In this document: positions 1 through 64,000 of the stretch, piece by piece
How the letters are laid out: the number at the start of each line of letters is the position of its first letter
Numbering within the stretch: the first letter of the stretch is position 1
Origin: Heptranchias perlo
Lineage: Eukaryota
Assembly (NCBI RefSeq): GCF_035084215.1
Contig: NC_090340.1
Span: 3,658,001-3,722,000, forward strand
Direction of reading: 5' to 3'
DNA: 64,000 bases
Position numbers and translations under genes: made by a program
The notes under the pieces: generated by a model
The model's input: only the letters and a program-made list of their open reading frames with translations
What the model was told of the DNA's origin: nothing
Databases searched by the model: none

Positions 1-290
1 TTCGAGGGGTTGAGAGTTGTTTGGAGGGAATTGCTGAGCTTAGGGGCTAGACAGCTGAAGACAATGCCGCCAACACTGGGGCCAAGGGATTAGGGATACG
101 TAAGAGCCGACGGTTGGAGGAACGCAGAGTTCAGGGAGGGTTGTAGGGCTGACGGGGGTTGCGGGTCTGGAGAGGGGCAAAGCCAATAATGGATTAAAAC
201 ACGAGGAAGGTAATTTTAAATGGAAGTGTGGCGGTGGGGGGTGGGGGGGAGAGACCGGGATACAAATTGGTCAGGGAGGTCATAATAACA
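1..290 (-). mobile_element. Degenerate L2-type LINE 3' fragment
   Basis: Resembles the L2 copy at ~30700-30950 (gagggaatt...agct...cagctgaag, ttggagga.cgcaga...gagggttgtaggg). Confidence 0.5.
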
Positions 291-2689
291 ACGATAAGAG
301 ACGGAACTTAAGTTCACCCAAATTGGGACAATTACGAACGAACTAACATGAGAATATGAGGGAATTCCATGAATAGTTAGTGTTTTGCATGAAACAACGA
401 CGTCGTTCCCTACTGGAGGGGGAAGGGGTACTTGAACAGCCGCTGCGTTCCCGTTTCCAGGCTGTTCGTACCTCGGTGTGGACGTGCATTTTCATACCTG
501 ACAGTTCCAAGCCTGAATTTCTTCAGTAGGGCGGTGAACATATATTTCTCGTCATAATCGGGATATCTCAGATATACAGGTTGCAAAGAAAATAACGATT
601 ATTAGGGTGAATACCGGGCATTCCATCTTACGAGTGAGATCAGAGTGAAGTGAGAAAATATGCAAACAGAACCTGCATGTTACAGAAAAGCCTATCATCC
701 CTCCAGGCTTTTGGAATAGCACCTCTCGGTAAAACACGGAGGTTTAGAGTGAAGAATTAATAATATCTATTCTCCAACGTCTTAAACGTTTCGTTGAACT
801 TTCCACTGAGTGTAAATTTGTGAGTTGAGTGAGGGCGCTGTTGTGTTCGCAAAACGTTTTCAGACCCTGAACCCAGAACATCATTAGATTTAGACTCCCG
901 CCTGTCGCTTGTTTCATATTCTAACAGAGAGAATGAGAGAATTTTTCCGTTTAGGGATGTATTTGACGGCTGCAGTTTTATCTATTCATACAAGAATTAA
1001 CTTCTTCTCAATGATAGAATGAATATTTGATAGCTAACGTACCTGTCGTGCGTTTTAGTTGGTTGAAGAGCCAGAAGCATTAATCTGTCGACGATCATTT
1101 CTATTACGTATTGCCGAGGTCCCTTTGGTAATGCAGCGCAATGACCTACCAAACATAATTGAACGACTATTCTTATTTGCGTTTATCCATAAAGGGATTC
1201 CTTGCAGGAATTGTTTTCTTGTCCCTGGTAGCTTGATTAACTTGAAAAGTTGATATGGGCCTTTTTTGAGGGAAACACTGGCATTTTGTATTCTGTTGAA
1301 TAGCTCTGATGCATTGGACACATTATTTATCACCACCGTGAATCGAATCATTTAACATATAGGAATACATTAACAAATCCTTGATCCCTTTGTGAGTTCA
1401 CGTATCACACACCAGAGTGCTGTAAACCAACAGAAACATCCTATTGGAGAATATCTCCGGCGTTTTTTCCGATCTCCTGCCTTAACTATGGTGGAATATC
1501 GGCGTATACCCTGCATAAACGGCGTAAACGGCCTTTCTTCTGTGTTATATTTGTACGTTCTTAACCGAGTGCTTCCCGTTACACCACCGATGTTTTGCAA
1601 ATCAGTAGAGAACTGGAATAAATTGCAGACCTCTCTAACCAGAGATGGTAAAAATGGATCTAGTGATATCAGATTCGATATGGACTGTACCTGAGACTCC
1701 TTGCACATGATGTATGAGCTTATTTTCAATATTGCATCAACATCTGCTGTACAGCGCTTCAGGCAGAATCCAAAGCGTTATGATAAGTCTGAGAGGCATT
1801 GGATGCTGATGAGAAACAATATAGACAGATCTTGTTCTGGTAAGTGTGTCTTTGAAGCTCAATCTAAGGAACTTTTATAACACTGTCGCACAACAGAAAC
1901 AATATTGAATTAAGTACAAATATCGGTTCCAATTCAGCAGGTACGTTCTTGAATGCTCCGAGGACCAAGAATCATCTTGAATTTGATTTATGATCCTGAA
2001 TAGAGAGACAATCGTGGGAACCAAGTCGTGTCTTTTTGAGAGGTGGAAAAGGGGTAAATTGATCTTCGACGGGATCACAAAACGGGCGATAACTAGTTGG
2101 TAGTCAGTTTTACACCGTGCTCGACATTGAAGTCGTTCGATTTGTGCTAGCGCCAGTGCAATTTCACCTCTCAGGTCCCTAGAATAAACACATTGATTTC
2201 AATAAAAATGAAAATGGTAAAACAACAGTTCCAGTCTTTCTGTTTGGGAGTGGGGGTGGGGGGAGTTTAAAATTTACCCTGCATTTCTTGGTCGGGGGGT
2301 TATTGCGTAAGTGTCAATAATTCAGAAGAACGGAAGAAAAGATTCACAATCTTGGTTAGAAGCTACAAGAATGGCTGGTTTGAGAGTTAGGACAATGTGC
2401 AAAGGAAAACTGTTCTGAAATTGAAGTTGGGGCATGTTAAATGGATCACTGTTTCACGTATGGAGGTGCAACACTAAGCCTAGAAATACTTGGTATTCTA
2501 AGTATTTACGTCGTAAATTATTTCATTTTAATTATGTTATAAAAATTGCATATATTGCAAGATCAGTCAACAGTAAGAGAATAACTACTGCTATAATTAT
2601 TATACAGTAATAGCACATACACATAATGAGGGCAACATTGCTGTTCACACTGTGGTGACGATAGAGCCATTCCTCGTCAGGAATAGTGG

Positions 2690-2914
2690 TTAAATAGATC
2701 CAACATCTACCAGCAAACGTACTACGGTGTCTGCATTTGAAATCTTAGGCTTAGCTTCGCTGTTGGCCAATTGTGCCTCTCTTTCCTGGCGTTCCAACCT
2801 TATTGCAGCGTATTCTGTCCGTTTTGCCTTCTGTTTCTGCATTCTTCTTTTCTCTGAACCAGTCATATCTAGAGTAGCATAATTCCCCTTTTTCTCATCA
2901 GTTCGTTGTATGTT
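2690..2914 (-). CDS. Orphan terminal cytoplasmic exon of a third inhibitory IgSF receptor (may be a pseudogene remnant)
   Basis: Acceptor ttttttgctttcgcag| then NIQRTDEKKGNYATLDMTGSEKRRMQKQKAKRTEYAAIRLERQ...*. Tyr at exon positions 12 and 35 and phase 0, exactly as in the last exon of gene A. TEYAAI fits the ITSM consensus. Upstream exons were not found. Confidence 0.7.
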   Translation of the reverse strand, partial: NIQRTDEKKGNYATLDMTGSEKRRMQKQKAKRTEYAAIRLERQEREAQLANSEAKPKISNADTVVRLLVDVGSI

Positions 2915-4208
2915 CTGCGAAAGCAAAAAAAACTATATGGTCAACTAAGATTTCTCATCAGTTTGCAGATCCATATATAAAACAGTTATTATCTATAGCG
3001 TGTTTTGCAAGATAATGACATCTCAGTAAATGTAGCTGTGGCTATCAGTGTGACACCGGTATTGAATTTTGTAGTTTTTAAAATCTTAACGTTGACCTAC
3101 ACAATATGCAATATTCGGGACCTGTAAAATCCACTGCTTCACAACTCACTGGCACTGAAAGGTAATTTTCATGCTCAGGCTGCGATCACAGATATTTCTA
3201 CCTAGTTTTGCACTCAAACGTAGGTCAATGGCCGTTTCATTGTTTATATCAATCTTTCCCCGAAGTTAGGGCAGGAGATGGAGAGATGCACGCAGAATTT
3301 GAGAGCGTCTATTTCTAATTCTATCCCTTTCCACACATTCACGTTACCTCTTGAAATTGAAGCCATTGAAAATCTCAAGGTCACATCAAAAATTTATTTT
3401 GATTCGAATTACTTTTCCCCATTAGAATATTGAAGACCTTGAGTCTTCTTTTCTCGATCTCAAATATCTGGAGCTGCCTTGGTGTCTCCTTCTGTCGCAA
3501 ATATATAATACTAATACTAATTTAATGGGTCTCATCTATGATCACTACAATCCGGGTATCCCCGTTGTATTGTCATGACCATAACTAAACAAAATGCTCC
3601 AGACCAGTGGGGCCAAAACACTGCCTATCCAAAGTTACTGATCACAGAATAAGAAGTGTCCTTCCGTCATTCTTATTATACAAAATGAATGACCCTCAGG
3701 TCTTCCCATTGCAGCCTCCAGTTGTTTCTTAAACAGTCCCATGGTTTTGTTCTGAGCATCCGGATCTCTAGACCATGCGTCGATAGCTCTTTGTGTGAAG
3801 AAAACCATCAATTTATCTGTTAATAGCTTGAATCTATCGCCGCTTGTCCTACTCTTGCAATTTAATTGAATTTATAGTCATTTTCCAGAATTACGGAGTC
3901 CATACTCGTTAGAATCATGTATTCCTCGATACGTTCCACTGCCAGAAGCTTCCTTTTAAGCCTGAAAACTCCAAATTTCTACAGTATATCAATAAAACTT
4001 GGACCTCGAAGACTAGGGTTCTTCTTTGCACTACCTACAACGCTTGAATTTCAACGATCGTTCTAGATGATCAAACTGGACAGAATACTCAAGATGTAAT
4101 CTAACTGTAGGACTGTCCAGTTTTATTATAGCTTTCTCTGAATTCTATTCTATAGTTTTGGCTACGTAGTTCATCATCCTGTTGGCATCATTGGTTGCTC
4201 CTCTGAAT

Positions 4209-7200
4209 TAGAAACATTGGAAATAGGAGCAAGAATAGGCCATTCGGACCGTCGGGCCTGCTCCGCCATTCAAAATTATCATGGCTGATCGTCTAACTCA
4301 GTACCCTGTTCCAGCTTTTTTCCCATACCCCTTGATCCCTTTAGCATTAAAACATATATCTATATCTTTCTTGAATACATCTATTTACTTGCCCTCCACT
4401 GCCTTCTCTGCTAGAGAATTCCACAGGTTCACTACCCTCTGAGTGAAGAAATTTCTCCTCATCTCGGTTCTAAATGGCATACCCGGTATCCTGAGACTGT
4501 GACCCCTGGTTCCGGACTCCCCAGCCATCGGGAATATCCGCCCTGCATCTAGTCTCTCTAGTCCTGTTAGAATTTTATAAGTTTCGATGAGATCTCCTCT
4601 AATTTTTCTAAACTCTATTCAATATAAGCCGAGTCTACTCAATCTCTCCTCATACGTCAGTCCTGCCATCCCAGGATTCAGACTAGAAAACCTTTGTTGC
4701 ACTCCCGTCATGCCAAGGACATCCTTCCTCGGATAAGGAGACCAAATCTGCACAATACTCCAGATGTGGACTCACCATGGCCCTGTATAACTGCAGTAAG
4801 ACATCCCTGCTCCTGTACTCAAATCCTCTTGCATTGAAGGCTAACATGCCATTCGCCTTCCTAACTGCTTGCTGCACCTGAATACTCGTTTTCAGCGACT
4901 GGTGTACAAGGACACCCAGGTCTCGCTGCACCTCCCCTTTTCCCAAGCTATCACCATTCAGGTAATAATCTGTCTTTCTGTTTTTACAACCAAAGTGGAT
5001 AACCTCACATTTATCCACGTTATACTGCATCTGCCATATTCTTGCCCACTCACCCAACTTGTCTAAATCACATTGGAGCCTCTTTCCATCTTGCTCACAG
5101 CTCACATTCCACCCCAGCTTTGTGCCGTCTGCAAATTTGGAAATGTTACATTTAGTTCCCTCATTTAAATCATTGATATATATTGTGAATAGCTGGGGCC
5201 CAAGCACTGCTCACTGCGGTACCCCACTAGTCACTGCCTGCCACCCGGAAAAATACTCGTTTATTCCTACTTCCTGCTTCCTGTCTGTCAACCAATACTC
5301 AATCCATGCCAGTATATTCCCCCCAATCCCATGTGCTTTAATTTTGCACACTAACCTCTTGTGTGGGACCTTACCAAAAGCCTCTGAAAATCCGAGTACA
5401 CCACATCCACAGGTTCTCCCCTATTTATTCTCCTCGTTACATCCTCAAAAAACTCCAGTTGATTTGTTAAGCATGATTTCCCTTTCGTAAACACATGCTG
5501 ACTTTTTCCAATCCCGTTAATGCTTTCCAAGTGCTCTGTTGTCACATCTTTTATAATAGACTCTAGCATTTTCCCCATTACTAACGTTAGGCTAACTGGT
5601 CTGTAATTCTCTGTTTTTCCTCTCCCTCCTTTTTTAAATAGTGGGGTTACATTTGCCACCCTCCAATCTGTAGGAACTGTTCCAGAATCTATAGAATTTT
5701 GGAAGATGATCACCAATGCATCCATTATTTCCAGGGCCACTTTCTTTCGTAATCTGGGATGTGGATTATCAGGCCTGGGGACTTGTCAGCCTTTAGCCTC
5801 AGTAATTTCCCTCGCACTATTTTTTCACTAATGTTGGTTTCCTTCAGTTCCTCCCTTTCACTATTCCCTTGGTTCCTTAACATTTCTGGGAGGTTATTTG
5901 TGTCATCATTTGTGACGATAGAACCAAAGTATGTGTTCAATTGTTCTGCCAATTTTTTGTTCCCCATTATAGTATTATAGTTTATCCCATTTCTGACTGT
6001 AAGGGACCTACATTTGTCTTCACTAATCTTTTTCTATTGACATATTTATAGAAGCTTTTACATTCAGTTTTTATGTTCCCTGCTAGTTTACTCTCATGCT
6101 CTATTTTTCCTCTCTTCATCAATCTCTATGTATCCTTTGCTGAATTCTAAACTGCTCCCAATCCTCAGGGTTGCCGCTTTTTCAGGCAATTTTATATGTT
6201 TCCCCTTTGGATCTAATACTATCCCTAATTTATTTTGTAAGCCACAGTTAAGCCACCTTTCCTGTTTTATTTTTGCGCCAGACAGGAATGAATAATTGTT
6301 GTAATTCCTGCACACATTCTTTAAATATTAGCCATTGCCTAGTCACCGTCATCCCTTTTAGTAAAATTCCCCAATCTATGATAACCAACTCGCACCTCAT
6401 ACTTTCGTAATTTCATTTATTTAGATTCAGGACCGTAGTTTACGACTCAACTATTCATTCTCCATCTTAATGAGGAATTCTATCAAATTATGGTCCCACT
6501 TCCCTAAGGGACCCCGCACAACAAGAATGTTAGTTGATTCTTTCTCATTGCACAACACCCACTCTAGGATCGCCTATTCTCTAGTTGGTCCCTCAACGTA
6601 TTGGTCTAGAAAACCATCACGTACACACTCCAGGAATTCCTCCCCGACAGTATTATTGCTAATTTGGTTTGACCAATCTATATGTAGATTAAAGTCACCC
6701 ATGATTATAGTTGTACCCTTCTTGGAAGCGTCTCTAATTTCCTGTTTAATGCCCTCCCCTACATCTCCACTACTGTTTGGGGGCCTTTCGACAACCCCCA
6801 CCAAGTTTTCTGCCCCTTGGTGTTTCTTAGCTCCATCCATACAGATTCCACATCGTGATTTTCCGAGCCAATATCCTTCCTCACTATTACATTGATTTCC
6901 TCCTTTGCTTAGAACGCTTCACCGTCTCCTTTCTCTTTTTCCTGTCCTTCATAAATATTGAGTACCCCTGGATGTTCAGTTCCCATCCCTACCGCCATGT
7001 CTCCGTAATCACAACTATATCATAACCATTAATATCTATCTGCGTTGTTAATTTGTCCACCTTATGCGAATACTCCGCGCATTAAGCCAGAATGCATTTA
7101 GACTTGTCTTTTTAAGATTGCTAGTCATCTTATTTTTATTTGGCACGATGGCCTTATTTGTTTTTCGCCCTTATTTTCTCTGCCTTCCACTATTGCTTCT

Positions 7201-7626
7201 TCCCTTTCTGTCTTTTGTTTCTAACCCGGTTTTCCCCTCCTCTGTCTTCCTGATCAGTTTCCCATCCCCCTACCATTCTAGTTTAAACCTTCCCCAACAG
7301 CACTAGCAAACAGCCCCGTGAGGACATCGGTCCCGGTTCTGCTCGGGTGTAACCCGTCCTGCTTGTACAGGTACCACCTTCCCCAGAATCTGTCCCAAGG
7401 TTCCAGAAATCTAAATCCTCCCTCCTAAACCATCCCTGCAGCCACGCATTAATCTGGTCTATTCTCCTGCTCCTATAATCACGTGGCACTGGTAGTAATC
7501 CTGAGGTCACTGTCTTTGAGGTCCTGCTTTTTAATTTGTCTCCTAACTCCTTAAATTCACCTTGCAGGATCTCATCTCTTTTTTACCTATGTCGTTGGTA
7601 CCGATATAGACGACGACTACTGGCTG
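4209..7626 (-). mobile_element. CR1 LINE, ~3.4 kb, 5'-truncated and frameshifted (ORF1 esterase-like end, endonuclease, RT, 3' tail)
   Basis: ORFs 4683-5207 (LGPQLFTIYINDL..SKFADGTKL), 5351-5740 (ANVTPLFKKG..NYRPVSLT), 6574-6840 (IIMGDFN) and 7283-7510 (LLPVPR..INAWLQGW). Confidence 0.92.
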
Positions 7627-9099
7627 AATTGATTGAATGTGTTTACCATCAAATCAAATAAATCTCCAGCTCACTCAAATTTAGGTAATCACTATTAATG
7701 GAGGAGATATGGTGCCTATGAACGTTGTTATTTGTCTATTAAATTGTATCTGACATTATTCTACGTATTTATATATTTTATACAACCGCTTCTATAATTT
7801 TTGCGCTGCTTCGTCCAATGTCAATGTCATTGCAGTTTGGTATCATCTGTAAATCTATAATGATCCATCGTTTTTAGCTATCAATCCTAATTTGTATCTT
7901 AATACTACATTGCTTTGAATGTCGTGCTGAAGGTTTCAAGGACAACAACAACAATCCACAAGCATCATTTCTACCCATATAAAACAGAAACTTACTCGGA
8001 CATAAAACTACAGACCTCATGTGCCAGTGCATCATTTTACCTGTACATTTCTGGTAATGCCTGGAAAAAAAATGATGATAAACGCACTCAGAGCGTACCA
8101 GTTACGTTTTAATGAAGGGACAGTGGGAAACCATGGGAAGTCCACTCTGCAGCCCAGCAGCACAATATTTTCTGGGCAAAATGTGCTAACACCACTAATT
8201 TACTGGAGGCAGAATATCAGTCCCTAGTTTATATCCTTTATTCAATCTCTACCTATATCTGTCATTATCTGTTGGTTTGTGCGGCGTTAACAATGTCATA
8301 GTCTCCAGACACTAACATCTCCTTTTCCTGGTGGACAGACCAGGCCCACTAGGGCTCCAGCCCTTACCATGATTGCAAACTGAGCCCTGAACTCTGCTTT
8401 GAGCAGCGACTCAACGGTTTCTTGAACCGCTCGATGGATTTGTTCTCAAGTTGAAAAGTTTCTCCTTTAACTCCACTCACTTCCTCCCTATCAAAAATAT
8501 TACTGGTAGAGATACATGGGTCCTAGCGCTGTGTATTTTTGTTGGATATGTAAAACACTCTTACGTGTAATTGAGACTTTGGGGGATGGTAAAAAATGGA
8601 CGATATCCAACCATAGAATCATATAGCAGAGGAGGAGGTCATTTGGCCCTTCGTTTCTGCTCCGGATCTCTGAAAGAGCTCCCAATTATTCCCACTCTCT
8701 TTCCCCATAGCCCTGCAATTCTTTACCATTTTAAGTAGAGATCCAATTGAAATTGAAAGCACATTATACACATCACCCAGTCTTCCCTTCCATTTGCTGA
8801 ATAATGAACACATCGCATGTTTTACACCGTCGCCGAAAGTTAAAATCGCTCCCTTTGGCGATAAAATTTGTCTTGGCGTGTATTGCAAAACAAGCGATAG
8901 GGAATTGGCAGCGCGTTTGACACTCCGCTCGATTGTCTTTTCCATTAACTTTAACTGGAAAACAAATGCGCAGGATGTAAGGCTGTCGATTCCCTATTGC
9001 CCGTTTTGCGATATGGAGAAAGGCCAGTGTCATCTCCGCTCTATTTCTGTACCTTTCATATCTTTTCTGATTTTTTATGCCAGGTCATTTCATGTTTCC

Positions 9100-9720
9100 A
9101 CTCTGGAATGATTAACAGGACCGTCGCCTGTTTTTCCCCTAGACCCCAGGCTCCAATTGTTTCCCCACCCCCTCATCTCAGCGAAAACAGCGATCCCTTG
9201 TCCCCACATTCGCTTCCATTTCCCAATTTACCGTCGTCTATTTTTAGGACCTCTTTTGTCCCCTTTGTTGAAGGACTTGTCCCGCATAATATTCTTGTTG
9301 ACTACCCTTGCTCTTCAGATGCCGTACCCCTAGCATCTCCATGTGTACCGGAGGAAATGCAATGGCCGTCCATTGGTATTCTCCCGCACTACTGTACAGG
9401 CTAAAAAGCATTCCTTCCATTTGTAATAGCATTTCATGCACACTTCCTACGATCTCGTAAAGCTTATTGACTGCTCTCTTCTAAATTGGGCAGTTTACAT
9501 GATCATTTCGTTGATCATTTCATTGTACTTGCCTGTTTGATCCTCACCTCCTCACTGGCAGTAACTGTCACTTTGAGTAACGCTTTCATTCCTACTCAGG
9601 CCGCTTGTCCTCTAATTTCATATACTGTTCCAACGAAGCCAAATACAAGATTCAGGAGCAGTGTCCTGTCTTGCTGCTCCACATTCTGTAGCTATTTGGT
9701 TTGAACATTCCCTTTATTAA
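9100..9720 (+). mobile_element. Highly degenerate Penelope-like element fragment (GIY-YIG side)
   Basis: Recognised from overall sequence resemblance only; no intact ORF. Confidence 0.35.
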
Positions 9721-9804
9721 TTTCATACCTCAGCAATATGCTCTATTTTCTCAATAGGGAAATTATCAACCTTCAACAGCAAAACTACATCATAGGACGA
9801 TAAT

Positions 9805-9817
9805 TAGATAGCGAATG

Positions 9818-9901
<84 letters not shown>

Positions 9902-10030
9902 TTATGTAGATGATAGATATATAGATGATGTAGATTGATAGATTAATAGATGAGAGATGGATAGAGAGATAGATAGATAGATACATACATACATGCATAC
10001 ATACAGAAATGCATCGATACATAGATAGTA
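9805..10030. repeat. Compound microsatellite (TA)n-(GA)n-(GATA)n-(TACA)n
   Basis: Directly visible tandem repeats. Confidence 0.97.
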
Positions 10031-10034
10031 ACGT

Positions 10035-10830
10035 AAGAACATAAGAAATAAGAGCTGGAGTAGGCCATAAGGCCCATCGAGCCTGTTGGGACATTCAATA
10101 AGGCCATGGCTGATCTTCGACCTCAACTCTACTTTCCCGCCGGATCAATTTATCCCTTGGTTACCTTAGAGTCCAAAATCCACCGATCTCAGTCTTGAAT
10201 ATACTTAACAACTGAGCAGCCACAGCCCTCTGGGGTAGATAATTCCAAAGATTCACAACCCTCTGAGTGAAGAAATTTCTCCTCTTCTCAATCCTAAATG
10301 GCCAATCCCTTATCCTGAGACTATGCCACTAGATATTGGCTCTCCATCCAGGGAAAACAGCCTTTCAGCATTTACCCTATCAAGCACTGTAAGAATCTTT
10401 TATGTCTCAATGAAATCTCCCCTTATTCTTCTAAACTAGAGAGAGTATAGGCCCATTCTCCTCAATTCCTCCTCATAGGCTCGCCCTCTCATCCATGGGT
10501 TCAATCTAGTGAACACTTGGTGCACCGCCTCTATAGAAAGGAGATCCTTCCTGATGTAAGGAGATGAAAACTATACGCAGTACTCCAGGGAGTGGTCTCA
10601 TCAAAGCACTGTACAACTGAAGCAAGACTTCCTTACTCTTGTACTCCAACCCCCTTGGAATGAAGGCCAAAATCCCTTTGGCTTCCCAATTGCTTGCTAT
10701 ACGTGCACGTTAGCTTTCTGTGTTTTGTGTACAAGGACACGGAGATCTGTCTGAACACCGACATTTAATAGTTTCTCACCATTTAAAAATATTTTGTCTT
10801 TCTATTCTTCCTACCGAAGTGAATAATCTC
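10035..10830 (-). mobile_element. CR1 LINE 3' part, split by the LTR element inserted at 10831
   Basis: 3' tail taagaacataagaaataagagctggagtaggcc. The sequence resumes at 17798, matching the intact CR1 copy at ~4990 (aagtggataacctcacattt). Confidence 0.88.
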
Positions 10831-11687
10831 TGTTTGAAATATGCTATTAGTAATGCTACCAAGGGTTGTTAATCCTTCTTAATAATAACTTCCGCAATGA
10901 TTTTGGGCCCGAGTGCAAAAGCAATGTTCTAGTGCGGTTATGCCAAATAACAAGCATTCATATAACAACGTTCTAATACAGTTATATCAAATAAACAAGG
11001 ATGGTATAACCTGTACCGAGGAAGTTTCAAGATAATCAGACCGGGTATCATAGGGTGTGTGGGCCTGCGTCGCCCAGAAGCTACTTCAAACTCTAGTGGG
11101 TCAGTATTCGAGTTTATATAACTTTCTGAAGCGTACTTACTTCTAGTAGCTTCTGGTAGCTTAACGACATTAGTCCCATGACGTTGTCTGTCCCTGACGT
11201 CTCTCCCCAGGGCGCCCATCGTTCCAGATGTCTTTATCGATTCGATGTTGTTAACTGTTATGCATTCTATGTACCTTATGAGCGAAGCCTTGCAATTATC
11301 TTCCGGTGTATTTTGATTGTTCGGATGTCGACGTTCAAGTGGACTCATCCTGTATATGCCAATCACGAAAGTTACCTAATTATCTGAAAAAAAAGATCCT
11401 GCAATTAATATAACAGCATTAGTCTGTATCCAGGTCCTGAGTCTTTGATTATGCCTTGGGACGTTTCTGACAATTGGTCCTCCATGTCTCGGTTTCACAG
11501 TTTTATTGCCTCTGCAATATTCTCAGTCATTTGCTTAATGTCAGGCCTATCATTTCCTGTGGGATGCTGGTTCACATTTGTATTATTACAGATGCAAGGC
11601 CTGCGCTTCGCTTTTTAGCCAAGTGTCTGAAGCTTTGTAGGACGGAATACATGACTATGATTTGATCTAGAAATCGTATTTCTTACA
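10831..11687 (-). repeat. 3' LTR (~857 bp)
   Basis: TG...CA ends. 11290-11687 is repeated at ~17390-17797 (13 differences in an 80-nt sample). TATAAA on the minus strand at ~11113-11118. Confidence 0.85.
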
Positions 11688-11700
11688 TCTCTCTCCCTTT
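11688..11700 (-). promoter_or_regulatory. Polypurine tract (AAAGGGAGAGAGA) immediately upstream of the 3' LTR
   Basis: Plus strand tctctctcccttt abuts the LTR start TGTAAG. Confidence 0.8.
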
Positions 11701-11933
11701 GACCCTGAGTGCAACCACTCTGGGTCATTTTTCAACTTACTTCCGCATTTAACCTTTGTCATGGTCTTACCTAGCATCACCTTGGGTTTACATTTTATCA
11801 ATATTATGTTCATATAAACACACATAGACATATATTGCTTCAGCGGGCCCCGTTTGTCAATAAGGACCCACTGAATCAATATGCGCAACATAATTAATTG
11901 CCATAATACACAACATTGAAAAATAATTAATAG

Positions 11934-14021
11934 TTATACCACCATTCCACGGATGGACAGAGAAATTCGCGTCTTCAGCTTTTTATACGTTGAAAATATT
12001 ACACAAAACATTACAGCAACAATTATAATCAGAACAAACTGAGGAAGGGTTAAATCCTCTGAGATAATTCTTGCCCAAGGATGTTGTCCTACGTTATATA
12101 CTATTTCCCACCATTCAGTTTCTCCTAGGTGTTCTATTTCGCTTTCTATGGCCGCATTTTGTTGTTGTAGATGAATTTGGTGATGCAATGCGGTGACAGT
12201 CCGGTCAAGTGCGGTTTGAACATTCAATGACAGTTTTGGAATCGGATGTCACAATTGTATAGCACCTTCTGAGCTCCTTTTCTAAACACAAATTCCACCT
12301 GAATTTCCGTAGCATTATGAATGTTCACTGGGATCAGGACTGAACTCGCAACTCTCGGGGGTAACTCAGGAGTAAAACAAAACAATAGAGTTAGTACAGG
12401 ACACTCTTGTTTGTCTTGGAGGTAAGCCAAGTCTGATATTGTCACGCAGTAGCAACACCTTCCCGTGTATCCGTGCTTTGCCTGTCCCGATTTCCATCTT
12501 CTAATATTAACAATACAGTTAGGGGAGTGCTCATCTCGGGTGAAACCACAAGCTGGGATACCTATGTGGTGACATCGTACCAACAAATCCATGTGCCCTT
12601 GACTTCAGTACAGCAAGGTCAATCTGGTGTCCACCCTGATTTCACCATCCTTTTTGAACACCTTTGGATAGCTGGCAAATTCTTTATGTATGTCACCTTC
12701 AAGGACGCCGATGGACTCCACCTTAAAGATCTTTGAAGGCTTCTGATCGGGTGAAAGGCGTAGATTGACCATAGCCACTGCGAAAACGTGTCCGTCTGTT
12801 ATGTCTTCCCAGGACTGATTAAACTGGTTATACAGATCCCAGGCGCCAGATATTAAAATGGTTTCCTTCATTCTCCCAAGTCCATTTATCTAGCTGTTCA
12901 TCCGTTATAAAAGAAGGGATGCGATTTTCCTCAATGTCTTCCAATCCCTTCCACACCCAAGATAGCATAAACGCATCTTACATGCTGCACACAATTCCTA
13001 TGAAGATCTCAATCTTAGATTCCTCCATGTCACTGATCACTGTATTAACTTTTTGCTGAGCCTGTCCAAAGTAGTCGACCATTTCCTTCAGAGATATTAA
13101 ACTTGTTGCTTTTCATAAAATGACCCTGTCACTACCCTATTCGCGGCTTTCATTATGCCTTTTAATTGCTTTCGCATGACTTTATCGTGATCCCACATGT
13201 TCTCTATGTCTATCCTGTTCCAAGCGGCCGTTCCTGTTATAGCCCCTATGCCCAACTATTCAGCCATTTCCCGTTTCCTTTTCTGTCTACTGGGGGCTGT
13301 GGTGTTATTCCTTGGGACTTTTTCTATGTCCAGTCCTGAATTTCTCTCCATAAACTGTCTAAGTTTCTCGGACAACATCTGTTGGTAGAAACTCTCACAA
13401 GTTTCATTACACAAACCTGGTAACAAAGCAACTTTTGAAAAATTAAACAGAACAGGGAAGATGTGAAATCTCACATCATTGTACAGGGTCTGCTATGCAT
13501 TGAAAACCAATAAACCATTGATGGGACCTTTGCCTGCAACACGACACCCAGTGGAGGCCGAATGGGCAGTTCCTTCTGAAAACTTTGCATTCTCGATTAC
13601 TTTAGAGCAGAAAGACCAGGATGACAGCATTCTGGTTTCTTCTCTGGGTAGGTACCCATAACAATTGACATGCCGCTTCCAGACCTGAGGGAAATTCAGA
13701 CTGGTTCTCATTGCCCGTATTCCATTAGGGAACACACAAGTGTCCTTAGTGTTCCCCATATAGGGCATGCCAAAAGGTCACTCTCCGTACTGGTGTCCGC
13801 ACTCATCCGATACCACTTGAGAGTAGCTGGTTTTGTTCCCTCGCCGATAAATGTACATGTCAATCAAAGCCCGTTCCCTCCGGGTACGTGTGCCGTGTTG
13901 GCCATGGCTTGGCCTCATTGGTGGTATAACTCATGGCAACACAGTCCCAGTCGTTCCAAAGGTGTTCGGCTTCACTGAGGAACAAGATGCATCCTAACAC
14001 GACAGCCACCAAAACGTTCAT
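11934..14021 (-). pseudogene. env: env-like class I fusion glycoprotein, disrupted by stops and frameshifts
   Basis: Signal peptide MNVLVAVVLGCILFLSEA from ATG 14021, preceded by an acceptor-like ttgcag at ~14050. Furin site RQKRKR, then a fusion-peptide-like LGIGAITGTAAW, a Cys-rich region (ORF 12224-12592), a heptad-like stretch and TM FVLIIIVAVMFCVIF (ORF 11934-12227). Confidence 0.8.
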
Positions 14022-14699
14022 GATTCAACCTTGGTAATGTGTAATATGCCTGCAAGATGTAATACATGTTCTTGGTGAATAGAATCATAGAATATCTGGT
14101 AGCATTTTTATTTATTTAAATGACAAGCGTATAACATATGACTTGCCGCGAACAAATTAAAAACGGTGCTGTGTACCCATGTAAACCACAAAAAATTTCC
14201 TAAAATTTAGTTTGAAATGAGTCACTTTTATAGATTTGTAGCAAGAATGCTTTTAAAAACTCTATCGTGGAATACAAGGCCACAGAGGGTTATGTTGCGT
14301 TTCGCTTTGTGGAACGGAAAATAGGGCGGAGCAAACACCAAAAAAAGGTGGAGCTGCCACGAAAGCAACATCACACAGACATGTTTTAAAAATAGGCTTT
14401 GAACCGAAAAAATGCAGCAGCCTTTTAAACATTTAAAAGCATTCTTGATGTTAAGCCATCAGCAAATTTACTGTTTACTGAATCGTGGACTAATCATCAA
14501 CCTCCTAACCTTCCTTCTTATTCTCAGTTGAGGGGGCATCATCATTACAGATTGTCTAAGGCAAGTTACTGTGGTTTCGTGCAAGGTCGAGCTCGAAGCT
14601 TCATGTTTGTTATATTCATACGATCAGGGTATGGACAACAGTCATCCACACTCTGTATTGTTATAATTCTCACGCTAGCCACAATCCCCTTAAGCTCGG

Positions 14700-15720
14700 G
14701 TCCGTTCTACCGTTTTAGCTGATTTGAATGAACCCAGCGATCGTGGGATCGATGGGTAGGTCATTCGCAGTGTATTTTTTATACCTGTTGAATTAATTTG
14801 TCGATAATGGGATACGGGCTTTCAATTTTTGAACCGGGGTCATATTAGGCACAAGTGACACATTGGTTTACCACTTTCCCAACAACATCACCCATTGCGG
14901 GCCATCACATTCTCTGCAGCAGCCTCTGAATCAGACCATCTCCCTTCTGATGTCCGCTGGATGTATGCGTCCACTGGACAATTTCCGTACGTAACAGGTA
15001 GGAAATTCTCTGTAATCTATGGTCAAATGCCATGAACCGTCTGATTTCCTGACTGACCAGATTGGGGAATTACAATTACTGGCCGTTTTTTACAGTACAC
15101 CCTGTTCAATTAGGAAGCGCACTCTGGACATCACTGGCCCTTCTGCCTCCGTTGGGAACCGATATGGCTACCTGCGATCTGGACCTTGCGATCAACCTTA
15201 CCACGTTCGTTCTTATGTGTAGCCCAACAACCCGCATTCCTCAATATGGTCTCAACGACAACTCACTCATTACATAAAAGGCACCCCAGGTCATACATTT
15301 GATTTGTCCCCACATACCAGATCTTCCCCTCGTGTCTGATAAAATATTCTTCCTTGTTTTGTCCCTTTTTCCACTTGCCACAGACAACGGTTAGCCATAT
15401 CCACGATAATGTCATGGCTGCTTAGCCAGTCCACTCCCAAGATACCATTATGTGGCTCTCCCTGCATTCTAGTGTGCACTATATTATGACGCATTGTCGA
15501 TATTCCTATGATTAGGCCTGTTACCACTTTTTCTCCTTTCGGTCCACCTCTTCCAAATCCTCCTAATACTATATATGCCTTCAAACCAAACTGTTGTGGT
15601 ATGTCTCTCCACAGAAACATGTGAGATGGCCAGCTTTTGAGTAATAATGCTCTGGGATGGGCTCCTATCCATGCATCTACATGGGGTCTACGGTGGAGGT
15701 CCATATGTAATCAACTAACG
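14700..15720 (-). pseudogene. pol: pol remnant: protease, RT N-terminus and integrase C-terminus; most of RT, RNase H and IN deleted
   Basis: GILGVDWL protease motif (ORF 15291-15704); NSPIWSVRKSDGSWHLTIDYR at ~15010-15075; PYPIIDKL...WVHSNQLK at ~14715-14820. Confidence 0.8.
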
Positions 15721-15788
15721 GATCCCTCCACCGGCGAGGCCGAGGATTGTCAACTTGCATGTTGGCAGTGATAATCCGTATTGAACGG

Positions 15789-17300
15789 CTAGATGATATC
15801 TATCCGGCCTCCTTTTCCAAAATTACCTATATGCCTTTCCAGTTGTTCCACCTTTAACTTCAAGTGTTCTATCTCTGACTCCTTACTATTTCGGTTTGGG
15901 CAAGCTGCCTGCGCCATCTTCTTAGGACATTGCCGGGAGAAATGACCTGCCTTTCCACAACAAAAACACTCTGGTCCTGACTGGTCTCTCGTTGGGACTG
16001 ATGGGCAGGAAGGCTCTGGGATGTTCCCTCGTACCTCCATGGTGGGCCATTGGGCCTCTTTGGAGTTGTACCGCATGTATATTGTCCGCCCTTGCACTAT
16101 GGTTTTCCCCATTTGCGGTTCATCCACCTCATCATGGGCTTCTACCGTGGGATAATACATGTTATTATTAGTACCATATTTATTATTTAATGCCCCAAGG
16201 AGATAATGGACCCACTGCCTTGGGCCGGGGCGGTCCGAACCCTGATGATCATCCGCCGGGCAGACACCTTTATAATGGTTCCATAACTTGTCCACAAAAG
16301 CCTGTGGGTTTTCGTTAGTTTCCTGCCTACTTTCGAGTAACTCTTTCAAGGCTGCCCGTTTTGAATCTGTTCCGTGCCCCATGGTTTTCCATACCATCCC
16401 TTCAGCTTCCTCCCAGGTGCATTTCCCATTTTAAGGTCTCCTGGCAGTACCTTATATACCTCGCGGTGACAGAATGAAGTACTAACTTTATCCTTTCATT
16501 GTTATCACATTCTTGTAGATCGGAGGCTTGCTCGATCATAGCCAAGCTCGTTCTAGAATGGGCTTTTATTATCGGGATGTCATGCGCCATTTCTTTTAAC
16601 TGCCAGCTATTGTGTGGTGTGGCCATTTCCCCTATGGGCTCCTCTGTTCCACTCAACTTATGTGCCTTTATCGGCATTATGCCGGCCTTGGGACGTCGGC
16701 CAGTTTCTCCCTTGTTCAGTGCGCTTTCTCTTTATTCCCCCTTCCTGTTCTTATACTCATAGGCTGCCTCAGCCAAATCTTTGTAGTTTATCTCCTCCCA
16801 GGTGGACCTACTCCCAATATTATTGGTATTAATTTGCCTTTTGGATACTGCAAACATCATACCCTTACGTTGTTTCAATTGCTCTTTTAATTCATTAATC
16901 TCTTTTTGACATTGGTCCTGATTACCCTGTTTGTCAGCCTTACACTGATCTTCTTGACTCTGACTAAGCACCCCTCGCAGCGCGGACCCTAATTCCTCCA
17001 CTTTTACCTCGAGTTTTTTCACTAGCTCCGTTTTTTCCTATAGGGCTGTCTGGTATTCTTACATGTTTGTACTTTATAGGTATTATCTGTCTGCAACCAA
17101 GATACTGACGCCCGTGAGAGTTTCACAATACAAAGTTTTGTCAGCAATAATTTCTGACATTTTTTCGCTTCTACTTCATGTTTATTTGATTCTGACATTA
17201 ACTTGCTTATCTGTAGAGATTGCCACATTAAGAATACAGCTTTCCAACTACCGTTCTTAAGTTTCCTTTCCTTAGTGAGGGTCCGTACCAGACCTCCAAG
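15789..17300 (-). pseudogene. gag: gag, frameshifted, with N-terminal coiled-coil region and C-terminal zinc knuckle
   Basis: CFCCGKAGHFSRQC (CX2CX4HX4C) in ORF 15789-16397; coiled-coil-like KKLEVKVEEL...KEINELKEQLKQ in ORF 16732-17022. Confidence 0.82.
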
Positions 17301-17389
17301 ACTTCTATACTATAAATATCTTTCAACACGGTTCTACATAACCCCAATTTACAATCGACATATTTCTGATGTGTGGACAGCAAACCATT

Positions 17390-17797
17390 TTGCCCTTATC
17401 TTTCTATGTATTTTGATTGTTCGGATGCTGTCATTTAAGATGTCTCATCCTGTATATGCTAATCGCGAAAGTTACCTGATTAGCTGAACAAAGCTCCTGC
17501 AATTAACATAACAAGATTCGTCTGTGTTCAGGTCCTGAGTCTTTGATTATGCCTTGGGACGTTTTGTTTTCTGTTTCTGACAAATGGTCTCCAATGTGTC
17601 TGTTTCACAGCTTTATTTTGTTCGCAATATTCTCAATCACTTTGCCTGATGTCAGGCAAATCATTCCCTGTGGGATGCTGGCGACCTTTTTAGTCTCAGA
17701 GACGCGAGGCCTGCTCTTCGCTTTTTAGGCAAGTGTCTGAAGCTTTGCAAGACGGGGTAAATGACTATCATTTGGTCCAGAAAATGTATTTCTTACA
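17390..17797 (-). repeat. 5' LTR, partial (only the first ~400 bp retained)
   Basis: Homologous to 11290-11687. The rest of the LTR and the primer-binding site are not seen. Confidence 0.8.
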
Positions 17798-19330
17798 ACC
17801 TCACATTTCCCCACGTTATACTCCTTCTGCCACCTTCTTGCCCTTTGTTTCCTCCTCACAGCTTACTTTCCCACCTAGCTTTGTATCATTAGCAAACTTG
17901 GATACATTGCACATTGCCCCTTCATCTAATCATTAATATAGATTGTAAACAGCTAAAGCACAAGCACTGATCCTTTAGGCAGCCCACTAGTTACAGCCTC
18001 CCAACCTGAAAATGACCTGTTTATTCCTACACTTTGTTTTCTGCCCATTAACATATCCTCCATCCATGCTAATATATTACCCCCAACACCAGGATCCCTC
18101 ATCTTATGTAACAACCTTCGGTGTTGCCTCTTATCAAATGTATTTTGAAAATCCAAATATACTATATCCACTGGACCCCTTTACCTACCCTGGTCGTTTC
18201 ATCCTGAAAAAAAAACTTTAATATTTTTGTCAAACACGATTTCCCTTTCATTATAACATGTTGATTGTGCCTAATCATTAATTGTGAAATATTTCTTTAA
18301 ATGTTCACCTTGTTTATCTACCACCATAGCATTTAATCTAATTTCCTAATCAACCGTAGCCAACTCGTCCATGATGCTTATTTAATTGGCTTTGTTTAAG
18401 TTTAATTTCTGGTTTTGCACTAACGTACGTAATTCTCGAACTCAACTTGAAATTCTGTCATGTTATGATCACTTTGCCCCAGAAGATCCCTTACTGTGAG
18501 ATTACTAATTAGCCCTGTGTCATTATACAAGACAAGATCTAAGATGCCCTGTTCTCTGGTTGGTTCTAAGTCGTGTTGTTTTAGAAAACTATCTCGAATG
18601 CATTCCATGAACTCGTCCTCCAAACTACTTTTGCCAATTTGATTTGCCCAGTTTTAAGTTCCCCACGATTATTGCATTACCATTGCTACAAGCTCTCTTA
18701 TTTTTTGATTAATACTCTGTCCAGCAGTATAACAACTCTTCGATGGCCTATAAACTACAACCATCAAAATTTCCTTCCCCTTCTTATTTTTGTATCTCCA
18801 TCCATACTGATTCTTCCGAGCCAAGATCCTTTCTCAGTACTGTTTTTATGTCAACCTTTATTAAGAGGGCTACCCCGTCTCCTTTTTCATTTTTTCTGTC
18901 TTTTAGAAAAGTCAAGTACACTGGAATATTAGTTCCCAACCTTGGTTACCTAGCTATCACTTCTCAGTAATGGTCATGAGATCAAATCCATTTATCTGTA
19001 TTTGTGCCATTAATTCGTCTATCTTGATACAAATGCTTCGTGCATTCAGATCAAGCGCATTTAATTTTAATTTTTCACTATTTTTCCCTGATTTGACCTT
19101 ATTGATTGATGTACTATTACATCAAACTCTCCGTTCGATCCTGACGCACTCTGCTTACATTCATCAAAATCGCTAACACTGCTCTATGGCCTTCATTTTT
19201 CACTTTAGATTTATAAATTACCCTTACTCGAATCTTCTACCTCTTTCTTTTAATTTAAAGCCCGATCTGCCTTTCTTGTTATTCCATTCGACAGGAAATT
19301 GATCCCAGCCTGGTTTAATTTGAGCCTACC
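17798..19330 (-). mobile_element. CR1 LINE 5' continuation (RT part, internal deletion, endonuclease part)
   Basis: ORFs DIVYLDFQNTFDK...GLPKGSVL (17953-18171) and EFMECIRDSFLKQH..PTREQGILDLVL (18420-18623). Confidence 0.85.
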
Positions 19331-19539
19331 CAAAAGGAAGAGTGTAAGGATTTTGGACATTGAGTCACACCCTATTTTAATCTTTTGAACTACTGGACGA
19401 TTCAACATAAAGGATTAACCCTAACTCTAAACCTAACCCTGTAAGGATTTGGACATTCACTTGGATAGTACATTTGGAGTACATTTGAAAGAAAAGGGTT
19501 AACTTGGCCTGGACATGAGAGTATCAATACACATTTTGC

Positions 19540-21115
19540 TTTTATTCATTCATGGGATGTGAGAGTCGCTGGAAAGGCCAGCATTTATTATCCAGCCCTA
19601 ATGGCCCTTGAGAAGGTGATGGTGAGCCGCCTACTTGAATCGCTGCAGTCCTTGTGGTTAAGGTTCTCCCACAGTGCTGTTAGATAAGGAGTTCCAGAAT
19701 TTTGAACCAGCGACGATGAAGGAAAAGCGATATATTTCCAAGCCAGGGTTGTGTGTGAATTGGAGGGGAACGTGCAAGTCGTGGTGTTCCCATGCCCCGT
19801 TGCCCTTGTTCTTCTAGGTGGGAGAGGTCGCGGGTTTGGGAGATGCTATTGAAGAAGCCTTGGCGAGTTGCTGCAGTGCATCTTGTAGTTGGAAACACTG
19901 CAGCCACGGTGCGTTCTGGTGGAGGGAGTGAATGTTTTATGTGGTGCATGGCGTGCCTATCAAGCGGGTTGCTTTATGTTGGACTTTGTCGAGCTTCTTG
20001 AGTGTTGTTCGCGCTGTACTCATCCACGCAAGTGGAGAATATTCCATCACACTCCTAACTTGTGCTTTGTCGAAGGTGGGAAGGCTTGGGGAGTCATGAG
20101 TTGTGTCATTTGGGGCAGAATACCCAGTCTCTGACCTGCTCTTGTATTCACAGTATTTATATGGCATGTCCAGTTAAGTTTCTTGCCAATGATGAACCCC
20201 AGGATGCTGATGGTAGGGGATTCGACAATGGTAATGGCGTTGAATGTCAAGAGGAGGTGGTTAGACTCCCTCTTCTTGGAGATGGTGATTGCCTGGCACT
20301 TGTCCGGCACGAATGGCACTTGCCACTTATCAGCCAAGACTGGACGTTCTCCAGATCTTGCGGCATGTGGGCATGGACTGCTTCATTATATGAGGCATTG
20401 CGAATTGAACTGAACACTGTGCAATCATCAGCGAACATCCCAACATCTGACCTTTTGATGGAAGAAAGGTCATTGATGAACCAGCTGAAGGTGGTTAGGC
20501 CTAGGACGCTGCCCCGAGGAACTCCTTCAGCGATTTCTGGGGGCTGAGATGAATGGCCTCCAACAAACATCATCATCTCCCTTTGTGTTAGGCATGACTC
20601 CAGCCACTGGAGAGTCCCCCCCCCCACCCCCACCAACCTCCCGCCTGACTTCCTTTGCCTTCAATTTTACTAGGGCTCCATGATGCCACACTCGGTCAAA
20701 TGCTGCCTTGAGGTCAAGGGCAGTCACTCTCACCTCACCTCTGGAATTCAGCTCTCCTGTCCATGTTTGGTCCATGGCTGTAATGAGATCCGGACACAAG
20801 TGGCCCTGACAGAACCGAAACTGAGCGTCGGTGAGCAGGTTATTGGTGAGTAAGTGCCGCTTGATAATACTGTCGACGACACTTTCTATCACTTTGCTGA
20901 TGATTAAGAGTAGACTGATGCGGCGGTAATTGGCTGTATTGGATTTGTCCTGCTTTATTGTGGCTAGGACATATCTGGGCAATGTTCCACTTGGTTGGGT
21001 AAATGCCAGTTTGGTAGCTGTACTGGAATGGCTTGGCCAGTGGAGCGGTTAGTTCTAGAGCACAAGTCTTCAGCACTACAGCCGGGATGTTGTCGGGGGC
21101 CTTAGCCTTTACTGT
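19540..21115 (-). mobile_element. Non-LTR retrotransposon (CR1/Jockey group, ALDxKAAFDRVWH type), 5'-truncated
   Basis: ORFs KAKAPDNIP, NYRRISLL, ALDLKAAFDRVWH, GVPRGSVLG, MFADDC, KATRLIG. Confidence 0.88.
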
Positions 21116-21884
21116 ATGCATTGCAAAGCATCAAAGTGCAGACCATTTAAACCGGACAGTTGGACATCAGTGTAACTCTGCAGGAGCTATCCAGTCCAGA
21201 ATCCGTAGATAGGATGTGACTTTCAATAACAACTGACAAGGCGAAGCTTCCAGAAGCTTCAGAAGCTTCCAGAAGATTTTCAAAGTCAACAACAACTGCG
21301 AAGGAAAGAAACTGATTGGGTAGCTGGTTTCATGTAGATTTGGGGATATAAGGCGTCCATAAGGTCCATGAGTGATCCAACTAGCCACCCATCTTCATGC
21401 TATGAACAAATTGGGACTTCTCGTAACGTGGTTCGCAACTATTTGCTCAGAAGCCTATAAAAATAAGATATCATAGCAGTCAAAACAACGGCCAACATCA
21501 GAGGAACTGGAAGAAGCTTAAAGAGTTAACGACTGCAGCACGAGCTTCTCCAACAATGAGCACTTGAATACTTTGCTTCTAAACTTCGACATAAAGACTT
21601 TCATTCTGAGCTTCAACCAAACCACTTTTTCCCCAATCTGAAAAGACGAACCTTGATGAGAAGAATCTCGGCACATCACTCAACGTGTCTCTCAATAACG
21701 TACCTGTTACTGAAACAATTAATTACCTACCTTTGGACCTAAACGACTGCTTCGATGCATAAGGTTGTATATTTCACTTGCTCGCTTTGCTTCATGCCTG
21801 CTTATGTGAACTTTTAAATAATTAAATATAAAATGTTCAGAACCCGAATTTGTATTACCGGGTAGAGTAATCAACGTATTGGAA

Positions 21885-23232
21885 TAACGGAGGCTCTGAC
21901 TATCATTTTCCGATCCTCCCTAGCTACAGGTGTAGTTCTGGGGGATTGGAGGACTGCTAACGTTGTACCATTGTTTAAAAAGGGAGAAATATATTGATTG
22001 AGTAATTCGAGGCCAGTAAGTCTAATCTTGGTGGTGGGCAAATTATTGATATCGATTCTGACTAACGTGATTGATTTTTTTGAGGAGGTAACAAGGAGGA
22101 TCGATGACGGTAATGTATTTGATCTAGTGTACATGGATTTTCGCAAGGCTTTGACAAGGCCTCACATGGCAGTCTTGTCAAAAAAGTATAGGCCCATGGG
22201 ATCCAAGGGAAAGTGGCTATTTGGATCCAACATTGGCTCAGTAGCAGGAAGCAAACTATAATATTTGACTGGTGTATTTGTGACTGGATAACTGTTTCCA
22301 GTGGGGTTCCACAAGGCTTAGTGCTAGGTCCCTTGCTTTTTGTGGTATACATTAATTATCTGGACATAACTGAGGGGGGCTTGATCAAGAAGTTTGCAAA
22401 TGAAGGAAAAATCAGCCATGTAGTTGATAGTGAGGAAGAAAGATGTAGACTGCAGGAAGATATCATTGGACTAGTCAGGCAGGGACACAAGTGGCAAATG
22501 GAATTAAATCCAGAGAAGTGTGAGGTTATGCATTTGGGGAGGGCAAAGAAGGCAAGGGAGTACACAATAAATGGGTGGATACTGAGAGTTGTAGAGGAAC
22601 AAAGGGACCTTGGAGTGCATGTCCATGGATCCCTGAAGGCAGCAGGACAGGTAGGTAATGCGGTTAAAAAGGCAGACGGGTTTTGTTCTATCATTAGCCG
22701 ATACAAAGAATATAAGAGCAGGGATGTCATGCTCGAACTATATAAAACATTGGTTAGTCCACAGCTTGAGTACTGCGTGCAGCTCTGGTCATCACATTGC
22801 AGCAAAGATGACACAGCGCCTGAGAGGATAACAAGGAGATTTACGAGGATGTTGCCAAGGCTGGAGAATTCTAGCGATGAAGAAAATATTGGATAGGCTG
22901 GGATTGTTTTCTTTGGAACAAAGGAGGCTGAAGGGACATTTAATTGAGGTATAAAAAGTTATCACTGGACGAGATAGAGTGGATATGGAGGACCTATTTC
23001 CCTTAGCAGAGGGGTCAGTGACCAAGGGGTACAGATTTAAAGTAATTGGTAGAATGGTTAATGTGGAGCTGAGGATATTTTTTTTCACCCAGAGGGTGGT
23101 AAGGGTCTGGAACTCACTGCCTGAAAAGGGGGTAGAGGCAGAAACCCTCAAGTCATTTAAAAAAGTACTTGGATATGCACTTGAAGTGCTGTAACATACA
23201 GGGCTACGGACCAAGTGCTGGGAAGTGGGATG
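21885..23232 (+). mobile_element. CR1 LINE RT fragment with 3' end
   Basis: ORF 22213-22896 GVPQGLVLGPLLFVVYINYLD..KFANE..KCEVMHLG; FFTQRVVRVWNSLP. Confidence 0.9.
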
Positions 23233-24064
23233 ATACTACGAGTACAGATGAGCGTCAATACATAACTTTGTAGAGGAACAGAAATATCTCATTCCGATTG
23301 TAGATGTAAGACAGCTCAGTTAGAAAAAAGCCCTGCATGTAAAACAAGGAATTACGTGCAACAAGAAGGGAGTTGATAATCATAGTGATTTAGACGACCA
23401 GGATTGGGGTGAATTAAAGAAAGATCAGTCAAGGGAAAGCACCCCTCCCCCAGGGTACCATTGGCCCCTCCAACGTCACGTATGGTACAGGTCAAGTACA
23501 ATGTAAATGCCCAATGCGTAAGGGAATCTGTGGCCAGCAGATTTACCTTCCCTTATAGCCCACTGCAGCTACAGGAAATGGTCAAACAGATTCACAAATT
23601 TGATGAAAGGGTAATGTGGTGAAACTTTTCGCAGATGTAGAACAAGTTGCTCAGTATAGTGGGATGGACCAAAATGAAAAAAGGTCCGCTTGTTGCTGTA
23701 TACTCTGGGGTCAACGGTATATGGGGCTCTCCCTCAGGATAGGAAACATAGGAGAGGAACCTGGACAGAAGCTCAATTGTCCATATTCAATGCAATTGGA
23801 TTTAACAGTGGGGTTCCCAGCGAAGTATTGACCAAGTATAAGCAAGAATCCAATGAGCATCCCGAGGTAGATGCTAACCATTTATAGCAACACTATGCTA
23901 GAGTCGATGGGCCAGAAGCAGGTCAAGCTGCCCCGGTAGACCGTCCCGCTGAGGCTAGGCGGTTGTGGACTTTGATTAGTCATGCACAACCGTACCTGCA
24001 AGCAGCGTGGGCGGATTTTGACCAGAAAATGAAGCCAAAACTGACCCTATAATTCTGGCATGGA

Positions 24065-25655
24065 TGATACCGAGAAACCAGTCTTCAACCAATTCGATTC
24101 ACTCCACGTGATATCAAGAAACGGCTGAGTGCAATGGATACAGCAAAGGCTACGGGCCCCGACAACATCCCGACAGTAGTGCTGAAGAATTCTGCTCCAG
24201 AACTAGCCGCTCCTCTAGCCAAACTGTTCCAGTACAGCTACAACACCGACATCTACACAACAACGTGGAAAATTGCCCAGGTATGTCCTGTCCACGAAAA
24301 GCAGGACAAATAAAATCTGGCCAATTACCGCCCCATCAGTCTACTCTCAATCATCAGCAAAGTGATGGAACGTGTCGTCGACAGTGCTATCAAACTGCTC
24401 AGTTTGGGTTCTGCCAGGACCACTCAGCTCCAGACCTCGTTACAGCCTTGGTCCAAACATGGACAAAAGAGCAGAATTCGAGAGGTGAGGTGAGAGTGAC
24501 TGCCCTTGACATCAAGGCAGCATTTGACCGAGTGTGGCACCAAGGAGCCCAAGTAAAATTTAAGTCAAAGGGAATCAGGGGGAAAACTCTCCAGTAGCTG
24601 GAGTCATACCCAGCACAAAGGAGGATAGTAATGGTTGTTGGAGGTCAATCATCTCAGCCCCAGGATATTGCTGCAGGAGTTCCTCAGGGCAGTGTCCTCG
24701 GCCCCACATTTTCAACTGCTTCATCAATGACCTTCCCTGCATAATTAGGTCAGAAATGGGGATGTTGGCTGATGATTGCACAGTGTTGAGTTCCATTTGC
24801 AATCCGTCAGATAAAGAAGCAGTCTATGCTCGCATGCAGCAAGACCTGGACAACATCCAGTCTTGGGCTGATGAGTCAAAAGTAACATTCACGCCAGACA
24901 AATGCCAGACAATGATCATCTCCAACAACAGATAGTCTAAGCACTTCTCCTTTATATTCAACGGCATTACGATCGCCGAATTTCCACCGTCAACATGCTG
25001 GGGGTCACCATTGACCAGAAACTTAACTGGACCAGCCACATAAATAATATGTCTACAAGAGCAGGTCAGAGGCTGGGTATTCTGCGGCGGGTGACTCATC
25101 TCCAAACTCCCCAGAGTCTTTCCAACATCTACAAGGCACAAGTCAGGAGTGTGAAGGAATACTCTCCACTTGCCTGGATGAATGCAGCTCCAACAACACT
25201 CAAGAAGCTCGGCAACATCCAGGACAAAGCAGCCCGCTTGATTGGCACCCCAACTACCACCCTAAACGTTCACTCCCTTCACCACCGGTGCAACGTGGCT
25301 GCATCTAAAGGATGCAATGCAGCAACTCGCCAAGGCTGCGACAGCACCTTCAAACACGCTACCTCTACCACCTAGAAGGACAAGGGAGACAGGCACATGG
25401 GAGCAGCACCACCTGCACGTTCCCCTCCAAGTCACACACCATCCCGACTTGGAAGCATATCGCCGTGCCTTCATCGTCGCTGTGTCAAAATCCTGGAACT
25501 CCCCACCTAACAGCACTGTGGGAGAACCCCACCACACGGACTGCAGCGTTTCAAGAAGGCGGCTCACCACCACCTTCTCAAGGGCAATTAGGAATGGACA
25601 ATAAATGCTGCCCTTGACAGCGATGCCCATATCCCATGAAAGAATAACAAAAAAA
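24065..25655 (+). mobile_element. Non-LTR retrotransposon (same family as 19540-21115), 5'-truncated, with A-rich tail
   Basis: ALDIKAAFDRVWHQG, LGVTIDQKLNW, IQDKAARLIG; AATAAA and A-rich end at ~25600-25657. Confidence 0.9.
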
Positions 25656-26370
25656 ATAAGTTTCGGTAGAAATGGAACATCTCAAAGCTGAGAGTGAAAT
25701 GGGAAAATGTGTGAATTGTTAAGATGGTCTGGAAGTTGAAGGAGTGAGAGATGCATTTGAAGAGGTTTTACAACGTGAACCGAGAAAGGGACTTCGAACA
25801 ATGGAGGAGAAGGAGAAAACTTTTTAACAGGATAGCCAATACAAGCCTGGTAATTGGTCTTTCCCAAATGAGAAGGTAAATCGGTTTAAAATTGAGTTAA
25901 GTAAACCTTGGATATTGAAAATGGAGTTCATAGATACAGGTTTTAAAACAGGAGAAAAGGGAAAAGGGAAGATTCCGTTTATTCTTCTGTTACAAGCTGG
26001 AGAATTTTTATTTGGATCAGTTTTTTATTGCTTTACTTGTTTTCATTCACTTCGACCACTTACAAAACATTTTTCTTAATGTGGTTACATCGTGAAAACA
26101 CGAATAGGACGCGAAGCTGCAAATTCCAAATTCAGCTGTCCTGGGTACATCTGTATGTGGAATAGTGAGGATTAATTTCAAATGGGATGCGAGCAAAAAG
26201 GAGAGATACCTTGGAAGTTAAGACAGAAATGTTCGCCAGTCTCTCCCATCTTTTGTCTCGACATATTTTGTTGTGCTTGTTTGAAATTTAGTTCTATTGT
26301 TGCATTGTTTCAGTCAACCTTTTTAATTGTTATCAATTTCTTAATTTAAGATCGTTCCCTACAGTGATAG

Positions 26371-28730
26371 ATGGATGCTATATCAGCAGTTATAACTCAA
26401 ACGATTGCCGAGAAACAAAGATCAATCGCTTCTGCGTCCGGAATCCTTGGTCCAGTCGAAGTAAGTTATTCTGCATGTGAAAAACACTTGTTTGCGACGT
26501 TTTGGGGCATTACGCATTTTTATTATATTGTGGGTTTAGAGCCAGAACATCTAATGACCAATCACACTCCAACGGAGTTCTTGTTGGACGGGAGATTAAA
26601 GGACCGGTCACTGTCTCCCGTCAGCCGAGCCCGGTGGACCCTGTTTTTGCAGGTATTAAAGTCCATCAGAATCCAGAACCGCCTCATTTCCCAGGAAGTC
26701 TGATACATTAAGGAGGCCAACTTAAATCATCACAAAGATCCAATAAAATTTGAGTGTTGCCAGACACAAGTGATTTATCAGTAGATGGAACCAGTCGAGT
26801 AGAGAAGGGGGAAAGGAAGACAGGATGTGGTATATACGACCCGGACAAACAAGTAGAATTAGCTATTCGACTGCCTGCACTTATGTCTGCACAGGTAGCC
26901 GAATTGGCAGCTGTAGCATATGTGGTCACACATCCAGTTGTGTTCCCAACTCACTTCACCATACACTCAGGCACAATGTTATGTGTCTAATTCTCTGACG
27001 ACACACCTTCCGATCTGGGAAACGAGAGGCTTTACATAGGCCAATGGGAAGGCATTACCCCTTGCCCCCCTTTTGAAAGTGATTTTTAACAGAGCACGAG
27101 AAGTACCTGGGGAAATACCAGTGTGCAAAGTTAAAACACATACTAAGAATGGGCCTCTATGGGAATGAAATCAGAAAGCAAACGATTAGCTAACAAAGGA
27201 GGAGAGGAGGGAATGGAGTGGGTTCCAGTAGAAATGTTTCCCCTAATGGAAACCAATCAGCCTGAGAAATTGCCCTACACAATCGATTTGAAACAATTAC
27301 AGAAAGATCCTGAAATAAAGGCAGTCATGGTGATGCTGGAAAGAAAGAAATCCAAGTTGAAAATATGCTCATCAGCTCAAGTTAAAGGTGAAAGATGGTA
27401 TCTAGCTGTACGATAAAAAGTGGGTGGTACCACAAAATGAGAACAAGGCTTTTCTTTACCAAGCCCATGGCGCACCCACTTCAGGACATCCCAGTCCACG
27501 GGGAACATTAGAATGGCTCCAACAAGCAGCATGGTGGTCAGGAATGAAAAGCCAGATGGAGCATTAATGTCAAAACTCTTTACCTTGTGTACCACACAAC
27601 CCAGATGTGCATACCAAGACCGCACTGTTGCACCACACTCGGCCGACAGCCGGCCTTTGGACCGATCAACAGATAGATTATATTGGGCCATTTGCCTCTT
27701 CCTCTCGAGATAATCGGTATCTATATGTGGCAGTAGACACATTCTCAGAGTGGGTAGAAGCATTTCCAACACCCAAATCAACAGCATAGGCCACTGCTAA
27801 AATATTGGTGAACCACGTATTCACGAGATGGGGACTCCCAAATTCCATCGACTCGGACCAAGGTAGTCATTTTACGGGTAGGGGAATACAAACTGCTATA
27901 CAGCTGTTAGGAATCAACAAACGATTCCATATTTCACATGATCCTACCTCATCAGGCATGGTGGAGATTGAACCAAGCATCGAAAAACAATACTGAAGGA
28001 GTTAATTGAGCTATCCCACAAAACAAGGGCCCAAGTGCTGCCCTTGGCATCAATGGCAATACGATCCACTGAGCCACGGACCACCAAGGACTTACCCCAT
28101 GAGTTAATGACAGTGAGAGTGATGAGGACCCCTGAACATTTGATGAGCCGCAGTGTCAGGTCTTGACTCAGGAGTGGTACATTAACTAGTTACGTGGTCG
28201 GCTGCAACAGATAATGGTCTTTGCAACCGTTAATAGTGCACGATATAAAAAGACCAATAAAATATATTTTGATATCAAAGTCAAAGGAGTAGAATGGACA
28301 GTCAGTGATAGTCATAGAGTCATAGAGTTATACAGCACGGATAGAGGCCCTTCGGCCCATCGTGTCCGCGCCGGCCATCAGCCCTGTCTACTCTAATCCC
28401 ATATTCCAGCATTTGGTCCGTAGCCTTGTATGCTATGGCATTTCAAGTGCTCATCCAAATGCTTCTTGAATGTTGTGAGGGTTCCTGCCTCCACAACCCT
28501 TTCAGACAGTGAGTTCCAGACTCCAACCACCCTCTGGGTGAAAAAGTTCTTTCTCAAATCCCCTCTAAACCTCCCGTCTAAACATTCCAATCAATCGGGC
28601 AATTTGTGGCTTGCTTTTCTGGACCATATCCCATTGTGGATAAAGCCAGTCCATCTGTGTACAAAGTAGACCTGAAACAGGAAAAAGGAAAATGGATCCA
28701 AGTCAACCAACTAAAAGAGTACAAGGGAAA
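26371..28730 (+). pseudogene. pol: pol remnant: tether/RNase H-like domain, second RNase H and integrase
   Basis: YSACEKHLFATFWGITHF..TNHTP (26371-26703); SVDGTS..GCG..SAQVAELAAV (26754-26990); QIDYIGP..AVDTFSEWVEAFP and [17 protein letters not shown] (27607-27996); SGPYPIVDKASPSVYKV..WIQVNQLK (28606-28730). Confidence 0.85.
28311..28577 (-). mobile_element. Short CR1 3' end inserted in the integrase region
   Basis: Tail tcatagagtcatagag; FFTQRVVGVWNSLSERVVEAGTLTTFKKHLD. Confidence 0.88.
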
Positions 28731-30096
28731 CGTACATGGTGCAATGAGCCCGATGGAGGAAGAGATTACTCATGTCCCCCCTATCCGATGAGGAGCATCA
28801 CAACATATTACACCCAACTCTGGTAGAACAGATGCCTCCCAGACCTAGGTGACTGAGACAAAGATCAGTCTGTCCACTTGATAGATACACTTCTCCATGG
28901 GAGTACAGACAAAGACGGTTATGATATGTAAATGGCAGAAGATATTTACACGAAACCGAATAAAGTCGATCACAAAAGTAATAACATTACCCATACGTTT
29001 AATTTCATCCTAGGTCCTGACTTGAGACCAAGATTGAGAAAGGCAAATGAAACATTTGCCTTTAATGAAATTAATGAAATTACTTTATATAAATGCTAAT
29101 ATTATGTGTAAACGGATGTCAAGAAAGAAATGAAGAATGCAGCATAAGGGTATATCAAGGTAGCGACCCAACAGGGCAAAACTGGAATGTGAAGTTGGGA
29201 TGGGTAAGAGAGGACTAAGTTGGACTGCATTGTAAATGCATGCAATCATTGAAAAAAGTGCAAATTTGCTTATCTGCCCAGCTGGAAAGTAACTAATTAC
29301 ACCACCAATGAGGTACGCTTAAAACTGCAGGTCCAAACTAAGTTTTAACAGCGCAGCAAGCCTTAATGATTGCCAAACAACTAAAAAATAACTTTTAAAA
29401 CTGTACCATCTCATTACACTTTATTTTAATAATTTTTGGTCATTAAAAAAATAAATTAAAAAATTTGTGATTTTTACTTTTCCATTCTGTCTATTTTATT
29501 TAATTCAATTATTTTTACCCTATCTTTTTTCGATGTCTGTATCTGTTTTTAGCCTGATTTAAATTGTTGTACTTTTGACTTCCTAATCTAACGCTGCAAG
29601 CCAACAGAGACTGTGAATGCAGCTATCAAAAATGCTGTTATCTGATTGGTCAAGGGGAGAGATCGATCCTCTCGCTTCTCCCGGAGTCCGAGCTTCACCA
29701 AAACTGACACTCTGCTTTCCTCCACGAAGTTTTGAGGAAATGGCCGATGGAAAAAACACGGTAAGTTTGTGGGTTAATATGAGTGTTGGTTTGCCGCTCC
29801 GAGCAATTTATACCCCAATGTGGTTACAATTGTGCAGCGGGTATTACTGTACACATTACCGACATTGTATTGTTTGAAGCTTCGTAGATCACATAATGCC
29901 AGAACGAAACGTGGTCTCCTGATAATTTAGATGATCTCAGCAATGGCAAAAGTAAGGGTCTCAATTATCCTGTGGGTTACCAATTAAAGATATTAAACAG
30001 CAAAGATGCCACTTCTTGTTGGTATCCAGTGACTCCCAGTTGACATTGCTGATGTGTAGAGGATTGTCCCATTTATGGTGCCATCAAGGTGGAATA

Positions 30097-30520
30097 AGAA
30101 GAACGAATTAGCATTTATATGGCGTATTTGGCATCTTCAACCGTCCCAAAACACTTCGTAACCAATTAATTATATTTGGAGGTTTACTTATTATTGTAAA
30201 GGAAAATGCGGAAGTCAATTCCTGCGCTTGCAAACAACAATGCGTTTAGGCGTCTGTCAATCTGTATTGGTGGCATAGGTAGTGTGATCAATGTCGGCAC
30301 TTGCAATAGTGTCATGAGATCCTTTACATCCTGACTAAATGGAGAGGTATTCTATTTAATGTCTTATCCGAACAATGGTGCCTCTAACAAGTGCAACAGC
30401 AGAGAATACAGCACTCCCTCCGAACAAGACAGAAATGTTAGGCGAGGTTATGCCTTCAAAACCTGGAGGTAGAGCGGATTTCAAATCACATCCCTCTGAC
30501 TCAGACCAGAGTGCTACCAC
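30097..30520 (-). mobile_element. Degenerate tRNA-derived (Deu-type) SINE
   Basis: Same layout as 51865-52303 (gcatttatat..cgtcccaaa..ccaat..; tttaatgtctyatccgaa; gagtgctacc). Confidence 0.6.
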
Positions 30521-30554
30521 ACATAGGTTCTTACACAAACGAATTTTATAGATA

Positions 30555-31395
30555 ACAGCAACAATTTGCATCTGTGTATTGCCTTTAAGGTAATAAAATG
30601 TCCGAAGGCGTTTTACAGAAGCGTTAACAAACAACATTTGAAAACGAGTCACATAAAGAGATATTCGGACAGGTGAGCTAAAAGCTTGGTCAAAGAGTTA
30701 GGTTTTAAGGAGCGTAATCATGGAGGAAGGAGAGGTAGAGCGGTTAACGGAGGGAATTCCAAAGCTTGTGGACAAGGCAGGTGAAAGCATGATTGCTAAT
30801 GGAGGAGCGATGAAAATTGGGAATGCGCATGATGGCAGAATTGGAGGATCGCAGATATCTCCGAGGGTTGTAGGGTGGAAGAGGTTACAGGGATAGGGAG
30901 AAGCGAGGACATGGCGGCATTTGAAAACATGAATGAATATTTTTTTTTAAAATGGAGGCATTGCCATACAGGGAATCAATATCAGTCAGCAAGCACAGGG
31001 ATGACTGTTGAACGGGACATGAGTGAGTTAGGATAGGGTCATCAGAGTTTTGGATAAGCTCAAATTTACGGAGGGAGCAAGGTGGGTGGCCAACGAGGAG
31101 AGCTTTGTAATAGTCAAATATAGATGTAACAAAAACTATGATGAGGGTTTCAGCAACAGATGAGCTGAAGCAGGGGCAGAGACAAGCAATGTTATGGAGG
31201 TGGGAGTAGGTGGTCTTAGTGATGGAGTGTATATGGGATCGGAAGCTCAGCTCAGGGTCAAATCGGATGCCAAGAATGCGAACGGTCTGCTTCAGCCTCA
31301 AACAGTGTCCAGGGAGTGGGGTGGAGCCGATGGCTGAGGAACTGAGATAACAGCGGTGTTCGAAGACAATGGCTTCGGTCTTCCCAATATGCATT
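30555..31395 (-). mobile_element. L2-clade LINE 3' fragment
   Basis: ORF 30885-31394 KTEAIVF..VRILGIRFDPELSFRSHI..HLHNIA..AETLI..FVTS.FDY..LIQN, typical of the L2 RT C-terminus. Confidence 0.85.
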
Positions 31396-31869
31396 ATTTC
31401 TCAGATGTGAAGGACGTCGCTGGGGGCTGGGGTGGGGGGGGGGGTTGTGGTTGGTGTTGCGGGGTGTTGGGTGGGAGAAAGAGAAATGAAGAAGGTGCTC
31501 TGTGTCTATGGTTACCACAGTGAATTGGCGCAATAAATATATATAATGAAAATGAATTTGTGAACTTTCTCTAATCGTTGTGTTATATGGATGCGCCCAC
31601 AGCTTCAACGTCATTCGTCAAATCATTCAGAGGAAAGTAAATCAAAATTACTCTGAAGTGTTGGGAACTGTGTAACAGTTTTTTTTAATGAGCAAGAGGA
31701 TTTCCACAGTAGGGCGGTTGCGAGACACAATTGGCAAAAAGACACCAACTTAATTGAACCTGAAGCTTAACTCCAAGGAGCAAGGCACTGATCCTTGAAT
31801 CATCACAGCGTTATTTTCTTTTTACTGTTTGCAAACCGTTGGCTAATTCCAAAACCTTATTTATTTATG

Positions 31870-32072
31870 ATATGGAGATGCCGATGATGGACTGGGGTGG
31901 ACAAATGTAAGGAATCTTACAACACCAGGTTATAGTCCAACAAATTTATTTTAAAATCACAAGCTTTCGGAGATTATCTCCTTCGTCAGATGAATGAAGG
32001 AGATAATCTCCGAAAGCTTGTGATTTTAAAATAAATTTGTTGGACTATAACCTGGTGTTGTAAGATTCCTTA
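31870..32072. mobile_element. Penelope-type inverted terminal-repeat remnant: perfect 77-bp hairpin with hammerhead core
   Basis: Arms 31908-31984 and 31996-32072 are exact reverse complements with an 11-nt loop. Flanking direct repeat ccttatttatttatg at 31855-31869 and 32068-32082. Confidence 0.8.
31955..31992 (-). ncRNA. Putative minimal hammerhead ribozyme
   Basis: Minus strand reads CUGACGA-a-GGAGAUAAUCUCC-GAAA-GCUU: the conserved CUGANGA and GAAA boxes, stem II and a palindromic AAGCUU stem III region. Confidence 0.6.
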
Positions 32073-33809
32073 TTTATTTATGTAAAACGACCACCAAAGA
32101 GAGTGCAGTCAGTGGGTTAGATGAGAACCAACTGCTATTGTTATAGCCATAGCGCACAAATATTATATGTCAGAGGGCAAAATAAACAGTGAATAATTCG
32201 TCTGATAGGCACATCGGATAAAACGAACATTATTTTAATTGTGAATGAATGAATGATTTTCCTTTTGTAAGGAAGAGCTCCGTACGACTTGTTTCGGAGT
32301 CATTATAAAATTGAGGTCGCAAAGCCAGTCTTTGCGCTCCCTTGGAACGAAAATTTCCTCCGTTCTATAAAGAGCGGGCGAACTGCTCCACCAATTTACC
32401 GTCCGGACGATCAAGGTGAAAATTTACCCCAGACGCCGTTGTTGCATATTACCCGATGTGAATGCACGCGTTCTGTGTACAATTATCATAGCCCGCGAGA
32501 GGGGTTCACACTTTGACCTCCCGGAGAGAGGGTAACCAAACGTCTTGATCCGATACTGCCAGTGCATCGAAGTTGAACTTACTGCCCAGTCCTGATGTTG
32601 GTATTGCCAATCGGACGCCTGTTAATAATAAAACACATTGATTTCAAGGGAAATAAAAATCGTGCAATTTCTGCAACGGGCCGCCAATCCTTTGAAAATG
32701 TCCCCCAGTGGGGGTTATTTCAACCTTACCACAGTGTGTGGAACTGTCGCCGTCAGATGCCCAGTTTTGATTTCAAAGGAAAGTGAAACTAGGTGAGGTG
32801 AAATATCTGACGATTAGGAATGGGAGGCATATTTTATACCCGCCAGATATTATTTTCAATGGAAAACAAAATCGTGCTGGTGTAAAGCGGACGACCGTTG
32901 AAGACCAATTACACCTCCATTTGCCGAGTGATATGTAAAGTTTGGATTTAATTTCGGTAACTCTAGATGACAGCCTAAATGTAACAAACTAAAACTCTTA
33001 GAATATGCTATTGCAACTTGAGTAGCAAATTCTTCAAGAACACAGCAGCCATTTCCCAGTTATGAAATTGTTACTTTTTAATATCAAATGCTGAATGCAA
33101 ACTTTTTGGGTGGTAATGTATAGGTTTTGTTGTTCATGAGACATGATTGATACAGCTGGTTACAGAACTATTAAAAAGAAAAAAAAAGTAAAATTGGACA
33201 AATAACAGAAGCCGCCGAGGTGAGCTTTTGAATAATATCAATATGCTCACGATAGAAAAAAGCAATAGGCTGCATATTACACATAACCGTTCGGCCTAGG
33301 AAACCAAATAACAATCTCCCAAAAATCAACAAGCTCGCAAACTTTCACAACTGCGGGGCAAGTCAAAATCTATCCCATTACGCCTTTATATAATATGCCA
33401 TTATTTGAGGTTCCAAATACATACACATATCTTGGTCAATCGGTGGTATACAATTTCAAATAATGGTTTAGCAAAATAAAATTGGCTTTTTGCACGTTGC
33501 CTTTCACGCTACTATTTTAAATTCGTCCTATTTAAGTATATTTCCTTGCAATCAATTGTCTAATTTCTAAGACTGCCCCGAAGACCGCAGGTACGATCCC
33601 CTGTTTCAATTACATTCAGGGAGTACTATCCATGCAAAGGGAAAAACAGATTGTGGAGAGTAACAAAACGATCATAATTTCCTAAAACTAAAACGGAATA
33701 ATATGGAAATAGTGAACTTCCCAGCTATACGCTGTTCTTCTTATGTTGGGGTAATTAGCAGTAATAGTTCTTGAATTGTAAATTCTCGCAGTTTCAATCC
33801 TCCGATCTC

Positions 33810-33834
33810 TCATGTCCTGTTTCTTTTCGGATCT
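33810..33834 (-). CDS. Gene B exon 5: short cytoplasmic tail (R)DPKRNRT*
   Basis: Acceptor cttctgctttttgtgtttag|; read in phase 2 to follow the TM exon. Confidence 0.6.
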
Positions 33835-36800
33835 CTAAACACAAAAAGCAGAAGATTGTTTAGATTATTTCTAATTATTTGATCACTTGACCACTATCAT
33901 TGGTTCCTGATTTTGTTTTCAACCCAAATGCATTTTTTTAGCGTCTCACTGTGAGTTCCCCCAATTTCTGTCGAAGTTGAAGCAGAAGATCGGGTGAGCT
34001 CCCCGCAGAACATGCTGGCGTTTTATATATAAACGATAAATCAGTGAAGATGCTAATTCGTAGATCTTTAATTTGGCTCAAACAAACTTAGTTTCAAATG
34101 GCTTTGTTACAAATAGCAAATTCTTCACCCGGCTTCGACGCAACTTCGACCAATGCAACAGGGCAACCGCGCATCAATCTATTATTCTGTTCTTTTTCAG
34201 GAACGAAAGTTAGGGAGATGACCCCCAAGTGGGATTCTGCCCTCATGATTATATTTGTTGAACAAAGAACCAGACGATGAACGATGGGTGCATAAATTTG
34301 CGATTAACAACGGGTCTCACTCTAACTTCGGCAGGAGATCTGGGAAAGTCCCAGGTAAATGGCATAACCTGAAAACTGCAATTTACCTGTTCGTCTGGAG
34401 CTTCCCTGGAAGTGATGTCATTTTCTCAGTAATCCTGTTCAATCGATTGGGGCCTGGAATTCCAGGGGTGTTCTCCCGCTTTCCTTCCATACCGTTGATA
34501 GGGAAGCCAAGAAAAAAATGGCTGAAACCGCTGAAATGGTCGTTTGCGCCCTTCAAGTTGCGTTTCCACCTGTCCAATATCGATGTTAGGCGGGACATCG
34601 GTTGATATTTTGGAGTCTTGGATAATAAATGCTTCTCCAGGCACAATTTAGGCGGTAATACTCTTCCTGACGAATGTAATTTCGCGGGTTCTCCCCGACA
34701 TCCCGTGTAACTTTGGCGGTCGATAATTGAGACCTCGGGAAAGCAGATAAAACCTACAATGCATACCAATTCGCCAATGTTTCCGCTGAAGTTAAAGCGG
34801 GAGATTGGGAGAATCAGACAGCAACTCACCTCTTCCTCTATTCCGGTAATTCTATGGAGCTCTTCATCCACTTTTTAAAGGAAATTTGTACAATTTATGA
34901 TAACAGTAGACTGAATTATCGGAGATTCTCCCTATCCGCCGCTGTAACTTCGACAAAAAACTTTTACCAGCGGTTTAGCGGGAGAACCCTGACGGAAGAT
35001 TATCCCTGATAAGCGGGACTGTCCCGCAGATATTCACTCAATTTTATTATAGATAATTTTATATTAGAATAATAATTGTTGGGAATACTGAATGAAATCT
35101 TACCTTTTGAAACAAATCGTTTTGCGGTAATCCACAATGATGATTGCCAGCATCTGAATTAGGTAAATGGCCGATATATATCGGGATATCAAAACAATTC
35201 GGAAAAAATTATCAGTACCTGCAAGATGTACATAAAACAGAAGTGCGGTGCTTTATATTCCACTAAGAAACGTCACAATAATAGTACATAAATAAACGAA
35301 TGAATGAATAAATGCATGGATGAATAAATACGTGAACGAATGAATGAATGAATTAATTATACAGAGGAAGGGCGCAAATTGCTGTTTCAGTCCTGTAGTT
35401 TTGCTAACTTGATTATTTTTATTGATATATCTATTTTGCGACGACAACTTTCACTGTATTTGCTTTTTAGAAATGTAACAACATGATCATCACAATATCA
35501 GGCTTTAGCTCCGTTACTCTAAATATTGAGTTGTATTTTTCACAAGAGCGTTTTCCCCTTTAATAATTATGTGGTAATATTTCAGCAAAATACGAAATGA
35601 TGAAATGCCAACAGGAGAAATGTTTATATTTTAAGAGTGTTCAATGAATAAAGAATTGTTTAGACAGAATCCGATCACACGTTTTTCTGCTATATCCAGT
35701 ATGTAATTCAGATCCAAGTTACTGCGAAACCTGGTGGAGTAGTGGCTTATGTGTTGTACTTAAGTTCGATCTGAACATTGTAAGTTGGCTGGGCTTGGCT
35801 TTGCAATATCTCAATAGAGCATTGGAACAAATTGCATTTTCTTTTCATGATATAAACCAGCGATTTAATATCCCAATATTATTGATATTGAAACTAAACA
35901 ATACTCCGTTAGAAATCGATGCAAAACAAAGTTAGGCTGAAAGGGCGCCTGTGAATTTTGTCATAGGTCTATGAATAATTAGGCTGATTTCAATTTTACC
36001 TCGAAGGCAATGAAGGAAAATAAAATGTCTGATTCTGTGTCCAGAGTTCATAGTCTTGAAGCAGCGCTGAATACGAGATCCAGAACTTTCCGAATTTCCA
36101 TCCTTTTAAAATAAAGGGACGGAGGATCATGCACCGCCTATTCATAGTTTCTGGCCAGCGCTGCCTGTCATCCCTGCTCCGCTCCAGGACTGATGGCCCG
36201 CCGAAAAAGCCCTAAAGGGGTAGATTTTGAGCTGTCTCTTAAGCGAATGACCGAGTCCAAAGCCTCATTACTAAAACGGCCGCAGACGGCTCAATATTTT
36301 CAGTCCAATGATTTCAGTTGTGAGAAGTTTCTGCGCGATTATTCAATAAAAGTTTCCGATCCGACCTTCATACAGGAATATCTACCCAAAGTTTACATTA
36401 TGAAAATAAGTCTGATACGTTCAATGCCTCATATCCTGTTCTATAAATAAAATATTTTTTGCGGGATATGGGCGTCGCTGGGAAGGCCCACGTTTATCGC
36501 CCAACCCTTGAGTGACTCAGAATGCTTTCTGACAGGTAAATATCCCTAACACCAATTTTGGCACATCATCAGGTGAAGATGATTCTGAACCTATCAGATT
36601 ACTACTATTTTTCCAAACTGTGTATTTGAGTAGAGAATGTGGCACTATTTACAAATGTTTTTCTCCTTCTAATGATCGTCTCGTCATATCATGTTCTATA
36701 AATCAGAATAGTGGGATAAAATGATCCCAGGCGCCCTGTTTGTCTGAGGACAGATTCTACTGCAACCAGTCAACTGAGGGCGAATGTAGCCTGAGTTTGC

Positions 36801-39800
36801 TTTTGCCGATGCTGCTGTTGGGCCAATGTGGCTCTTACTCGCCCGGCACTCTCATGCTCAACGACAATGGTGCATCAGTAGCCGGACAGCAGCGTTTCAA
36901 TAAGTATTCGGCTTTCTGCACTTTTGCAAGCTAGTTTCAAAATGATCTAATTTCACATTTTATGCACTCAGGACTCAAGGCCTTGAAAACAGAGAGTGAA
37001 TTGCGCCTGCTCGCGCTTTGCAATTATCTTCGCCTTCTACCTCGCTTCTTTTCAGGATTATGATTAGTATTAGCTCCCTGGGGTGCATTTTCAACGTGCT
37101 GCCGGGTCGTAAAAATGGCGTTGTGCATCAGCGGATATATTGAAGCCTCAGGTGGTTTCTCTATCGGGCGGCCGACCAGGAACGCCAATTTTACACCCGG
37201 GCCGCTAGTTAAAAACCTACCCATTTATTTATATTGTATGTCACTCCACCTACATCTTAGTGAAGTTATTTTCTTACCTGCGCACGGCAAGTGAAAGGAG
37301 CTTTAAAATGATCCCAACTGAACTTTCGATGCGATCAGTCTTGTTTTTTTTTACCTTTCTTGTTTGTTAGACATTTCACCATTGCATATTTCTTTGAATA
37401 GGAAGTTTGTTCCATTTTTTTTCATTTAAACCTTGCCGCTTGATTCCACCAAACCAACAAACCTGCGACCGCGAGCCGCTACGCCTCACCGCAGCACGAA
37501 GCACAGCAGCAAATGCAAAATGTCATGCTTTTCCGCCAAGAGGACATGCAAGTGCCACTTTAAGAAGCTTTTAAGTCTATTTCTCCTACTGCATAGAAAA
37601 GCACGCTTTCCGTTTGTGACTCTGAACACACTGAGAGCGGACCAGCTGCATTTTAATGATGGGAGAGCGGAAAACCGATGGAAGTGAGCTTTGTGGCCGA
37701 ACAGCGCAAAATGTTACGGCCAAAATATGTAACATCGCTACGTTACTGGGGGCAAAATTTCCGGACCGAGCTTCTATCCTTTACCCTCTTGTTCAAAAGC
37801 TACCTATATCTGTGACACACTGTTGAACTCTGCCGCGTTAACGATTTAATTTTCTCCAGAACTGGGTAACTCCATTTTCCCTATGGATAAACATGCCCTC
37901 TGGCGATCATCCCTTACCGTGAGTGTCCCCGGGGCCCTGAATTCTTTGAGCAGTGATCCAACCTGTCCTTCCCCACCGCCGTCCTCTGCCTCGATGGACT
38001 TAATCATCCCTTGAACAACTTCTCTTTCAACTCCACTCAATTCTTCCCTATCAAGGGGTTAAGATGTGAATATACCTGGATCCCAGTTATGCCTGTATTT
38101 TTTTCAGGCTATGTGGAAATCATTGTTTCAGTCCTACTCTGCTTACATATTTCATCTCTGATTATTTTCATCCCTCCTCTGCATTCACTTATGGTAAAGG
38201 ACTTTGCACAGATCGTCGCTTACAAACCTATTGACTCTAAATACTGCATGAATTGTGTCTTTCCAAGCCTGCTTCATGTGAAGGCTCCATCGCCTTCTCC
38301 CACTTTATCTTTGTCAGATCTTCTCTAATCACACAACTTGCCATGCCAGAACAACCAATTCTTCCACACTACGACGATGAACAGGATCCTTTACTGTTTC
38401 TGTCCTATCTCCCAGACTTCAATGGAAATAAAAATCGGGGGATGGAAAACGGGCTGCTTATTGTCCAATACCTGTTTCAGACCATTGCACAAAGTCAAAG
38501 TTACCGCCAGTGTCTTTCAAACTGCAGCCATGCGGTTCGAAAGTTCATTTTAGTAACTTCAAAGGCATGATATGCTGTATTTTCTCTAAGGCAGGGGATG
38601 CTTGAGATGTGCTCTGTCCGTGTCCAAACGTATGGAAGGTGGATTGATGTTTGGGAACTCGTTGTCAGAATATAGCGTAGATTGCTTTCTGAGTCTGTGA
38701 TGTTGATTTGTGACTTCATATTATCAGGAAAGGAGCCATTCCAATTTAGCTTTTTAATTAAAATATGTTGCATTTCCACTCTGTTTGTGTTCGTTGGTTT
38801 CAATTCAATGTTACAGGAATAAATCCAGAACTATTGCAACATAGGATGATTCGACACTGCAGTTACTGGTCTGTAACAACAGCGGCAGTTCGAGTTCCAG
38901 ACAGGCAACGTCATCTTTAGATTGCTGGAACTGTAAGGGATAAGATTCCCGCGAGCTTTTCGTGCTTGCCGGCATAATGCCGGTGCAAAAATCATGAAAC
39001 GGTGAAATTTAGATTATTTCATACTTTTGTTTAATGCAAAATACACTCCAATGTATTGGTTCACTTTGCGGTTAACTTTTTTTTCCTTTGTTCGTCAATG
39101 AAGTTTAAAATGTTTTTCAAATTCTTCTCTCAATCCGCCAGATCCATATTCACTCTCTGATATCTTTTAAAGTCTTTCTGCTGCCTCACTCATGTTTCAT
39201 ACCGTCTAGCAGTTTTAGTTAAGCACTTTATAGTAACATTAGTCCCTCGTTGCAACTGGATTGCATGTAGATTCTATCCATCTTCCCTTCTCCCTCTCCT
39301 TTTCAAACCAAGTCGGTTCACCTTTTAATCTTCAGTTTTGATGAACGAATACTCACCGATACACCGTGACCTCTACTTTCTCTCCACAGATGTTGTCTGT
39401 CCTGTTGTGTATTGATTTTCTTCTTATTTCAGATTTAGAGCTTTAGCCCTTTTTGATTAGATTTTAATTTGCGTCTGTATGGTAAGTGATTCGACTGGAC
39501 CAGTCGCTGGGCAAGGTCTACCCGACTCCCGAATCAAATTCAAATAACATGAGCTTTATTATAGAAAGTCAGAGCAAGTCTGAAAGGTTTATTATTTATT
39601 CACGGCTTTCCCATAGATAAGTTCTACCTTTCTCACAAAACATTCTCAATCAGGCTGCCTTCAGCTGGATATGGATCTGGCGGATTGAGAGCAGAATTTG
39701 AAAAACATTTTAAATTTCATTGACGAACAAAGGAAAAAAAAGTTAACTGCAAAGGGAATCAGTACATTGGAATGTATTTTGCATTAAACAAAAGTATGAA

Positions 39801-42800
39801 ATAATCTAAATTTCACCGTTTTATGGTTTTTGCACCGGCATTATGCCGGCAAGCACGAAAAGCTCGCGGGAATCTTACCCATTACAGTTCCAGCAATCTA
39901 AAGATGACGTTGCCTGTCTGGAACTCGAACTGTCGCTGTTGTTACAGACCAGTAACTGCAGTGTCGAATCATCCTATGTTGCAATAGTTCTGGATTTATT
40001 CCTGTAACATTGAATTGAAATAAATAAATACCTGCAGGTTATCATTATTCCGGCATCTTACCAGGGTTCCAAATAGTTTCCAAATAAACAGCTAATCTCG
40101 GAGTCTGGAAGGCGGTGTGAGATACCAAACAAGTAAAATAGGTCCATCTCTGGAGTGGCTGTGTCTCTTGCAGAATACTGGAAGCTTCATACAGTTCCGC
40201 TGAGTTCAGCTGCTTCGTGGTTTTTGCCATGGTTACAATGTTCCTTTTATTGTTATACCAGCTGAGAGTGAGAGTCTCCTGGTTAAAGCCAAGCGCTTCG
40301 CATACGATGATCAGATAAATATTTGAATTTCCGCCGGGCGTTTTGGAGACAATCGTCGCTGGAGCTGGCGGAGCTATAGAGGGGTACAGGTAAAGCAAAA
40401 CAAAACACGTCGTTTTAAATTTAGAAGATTATTTACTTTAGTATTGCATTTCCCCAAATTCAAATCAATTAAGATGATTCATAATCAGCATGTGTTTGTT
40501 GCATTTCATTGAAATGAAAATAATACTATTGTACATATTTGCCGGACATCTGCTACTATTATAAATGCTCAAGAATCAGCTGTATTTATAATGCGTTTTC
40601 TCACGTCTCTCACAAGCATAACAATAATCTCACATACAGGGAATTACCTTCAATTGCAGTATTTAATGGTTGTAATGTTGACACAACGGGGCCATGCTTC
40701 GACCAGTAAATCCCACAAATAGCAACGAACAGCTCATCCTTTTCTATTGTTACGGATTGACTGGGGAATTCTGGATAAAATAACAGGAAATTGCTTGCAT
40801 TCATTCCAATAATGCAGTGGGATTTTTGGATTCCGCAAAGAAAAGCTCACATACTTGTTGGGATACCTGTCCCCAAATACAGCAGTATTCCCTCACTTCT
40901 AAACTCAAGCGTCAGACTAGATTGATCCTTAAATCCTGCAATATAGCTGGAATTCAAAGCCTGGGAATGCACAGCAGGGCTCCGATCTCCCCGCCCCCCC
41001 CCCCCCCCCCGCGAAACGGCAATAGATCCGCTCGAACCTGGAAAACGGCATATACGCTGTTCATTCAACATTTACGCCGATATTCTGCCGAATTTAGAGC
41101 AGATCATGATCCCAGGAGAAAGTCAATCCTCACTGCAGCTCCCCCTCCCCGAAAAAAAACTACTTTCTGATTTAGAGCAAAAGTGCAATTAACTTTGCTA
41201 AAATAAGACCCTGAGCTGGATATGTGATTTCCCCACCAACTTTCCACCAGATATTCTGAATTAGATGCGGACTAACAGTATGATTAACGCTCTAAATAAA
41301 ACAAAATAAATATCCCGCTCCATCTCACTTTGCGTTGCAATCAGCGCTATGTTTGCAAAAAAATTCAATTTTGAACCTAAGCCGGGGTCCAGTTACCAAT
41401 TAGGGCAGTTTTGAGGAAAAGTATATAAGGACATAATCATAATGTTTATTTTTAAAAGTCAGATTATTAACACAAATAGGCGTCTGTTACTTTCACTGAC
41501 TTCAATTGCGGAACGAAACTTAAAAACAACGGTGATTACAATCCAAAAACAGATGATTTATGTGGTTGCATCCTTAGAGTCTGAAACTGCTTTATAAATT
41601 AAATTCCAATTTGATTTATGAACATTTTTAATATAGCTGTTGCTGGAACGTTATTTTACATGGACTCCCAGATATATTGATGGGAACTGTTCCCACATCA
41701 TTGGTTGGTATTAATTTTAGAATTGTTTTATGTCTTTGTACTCGACAATACATTTTGAAACGATCAAACTTTCAGCCTTTGGATTTGTGAGAATGTACCC
41801 AATGTGATCTATTTTTACAATCACAACATTACATGCATTCCCTACGGATACAGGTCATTCCACTCAAGTTGGTAATAAAGCATCGACAATTTATTTCATA
41901 ATTTCTGTAATATTACCTGAGCTTGAGTAACAATATATATTGTTTCAAAATAAACATGAGGTACAATTCGCGCTGATTTTAACTTGCAATTTGTGCGTTG
42001 AAGGTATTTAACGTAGATTTTCATTGTGAATATTCAGACGTAATATCACGAATCCATGATAATAGATACAAGAAAGGTACAGGTGCCATTTTTAGGTATT
42101 GAAATTATTTGTCACACAATTCGTACCAATTTACGGAAAACGATGTACACAAAAACACCGATTGGACCATCCAGTCTGTTTCACACAGTTGTAATGCCTT
42201 GTGCATCACAATATATACACGCCACCCTACCCGGTGTCGCGTTATTTCCTGGGAGAGGCAAAGAAACAGATAAAAAACAAAGATAATTCGGGAAAATATC
42301 TCGCATATTCCTCTCCGACGATTGAAATAAGTCCAGGACATTACTCCGGGCCTGATTCCAACGACCCCATCCCCTGCAATATCACTTACTGTGGACAACA
42401 AGATTTGATCCAGTTCCGTTTCTGATCGTATTTCTCTGGTGTTTGTCTCCGCAGTAATAAATCCCAGCAAGCTGGAGACGGACATCAAGGAGCTGGAGAG
42501 AACCCTGCCCTATCCTAATTAAAAATAGTTTCTTCCTGTCTGAGTTTGTTTGCAGAAATACGGTTTCGCCGAATCTCCACCAGTAAACATTCACTTGTGA
42601 ATTAGCTGGAAAAGGAGTGAACGCACAAGCGAAGGTAATGTTTGCACCGGCCATAACAATCTTGCTTTGGGGACTTTGTGACAATTGAAACACGGCATTG
42701 CCATCAACTGTGTAAGAAAAAAAAAACACATGTAAACTGCAACTAACCAAGTCAAACCTGATGGAAAATGGTTGATAGATAGAGATAGACAGTCGGGTAG

Positions 42801-42902
42801 CAACAGACCCCAAGATAGATATAAAAAGAGGAGATTACGGAAATAACCTGTGAAGATCATCTCCAGAATTACAATGTACTGAAGCACAGCGCGAACAAAC
42901 AT
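33810..42902 (-). CDS. Gene B (whole span): non-rearranging VJ-C1 IgSF receptor, activating type, 5 exons, 274 aa
   Basis: join(complement 42902-42848, 42707-42390, 40373-40062, 35218-35104, 33834-33810) = 825 nt, open frame, all GT-AG, intron phases 1,1,1,2. Confidence 0.8.
35104..35218 (-). CDS. Gene B exon 4: transmembrane exon containing Arg
   Basis: acatcttgcag|GTDNFFRIVLISRYISAIYLIQMLAIIIVDYRKTICFK|gtaaga; 115 nt versus 114 nt for the gene A TM exon; shared G-x-D-N start and C-(F)-K end. Confidence 0.8.
37880..38330 (+). mobile_element. Degenerate Penelope-like RT fragment
   Basis: LNNFSFNSTQFFPIKG...GYVE resembles the Penelope RT motif region. Confidence 0.55.
38798..40020. repeat. 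Inverted duplication: 352-bp arms (38798-39149 and 39669-40020), ~520-bp spacer
   Basis: Arms are reverse complements with about 12 mismatches by hand count (~96% identity). Confidence 0.95.
40062..40373 (-). CDS. Gene B exon 3: C1-set Ig domain
   Basis: cccctctatag|TPPAPATIVSK..LIIVCEALGFNQETLTLSWYNN..LYEASSILQ..FTCLVSHTAFQTP..NP|gtaaga; C-x-V-x-H motif. Confidence 0.9.
42390..42707 (-). CDS. Gene B exon 2: V domain with J-like G strand in the same exon
   Basis: ttcttacacag|VDGNAVFQLSQSP..GANITFAC..VYWWR..SLQLLDV..AGIYYC..NGTGSNLVVH|gtaagt. Confidence 0.92.
42848..42902 (-). CDS. Gene B exon 1: signal peptide MFVRAVLQYIVILEMIFT
   Basis: ATG at 42902; hydrophobic; ends ACAG|gttatt in phase 1; resembles the gene A leader end (ILVLEITYT). 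Confidence 0.75.
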
Positions 42903-42911
42903 ATTGAAGAA

Positions 42912-43018
42912 AGGAAGTTATCGTTTGCTGCCAATAAACGGGAAACTTTTTTTTTAAATAGCGAAACCATCTCGTCTAATCCCCTATAAACTATGAAGCA
43001 ATCACATGTGACACCACA
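42912..43018. promoter_or_regulatory. Candidate proximal regulatory motifs of gene B (ETS, E-box, RUNX)
   Basis: aggaagt 42912-42918, cacatgtg 43003-43010 and accaca 43013-43018, all within 120 bp of the ATG; short motifs only. Confidence 0.3.
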
Positions 43019-44167
43019 CGTTTACAGCAGACGTGCAATGAAATAAATGAAGAGGGGCAATGTGTGGGTGTAGCTATGGTTTGAAACATCACGGAAAACA
43101 GACCTTAGACGACACAAAACAAAGACCACGCTTGTTAGCGCTGTATCCGGTACGTCGGTTGAAATAATGTTCAGCCGCAACAACAGACTGATAATATGAG
43201 CTTCTGAGTCACACTGGTGTTCAAAGTAATTGTTTTGGAACAATGAAAGTGCTGATAAGCTGACACATAATACAAAAGTAGTTTGTACTTGCTGCTTTAG
43301 CCGTCATCTCGTTCTCACCTGAGATGACCAGTCTGTGCAATTTAATGGTACATGCAGTTTTATCTTGTTCAGCTGATCAAACAGACGGTTTTATGTTGCT
43401 CATTCCCACCTAACGCGCTTTCAGTTGTTTGTATTGAGGACGTTTTTAATTAATGTCAGCTCTTTCGTTACCTGCGTAACATCATGTACAGCGCAATGTG
43501 CCCCAGAAAACACAGACAGGATGCGCTAGGTTTCGGACCGGAGATGTGTATTCATATTAATCTGCCAAAAAAAAGCTCATCCCTTCCCTACTTTACTAAC
43601 AATGATTGTGCTAATGGAAAATTTAATTCAAACCGTTAACGGGTTTCACAAAGAAACTACTGTTTTTGAATGGAAAATAATGAACATTATATTCAGCACA
43701 GCACTTACATTACGTAGAATTCTGCTGGAAGCCGGTGTTTTCTCATTTTCAATTGAAAGTTATCAGCACTCTGGCATTAAAAATACAAAGTTATCTTTGA
43801 CGGATATGCAGCAGTCATTGAGTTAGAACTTGCCTTTGAGCGATAGTGCAAAACGGGTGGAAGCGAGTCGGCAGCCTGTTTTACATCCCTCCCGATTTTT
43901 ATTTCCATTCCTCTGTCCTCTAATTAAGCAAAATCAAGATTGGCATCTCGAGAGACCGCGTAGTGCCGAACCAACGGGCGCTACACGGCACAATTTAACA
44001 CCCGAAGCCTGCATATCTCATTCACCTGACTCCAATGGAAGTAAACATCACACTATTGCATAGTCAAGATGCAGGCCCATATGTCTAGATCCTGCTGCTA
44101 ATATCCGTTTTGCTCTACTTTATTCCTGCACGGCTGCATTCAAGTATCGGTGGTGTTCATATTGTCA

Positions 44168-45115
44168 GAATAGGTAAAGCACAGGAGAAGGCTATCGTGC
44201 CTGTGCCGGGTCTTTGAAAGAGCTATCCAATTCGTCCAATTCCCCTGATCTTTCAACATTGCACTGTACATGTTGTCCCCCAGTATTTATTCAATTCCCT
44301 TTTGGAAGTTACTGTTAAAACTGCTTCCAACACCATTTAAGGCACTGCACTCCAAATCACTACAACTCACTGCATAAAAACAATATTTCCTCATGTGGCC
44401 TCGGGCTCATTTTCCAATCACCTTAATACTATGTCCTCTGGTTAGCGACCCTTCTGCCACTGGAACAGTTTCTCCTTATTTACTCTGTCAAAACCGTTCA
44501 AAATTTTGAACAGCTCTATCACATCTCCCTTTAACGTTCTTTGTTTTAAGACAAACAACCCCAGCTTCTCTAGTCTCTCTACAAAACTGAAGTCCCTCAT
44601 CCCTGGTACCATCCTGGTAAATCTCTTCTCCACTCTCTCTCAGGCCTTGTCATCCTTCCTAAAGTGTGGTGCCCAGAATTGAACATAATACTACAAATGA
44701 GGCCCAGCCACTGTTTTATATAGGTTTAGCATAACTTCGTTGCACCTGTACTCCGTGTCTCCTTTAATAAAGCGCACGAACCCATATATATATTTTTAAC
44801 AACCTTGTCAACCTGCCCTGCCACCTTCAAAGATTTGTATCTCTGCACCGCCAGGTCTCTCTGTTCCTGCACCCTGGTTAAAATTGTACCATTTAGTTGA
44901 TAGTGTGTCTCCTCATTCTTCCTACCAAAATGAATAACTTTACAATTCTCTGTGTTAAATTTGATCTGCCATGTGTCTGCCCATTTCACCAGCCCGTCTA
45001 TGTCCTCCTGAAATCTATTACTATCTTTCCCATTGTTTACTGCATTTCCGAGGTTTGTGTCATCTGCAAACTTTGAAATTATACGCTCTATACTCAAGTC
45101 CAGATCGCTAATGTA
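44168..45115 (-). mobile_element. CR1 LINE 3' fragment
   Basis: ORF 44726-45118 YISDLD..SKFADDTNLG; ORF 44442-44633 RFTRMVPGMR. Confidence 0.88.
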
Positions 45116-46802
45116 CACATATTATCTGCGGATCCAATCGATGTGATTGATGGCTCAGAAAACCGTGAATTGGACATAAGTTTACGGTCGAGGAAAAATT
45201 TTACTGACCGATATAGCATTGGCATAAAACGCTATCAGGCATGAAATATGCAGCATCTGTTAAACACACGAAGACCGTCGTTTCATTCTGTTATGGAGGC
45301 CAAGCAAATAAACCAGGTTAATGCTGAGTTACAGCGGATATCTGATGGACTTTTAGCAGAAAATCTGCTAAAATGCAACAGGGACTCAAGGGAGCCTCGT
45401 AAGATGATTAGTCAGCCGCCTTTAAGTTATTCTTATTTTCTTACGTCGGTTCATTTTGATAACGGAAATCGTAAGTTTTAGTTTATAGCTGATATTATTA
45501 CCTGTTGGAAAAAAATGCCCATCAATTAATTCAGCTAAAGGTAAGAAGTCACGTGACACGCGGCCCTCTGGCATTCCTTGCTGGAATCTTTGTCCTATAT
45601 TGTTCATAGGAACTATCCCCATTATAGGTACAGGATCACTGGAGGTCACATTCCTCTTGGGCGGTATCCAAGGCGGGCGATAACGCACCCTGAATTCAAT
45701 GGGGTAATTTTAACTTTGGGCGATGGTGTAAAATTAGGGATTCCTATGTTAGCCAGCGGTACCTGGAACTGCTATTTAAGTCGTTGCATTCATCTTTCAC
45801 CTTTACTATGATCACTGGGGTATAATTCTGTCTTGGGCGCGGGACAGTTCAAAACTGGCTGCTGATTAGTAATCGTCCATTCTGCCCTATTATCCTTAAC
45901 TGCTACCGCCAGTTAGTTGGGTAATGACTTGCGGAATTCACTTATTCATAAGGAACTAATTCATCAAGTCCTTATAACTCAGCAAGTTCACTCCACGGTT
46001 CTTTTTTATGCTTCATGGCAGATAAACCTTTACTACTCCTGCCATTCAGGCCTCAAGTAAATATCATGTTCCCTTCAGGTCCAAGGGATGTTTATAGGTG
46101 GTTAAAGAGCACCAGAAAAGTTACTTGCTGTTCCTAGCCCAGATAACTCTTTTTGTTTATCAGCGTGACTTAATACAGACTTTCATCAATTCAAATAAGG
46201 ATTTGGTGCTATTTTTGTGTTATTTACTTATTGGCCCCTTTCAGATGAACACAGTCTATTGATCCTGTTTCATCTCCCCAAAAACCCTGAAAATCCTACA
46301 ATATGCTTAATCACAATCTATCTTTACTCCAGCTCTTGATTGATTTGAAGAGGAGTTAGGTTCTGCTTTAAAGGCCCCATGCCTTCAATGTGCAGTGTTA
46401 TGATAGTTAAGCAACTTTTTTATGACTTCCTTTGCAAAGTCAGTGTAACGGTTGACCAGATCATCGGTAATCCTATTCAGTTTATCACAAACCACAATAA
46501 CCAGATTCAAGAGTGCATGCAATATTCCGCTTGCAATTACGTGAACTTGCCCAATCGCAAATAGTGCAAAGACCAACAATCAGGCCAAGAAAATTGAAAA
46601 ATGCTCTCTTTGTGCAGAACGTAACCAATTGGTGATTGAAATTTTCCCAAAGATAACAATGGAATTGGAAAGCGAAAAGCCAACCTACGTATTCCCAACC
46701 ACAGAATCAATTGTTATGTTAGTCTCAAACTGACACCAGCACCATGTAATTGATCATCCCATGAAGGAATTAGAAAACACCACCATGAGTTAATTTTTTG
46801 CT

Positions 46803-47250
46803 ACATAGAATCATGCAGTATAGAGGCAGGCCATTCGGCCCATCATGCCTGTGGAGGCTCTTCGAAAGACAGGTCCAGTTAGTCCTATTCCCTTGGCTTT
46901 CCACATAGCCCTTCATTTTTTCCCTTTAAAAATATATATCCAGTTCCCTTTTGAAAGTTACAATTCAATCTATTTCCACCACCCTTTCAGGCAGTGTATT
47001 CCATAACAACTCACTCTGTAAAAAAAATCTCCCAATCTGCACCCTGGTTACCGACTCTCCTCCAAGTGGAAACAATTTCTCCTTATTTATTCTACCAAAG
47101 CCCTTCATGATTGTGAACACCTCCATTAAATCACTCCTTAACCTTCTCAACTCTAAGGAGAACAATCCTAGCTTTTCTTGTCCGTCTAGATAAATTAAGT
47201 CCCTCATCCTTGTGTATCATTCTAGTAAATCTCCTCTGCACCCTCTCCAC
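46803..47250 (-). mobile_element. CR1 LINE 3' end
   Basis: KLGLFSLELRRLRSDLMEVF..WNTLPERVVE; tail catagaatcat. Confidence 0.85.
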
Positions 47251-47539
47251 CGTTGATACGCTAAGCTGATTTGTCGAAATCATCTATGAGGAGCAGTGGT
47301 GAATGACGATTTTGTTTCACCATATCATCCGGAAATACACCAGGGTATGCCAGCATTCAGTAAAATTCAATTAATGAGAAGTTACAAGCGTAGACGCCTT
47401 TAGCGAATTCTTTTGTCCAAAAAAGATTAGCAAAGCACAACACAACTGCAACAGCAAGTATGTTCCATTCAACAATTGGAATTGCGACGCAGCGGCTATT
47501 TGCATGTAGACATATAATCAGTTCAAATATTTAATAAAC

Positions 47540-47746
47540 GCAAAATACTGCTGATACTGGAACTCTGAAATAAAAACAGAAAATGCTGGAAACACTCAGC
47601 AGGTCAGGCAGCATCTGTGGAGAGAAAAACAGAGTTAACGTTAACTCTGATGAAAGGTCATCGACCTGATACTTTAACCCGGTGCCTCTCTCTACCGGTG
47701 TAGCCTGACGTGCTTGGTGTTTACAGTATTTTCTGTTTTTATTTCA
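47540..47746. mobile_element. Penelope-derived imperfect hairpin with a decayed hammerhead core
   Basis: tgaaataaaaacagaaaatgctg ... cagtattttctgtttttatttca; central ctgatga-aaggtcatcgacct-gata. Confidence 0.65.
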
Positions 47747-48029
47747 AGGATTTAATATCTTAGAGTAATAAGCCAACGTCGTAAAGCTACAGCAGAGGGC
47801 CACCCTCAAGCTCAACACCAAAGGATGTAGGTTATTGACAGAGCGACGCAGTCTTACTACCAACCTCCAGATAAAAACTCTCTAGCTTTATAGCATTTAT
47901 TTTGCAATTATGTTTGGCAATCAGGCAACCAGCGACCATGCACTTCCCCATCACCATCTATGGTGGCAGGGCCTGTGTGTAATGTTCAGCCAAAAGTGCG
48001 AAGTGGACAATTCAACACAGTCTCCCTCT

Positions 48030-49390
48030 GACGTCTCTACCGTCCATGCAATTCGATTCAATCGAAGTAACAATAAGAAGCAACGGAGTGCATTGGATAC
48101 CGGGAACTCGAAGGCAGGATCATTGCTCTCGTGCTGAAGACCGGCACTCCAAAATTAGCCACCTGTTTCCCTAGGTAAGCTGCTATAGTACAACTATGAC
48201 ACTGGCATCTATCCAAAATTGTGGAACATTGTTCATTGTACTAACCAAAAGATAAACCCTAGCAAAAATCTAATCCAGACAATTACAAGTCCATCAGCCT
48301 CCTTCCAATTATCAACAGTGATGGAACAAGTCATTAATTGTGACATCATGTTACATGTACACACGGATATCGTGCGCGCTCTGCCTCCAATAGGGCCGCC
48401 AGAATCACTGAGCTCCAGACCTCTTGTTAGCCTTATTCCGGGCATACAAGAACTGAACGGCTTCAGAGAAGTGAAATCAGCTGCCCTGAACAGCAAAGCA
48501 CCATTCCAATGCGTATGGCTTCAAGAAGTGACAGCAAACTAAAGGCTTGTATAGTCAAGGCAACATGCTTTAGTAGTTGGGCATTAAAGAAGAGGATCCC
48601 AGTTGTTGTAGATCAATCATCACAGCCCCAAAACATCCTTACAGAAGCATCCTCAGCGTAACAATCTTTAGCTGCTCCACCATCAGATCACGAGTGCGGC
48701 TGAATATTATACAGTGTTCAGCTCAAATGACAACACCTTAGTTAATGAATCACCCCATAGCAGTAGAGCTTTCAAAAGAGGATTGGATATATATTTGAAA
48801 AGGATAGAAATTGCATGACTATGGGAAAAGTACAGGCGACTAAGGTTAAATGCATAGCTCTTCAGAAGAGCCGACATAAGCACGGTGAGCAGAATGATCT
48901 TCTACTGTGCTGCATGATTCTATCATGATTCTCTGATACAATCCATTAAAGGACAACATTCATTCTGAGGTAACATTCTTGCCACAGAAATGCCAAGCAA
49001 TGACCAGCTCAATGTCTAAGGAAAAGCAGATCCACTTCCCTTGAGCTTGAACCTCACCCTCTACATTCTAGGCATTAACAACTTCCTCGAAACTTAACTG
49101 AACCTGTCATATGAACAACTGTGGCTACTAGAGCAGGGCAGAAGCTGGGAGCTTTGCAACGATTGGTTCACCTATCTAACTGTGAGCCGCTTTATGCCAT
49201 CCACAAGGCTCAAGTTTGGAATTTGAAACCATGCACATTATTCAACAGATGGGTACATCTGAAGATGCAAGGATCTCCGCACTACCAAGAGCACTGAATT
49301 CTGCTTGATCCCTGCCTTTGCCACATGAATTAAATAAAAACGTCCTCTCCGCCACTGGTGCACCATGGGTTCAGTAAGTACTATTTACAT
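48030..49390 (+). mobile_element. Old degenerate copy of the AFDRVWH-type LINE
   Basis: Colinear similarity to 24065-25300 (caattcgattca..., KAPFQCVWLQ). Confidence 0.65.
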
Positions 49391-50184
49391 GATGCACTGT
49401 AATAATCAATTCATCTACAATAGACTCAGAAATGACACGGGAAAAAAACCTACTGATGGAGAGCTTAACTAAGCATTGGTCTAAAGTCACCTTGTTCCTC
49501 CCAAGAATGCTACACTTACCAGATGTCATGTCTCAAATTACTCATATGCTGACGTTCTTCGATTAATCGAATTTGTACGAAATAGGGTTGATGTAATTTA
49601 GTGCTAACTGTTATATAGGCAACAGATCACCTTGTCTTATCTATTTCGTGTCTTACCAGTAATACGACGTGGCTTTTATAGGAAAGAACCCAGTACACAA
49701 CGGTGTTGCTATCAGAAAGGGTTGAACTGAATTATTTCGCTAAAGATTTTAAACGATTTATTAATGTCTGATTTAATATAAGTGGCAAAGGAATGTCATA
49801 CATCAGGAAAGGATTTGAAGGCAGAAACAAATTGGGTGAAGTGAATGCCATACACTGTGAAAAGTGATAAGTCAAGGTTGACGGAAAACAAAACATTGAA
49901 ATACCAGAACGTCATTTTAATCATTGGAGAATGCAGCTTTGTTAAACATTAAGCAATTGATTACAAAAGGAAGGAATAAAATTCGAAGTGACTTTTTCAA
50001 GAAATCAACTGTATTAATATTTTAAGTCTTGACCACTTGATTCATTTGATGCATTTGTCTTTTAAAACTTGTTGCTCTTGAAAGTATAATGGCAGAATTT
50101 CAACGGAAATGGTTACAGTTGCAACAGCAAAGGCAAGCGCAAGCAATTTGTACGAATATAATGGTCTCTGAATAGGTGAACAAA

Positions 50185-50358
50185 TTATGTGATTTTTGTT
50201 TCGGTGTAGATGGTCTTTGCTGTTCCTCTTTGGGCTTCTATTGGTAACTGCGCATAGACTGAACTATTGACCTTTCGTTTAGGCTTTTCTTTTTTCTTGG
50301 ATTCAGCCAATTCCAGCGCAGCGTATGTCAGATTGTTCTCTGCTGTCCCTTGCTTTGT
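50185..50358 (-). CDS. Gene A exon 7: terminal cytoplasmic exon with ITIMs
   Basis: cgttttacag|TKQGTAENNLTYAALELAESKKKEKPKRKVNSSVYAQLPIEAQRGTAKTIYTETKIT*; LTYAAL and SVYAQL fit (I/V/L/S)xYxx(L/V). Confidence 0.88.
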   Translation of the reverse strand, partial: TKQGTAENNLTYAALELAESKKKEKPKRKVNSSVYAQLPIEAQRGTAKTIYTETKIT

Positions 50359-53300
50359 CTGTAAAACGATCGTTAGGGAATACCATCAGTACATGGCCAG
50401 TGTTATGAGTCAAAGTAACAATCACAAGTAAGAAAGCCAACACGGAATGCGATTTAAATATACCAGATTAGCAAAACAATATAGTGACTCCGCTACCAGG
50501 GTGACCCGTTTTTTATGTTGCCTACCTGGGCATACACAGTCCTCTCCTCTTGATACTTGGCTCTTGCAGTTTTCATTGACCTGGTCAAATTTAATACAGC
50601 GTAAGGCGCTGTCTCATTCGCCGATCCCTGCACAGATCGCAAAGTAATGCATATTATATAGTTTATTCATTACATTTGTGACATTGTAGCTTATTGATTA
50701 CTCATTGAACCCAACGGTCAGTAGTACTAAATCCGGAGATGGAAAGTGAAACATTAAAGCAAGTTTTTACTCTTTCAATAATATAATAGGATATAATTAA
50801 GGCACCATATATAATAATTTACTCTCACGATGTGGACTACGGTCATATTATAACTAAAGTTGTTACACAAGTTACAATTTAGTAATTGCTACGTGTGATA
50901 GCACATAGGCCTAATGAAACCTAAATACTTTGAGGCGCATGTACCCGCGAGTTTATAGTTTACTTGTATGTTGTTGCTAATAACTACATCAGCATTATAG
51001 TATGTACATCATGTCTTTCGGAAACGATTTCAAAATGTAGCAAACTAGATTTAATACATGTAAGAGATAAATTGAATTTAGACTTTTCTCGCTGAAATAT
51101 GAAAGAAACAATAATTCTGTATTTTAAATGGTCTGATGGTTTCTATTCAGTAGCGAAATAACGAATTTCAGTCCAGCGGATTAATCGTACGAAGAAAGTA
51201 TTTCATGCTTAACCTCACTACCCATTTTCACTTTACACGTCAAACGCGGTAGAATGAATGATAAGAACCTACCGGAACTTTGGGGTGCTGTGGTCGCTCC
51301 ATGACATCCCTTGTTCCTGGTAATGAATGGCATTGGAGATTTCCTCATCAATTATTTGATATATCATTCTCCATGATTCCAAATCCATTTCAGGCAGGCT
51401 TAATGGACAGTCCAACTTTATGCTCAGTAACACAACCTAAAACTTCCTCGATACCTAAATCTATTCAATGTTCACTCTCAAATACCCATCCCCCGATTTC
51501 GTGAAATTACTGGGTCTTAATCGAATCTGATCCCACGGGGTCTAGAGCCTTCCTATTTTGACGCGTAATAAACTTAATGTTTGAGCCTAGAGGATGAGTC
51601 TTATCAGTTTACTTGACGGGAAAACGCACCACATCAGGTCCAGCCGTCCACTCACTTCCACACAGGTAATATACCTGCAGAAATAGGTCACAGCACTTTG
51701 ATCCGAAACAATACCCATTGTCCTATCCTCTGTTAAGAGGTAAAAGGCGATTCGACTGCCTCATCGCTTTGGGACAGATTATTAAATTCAGCGCATAAAA
51801 TCTGCTGACCCATCTCCCTGGCTTCTATCACCAGTAGCGCACCACGCCATCCATTTACACTAGAGAAGAAAGAACTCATATTTAAACAGCGCCCTCCACT
51901 GCGCTAAAACGTCCCAAACAGATTCACAGCCAATGAAGTGCTTTTGAAGTGCAGTCACTGTTGTAATGCAGGAAACGCGAGAGCTGATTAGGTACAGCAA
52001 GTTTCCACACACAGCAATGTGATCAATAGGGAATTAAACTGTTTTACTGATGTGGATTGGGGGGTAAATGTTTGGCAGGATACCGAGGGACCTTTCTTCT
52101 TCTTTCGTAAATAGTGTCATGAGATTTATTACTTCAACCTCATAGAGCAAACGGAGTCTCGGGTTAATGTCTCATCCGAAAGCAGTCCGTCAGTGTTGCA
52201 CTGGGGAGTGGGCCTAGTTAATGTGTTCATGTCTCTGAAGAGGAACTTGAACCCACGGCCTCGGACTATGAGATGAGAGTGCTACCGCTGAGCCAAGGCT
52301 GAAAGCAATTTATTTTATCGCCTCCCGAGGCATCTTCACTTGATCAAGAATATACTGAAGGACACGTGGAACTGATGTTAACTGGATTCTTTCCTACCTT
52401 TGCACTTGATCAATGGACATTGCTTCCCAATGATTATCACGAGAAATACAACTAAGATGCCAACTCCTGCGGATCCATAGACTTGTATGTACCATAATAC
52501 ATTGTCACCTCCTGCAAAATAAATGTCACTTATAACATTTCAAGTTGTACATTGTGACAAAGTGTTCTGCAGTCCCACAGATCAATATCTCTTACCAACC
52601 CTATGAACAGCTATTTCAATGTGTTGGTGTCCCACAGCATGAGGAGACAATTAAAACATTTAATGAGTCATTTTCTCCGTTCTTTAAATGGCAATTTTAT
52701 TAAAAATTCAGAGTTTTTAGTTACCTCCATTCGGTCTCTGTGCATTGCGGAATACGCTGTGTTCACAATGACACGGATAACAATTGGCAATTCTAATTTT
52801 AGGTGTTGTTTGGACGAAGCGACAGTTTATTTCAGGCATGTATGTGCAGTCATATTAACCTTCTTATATTTCCTTTTCCATTTTCAGTCGTTACCTTTAT
52901 TTAAACTATTTAAGCGAACTTTTCTATTGCGTGAAGCGTAACAGTTTACCACAACCCACCAACTCCCCCCACCCCCCCACCCCCCACACCCCCCACCGAC
53001 CAAACATTATTCAAGACGATTATGGCTGGTTTAAAATTCTTATATCACTTGTTACATTATCCCAGTTAAAAATGAGTTCGATATGGAGGGTGATTCTAGA
53101 TCGGTCGCCAATTGTTAGTGAACCAGTTGGGCTGATGAGAAATTCGGCCAGCTTCATGGTTACTTTTACTGAAAGCAGCATTTTGTTTCCAGATTTTTCT
53201 TTCAACTGCCGTCCAATTCTCAAACTACCATGCCGAGATCATTAGTCCATGCTCTGGATTTCTGTTCCAGTAACATAACAATTATACTACCGTACCTCTG

Positions 53301-56300
53301 CTCTCCATTGAATAAAGTACAGTACAAAGACCCATTCGCCAACAGGCCTGGAACTGTCCCATTCATCCATGTCCTTGTTCCTCTGAAGAGTTCTAACCCA
53401 TCAATGCACTTTTAACGGACTGTGGACGGAATTGCGCAAATGCCACATACCGTCCATGACTTTAACTATCAGTCTTGGCTCAGTGGCAGCACTCTCGCCT
53501 CTGAGTCGGAAAGTCATGAGTTGAAGTCCTGCTCCAGAGCCGTCTGAACATCATTGGACCTATATCGTCGCTGGGTCATAATGCTCGAAACTCTACCTTA
53601 CAGCATTGTGGAAGCAGTTTCACCACATGGACTCCAGCGGTTCAAGAAGAAGGCCCACCCCCACATTCTCAACGGTAACTAGGGATTGGCGATAAATCAA
53701 GGCCTTGCCAGAGACGCCAATATCCCGAGAATGAATTGAAAAAATCTAAGCTGGAACTTCCATTTAGTTAGAAGATGTTGTTTGCATTTGTGAGAATTGG
53801 TTCTTACCTCCAGTACTGGTAGAAAAGAATCGGAAGTCGGCTGCCGTTTGGACGGTGAGGTGAGATACCTGGCAGGTAAAAATAGTCCCACTCTCCACAG
53901 AGTCTGCCTCTTCCAAAAAGCTGGACACTTCATAGAGACCTCTTGCATTCAGCTGTTTGACTGTGTTTATGCCGGTGTCAATGTTCACACCATCCTTGTA
54001 CCAAGTAATATTGATATTATCTGGGTAAAACTCCGCAGTTTTACACACAACAATCAGAGAAGCAGATGTGTTCCTTTCAGCCTCATTGGCGGCAATATGC
54101 AGTGGGGTTGGGGGAACTGTATAGCAAGTTACAGAAGAGGTTAGTACCTACTAGGATCTTTCGGAACGTCGGAAGTTATTCTATTTCTACTAGATCATAG
54201 TCATTGCGATATTAATAATTTATACACATCAAATGGCATGTTCATTTATGGAAACGTTGGGTGAATTTTCAACTTTCTGTCTGGGTGGAATGCAGGCGAA
54301 GCGGATCAATCACTCGGCGTCGAGTTGAAAATCTACCCCATTAACTTACAGAATACAATTTCTAACGAGACACTGGCAAGCTAAGCAATGATACCTTATA
54401 TATCAATGCTCGAAAAAATATAGATGGACGATAGAAATGTATGGAGGGTCATGAAATCACTGTAACAAATACATCTCTCAACATAACTCGCAATTAAGAA
54501 CAAGTAAAAAGGGGTTCAATTGTTAATATGGTTTGCAGTAGTTCGCATTTTGACGTTCTAACTTTTTAATTTTAAAGAATGATCGATTCACGATCAAATT
54601 GCTTTAATACTGTATATATTAAAAAAACAGATTGAAAACCATTCATCTCAACTGGAATATTTTGAAAAGTTGTCAGAAGTTTAGTAACTTCCGAGGCAGT
54701 TTTAGAACGTTAGAGAGGATTTTGAAGTAGTTATTGGGAACAGTTTTGGAAAGGTTAAGTTGAAATACAGCTAAAGGTAGTTGAACAAGAGAGGTAAAAG
54801 AAGAACATAAGCTGGAAGAAAGGGAAAGCTGTACATAATAGACAAACAGGAAAGGTGCGGGGGACTCGTCGTAGAGGGACCCAATGATTAAACCAGAATG
54901 CTGCAGAGTGAGAGATATAACGCTTTGAATTCAACAGTTAACTTGTCACCTAAGCATACATGTTATTCGTCATGTTCTCAGTCAAGAGTCAGGTTTAATA
55001 GTGAACGTCTACCAGTCGTCCTCCCTAAAATACATTCTACTCAGTTAAACCCAGCAAATGATGTTCCATCGTCGTAGTGAAATGAGATTTATTGCGCTCC
55101 GTGTGTTGATTTAAATATTGTTTATCTATGCTAATATCAATAATGTATTTGTAACGATATTAATGTATCAGTAATGTTGAACCTCATATTCGTTACAAGT
55201 TGCATCTTAGTAGAAGCAATTAAATAAAATCATCAATGGCAAATATGTGTCACGATCAGTCCTTGGTAGCATTATATTTAAATGTCACTTTACTGAACGT
55301 TATATTGCAGTGCTGTCCATTCCAAAATGTTAATTAATTCGGAACGTCTGTACATGAAGCAAGGCATTGAATAAGAATTTAAATGTAACTTCCAAAAGAA
55401 ACAATGCAAACTCGTGGATGCCTCACACGTGGATCATGATAAAATATTAAAAAGCAGCCGGTACCGTTTTTTATTTTGTTCGCTTTCCAAGTTTGTGAAA
55501 TAATTTCAGGTACAAATTCCACTTACCGTGGATAAGAAGTTTTGATCCAGTTCCATTAGCAATCCGACCACCCGGATATTTCACTCCGCAGTGATAAACT
55601 CCAGAGTCCTCAGCACTGACATTCAGGAACTGAAGACAGGCCTCACCTTTCTTCAAATGAATAAATCGTTTTCTGCTGTTTGAACCTAACTTTAGAAACT
55701 CATTTTCGCCGAGTTTCCACCAGTAAACACTCACATTTGAATTATCTTGAAAAAGAGGGAACTCACATTGAAAAGTAATGTTTCCACCTGCGATCACCTG
55801 AGCACTTTCAGGGGCTTGGAACGCTCTGATCTGCGCATCTGCAACAGCTGTGAGAAAACAAATGCAGCAACAATTATATATATCGCACACACACTGCTTG
55901 CGGACAATAATTATCAATCTTTGGTAGTAAGAAGCATTTGCAGATGATTCAATGTAATCTTTGAGGCAACAATGTATGATATGACAAGCCTTAGCTGTGC
56001 TGTCTGTAATTAGTTGATTTTACTCAGTGAAATCCGTAGCATTTATTGTGCCTTATTTTCCAATTTCTATTTTCAAAGTAACCTGATATGTAGCGCAGAC
56101 CACACCTGTAAATGTAAGTTGTACATGCCTTCTCTGACAGATGTTGAAGGTCAGATGGATCAAACATGGAGCAGATCAACTGAGATTTGGCTGATACAAA
56201 GCAGGGATTAGGTTCTTGAGGTAACTCCGGGACGAAAGGACTTCATTGAAAGATTTTTCTTGTATTATGTTCATGTGCCCTGGCAATACATACGATCACC

Positions 56301-57649
56301 ATATTCACTTTGACAATCGTCTCGTGGCACTGATCATAAATTATGGACTATAACCCTCACGTCTTTCTCCCACGAAATATCCTTGAGCATACCAGCCGGC
56401 ATCGTGCATAAATGGGGTTGTCTCTATCCAAGTGCATGTCGCTATATGCGTCCATATTAAAATATATCTACCAGACACGATTCATTATTTCATTGAATCC
56501 AATTTGGTCTGCAGTCGAATTTAATTTTATCTAAGTTCCTTATATCCGCACATATGTTCGTGCAAACTATATATTTGCATATAGCTTCCATTATGCCTCT
56601 GCCCAAATAGTGGATACATAATGCAATGGTCCTTGCATTAAGCCATTAATAACTCTCTTCTGTGCCCTGAATGTAACAACCCAATCAAAATCCGCTTGCT
56701 GATCCTCCAAGATCCAACCTGCGTTAGTAGCCTTTTATGCAGAATTCTAGCAAACTATTTTAAAAAGTTTAAATTCACAATATCAAAATGGCTTCTATCA
56801 CCTTCCAAATTTGTAAATTATTGGAAAAATGCAAGCAAGTTGTTGAGACAGAACCTTCTTTTTCAGAAGACATGCCTAGATTCCCTAACAAACCATTCTC
56901 TTTTAATGTGATAGTACAGCGCATATCTAATGATCCTATAGTTTCGAGGTTCTCACTTTGTGCGATTTGACATAGAGGTACGACATGGCCCCTCACGGAT
57001 CCATGGGAACAATCCCACACAGGAAAGAACTGTTAGGTATGTGTGCAAATGGCTAATATAACATCATCCACATTTATTGGAACACACTCGGGTGAATGCC
57101 TTCAGGGCCAGCATAGCGATCAGATTTACCACACTAATTGCAGCAAGGACTGCATCCGTATGCAGATCAACAGGTTCAATTTTAACATCAGCCTCATGTT
57201 TTATTATTGGTAAAACGGCATCAGTGTCAGCAGGGAAGACAAATGCAAAATAACCTTTTAAAACCCCTGTCAGATGCTAAGACCCTGCTGAATCTGCCCA
57301 GGCGATCGTTCAATTGCCTTGTCCATTCTTTGATGAGCCTATGATGTTTAACATAGCTGAAAAAGAACTTGCTTTGCTACCACGACTTTTCACTATATTT
57401 TTACTAGTGTCCTTGTGGCTACTCATTCAGCAACTTGTATTTTCCCTAATGCCCGAACCTCGGGGCTTACATAATCTTGGATTTGTGAACGAAAAAAAAA
57501 ACAATAATAACAAGAAACAACTAAAAAACATACCATAAAACACAAGAGATGAATAGAAATGTAGAACACAGGGAAATACCTGTATATGTAATCTCCAAGA
57601 CCAATATCCAGGGAAGTATAAACATGTTTAGAAATAGAATTGACTGCAT
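50185..57649 (-). CDS. Gene A (whole span): non-rearranging VJ-C1 IgSF receptor, inhibitory type, 7 exons, 377 aa
   Basis: join(complement 57649-57580, 55847-55527, 54116-53808, 52511-52398, 51316-51273, 50627-50526, 50358-50185) = 1134 nt, open frame, all GT-AG, intron phases 1,1,1,1,0,0. Confidence 0.85.
50526..50627 (-). CDS. Gene A exon 6: cytoplasmic exon with ITIM/ITSM-like motifs
   Basis: tctgtgcag|GSANETAPYAVLNLTRSMKTARAKYQEERTVYAQ|gtaggc; phase 0-0. Confidence 0.82.
51273..51316 (-). CDS. Gene A exon 5: short juxtamembrane cytoplasmic exon
   Basis: cattcattaccag|GTRDVMERPQHPKVP|gtaggt; the only open phase 1->0 candidate I found between the TM exon and exon 6. Confidence 0.65.
51865..52303 (-). 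mobile_element. tRNA-derived Deu-type SINE (intronic)
   Basis: Minus-strand head tcagccttggctcagcggtagcactc...gggttcaagttcc (A and B boxes), conserved core and tail ending in tatgagttctttcttct. Confidence 0.75.
52398..52511 (-). CDS. Gene A exon 4: transmembrane exon, uncharged
   Basis: tttattttgcag|GGDNVLWYIQVYGSAGVGILVVFLVIIIGKQCPLIKCK|gtagga; phase 1-1. Confidence 0.88.
53469..53745 (+). mobile_element. SINE tRNA head followed by a LINE 3' tail fragment
   Basis: tcagtcttggctcagtggcagcactc..gttgaagtcc, then ttcaagaagaaggcccacc..gggattggcgataaat as at 25550-25610. Confidence 0.6.
53808..54116 (-). CDS. Gene A exon 3: C1-set Ig domain
   Basis: cttgctatacag|VPPTPLHIAA..LIVVCKTAEFYPDNINITWYKDG..GLYEVSSFL..FTCQVSHLTVQ..STG|gtaaga; FYP and CxVxH are C1 hallmarks. 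Confidence 0.93.
54258..54340. mobile_element. Small MITE-like element with terminal inverted repeats
   Basis: gggtgaattttcaact ... agttgaaaatctaccc; similar termini occur elsewhere (36217, ~37220). Confidence 0.45.
55527..55847 (-). CDS. Gene A exon 2: V domain with J-like G strand in the same exon
   Basis: gttttctcacag|AVADAQIRAFQAP..GGNITFQC..VYWWK..LQFLNVSAEDSGVYHC..NGTGSKLLIH|gtaagt; DxGxYxC motif. Confidence 0.95.
56330..57480 (-). mobile_element. Highly degenerate CR1 LINE in intron 1 of gene A
   Basis: Colinear similarity with the CR1 RT region at 4900-6100 (e.g. tctagcaaactatttttaaaaagt..ttcacaatatc). Confidence 0.5.
57580..57649 (-). CDS. Gene A exon 1: signal peptide MQSILFLNMFILPWILVLEITYT
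   Basis: ATG at 57649; hydrophobic; ends ACAG|gtattt in phase 1. Confidence 0.8.
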
Positions 57650-59164
57650 GCTATGGGTAGTCGCCAATCTCTGATAGTTTGCAAACACTGGCTTACTCAG
57701 GACACGATTCGAACGGAGAGATGATGACGCATGCGGCTCAAACTGTGCTGTCAGAACGGAAATTTGGTTAAGAGATAAGATCTGTGCACGTAGTTATGAG
57801 TTTATGGTGAGCTATAACTTCAACACAACAGTTTTTAATACCAAGGCTGTAGCAGCAGCAAATATCTTTAAGGAACTAGAAGGATCCCACCTTTGATGGA
57901 ATTCATTTTCTCGACAAAAAGTCAACACGATTGGCTGATCTCATACAGCGCCATATGTCTTCATGTACATTCAACTAACTTTAAGACAAAATGATAGCGA
58001 ACCGCCATCAATACAGCGAACGGCAGTCTCAGACTTGACGCTCAATTACAATACACAAAACAGCGCAATAAATAATGTCAGTTCTGCTTGGCATTGCGTT
58101 TAATGAACATAGACCTTTGTGAGTTTGTGTTTAGCATTTTGCGGTCTGTCTGTTTCCGTCCTGAAGAAATAAATTGAGTGTCATGTCTCGCTGATTTAAC
58201 AATAAGACGGGCCATATAATTCATAAGACATCAATTGATTCATTTCAGCGAGCGGGCCAGAAACAGCAAAGTAAGAACGATACAAATATCCAAAAAGTGC
58301 TAAGAAACTTCAGACATTGTGTGAAGGCGTACCAGTGGAATTTGAATCAATAAGTATACAGGTGAGTAGAATTAATCTGCTGTTTAATTGAAACAATATC
58401 TCAGCTTTTGAATATATGTTGAAGGATTGTGTAGAATAGTTCCAGGCAATAACTACATGCGTGTCTACACCATGTGTTGCAAACACAAAGCGTAGGTTTA
58501 GTGTCTGAACTGCCGGTACACGGAAATGCACGAATAAAGCATTGCCTTTCTTTACCCCGAGGCTTATGATTAAATCCACATTCAACAATTCAATCAAATA
58601 AAGCAGAAACCGCAATTCAGTTGAGGCCCAAAAGGTCACCTACTTCTTGTTCAATGTATGGACGGCCAGACCTGCAAATGTATTTTATTCGGATGCGTGA
58701 ATAGCAGGCACCACAGTTTAAAACTACGACTGTTGCAGATGAATTGTTTCATGTTCTTAACCAAATATCTTTTTTTAACCTGCATCATGGTTGTAATGTC
58801 GTGTTGTTATTAAGTGTGAAACAAACTGGCAATCATACCAAAGATCAACAGTCAAAGAGCTATTACATTTTCCAATACATTGATCGACGTATTATCACAT
58901 TAATCAATCTGTACTTTATCCAACAATCTACTTGATCAAGCACGGAATCATCCCCACAAGGCAGTAAATTTGAGAGAAATGAGCCCATTCAAGGTCTCAC
59001 AACATGTTCATTGAAAGATCATTGTAATTAAGATATTCGAACATCTGGACAAAGATTCCTCAGTTTTAAGAATGAACTGGCCCTTTGTGCCTCTGCCAGC
59101 TCTTTGAAAGAGCTATCCAATTAATCCCAATCCCGTACTCTTTCCCATACTCCTGCCAAAATTC

Positions 59165-60375
59165 CCTTTGCAAGTGATTTATTTGGATTTTCAGCAGACC
59201 ATTTACAAAGTCCCACATAAGAGGTTAGTGTGCAAAATTAAAGCACATGGGATTGGTGGTAATATATTGGCATGGACTGAAAAATGGTTAACAGACAGGG
59301 TACAGAGAGTAGGAATAAATGGGTCTTTTTCGGGGTGGCAGGCGGTGACTAATGGGGTACCGCAGGGATCAGTGCTTGGGCTCCAGCTATTCACAGTATA
59401 AATCAACGATTTGGATGAGGAAACCAACTGTAATATTTCCAAGTTTACTAAAGACACAAAATTAGTTGGGGTCGACAGATGTGAGGGGGATGCAAAGAGG
59501 CTTCAGGGCGATTTAGACAAATTGATTGTGTGGCAAATACATGTCAGATGCAGTATAATGTGGATAAATGTGAAGTTATCCAGTTCGGAGGGAAAAGCAG
59601 AAAGGCGGAGTATTGCTTAAATGGTGGCTGATTGGGAAATGTTGACGAACTTCGGGACCTGAGTGTTCTTGTGCACCAGTCACTGTAAGCAAACATGCAG
59701 GAGCAGCAAGCAGGTAGGAAGTCAAATGGTATGTTGGGCTTCATTGCAAGAGGATTTGTGTACAGGAGCAAGAATATCTTGCTGCAGATATGCAGGGCCT
59801 TGGTGTGACCACACCTTGAGTATTGTGTGCAGTTTTGGTCTCCTTACCTAAGAAAGTATATACCTGCCATAGAGGGAGTGCAGTGAAGGTTCACCAGTCT
59901 GATTCCTGGGATGGCAGGACTGTCGAATGAGGAGAGATTGGGTCGACCTGGCCTGTATTTACCCAAGTTTAGAAGAATGAGAGGGGACCTCATTGCAACA
60001 TATAAAATTCTGACAGGGCTAGATAGACCGGATGCAGGGAGGAGGTTTCCCGTAGCTGGGGGGTCCAGAAGGAGGTGTCACAGTCTCAGGATACGGGGTA
60101 GGACATTTAGGACTGAGATGAGGAAACATTTCTTCACTCAGAGGGTGGTGAACCTGTGGAATTCTCTACCACTGAAGGTTGTGGAGGCCAAGTCACGGAA
60201 TATATTTAAGAAGGAGCGAGATAGATTTCGAGACACAAACGGCATCAAGGGGTATGGGGAGAGAGCAGGAATATGGTATTGAGATAGAGGATCAGCCATG
60301 ATCATATTGAATGGTGGAGCAGGCTTTAAAGGCCGAATGGCCTACTCCTGCTCCTATTTTCTATATTTCTATGTT
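59165..60375 (+). mobile_element. CR1 LINE RT and 3' end, nested in an older antisense CR1 3' fragment (59085-59165 and 60376-60780)
   Basis: IYLDFQ..KVPHKRL..GVPQGSVLG; FFTQRVVNLWNSLP; tail tttctatatttctatgttt. The flanks join into a sequence matching 44200-44730. Confidence 0.88.
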
Positions 60376-61899
60376 TACCCAATTCCGCTTTGATAGTTAC
60401 TATTGAATCTGCTTCCAGCACCCTTTCAGACAGTGCATTCCCGATCAAAACAACTCATTGCATAAAATATATCTCATCTCGCCTCCAGTTCTTTTGCCAA
60501 TTATCCTCGATCTGCTTCCTCTGGTTTCTCCTTATTTACTCAATGAAAATCCCTCATAATTTTGAAAACATCTATTAAATCTCCCCTTAAGCTTCTCTGC
60601 TCTGAGGAGAACAATTCAACCTTCTCTCGTCTCTGCACATAACTGAAGTCCTTCACCCTGGTATTATTCTGGTAAATCTCCTTTGCCCCATTTCCAAAGC
60701 CATGACGGCATTCCCAAAGTGTGGTCCCCAAAATTTGGCACAATAGCTAATGCCTAACCAATGATTTATAAAGGTTCAGATTAGGTTCAGAACCACGAGG
60801 AATTTAAACATATTTATTAATCAAGAAACTAAGAATTCCTGATTAAATGAGAAATTAGCTTCTTAGAATAGAGTAATGTCACAGATCTGTATGCATCCTG
60901 GCCGAGGCTAATAAATCGCGACAAGATACATGATAACTACGTAGTGATTGCAAACCAGGTGCATCACATTTCTGGTAATGTGAATTTAACAATAGTTGGG
61001 CAATAGTAAAAGTTGCTGGGAAATTGTTATGAGGGTTTAGTGGGGTAATTGGCACTGACGTCAAAATCGTAATAATCCAGTCAGCTTGAACTTAAAAGTA
61101 ATGATGAATAGGATTTTGCCAATTTACTTATTATATGGATGGCAAAGCAACTGCCATGCCTTGAAAAAAAAAACAATTCTGTTTATATTTCGCTGCTCCG
61201 TGGCTGATTTGATACTTCGGATTAAGCAACTTCATCACAGATTCGAAATTAGATCTTAGGGCGCATTTAAAGGCAGTGTTGGTGTCCTGTCGAACAGTTT
61301 GGCCTTAGTTTCTATCCGAAGCCTGCGTTTTCTAAACTGCGGTTTAAGGCCTGAACCGTTCGGGCGCCAAGTAGGGTGACACACTCATTATCACCATACT
61401 TTGCTATAAGGTCAGGTTTGGTCGTGAATCCAAAGTAAGCACTTTGGACCGATTTCCCAGTGTGGCCTGTGTCCAGGGCCTATAGCCAATCAGCCAGTTA
61501 CACAGCAGCAGTCAGGCTGCCTCAGGATGTAAGAAGTTCAGAGCTCCGTTGCCCCGACTTCCGCCATGGACTCTCCAATCTGAAAGTGTCTAGAGAAAAG
61601 TCTCAATCCCTGTCTCTTCGTGATAACCTTGCAAATGGTTGCTCAACAGCCGAAGCCACAGGAAGATGAGTTGAGGGCAGGTACATCATATTCTGACGCA
61701 TTGAAATCCGTGTATTACAGGTACACGTCATGTTTTCCCCATCGGGTAAGCCGCAGAAATCCCTGGCTCCGTAGAGGAGGTAATTCCACGGGTATAAGCC
61801 ATTATTCGTGACTTTGCAGTGTGGGAATGGGCGTTCGCTGGGGGCTGATCGCAGAATTATTGGCCAAACACTAAATTTTGCTTTCTGGTACGATTGTTT

Positions 61900-63965
61900 T
61901 GCTTTTATTCTCGGGATGCAGCTGATATTTGCAAGTTAAATGTTCTCCTTATTTGTAATTTTCCTGAGAATGTGCTTATGGACCTTCCTCTTCAACCACT
62001 TCAGTCCTTGTGGTAATAATGCTGCCATGATCATTTAGGTAGGTGGTTGCGTGTTTTGGGGTTTTTCAGCTTTAAGATGGTGGATGTGCTGCCAATCAAG
62101 TGGACGGTTTGTCCTTGATGGTGTCGATTTTCTTGAATTTCGTTGCAGCTTCTTACATCTAGGCAAGAGAAGGTTATTCTATCACACTGCTGGCTCGTGC
62201 CTTGCAGGTGGTGGAGAGACGTTGGGGAATAAAAAGGTGATCCACTTCCTGCAGAATAACTAGCGTTTGACCTGCTCTGGTAGCAACCACATTTATGTGG
62301 TTGTACCAGTTGAGATTCTAGTCAATGGTGATCCCCAGGATGTTGATAGTGGGGTATTCGATGATGGTAATGCCATTGGTTGTCAAAGGGAGGTGATTAG
62401 TTTCTATCTCGTTCAAGGTGGTCGTTGCCTGGCACTTGACTGGTGCAATGTTCCTTGCCACATAGCAGCTCATCATTGATGCCAGCTGGTATGGACTCTT
62501 TCAATATCAGAACCATTCTTAATGGAACTGAACACTGTGCAATCATCAGCGAACATTCCCACTTCTGATTTTCTGATAGAACGGAAGGTCATTGAGGAAG
62601 CAGTTGCAGACCGTTGGGCTAGTACACTGTCCTGAACAGCAAATGCAGCGATGTTCTGGTGCTGAAGTGTTTGACCTCGAACAACCAAAAATCATTTTCC
62701 TTTCTGCCAGGTATGATTCCTGCCACTGGAGAATTTTCCCTCTGATCCACATTGGCTTCGGTTTCACTAGGGCTCTTTGGTGCCGGACTCGGTCGAATGT
62801 TGCATTAATGTCAAGTGTAATCACCCTCAACTCACCTCTGGAATTCAGCTCTTTTGTCCATGTTTGCACCAAGGCTGCAATGAGGCCTGAAGCTGATTGC
62901 TCCTGACCGAACACAAACTGAGCATCGGTGAGCAGGTTATTGATGAGCAAGTGCCGCTTGTTCGCACTACGGTCGACTCCTTACATCACGTTGCTAATGA
63001 TTGAATGCAGGCTGATTTGACGGTAACAGGGTGGGTTACATTACCTTGTTTTTTTATGGACAGGACATATCTGGGCAATTTTCCACATTGTGTGACAGAT
63101 GTCGGTGTTGTAGCTGTACTGGAACAGCTTGACTAGAGGTGCGGCTAGAAATGGGTCACAGGCCTTCAGCCGGAATGTTTTTGGGAACGGTTACCTTTGC
63201 TCTATCCTGTGCGCTCAGCCGTTTCTTGAAATCACGTGGAGTTAATTGAAAAGGCTGAATACTGGCTCTGTGAAGATGGGGACCTCATGAGGAGGACGTG
63301 GAGGATCATCCAATCAACACTTCTGGCTGAAGACGGCTGTGATCGCTTCAGCCTTGCCTTTTGCACTCAGGTGCTGGGGTCAACCATCATTGAGGTTGAG
63401 GACGTACATGGATCCTCCTCCTCTCGTTTGTTTGATTAAATGTCCACCACCATTCGCGACTGCATATGGCAGGACTTCAGAGATTGGATCTGATTCGTTG
63501 GTTGTGGGATTGCTTAGCTCTGTCAATAGCATTCAGCTTCCACGATGTTAGCATGTGTGTTGTAGCCAGTTTAGCACCTCGTTTTCAGGCACCTCTGGTG
63601 CTGCACCTGGCATGCTCTTCTACGCTACTCCTTAAACCAGAATTGATAATCTGACATTGATGGTAATGGGGGAGTGAGGGATATGCCGGGCCATGAGGTT
63701 CCAGATTTTGGTGGAATAAAACTCTGCTGCTGACGCACCACAGGGCTGCATGAATGCCCAATTTTTAGCAGCTAGATGTGTCTTAATCTATCCCACTTAC
63801 CGTGGTGGTAGTGCCACACATCACGGTGGAGAGTGTCCTTAGTGTGAAAAAGGGACTTGGTCTCCATAACGTCTGTGTGTGATCAGTCCAAACAACACTG
63901 CCACGGAGAGATGCATTTGGGACAGGTAGAGTGGTGAGGATGACGCTACGTAGATTATTCCCTAG
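61900..63965 (-). mobile_element. AFDRVWH-type non-LTR retrotransposon, degenerate
   Basis: ORFs 62546-62950 (TLDINATFDRVRHQ) and 62473-62688 (GMFADDCTVFS). Confidence 0.85.
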
Positions 63966-64000
63966 TGTTGCAAAACGTCTCTGGATTATTGATTTAGGCC

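What the first reader, a model, noticed from the sequence alone, without database searches (positions are those of the whole stretch)
33810..35218. Gene B has an outer-leaflet TM arginine and almost no tail
Seen: IVLISRYISAIYLIQMLAIIIV followed by DYRKTICFKRDPKRNRT*, with no ITIM or ITAM. Established: an Arg near the extracellular end of the TM is how NKp30, NKp46, FcalphaRI, GPVI and activating LILRs engage FcR-gamma/CD3-zeta, whereas DAP12 partners use a central Lys. Seen: this TM exon is 1 nt longer than that of gene A and ends in phase 2 rather than 1. Inference: the phase change uncouples it from ITIM exons and may record how an activating form arose.
Basis: partly seen in the sequence, partly recalled or inferred. 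Interest (0 to 1): 0.7.

Follow-up and report, generated by a model that had tools for sequence, protein, structure and literature searches.

The report
Shark activating receptor with swapped anchor
This shark immune-receptor gene carries an old arginine-bearing membrane anchor, shared with relatives as distant as chimaeras, that was likely grafted onto the outer part of an 'off-switch' receptor to make an 'on-switch', but this particular copy is likely decaying.

Summary
Gene B (minus strand) is leader–VJ–C1–TM, with the Arg helix and a 115-nt phase 1→2 TM exon against 114 nt, phase 1→1, in gene A.

The interpretation needs revising. Phase 2 marks a whole class of TM exons (R-x16-D/E-H): 5 of 5 Arg exons with a called donor in this genome end in phase 2, and the motif is in 9 of 81 family proteins, including a chimaera's. 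On the ectodomain tree 8 activating members need 8 label changes (AU p=1.8e-5), so the anchor was likely swapped repeatedly. Gene B is sister to an ITIM receptor (75% V, 69% C1), keeps that gene's intron up to about 130 nt before its uncharged TM exon, and has a stranded ITIM-type exon 31 kb downstream.

Gene B looks degraded. It has the weakest TM core of its class and 11 of 45 conserved columns changed. A sister Arg gene is spliced with no indel listed. Adaptor binding is untested. The scan found this family and the swap idea before on other DNA.

The parts
42848..42902 (-). Gene B leader exon (55 nt, phase 1)
   Evidence: predicted, not covered by a listed contig piece
42390..42707 (-). Germline-joined VJ-type Ig exon (G-x-G J-like motif); 75% identical to ITIM paralogue P0001; the Asp before the second Cys is Leu
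   Evidence: spliced in contig
40648..40770 (-). Extra 123-nt in-frame exon (41 aa) between V and C1, frameshifted in the 5.29-Mb paralogue; likely cryptic
40062..40373 (-). C1-set exon; 69% identical to P0001; family-invariant Pro changed to Gln
   Evidence: spliced on to the TM exon
37253..37571 (-). Intron stretch collinear with the P0001 intron, ending about 130 nt before P0001's uncharged TM exon; 5' limit of the inferred cassette swap
35104..35218 (-). Arg-class TM exon (R-x16-D), 115 nt, phase 1 to 2
34387..34733 (-). Extra 347-nt exon used in RNA; in the genomic frame it adds a 47-aa extension with YYRL-x8-YPRL and a stop about 200 nt before the next junction
33208..33834 (-). Terminal exon and 3' UTR; phase-2 reading RDPKRNRT* (stop 33812-33810)
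2690..2914 (-). Stranded P0001-type terminal tyrosine-motif exon (NYATL, TEYAAI), phase-0 acceptor, open; also found downstream of the B copies at 4.49 and 5.29 Mb
50185..57649 (-). Gene A: inhibitory-type paralogue, leader-V-C1-TM(114 nt)-linker(51316-51273)-two tyrosine-motif exons; matches P0035 almost residue for residue

Best explanation
Gene B is a spliced VJ-C1 receptor gene of a large cartilaginous-fish family, and its arginine-bearing membrane exon is an old module that was likely grafted onto the ectodomain of an inhibitory gene; the intact protein would signal through an FcR-gamma or CD3-zeta-type adaptor, but this copy is likely decaying. Shown: exon anatomy, class-wide R-x16-D/E spacing and phase-2 end, ectodomain sister to ITIM gene P0001, collinear intron and stranded ITIM-type exon, splicing. 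Inferred: replacement of the uncharged TM and linker exons between about 37250 and 35420, the Arg-Asp pairing with the adaptor, activating function, relaxed selection.
For: (1) Motif in 9 of 81 TM-bearing family proteins (8 Arg, 1 Gln; tails 7-61 aa, none with two tyrosine motifs), including Callorhinchus P0024 and Heterodontus P0019; 3 of the 9 were in the profile used. (2) Phase 2 in 5 of 5 Arg exons with a called donor; phase 1 in 9 of 11 uncharged exons. (3) Ectodomain tree of 49 rows: 8 activating rows need 8 changes, at least 7 forced by starred branches, shuffled mean 7.6; one clade rejected, p-AU 1.75e-5; gene B sister to P0001 (99/93) inside a 100/100 clade whose 5 members with a clear TM are uncharged with tyrosine-motif tails. 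(4) Collinear non-coding homology to the P0001 locus at V, C1, intron 37571-37253 and the last exon, with none found at P0001's TM exon and only a non-significant hit (E 5.5) beside its linker. (5) Sister Arg gene P0032 is spliced leader-V-C1-TM-tail in run X1 with no indel listed in the TM exon. (6) Adaptor exon with TM Asp at C11:52321824. (7) Decay: 11 of 45 conserved columns changed, tied highest of 44 sequences; more unique changes than P0001 with two of three outgroups (p 0.0007, 0.03; third 0.30); core hydropathy 2.34, and 2.01 in the duplicate, against 2.9-3.5 in 9 database members; frameshifted expressed allele and cryptic exons. (8) Mechanism known for NKp46, NKp30 and LRC receptors (PMC6514059, PMC6557307; passages).
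Against: The NxxR motif of proven FcR-gamma partners is absent (L-I-S-R). An Arg near the TM start also occurs in some tyrosine-motif members (P0021, P0025, P0090), so an Arg alone is not diagnostic. The stranded exon has dS 1.07 to P0001 against 0.18 (V) and 0.38 (C1), so it may come from a separate, deleted gene (32 synonymous sites only). Scatter on the tree could come from ectodomain gene conversion rather than TM grafting; the tree is unrooted and used LG+G4 without mixture. Both genomic copies keep an open 274-aa frame, pairwise dN/dS to P0001 is below 1 (V 0.69, C1 0.47), and fast change is also expected of pathogen-driven activating receptors. RNA evidence is contigs from one sample, which drop rare isoforms and alleles.
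Confidence: 0.6

Rival explanations
1. Gene B is a fully working, fast-evolving activating receptor (274 aa, 17-aa tail), and the frameshifted RNA is one null allele, as is common among paired receptors.
For: Open frame and intact splice sites in both genomic copies; the 33834 acceptor is kept in all four copies; the RNA allele matches neither genomic copy, so other alleles exist.
Against: Direct TM-to-33834 joint not seen; loss of hallmark Asp and Pro and a marginal TM core; no protein identical to its V or C1 among proteins of 182-185 aa and longer (weak).
Confidence: 0.25
2. One reading: a one-base gain at the TM exon end of a gene-A-like inhibitory gene shifted the phase and created gene B.
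For: A and B TM exons align without gaps over 37 codons and differ by one base in length; P0001's exon is also 114 nt.
Against: B's exon aligns better with other Arg exons (z about 6, and 19.6 for the 2.90-Mb copy) than with A or P0001 (z 2.8); the class exists in chimaera; A is not B's sister. Only a version dated to the birth of the class survives.
Confidence: 0.07
3. Gene B now works through its extra exons: either as a secreted decoy (the +1 allele stays open for about 160 residues to the 33810 stop) or as a receptor with its own ITAM-like tail (genomic frame plus the 347-nt exon).
For: Both extra exons are spliced at canonical sites; the 123-nt exon is in frame; YYRL-x8-YPRL follows the TM in frame, and such a pattern occurs about 0.005 times per 48 aa in these loci (33 in 307,960 six-frame positions).
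Against: Found after the fact among several frames; residue -3 is Gln, not D/E; stops break both frames in the 5.29- and 2.90-Mb copies, and the acceptor is lost in the latter; the stop lies about 200 nt before the next junction, a likely decay trigger (established knowledge).
Confidence: 0.08

Closest known systems
FcR-gamma-coupled LRC receptors with the NxxR TM (NKp46, GPVI, FcalphaRI, OSCAR, activating LILR; Xenopus XFL TM1)
   Same: Arg near the outer end of the TM, acidic residue at the inner end, little or no tail, one TM exon type reused with many ectodomains and intermingled with ITIM genes (PMC6557307, PMC2413239; passages)
   Different: No Asn at -3; ectodomain is VJ plus C1; the TM exon usually splices in phase 2 to a separate small last exon, whereas XFL TM1 and its tail share one exon
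SIRP family (SIRP-alpha / SIRP-beta1)
   Same: Joined VJ-type domain (listed for SIRP in PMC11599192), C1 domain, inhibitory members with paired tyrosine motifs resembling SIRP-alpha (recalled), activating partners
   Different: One C1 rather than two, and Arg near the outer face rather than SIRP-beta1's central Lys with DAP12 (both recalled); no SEP-domain gene found on C18
NKp30 / NCR3
   Same: Non-rearranging VJ domain and TM Arg coupling to CD3-zeta/FcR-gamma (PMC6514059)
   Different: NKp30 has one IgV domain and no C1; linkage to the MHC not shown (MHC class I hits lie on small contigs, none on C18)
PRARP / VJ-C1 non-rearranging genes and UrIg
   Same: VJ-C1 architecture like an antigen-receptor chain; best PDB sequence hit of P0032 is UrIg2, E 1.8e-19
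   Different: About 90 V matches, 89 on C18, with paired signalling ends; UrIg2 has nine C1 domains. The PRARP paper was seen only as a reference title

Membership tests
FcR-gamma/CD3-zeta-coupled Arg-TM activating receptors | Arg near the N-terminal (outer) end of the TM | tested here: met
   residue 6 of the 22-residue stretch; conserved in 8 of 9 class proteins
FcR-gamma/CD3-zeta-coupled Arg-TM activating receptors | Short tail without ITIM/ITAM | tested here: inconclusive
   true for the modelled 17-aa tail and for P0032; the only gene B contig uses a further exon
FcR-gamma/CD3-zeta-coupled Arg-TM activating receptors | Arg-dependent association with the adaptor | not testable with these tools
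   needs co-expression; an adaptor exon with TM Asp exists
LRC-type NxxR TM subtype | NxxR motif | tested here: not met
   LISR in gene B; no Asn at -3 in the class members listed
LRC-type NxxR TM subtype | Acidic residue at the TM C-end | tested here: met
   Asp/Glu 17 residues after the Arg; feature from PMC6557307
Paired receptors (functional kind) | Close ectodomain relative with opposite signalling end | tested here: met
   P0001: 75% V, 69% C1, tyrosine-motif tail; sister on tree 99/93
Paired receptors (functional kind) | Shared ligand and opposite signals | not testable with these tools
   no ligand known
SIRP | V-C1-C1 ectodomain (recalled) | tested here: not met
   one V and one C1 exon
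SIRP | Synteny with the mammalian SIRP cluster (NSFL1C marker, recalled) | tested here: inconclusive
   SEP-domain genes on C3 and C22, not C18; one marker only
NCR3/NKp30 | Single IgV ectodomain | tested here: not met
   a C1 exon is spliced in
NCR3/NKp30 | MHC linkage | tested here: inconclusive
   0 of 43 MHC class I hits on C18, but all lie on small contigs
PRARP | Orthology by phylogeny or synteny | not tested
   no PRARP sequence was in hand

The most novel reading that the evidence does not exclude
The R-x16-D/E-H exon is a portable activating module older than the shark-chimaera split, the cartilaginous-fish forerunner of the FcR-gamma-coupling TM of tetrapod LRC, FCRL and SLAM receptors, grafted at least seven times onto antigen-receptor-like VJ-C1 ectodomains. 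Gene B preserves the scar of one graft and, through a newly exonised intron piece, may be gaining an ITAM-like tail of its own.
Probability: 0.15. Interest if true: 0.72.

Novelty: new member of a known kind. Interest (0 to 1): 0.4.

Why it matters
Arg-TM activating partners of ITIM receptors are a known design, and so is their making by recombination. What is useful here is a roughly 90-member VJ-C1 paired family in cartilaginous fish, for which my searches found no description, with a definable activating TM signature that lets members be classified from sequence. It would date adaptor-coupled paired receptors with antigen-receptor-like ectodomains to early jawed vertebrates. For bench work, P0032 is a better test subject than gene B.

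Tried and rejected
Complex prediction of the gene B TM with two copies of the C11 adaptor TM: no answer (score 0.07, mark 0.34); neither for nor against.

No run is on record as RNA; X1 is taken as RNA only because of its canonical splice joints. X2 and X3 do not cover gene B's TM exon.

Alternative inhibitory TM exon between gene B and the stranded exon: none found by profile or nhmmer search of the window.

Idea that the 2.93-Mb gene uses both ITIM exons and the Arg exon at 2.904 Mb: rejected. It has its own Arg exon at 2929387, and the 2.90-2.91-Mb pieces look like a deleted older copy of the A-B block.

Assembly error as the cause of the six-A run: unlikely, since both copies and two paralogues have the in-frame length; raw reads were not available.

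A second adaptor hit (C1:111764533) has a stop soon after and was not counted.

Atlas search gave only generic Ig clusters.

Papers not held: shark NCR3 (PMC8273117), B7/NKp30 evolution (PMC3709836), primordial immune complex (PMC6761025). Any of them may mention this family.

The Hessa hydrophobicity values were recalled and are not relied on.

Full report
Observation. The peptide lies on the minus strand at 35198. Gene B is leader 42902-42848, VJ 42707-42390, C1 40373-40062 and TM 35218-35104 (115 nt, phase 1 to 2). Joined to the acceptor at 33834 it gives 274 aa ending DYRKTICFKRDPKRNRT. Gene A has a 114-nt phase 1 to 1 TM exon, a 44-nt linker and two tyrosine-motif exons.

Setting. Gene B's V exon has 90 matches in the genome, 89 on C18, nearly all in two clusters near 2.7-6.0 and 14.5-15.6 Mb (a lower bound that includes broken copies and a near-identical duplicated block). 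P0001, which its source names as a Heptranchias perlo protein, matches C18:5.417-5.431 Mb exactly, so the genome is likely that shark. Named relatives come from sharks, rays and a chimaera (31 hits). P0001 has an uncharged TM and two tyrosine motifs and is gene B's closest relative (V 75%, C1 69%).

The Arg exon is a class. Of 175 stored proteins, 81 were at most 500 aa and had a C1 motif followed by a hydrophobic segment. Nine of the 81 share R/Q-x16-[DE]-H (8 Arg, 1 Gln), with tails of 7-61 aa and none with two tyrosine motifs; three of the nine were in the profile. They include Callorhinchus P0024 and Heterodontus P0019. In this genome, five Arg exons with a called donor end in phase 2 (115 nt in gene B, its duplicate, the 2.904-Mb copy and the P0032 gene; 112 nt at 2.863 Mb). 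One further copy has lost its donor and three are degraded with Lys for Arg. Nine of 11 uncharged TM exons examined end in phase 1 (105-117 nt); one lacked that donor and one was not called. Against the reading: a few tyrosine-motif members also have an Arg near the TM start, and A and B exons are colinear over 37 codons, so an ancient one-base shift at the origin of the class stays possible.

How gene B arose. Gene B is sister to P0001 within a 100/100 clade whose five members with a clear TM are uncharged with tyrosine-motif tails; three other members have no clear TM. Non-coding homology to the P0001 locus covers V, C1, an intron piece at 37571-37253 that ends about 130 nt before P0001's TM exon, and the region of the last exon at 3071-2230. 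The intron piece includes a short dispersed repeat, but the genome BLAST found full-length matches only in the three B copies; the P0001 match came from nhmmer. P0001's TM and linker exons have no counterpart. A P0001-type last exon lies 32-35 kb downstream of the TM exon in the B copies at 3.69, 4.49 and 5.29 Mb. The simplest reading, inferred, is replacement of the TM and linker by an Arg cassette. Caveat: the stranded exon's dS (1.07) exceeds that of V and C1 (0.18, 0.38), so conversion of the 5' exons or a separate deleted gene are alternatives.

RNA. Three runs of one sample were laid as contigs. X1 shows V spliced to an extra 123-nt exon, then C1, then TM; and TM spliced to an extra 347-nt exon, then 33834. 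No direct TM-to-33834 joint was listed. Both contigs touching the TM exon carry one more A at 35203-35208, which removes the helix. This allele matches the duplicate copy at five of the six listed sites (the sixth, 33336, was shown only in X2) and the window copy elsewhere, so it is a third haplotype. In the genomic frame the 347-nt exon would add YYRL-x8-YPRL (about 0.005 expected per 48 aa), but the frame is broken in two paralogues, misses D/E at -3 of the consensus given in PMC5112662 (passages), and ends well before the last junction. The sister gene P0032 is spliced leader-V-C1-TM-tail in X1 with no indel listed in the TM exon, and also has a TM-skipped form.

State of gene B. It deviates at 11 of 45 conserved columns, tied for most among 44 sequences (P0001: 4; P0032: 2), including the Asp before the second V cysteine and an invariant C1 proline. 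Relative-rate counts favour faster change with two of three outgroups. Its 16-residue core has hydropathy 2.34, against 2.9-3.5 in nine database members. No identical V or C1 was found among longer database proteins (weak). Against decay: both genomic copies are open and dN/dS is below 1.

Mechanism and known kin. TM Arg pairing with the adaptor Asp is described for NKp46 and NKp30 (PMC6514059) and for LRC receptors, whose TM also has acidic residues at the inner end and often does not need FcR-gamma for surface display (PMC6557307; passages). Xenopus XFLs reuse one such TM with many ectodomains (PMC2413239; passages). A zeta/FcR-gamma-family exon is at C11; by recall it looks more like CD3-zeta. 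Gene B works like these receptors by inference but fails NxxR, NKp30 (extra C1) and SIRP (single C1) membership features. Nine literature searches (listings) and passages of PMC12227049, PMC10751288 and PMC11599192 gave no description of this family. Three key papers were not held, and no supplements were read.

Earlier notes. After forming this reading I looked up the scan's notes: none near the window, none by sequence, and eight listed elsewhere in this genome describing the same family, one with the same swap idea. They are unchecked and not independent evidence.

Verdict. Interest 0.4.

Noticed in passing
G000:C18 about 3.49-4.01 Mb vs 4.29-4.85 Mb (includes this window): Tandem near-identical duplication, offset about 800 kb, 99.2-99.4% over the 20 kb compared; either a recent segmental duplication or both haplotypes in one assembly.
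   Followed up: partly
window 35218 and L051:1500-1530 (C49): An X1 contig joins an exon of an unrelated gene on C49, at its exact donor, to gene B's TM acceptor: chimeric RNA, trans-splicing or an assembly artefact.
   Followed up: partly
window 2914-2690: Stranded tyrosine-motif exon is open in three copies with dN/dS 0.22 to P0001; it may have been in use until recently or still be.
   Followed up: partly
L039-L040 (C18:2.9018-2.9137 Mb): Older copy (74-85%) of the gene A-gene B block with two large deletions, leaving only A's ITIM exons and B's TM and tail exons.
   Followed up: partly
L055, L056, L057: Degraded copies of the P0032 TM exon with Lys for the Arg, His for the Asp and an Arg inside the core.
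   Followed up: no
L042:2480-7702: P0032 gene makes a TM-skipped, likely secreted isoform (P0018) in RNA.
   Followed up: partly
window 33441-33506: 66-nt non-canonical skip in the X1 contig but not in X2's: likely an allelic deletion in the 3' UTR, so at least two alleles are expressed.
   Followed up: no
window about 10900-17300 and 25800-27800: Fragmented ORFs that look like retroelement gag/protease/integrase pieces, plus many LINE-like fragments, fill the gap between gene B and the stranded exon.
   Followed up: no
window 31930-32070: Long perfect inverted repeat, visible in the sequence and as a self match.
   Followed up: no

What the first reader, a model, noticed from the sequence alone, without database searches (positions are those of the whole stretch)
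33810..57649. Paired inhibitory/activating receptor system built on an antigen-receptor-like, germline-joined VJ-C1 ectodomain
Seen: two tandem minus-strand genes with the same leader/V/C1/TM exon plan and phase-1 domain introns; the V domains are about 45% identical by hand alignment. Each V exon already contains the J-like G-x-G-S-x-L-x-(I/V) strand, and I saw no RSS heptamer at the exon ends. Gene A has an uncharged TM and ITIM-bearing tail; gene B has a TM Arg and an ~17-aa tail. Established: V plus C1 is the architecture of Ig light and TCR chains; C1 domains are otherwise largely confined to MHC/b2m, tapasin, SIRP and B7-family proteins; ITIM versus charged-TM pairs define paired receptor families (KIR, LILR, SIRP, CD300, NITR). 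Inference: this is a cartilaginous-fish paired innate receptor family resembling the proposed pre-RAG antigen receptor precursor. Related non-rearranging VJ or VJ-C1 genes are known (NKp30/NCR3, PRARP, amphibian MHC-linked VJ-C1), so novelty needs checking.
Basis: partly seen in the sequence, partly recalled or inferred. Interest (0 to 1): 0.9.

Follow-up and report, generated by a model that had tools for sequence, protein, structure and literature searches.

The report
Shark V-C1 inhibitory/activating receptor genes
Two neighbouring shark genes belong to a large cartilaginous-fish family of antibody-shaped but non-rearranging surface receptors: one is an intact inhibitory receptor, and the other is an activating-type copy that may be decaying.

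Summary
The sequence observation largely holds. Two minus-strand genes each have leader, V, C1 and TM exons with phase-1 introns. The V exons carry a J-like strand, are 46% identical, and have no RSS.

Gene A is an annotated Heptranchias perlo gene (XP_067854360.1, near-identical to XP_067853494.1, auto-named "SIRP-alpha-like").

Gene B was not among the database proteins found. Its Arg-bearing TM exon is real: it matches the TM of short-tailed relatives in six species, including a chimaera.

- A and B are not a matched pair. B's ectodomain is 75% (V) and 69% (C1) identical to another inhibitory paralogue.
- Spliced RNA-like contigs confirm B's C1-to-TM splice. They also show a different 3' exon, an extra exon before C1, and one extra T that destroys the TM frame.
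- B deviates at 5 of 25 conserved positions.

The family has at least 107 stored models. Every family-like protein whose source I saw is chondrichthyan. It has both ITIM and charged-TM forms. Its V-C1 unit scores similarly against Ig light chains and SIRP-alpha. None of my searches of the held library found a paper on it, and key papers were not held. First-stage readers noted this family on other DNA of this genome several times.

The parts
57580..57649 (-). Gene A leader exon (ATG at 57649, phase-1 donor)
   Evidence: Sequence read. The translation is an exact substring of P0151 and P0001.
55527..55847 (-). Gene A V exon (321 nt), germline-joined with a J-like G strand
   Evidence: Pfam V-set 1e-10. 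Splice sites. 100% match to P0001. No RSS.
53808..54116 (-). Gene A C1 exon (309 nt)
   Evidence: Pfam C1-set 2.5e-13. Splice sites. Exact substring of P0151.
52398..52511 (-). Gene A TM exon, uncharged TM helix
51273..51316 (-).
   Evidence: Present in RefSeq models P0001 and P0151. tblastn 100%. AG/GT sites.
50526..50627 (-). Gene A first two-tyrosine tail exon (Y-Y spacing 23)
50185..50358 (-). Gene A last coding exon with ITIMs LTYAAL and SVYAQL (spacing 23) and the stop codon
   Evidence: Matches P0151 exactly. P0001 differs by one residue.
42848..42902 (-). Gene B leader exon (140-nt leader intron)
   Evidence: Resembles the P0168 leader. GT donor.
42390..42707 (-). Gene B V exon (318 nt) with a J-like strand; the Asp of the D-x-G-x-Y-x-C motif is replaced by Leu
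   Evidence: Pfam V-set 9.5e-7. 75% identical to P0168. Family V-profile score 124 bits. Deviations.
40648..40679 (-). 3' end of an unpredicted exon that the RNA-like contig joins to gene B's C1 exon. It is a possible 123-nt in-frame cassette from 40770.
   Evidence: Loose end of record 4 found at 40650-40679. Donor AAG|GT read. The 5' limit is inferred.
40062..40373 (-). Gene B C1 exon (312 nt); FYP is replaced by FNQ, and a conserved Gly by Glu
   Evidence: Pfam C1-set 1e-7. 69% identical to P0168. Covered by a spliced contig with 1 mismatch. Deviations.
35104..35218 (-). Gene B TM exon with Arg, of an ancient activating-type class
   Evidence: The C1-to-TM junction is seen in the contig. 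Similar to the TM and tail of six short-tailed relatives, z 4.5-7.2, with 0-2 of 2000 shuffles reaching the score. Not similar to gene A's TM exon.
35203..35208 (-). T6 run that reads as T7 in both RNA-like contigs, a frameshift just before the TM helix
   Evidence: table 4 and the 19-letter loose end of record 4.
34386..34733 (-). 3' exon actually joined to the TM exon in the RNA-like contig. It lies inside a 163-codon open frame with no known relatives.
   Evidence: No Pfam family. No homologue found. The 3' limit of the exon was not seen.
33810..33838 (-).
   Evidence: One search shows an acceptor and a short open frame. One search shows a different junction. It lies outside the stretch laid, so its use is not excluded.

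Best explanation
The locus holds two members of a large family of type I membrane receptors that, in every source I could see, is confined to cartilaginous fishes. The ectodomain is one non-rearranging V domain with a built-in J-like strand, followed by one C1 domain.

Gene A is an intact inhibitory receptor. Its tail carries two duplicated two-tyrosine modules with two canonical ITIMs, 23 residues between the tyrosines of each module. After phosphorylation these should recruit SHP-type phosphatases (inferred).

Gene B joins an ectodomain of a different lineage (that of paralogue P0168) to an ancient Arg-containing TM exon. This exon is shared with short-tailed relatives from chimaera to sharks. 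That design normally couples to an Asp-bearing ITAM adaptor (inferred).

In this species gene B is probably decaying or polymorphically null. So the paired inhibitory/activating logic holds for the family, not for A and B as a couple.
For: Gene A:
- All 7 exon translations are exact substrings of RefSeq XP_067854360.1 (P0151), and 6 of 7 are exact substrings of XP_067853494.1 (P0001).

Family range:
- 46 of 46 hits to P0001 and 31 of 31 hits to P0168 are chondrichthyan.
- All 20 clusters of family-like proteins looked up are chondrichthyan too.

Census of 107 stored models:
- 49 have a TM plus ITIM/ITSM.
- 16 have a charged TM and a short tail.
- 16 are other, and 26 have no TM.

Gene B's TM exon:
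- It matches the TM and tail of P0197 (Callorhinchus), P0005, P0003, P0165, P0107 and P0045 at z 4.5-7.2.
- It does not match any of 11 inhibitory tails (z at most 1.3).

Trees:
- Gene B sits in the P0168 clade (100/100 in the V tree).
- The Arg-TM type sits on at least 5 V lineages.

RNA-like evidence:
- A spliced contig joins B's C1 donor at 40062 to the TM acceptor at 35218.

Signs of decay in B:
- Both contigs read T7 where the genome has T6.
- B deviates at 5 of 25 conserved columns, against a family median of 1. Only 5 of 107 members reach 5.
- B's branches are about 2.5 times longer than P0168's.
- No matching protein model was among the 31 hits to P0168.
Against: - Gene B's genomic exons are all open with canonical splice sites. 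Its V and C1 score 124 and 110 bits on the family profiles, near the medians of 120.5 and 118. It could therefore be functional.
- The contigs differ from the window at about 4 places in roughly 820 nt, and one contig has an upstream exon absent from the window. They may come from another allele, another individual or a near-identical paralogue. The T7 may then not belong to this copy.
- The runs are only guessed to be RNA.
- SHP recruitment, adaptor pairing and the ligand are all inferred.
Confidence: 0.68

Rival explanations
1. Gene B is a fully functional activating receptor, and A and B work as a matched inhibitory/activating pair on the same ligand.
For: Open exons, canonical splice sites and near-median profile scores. 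A conserved Arg-TM exon. The C1-to-TM splice seen in a contig. The two genes are adjacent and share an orientation.
Against: V identity between A and B is only 46% and they fall in different clades. B's V is 75% identical to P0168 instead. Both contigs read T7, a frameshift. An extra exon precedes C1 in the contig. The 3' exon is not the predicted one. B deviates at 5 of 25 conserved positions.
Confidence: 0.25
2. The family is simply the cartilaginous-fish orthologue of the SIRP family, so it is an already characterised kind with the same paired organisation.
For: RefSeq names many members SIRP-alpha-like or SIRP-beta-like. The two nearest ESM Atlas clusters to P0001 are both SIRP-alpha named, score 0.96. 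The family profile aligns to SIRP-alpha V plus first C1 in one stretch (65.9 bits), with 46.8 bits for the second C1. SIRP-gamma is also in the top 60.
Against: There is one C1 exon per gene, not two. Ig lambda and kappa V-C units score as high or higher (72.2 and 69.6 bits). No SIRP is among the top 60 of the V-only profile search. The charged TM residue is Arg, not Lys. Automatic names are inconsistent (also tapasin-related, Ig lambda, CD276, NCR3LG1). Synteny was not tested.
Confidence: 0.25
3. The family is the shark NCR3 (NKp30) family or its B7H6-like ligands, already described by the Flajnik and Ohta groups.
For: Some members are auto-named NCR3LG1-like. Gene A's V matches a frog protein named NCR3 (P0106; 27% identity, E 7e-10), and that protein's best solved relative is human NKp30 (E 2.4e-12). 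From recall only, the abstract of Kinlein 2021 reports eight divergent shark NCR3 subtypes; I could not read that paper here.
Against: Held papers call NCR3 a VJ-domain gene and present UrIg as the novel VJ-C1 gene (PMC10751288 passages; PMC12227049 section 7). Every gene here has a C1 exon. NKp30 is not among the 60 best of 5827 V-profile matches. No B7 protein is in the top 60 of the full-length profile search, while SIRP-alpha and SIRP-gamma are. Unchecked scan notes place MHC items on other pieces of the genome.
Confidence: 0.1
4. The genes are relics of the pre-RAG antigen-receptor precursor, that is, close kin of UrIg/UrIg2 and Ig/TCR.
For: A single-exon VJ followed by C1. UrIg2 is the second-best solved match for the C1 and full-length profiles. 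Ig light-chain V-C units score highest.
Against: The UrIg2 V-C1 unit scores only 50.8 bits. Its rank comes from summing three C domains. The best V-only hits are a mix of Ig VL, TCR, pIgR and PD-L1. An N-glycan sequon sits where antigen-receptor J strands have Phe or Trp (reading of alignment A1). The ITIM and Arg-TM signalling parts are those of innate paired receptors.
Confidence: 0.12

Closest known systems
SIRP family (SIRP-alpha, -beta, -gamma)
   Same: A VJ-type V domain followed directly by C1-set domains. There are inhibitory members with paired tyrosine motifs and activating members with a charged TM and short tail. SIRP-alpha is the best non-immunoglobulin solved match for the V-C1 unit (65.9 bits) and the nearest ESM Atlas cluster.
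   Different: One C1 domain instead of two. Arg rather than Lys in the activating TM. No closer to SIRP than to Ig light chains in profile score. Seen only in cartilaginous fishes. Ligand unknown and synteny untested.
UrIg / UrIg2 (elasmobranch non-rearranging VJ-C genes; PMC12227049 abstract and section 7 read)
   Same: A non-rearranging single-exon VJ with a split leader, followed by C1-type domains, in sharks. Their C1 domains are mutually similar.
   Different: In the section read, UrIg2 has 9-11 C domains in two sharks, the number varies among species, and both genes are expressed mainly in liver or gill. No ITIM is mentioned in that paper (0 occurrences). The genes here have one C1, a TM, and ITIM or Arg-TM signalling parts, and they form a large tandem family.
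NKp30 / NCR3 (including the shark NCR3 family, Kinlein 2021, recalled only)
   Same: A non-rearranging VJ-type V. Activating forms have a TM Arg (recalled). There is distant V similarity through frog NKp30-like proteins.
   Different: In the held papers NKp30 is listed only as a VJ gene, while UrIg is introduced as the novel VJ-C1 gene. The genes here all have C1. Human NKp30 is not in the top 60 V-profile hits.
Immunoglobulin light chains and TCR chains
   Same: V plus C1 architecture, phase-1 exons, and a J-like G strand. They give the highest V-C unit scores (69.6-72.2 bits).
   Different: No RSS and no separate V and J segments. A glycan sequon replaces the J-strand Phe or Trp. The genes here have a TM plus ITIM or Arg-TM signalling parts.
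Teleost NITRs and other paired IgSF families such as KIR and LILR (recalled)
   Same: Tandem multigene families mixing ITIM-tailed members with charged-TM, short-tailed members. NITRs also have a VJ-type V.
   Different: From recall, none of these has a C1-set second domain. No sequence link was tested here.
B7 family (PD-L1, CD276, B7H6)
   Same: A V plus C-type ectodomain. PD-L1 V is among the best single-domain V hits. Some members are auto-named CD276 or NCR3LG1-like.
   Different: No B7 protein is in the top 60 of the full-length profile search. The alignments to PD-L1 stop before the J-like strand (query positions up to 93). The paired ITIM and Arg-TM forms suggest receptors rather than ligands.

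Membership tests
Paired inhibitory/activating IgSF receptor family (functional class) | Closely related ectodomains on ITIM-tailed members and on charged-TM, short-tailed members | tested here: met
   At family level, 49 of 107 models are ITIM/ITSM and 16 have a charged TM and short tail. Gene B's ectodomain is 75% (V) and 69% (C1) identical to inhibitory P0168. It is not met for A versus B themselves (46% V identity and different clades).
Paired inhibitory/activating IgSF receptor family (functional class) | ITIM recruits SHP phosphatases; the charged TM pairs with an ITAM adaptor | not testable with these tools
   Inferred from motifs only.
SIRP | A VJ-type V followed by two C1-set domains | tested here: not met
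   V plus C1 is present, but each gene has only one C1 exon.
SIRP | Sequence clusters with SIRP rather than with other V-C1 proteins | tested here: inconclusive
   SIRP-alpha scores 65.9 bits against 72.2 (Ig lambda), 69.6 (Ig kappa) and 50.8 (UrIg2). The ESM Atlas puts SIRP first. No SIRP is in the V-only top 60. No reference phylogeny was possible.
SIRP | Activating member has a TM Lys (DAP12 type); synteny with the SIRP region; CD47 binding | tested here: not met
   The conserved TM charge is Arg. Ligand binding is not testable.
NKp30 / NCR3 | A single VJ-type Ig domain without a C domain | tested here: not met
   Both genes have a C1-set exon. All 107 census models pass the C1 profile because that was a selection criterion.
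NKp30 / NCR3 | Linkage to the MHC (class III) | not tested
   Only unchecked scan notes exist, and they place MHC items on other pieces. The window itself holds only the two genes and retroelement fragments.
UrIg / UrIg2 | A VJ followed by several C1-type domains | tested here: not met
   There is one C1 exon per gene. UrIg2 has 9-11 C domains (PMC12227049 section 7).
Rearranging antigen receptors (Ig/TCR) | V and J as separate segments flanked by RSS | tested here: not met
   The J-like strand lies inside the V exon. No RSS was found.
B7 family | V-C ectodomain clustering with B7 proteins | tested here: inconclusive
   PD-L1 V is among the top single-domain V hits (E 3.4e-7, 9.4e-10). No B7 protein is in the top 60 of the full-length profile.

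The most novel reading that the evidence does not exclude
This is an undescribed receptor family shared by chimaeras, sharks and rays, and so old enough to predate their split. It is the cartilaginous-fish counterpart of SIRPs and NITRs, built on the same VJ-C1 unit as antigen receptors. One ancient Arg-containing TM exon has been moved repeatedly onto the ectodomains of at least five different inhibitory lineages to make activating partners. Individual activating copies such as gene B are then lost again through frameshift alleles.
Probability: 0.35. Interest if true: 0.7.

Novelty: new variant of a known kind. Interest (0 to 1): 0.5.

Why it matters
Cartilaginous fishes are the oldest living lineage with Ig, TCR and MHC. 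Their innate paired receptors are poorly charted.

If undescribed, this would be a large family found in sharks, rays and a chimaera. It puts a non-rearranging VJ-C1 ectodomain on ITIM and Arg-TM signalling parts. It would do three things:
- It would show that the inhibitory/activating pairing was already in place at the base of jawed vertebrates.
- It would give a concrete case of a single activating TM exon being shuffled among ectodomain lineages.
- It would add VJ-C1 genes to compare with UrIg, SIRP and Ig/TCR when asking what kind of gene the RAG transposon invaded.

For this window alone the yield is smaller. It holds one annotated inhibitory gene and one unannotated, possibly dying, activating copy.

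Tried and rejected
- I tested whether gene B's TM exon is a copy of gene A's. It is not: shuffles reached the observed score in 151 of 500 trials for nucleotides and 730 of 2000 for protein.
- I looked for a P0168-like uncharged TM exon or middle tail exons downstream of gene B. tblastn found only the last-exon look-alike at 2911-2753.
- The 163-codon frame at 34874-34386 had no Pfam family. The word-based protein search gave no hit (9 candidates, none scored; only proteins of 0.55-1.75 times its length are seen).
- Searching gene B's TM exon in the scan's own notes gave nothing.
- A words search of the notes for SIRP-region marker genes gave nothing.
None found a paper on this family. The PRARP search returned only unrelated uses of the acronym in its 15 listed rows.
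- Kinlein 2021, Flajnik 2012, Flajnik 2023 (UrIg) and Ohta 2019 were not held. A description there cannot be excluded.
- No supplementary files were consulted.
Full-length comparisons used database proteins by id.

Full report
**What is in the sequence**

On the minus strand there are two genes with the same plan.

Gene A exons:
- leader 57649-57580
- V 55847-55527
- C1 54116-53808
- TM 52511-52398
- a 44-nt exon 51316-51273
- two tail exons, 50627-50526 and 50358-50185

Gene B exons:
- leader 42902-42848
- V 42707-42390
- C1 40373-40062
- TM 35218-35104

All internal splice sites are AG/GT, and the leader, V, C1 and TM introns are phase 1. Pfam calls V-set (1e-10 and 9.5e-7) and C1-set (2.5e-13 and 1e-7). 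The V exons are 46% identical over 97 aa and the C1 exons 40% over 90 aa.

Each V exon runs through a J-like strand (N-G-T-G-S-x-L-x-I/V). No consensus heptamer lies in or within 60 nt of a V exon. No heptamer-plus-nonamer site occurs in 33000-58500. The rest of the window holds retroelement fragments (RVT_1, zinc knuckle), which I only observed.

**Identity of gene A**

I ran a HMMER search with the V exon against 1.84 billion representative proteins. It gave 377 proteins at E up to 0.001, and the best 150 were listed. The top hit, P0001, is XP_067853494.1 of Heptranchias perlo, auto-named SIRP-alpha-like.

All seven exon translations are exact substrings of its cluster mate P0151 (XP_067854360.1). 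Six of the seven are exact substrings of P0001, which differs by one residue in the last exon. A near-identical second copy may therefore exist.

Without it the TM exon (phase 1) cannot join the first tail exon (phase 0).

The tail has tyrosines at P0151 positions 432, 455, 469 and 492. That makes two modules with 23 residues between their tyrosines. Two motifs fit the ITIM consensus: LTYAAL and SVYAQL. The TM is uncharged.

**The family**

- Word-based searches with P0001 gave 46 hits and with P0168 gave 31 hits. All are from sharks, rays or the chimaera Callorhinchus.
- All 20 further clusters of family-like proteins that I looked up are also chondrichthyan.
- The automatic names are inconsistent: SIRP-alpha/beta-like, tapasin-related, Ig lambda-like, CD276 homologue, NCR3LG1-like, MHC class II beta-like.
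- A last look-up covered ten less similar proteins from the HMMER list. Seven were multi-V, and three were proteins without family hallmarks. Nine of the ten came from turtles, squamates and frogs, and one from Callorhinchus.
- One of those, frog P0106, has human NKp30 as its best solved relative (E 2.4e-12). It is 27% identical to gene A's V.

Among the stored proteins of up to 600 aa, 107 pass both the family V profile (over 50 bits) and the C1 profile (over 40 bits). Of these:
- 49 have a TM plus ITIM/ITSM
- 16 have Arg or Lys in the TM and a tail under 45 aa without such motifs
- 16 are other
- 26 have no TM

The set includes isoforms, near-duplicates and partial models, so these are rough proportions.

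First-stage readers noted similar VJ-C1 genes at many other places on this chromosome and on other pieces of the genome. None of those notes showed a follow-up.

**Gene B**

Its V is 75% and its C1 69% identical to P0168, an inhibitory H. perlo paralogue. In a tree of 53 V domains it sits in the P0168 clade (support 100/100). The 53 rows were the 52 stored proteins whose species I had seen, plus gene B; the other family models were left out. The C1 tree agrees, but it is only the quick version. Gene A lies in another clade, so A and B are not a matched pair.

B's TM exon is not similar to A's. It does match the TM and tail of six short-tailed relatives:
- P0197 (Callorhinchus)
- P0005 (Heterodontus)
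- P0003 (Carcharodon)
- P0165 (Cetorhinus)
- P0107 (Scyliorhinus)
- P0045 (Chiloscyllium)

The z-scores are 4.5-7.2, with 0-2 of 2000 shuffles reaching the observed score. The Arg and an Asp or Glu at the inner membrane edge line up. B does not match five other charged-TM tails (z at most 2.1) or eleven inhibitory tails (z at most 1.3).

This TM type sits on at least five V lineages in the tree. That fits an old activating exon being recombined onto different ectodomains (inference).

**RNA-like evidence**

Three small runs from one sample were offered. Their kind is only guessed to be RNA. I laid their contigs on 34900-40500.

- Record 4 (749 nt) covers B's C1 exon with one mismatch. It continues at the predicted donor into the first 19 nt of the TM exon, so the C1-to-TM splice is confirmed.
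- Upstream of C1, record 4 does not run directly into the V exon. It continues with window 40679-40650, an exon ending at 40648 with a GT donor. If that exon starts at 40770, it is a 123-nt in-frame insert (inference).
- Record 1 (1054 nt, higher depth) holds the TM exon. It is preceded by 26 letters that are not in the window.
- Both contigs have seven T where the genome has six (35203-35208). That shifts the frame before the TM helix and leads into the 163-codon open frame at 34874-34386. This frame has no Pfam family and no homologue found.

The genomic T6 frame is the conserved one, so T7 is a disabling change (inference). It may belong to another allele, another individual or a near-identical paralogue.

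**Other signs about gene B**

- It deviates at 5 of 25 columns that are at least 88% conserved in the family. These include the Asp of the D-x-G-x-Y-x-C motif, the Pro of FYP and a conserved Gly.
- The family median is 1 deviation. P0168 has 1. Only 5 of 107 members have 5 or more.
- Its branches are about 2.5 times longer than P0168's.
- No protein model matching it appeared among the 31 hits to P0168.
- Against decay: all exons are open, and the profile scores are near the family medians.

I put a working activating receptor at roughly 0.25-0.3.

**Comparison with known families**

The full-length family profile (A1, 36 database proteins) against solved structures gave these scores for the V-C1 unit:

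| Solved protein | V-C1 unit score (bits) |
|---|---|
| Ig lambda | 72.2 |
| Ig kappa | 69.6 |
| SIRP-alpha | 65.9 (plus 46.8 for its second C1) |
| UrIg2 | 50.8 |

- The V-only profile's best 60 of 5827 matches are titin, pIgR, Ig VL, TCR, PD-L1 and other cell-surface IgSF proteins such as contactins. NKp30, SIRP and CD28-type V domains are absent.
- The C1-only list is dominated by multi-domain Ig chains and UrIg2, because their domain scores add up.
- The ESM Atlas puts SIRP-alpha clusters nearest to P0001, at 0.96.
- The held papers describe UrIg and UrIg2 as VJ genes with many C domains. They treat NCR3 as a VJ-domain gene.

The family therefore works like SIRP or NITR-type paired receptors and looks like an antigen-receptor chain. 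It fails a defining feature of each named family.

**Limits**

- Gene A was not checked against reads.
- The key shark NCR3 and B7H6 papers were not held, so prior description cannot be excluded.
Full-length searches used RefSeq proteins returned by the tools.

Noticed in passing
window 2753-2914 (minus strand): A terminal-exon look-alike of the P0168 lineage, open in frame as far as I read it, with a good acceptor. It is 57% identical over 53 aa (E 1e-13), with an ITSM-type motif and a degenerate ITIM. No matching TM or middle exons were found in the window.
   Followed up: partly
window 34386-34874 (minus strand): A 163-codon open frame with no Pfam family and no homologue found. Its 3' part serves as the exon joined to gene B's TM exon in the RNA-like contig, and the T7 frameshift reads straight into it.
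   Followed up: partly
window 57650-57793 and beyond; protein P0151: RefSeq model XP_067854360.1 adds a 137-aa N-terminal extension in front of gene A's start codon. Its last part is the open frame just upstream of the ATG. It looks like a read-through model rather than real coding sequence. P0001 lacks it and differs by one residue in the last exon, which hints at a second near-identical gene copy.
   Followed up: no
window 44194-44639 and 46842-47247: Two copies of a repeat, 67% identical over 452 nt, lie between the two genes. Retroelement fragments elsewhere include RVT_1 at 4686-5207 and 22213-22893 and a zinc knuckle at 15792-16397. I only observed these.
   Followed up: no
window about 40990-41010 (minus strand): A run of about 17 G in the V-C1 intron of gene B.
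   Followed up: no
proteins P0010, P0016, P0023, P0081, P0106, P0118, P0129: The nearest V relatives outside cartilaginous fishes are tandem multi-V proteins of turtles, a viper and frogs, under assorted automatic names. Frog P0106 is clearly NKp30-like (E 2.4e-12 to human NKp30).
   Followed up: partly
window 40115-40160: A contig of run X2 matches only 46 nt of gene B's C1 exon, with 2 mismatches, and then diverges. It probably comes from a transcript of a paralogue.
   Followed up: no
alignment A1, columns of the J-like strand: The family keeps an N-x-T/S sequon at the position where antigen-receptor J strands have Phe or Trp (Asn at least 90% conserved, the following Gly invariant). A glycan there would argue against antigen-receptor-type V pairing.
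   Followed up: no
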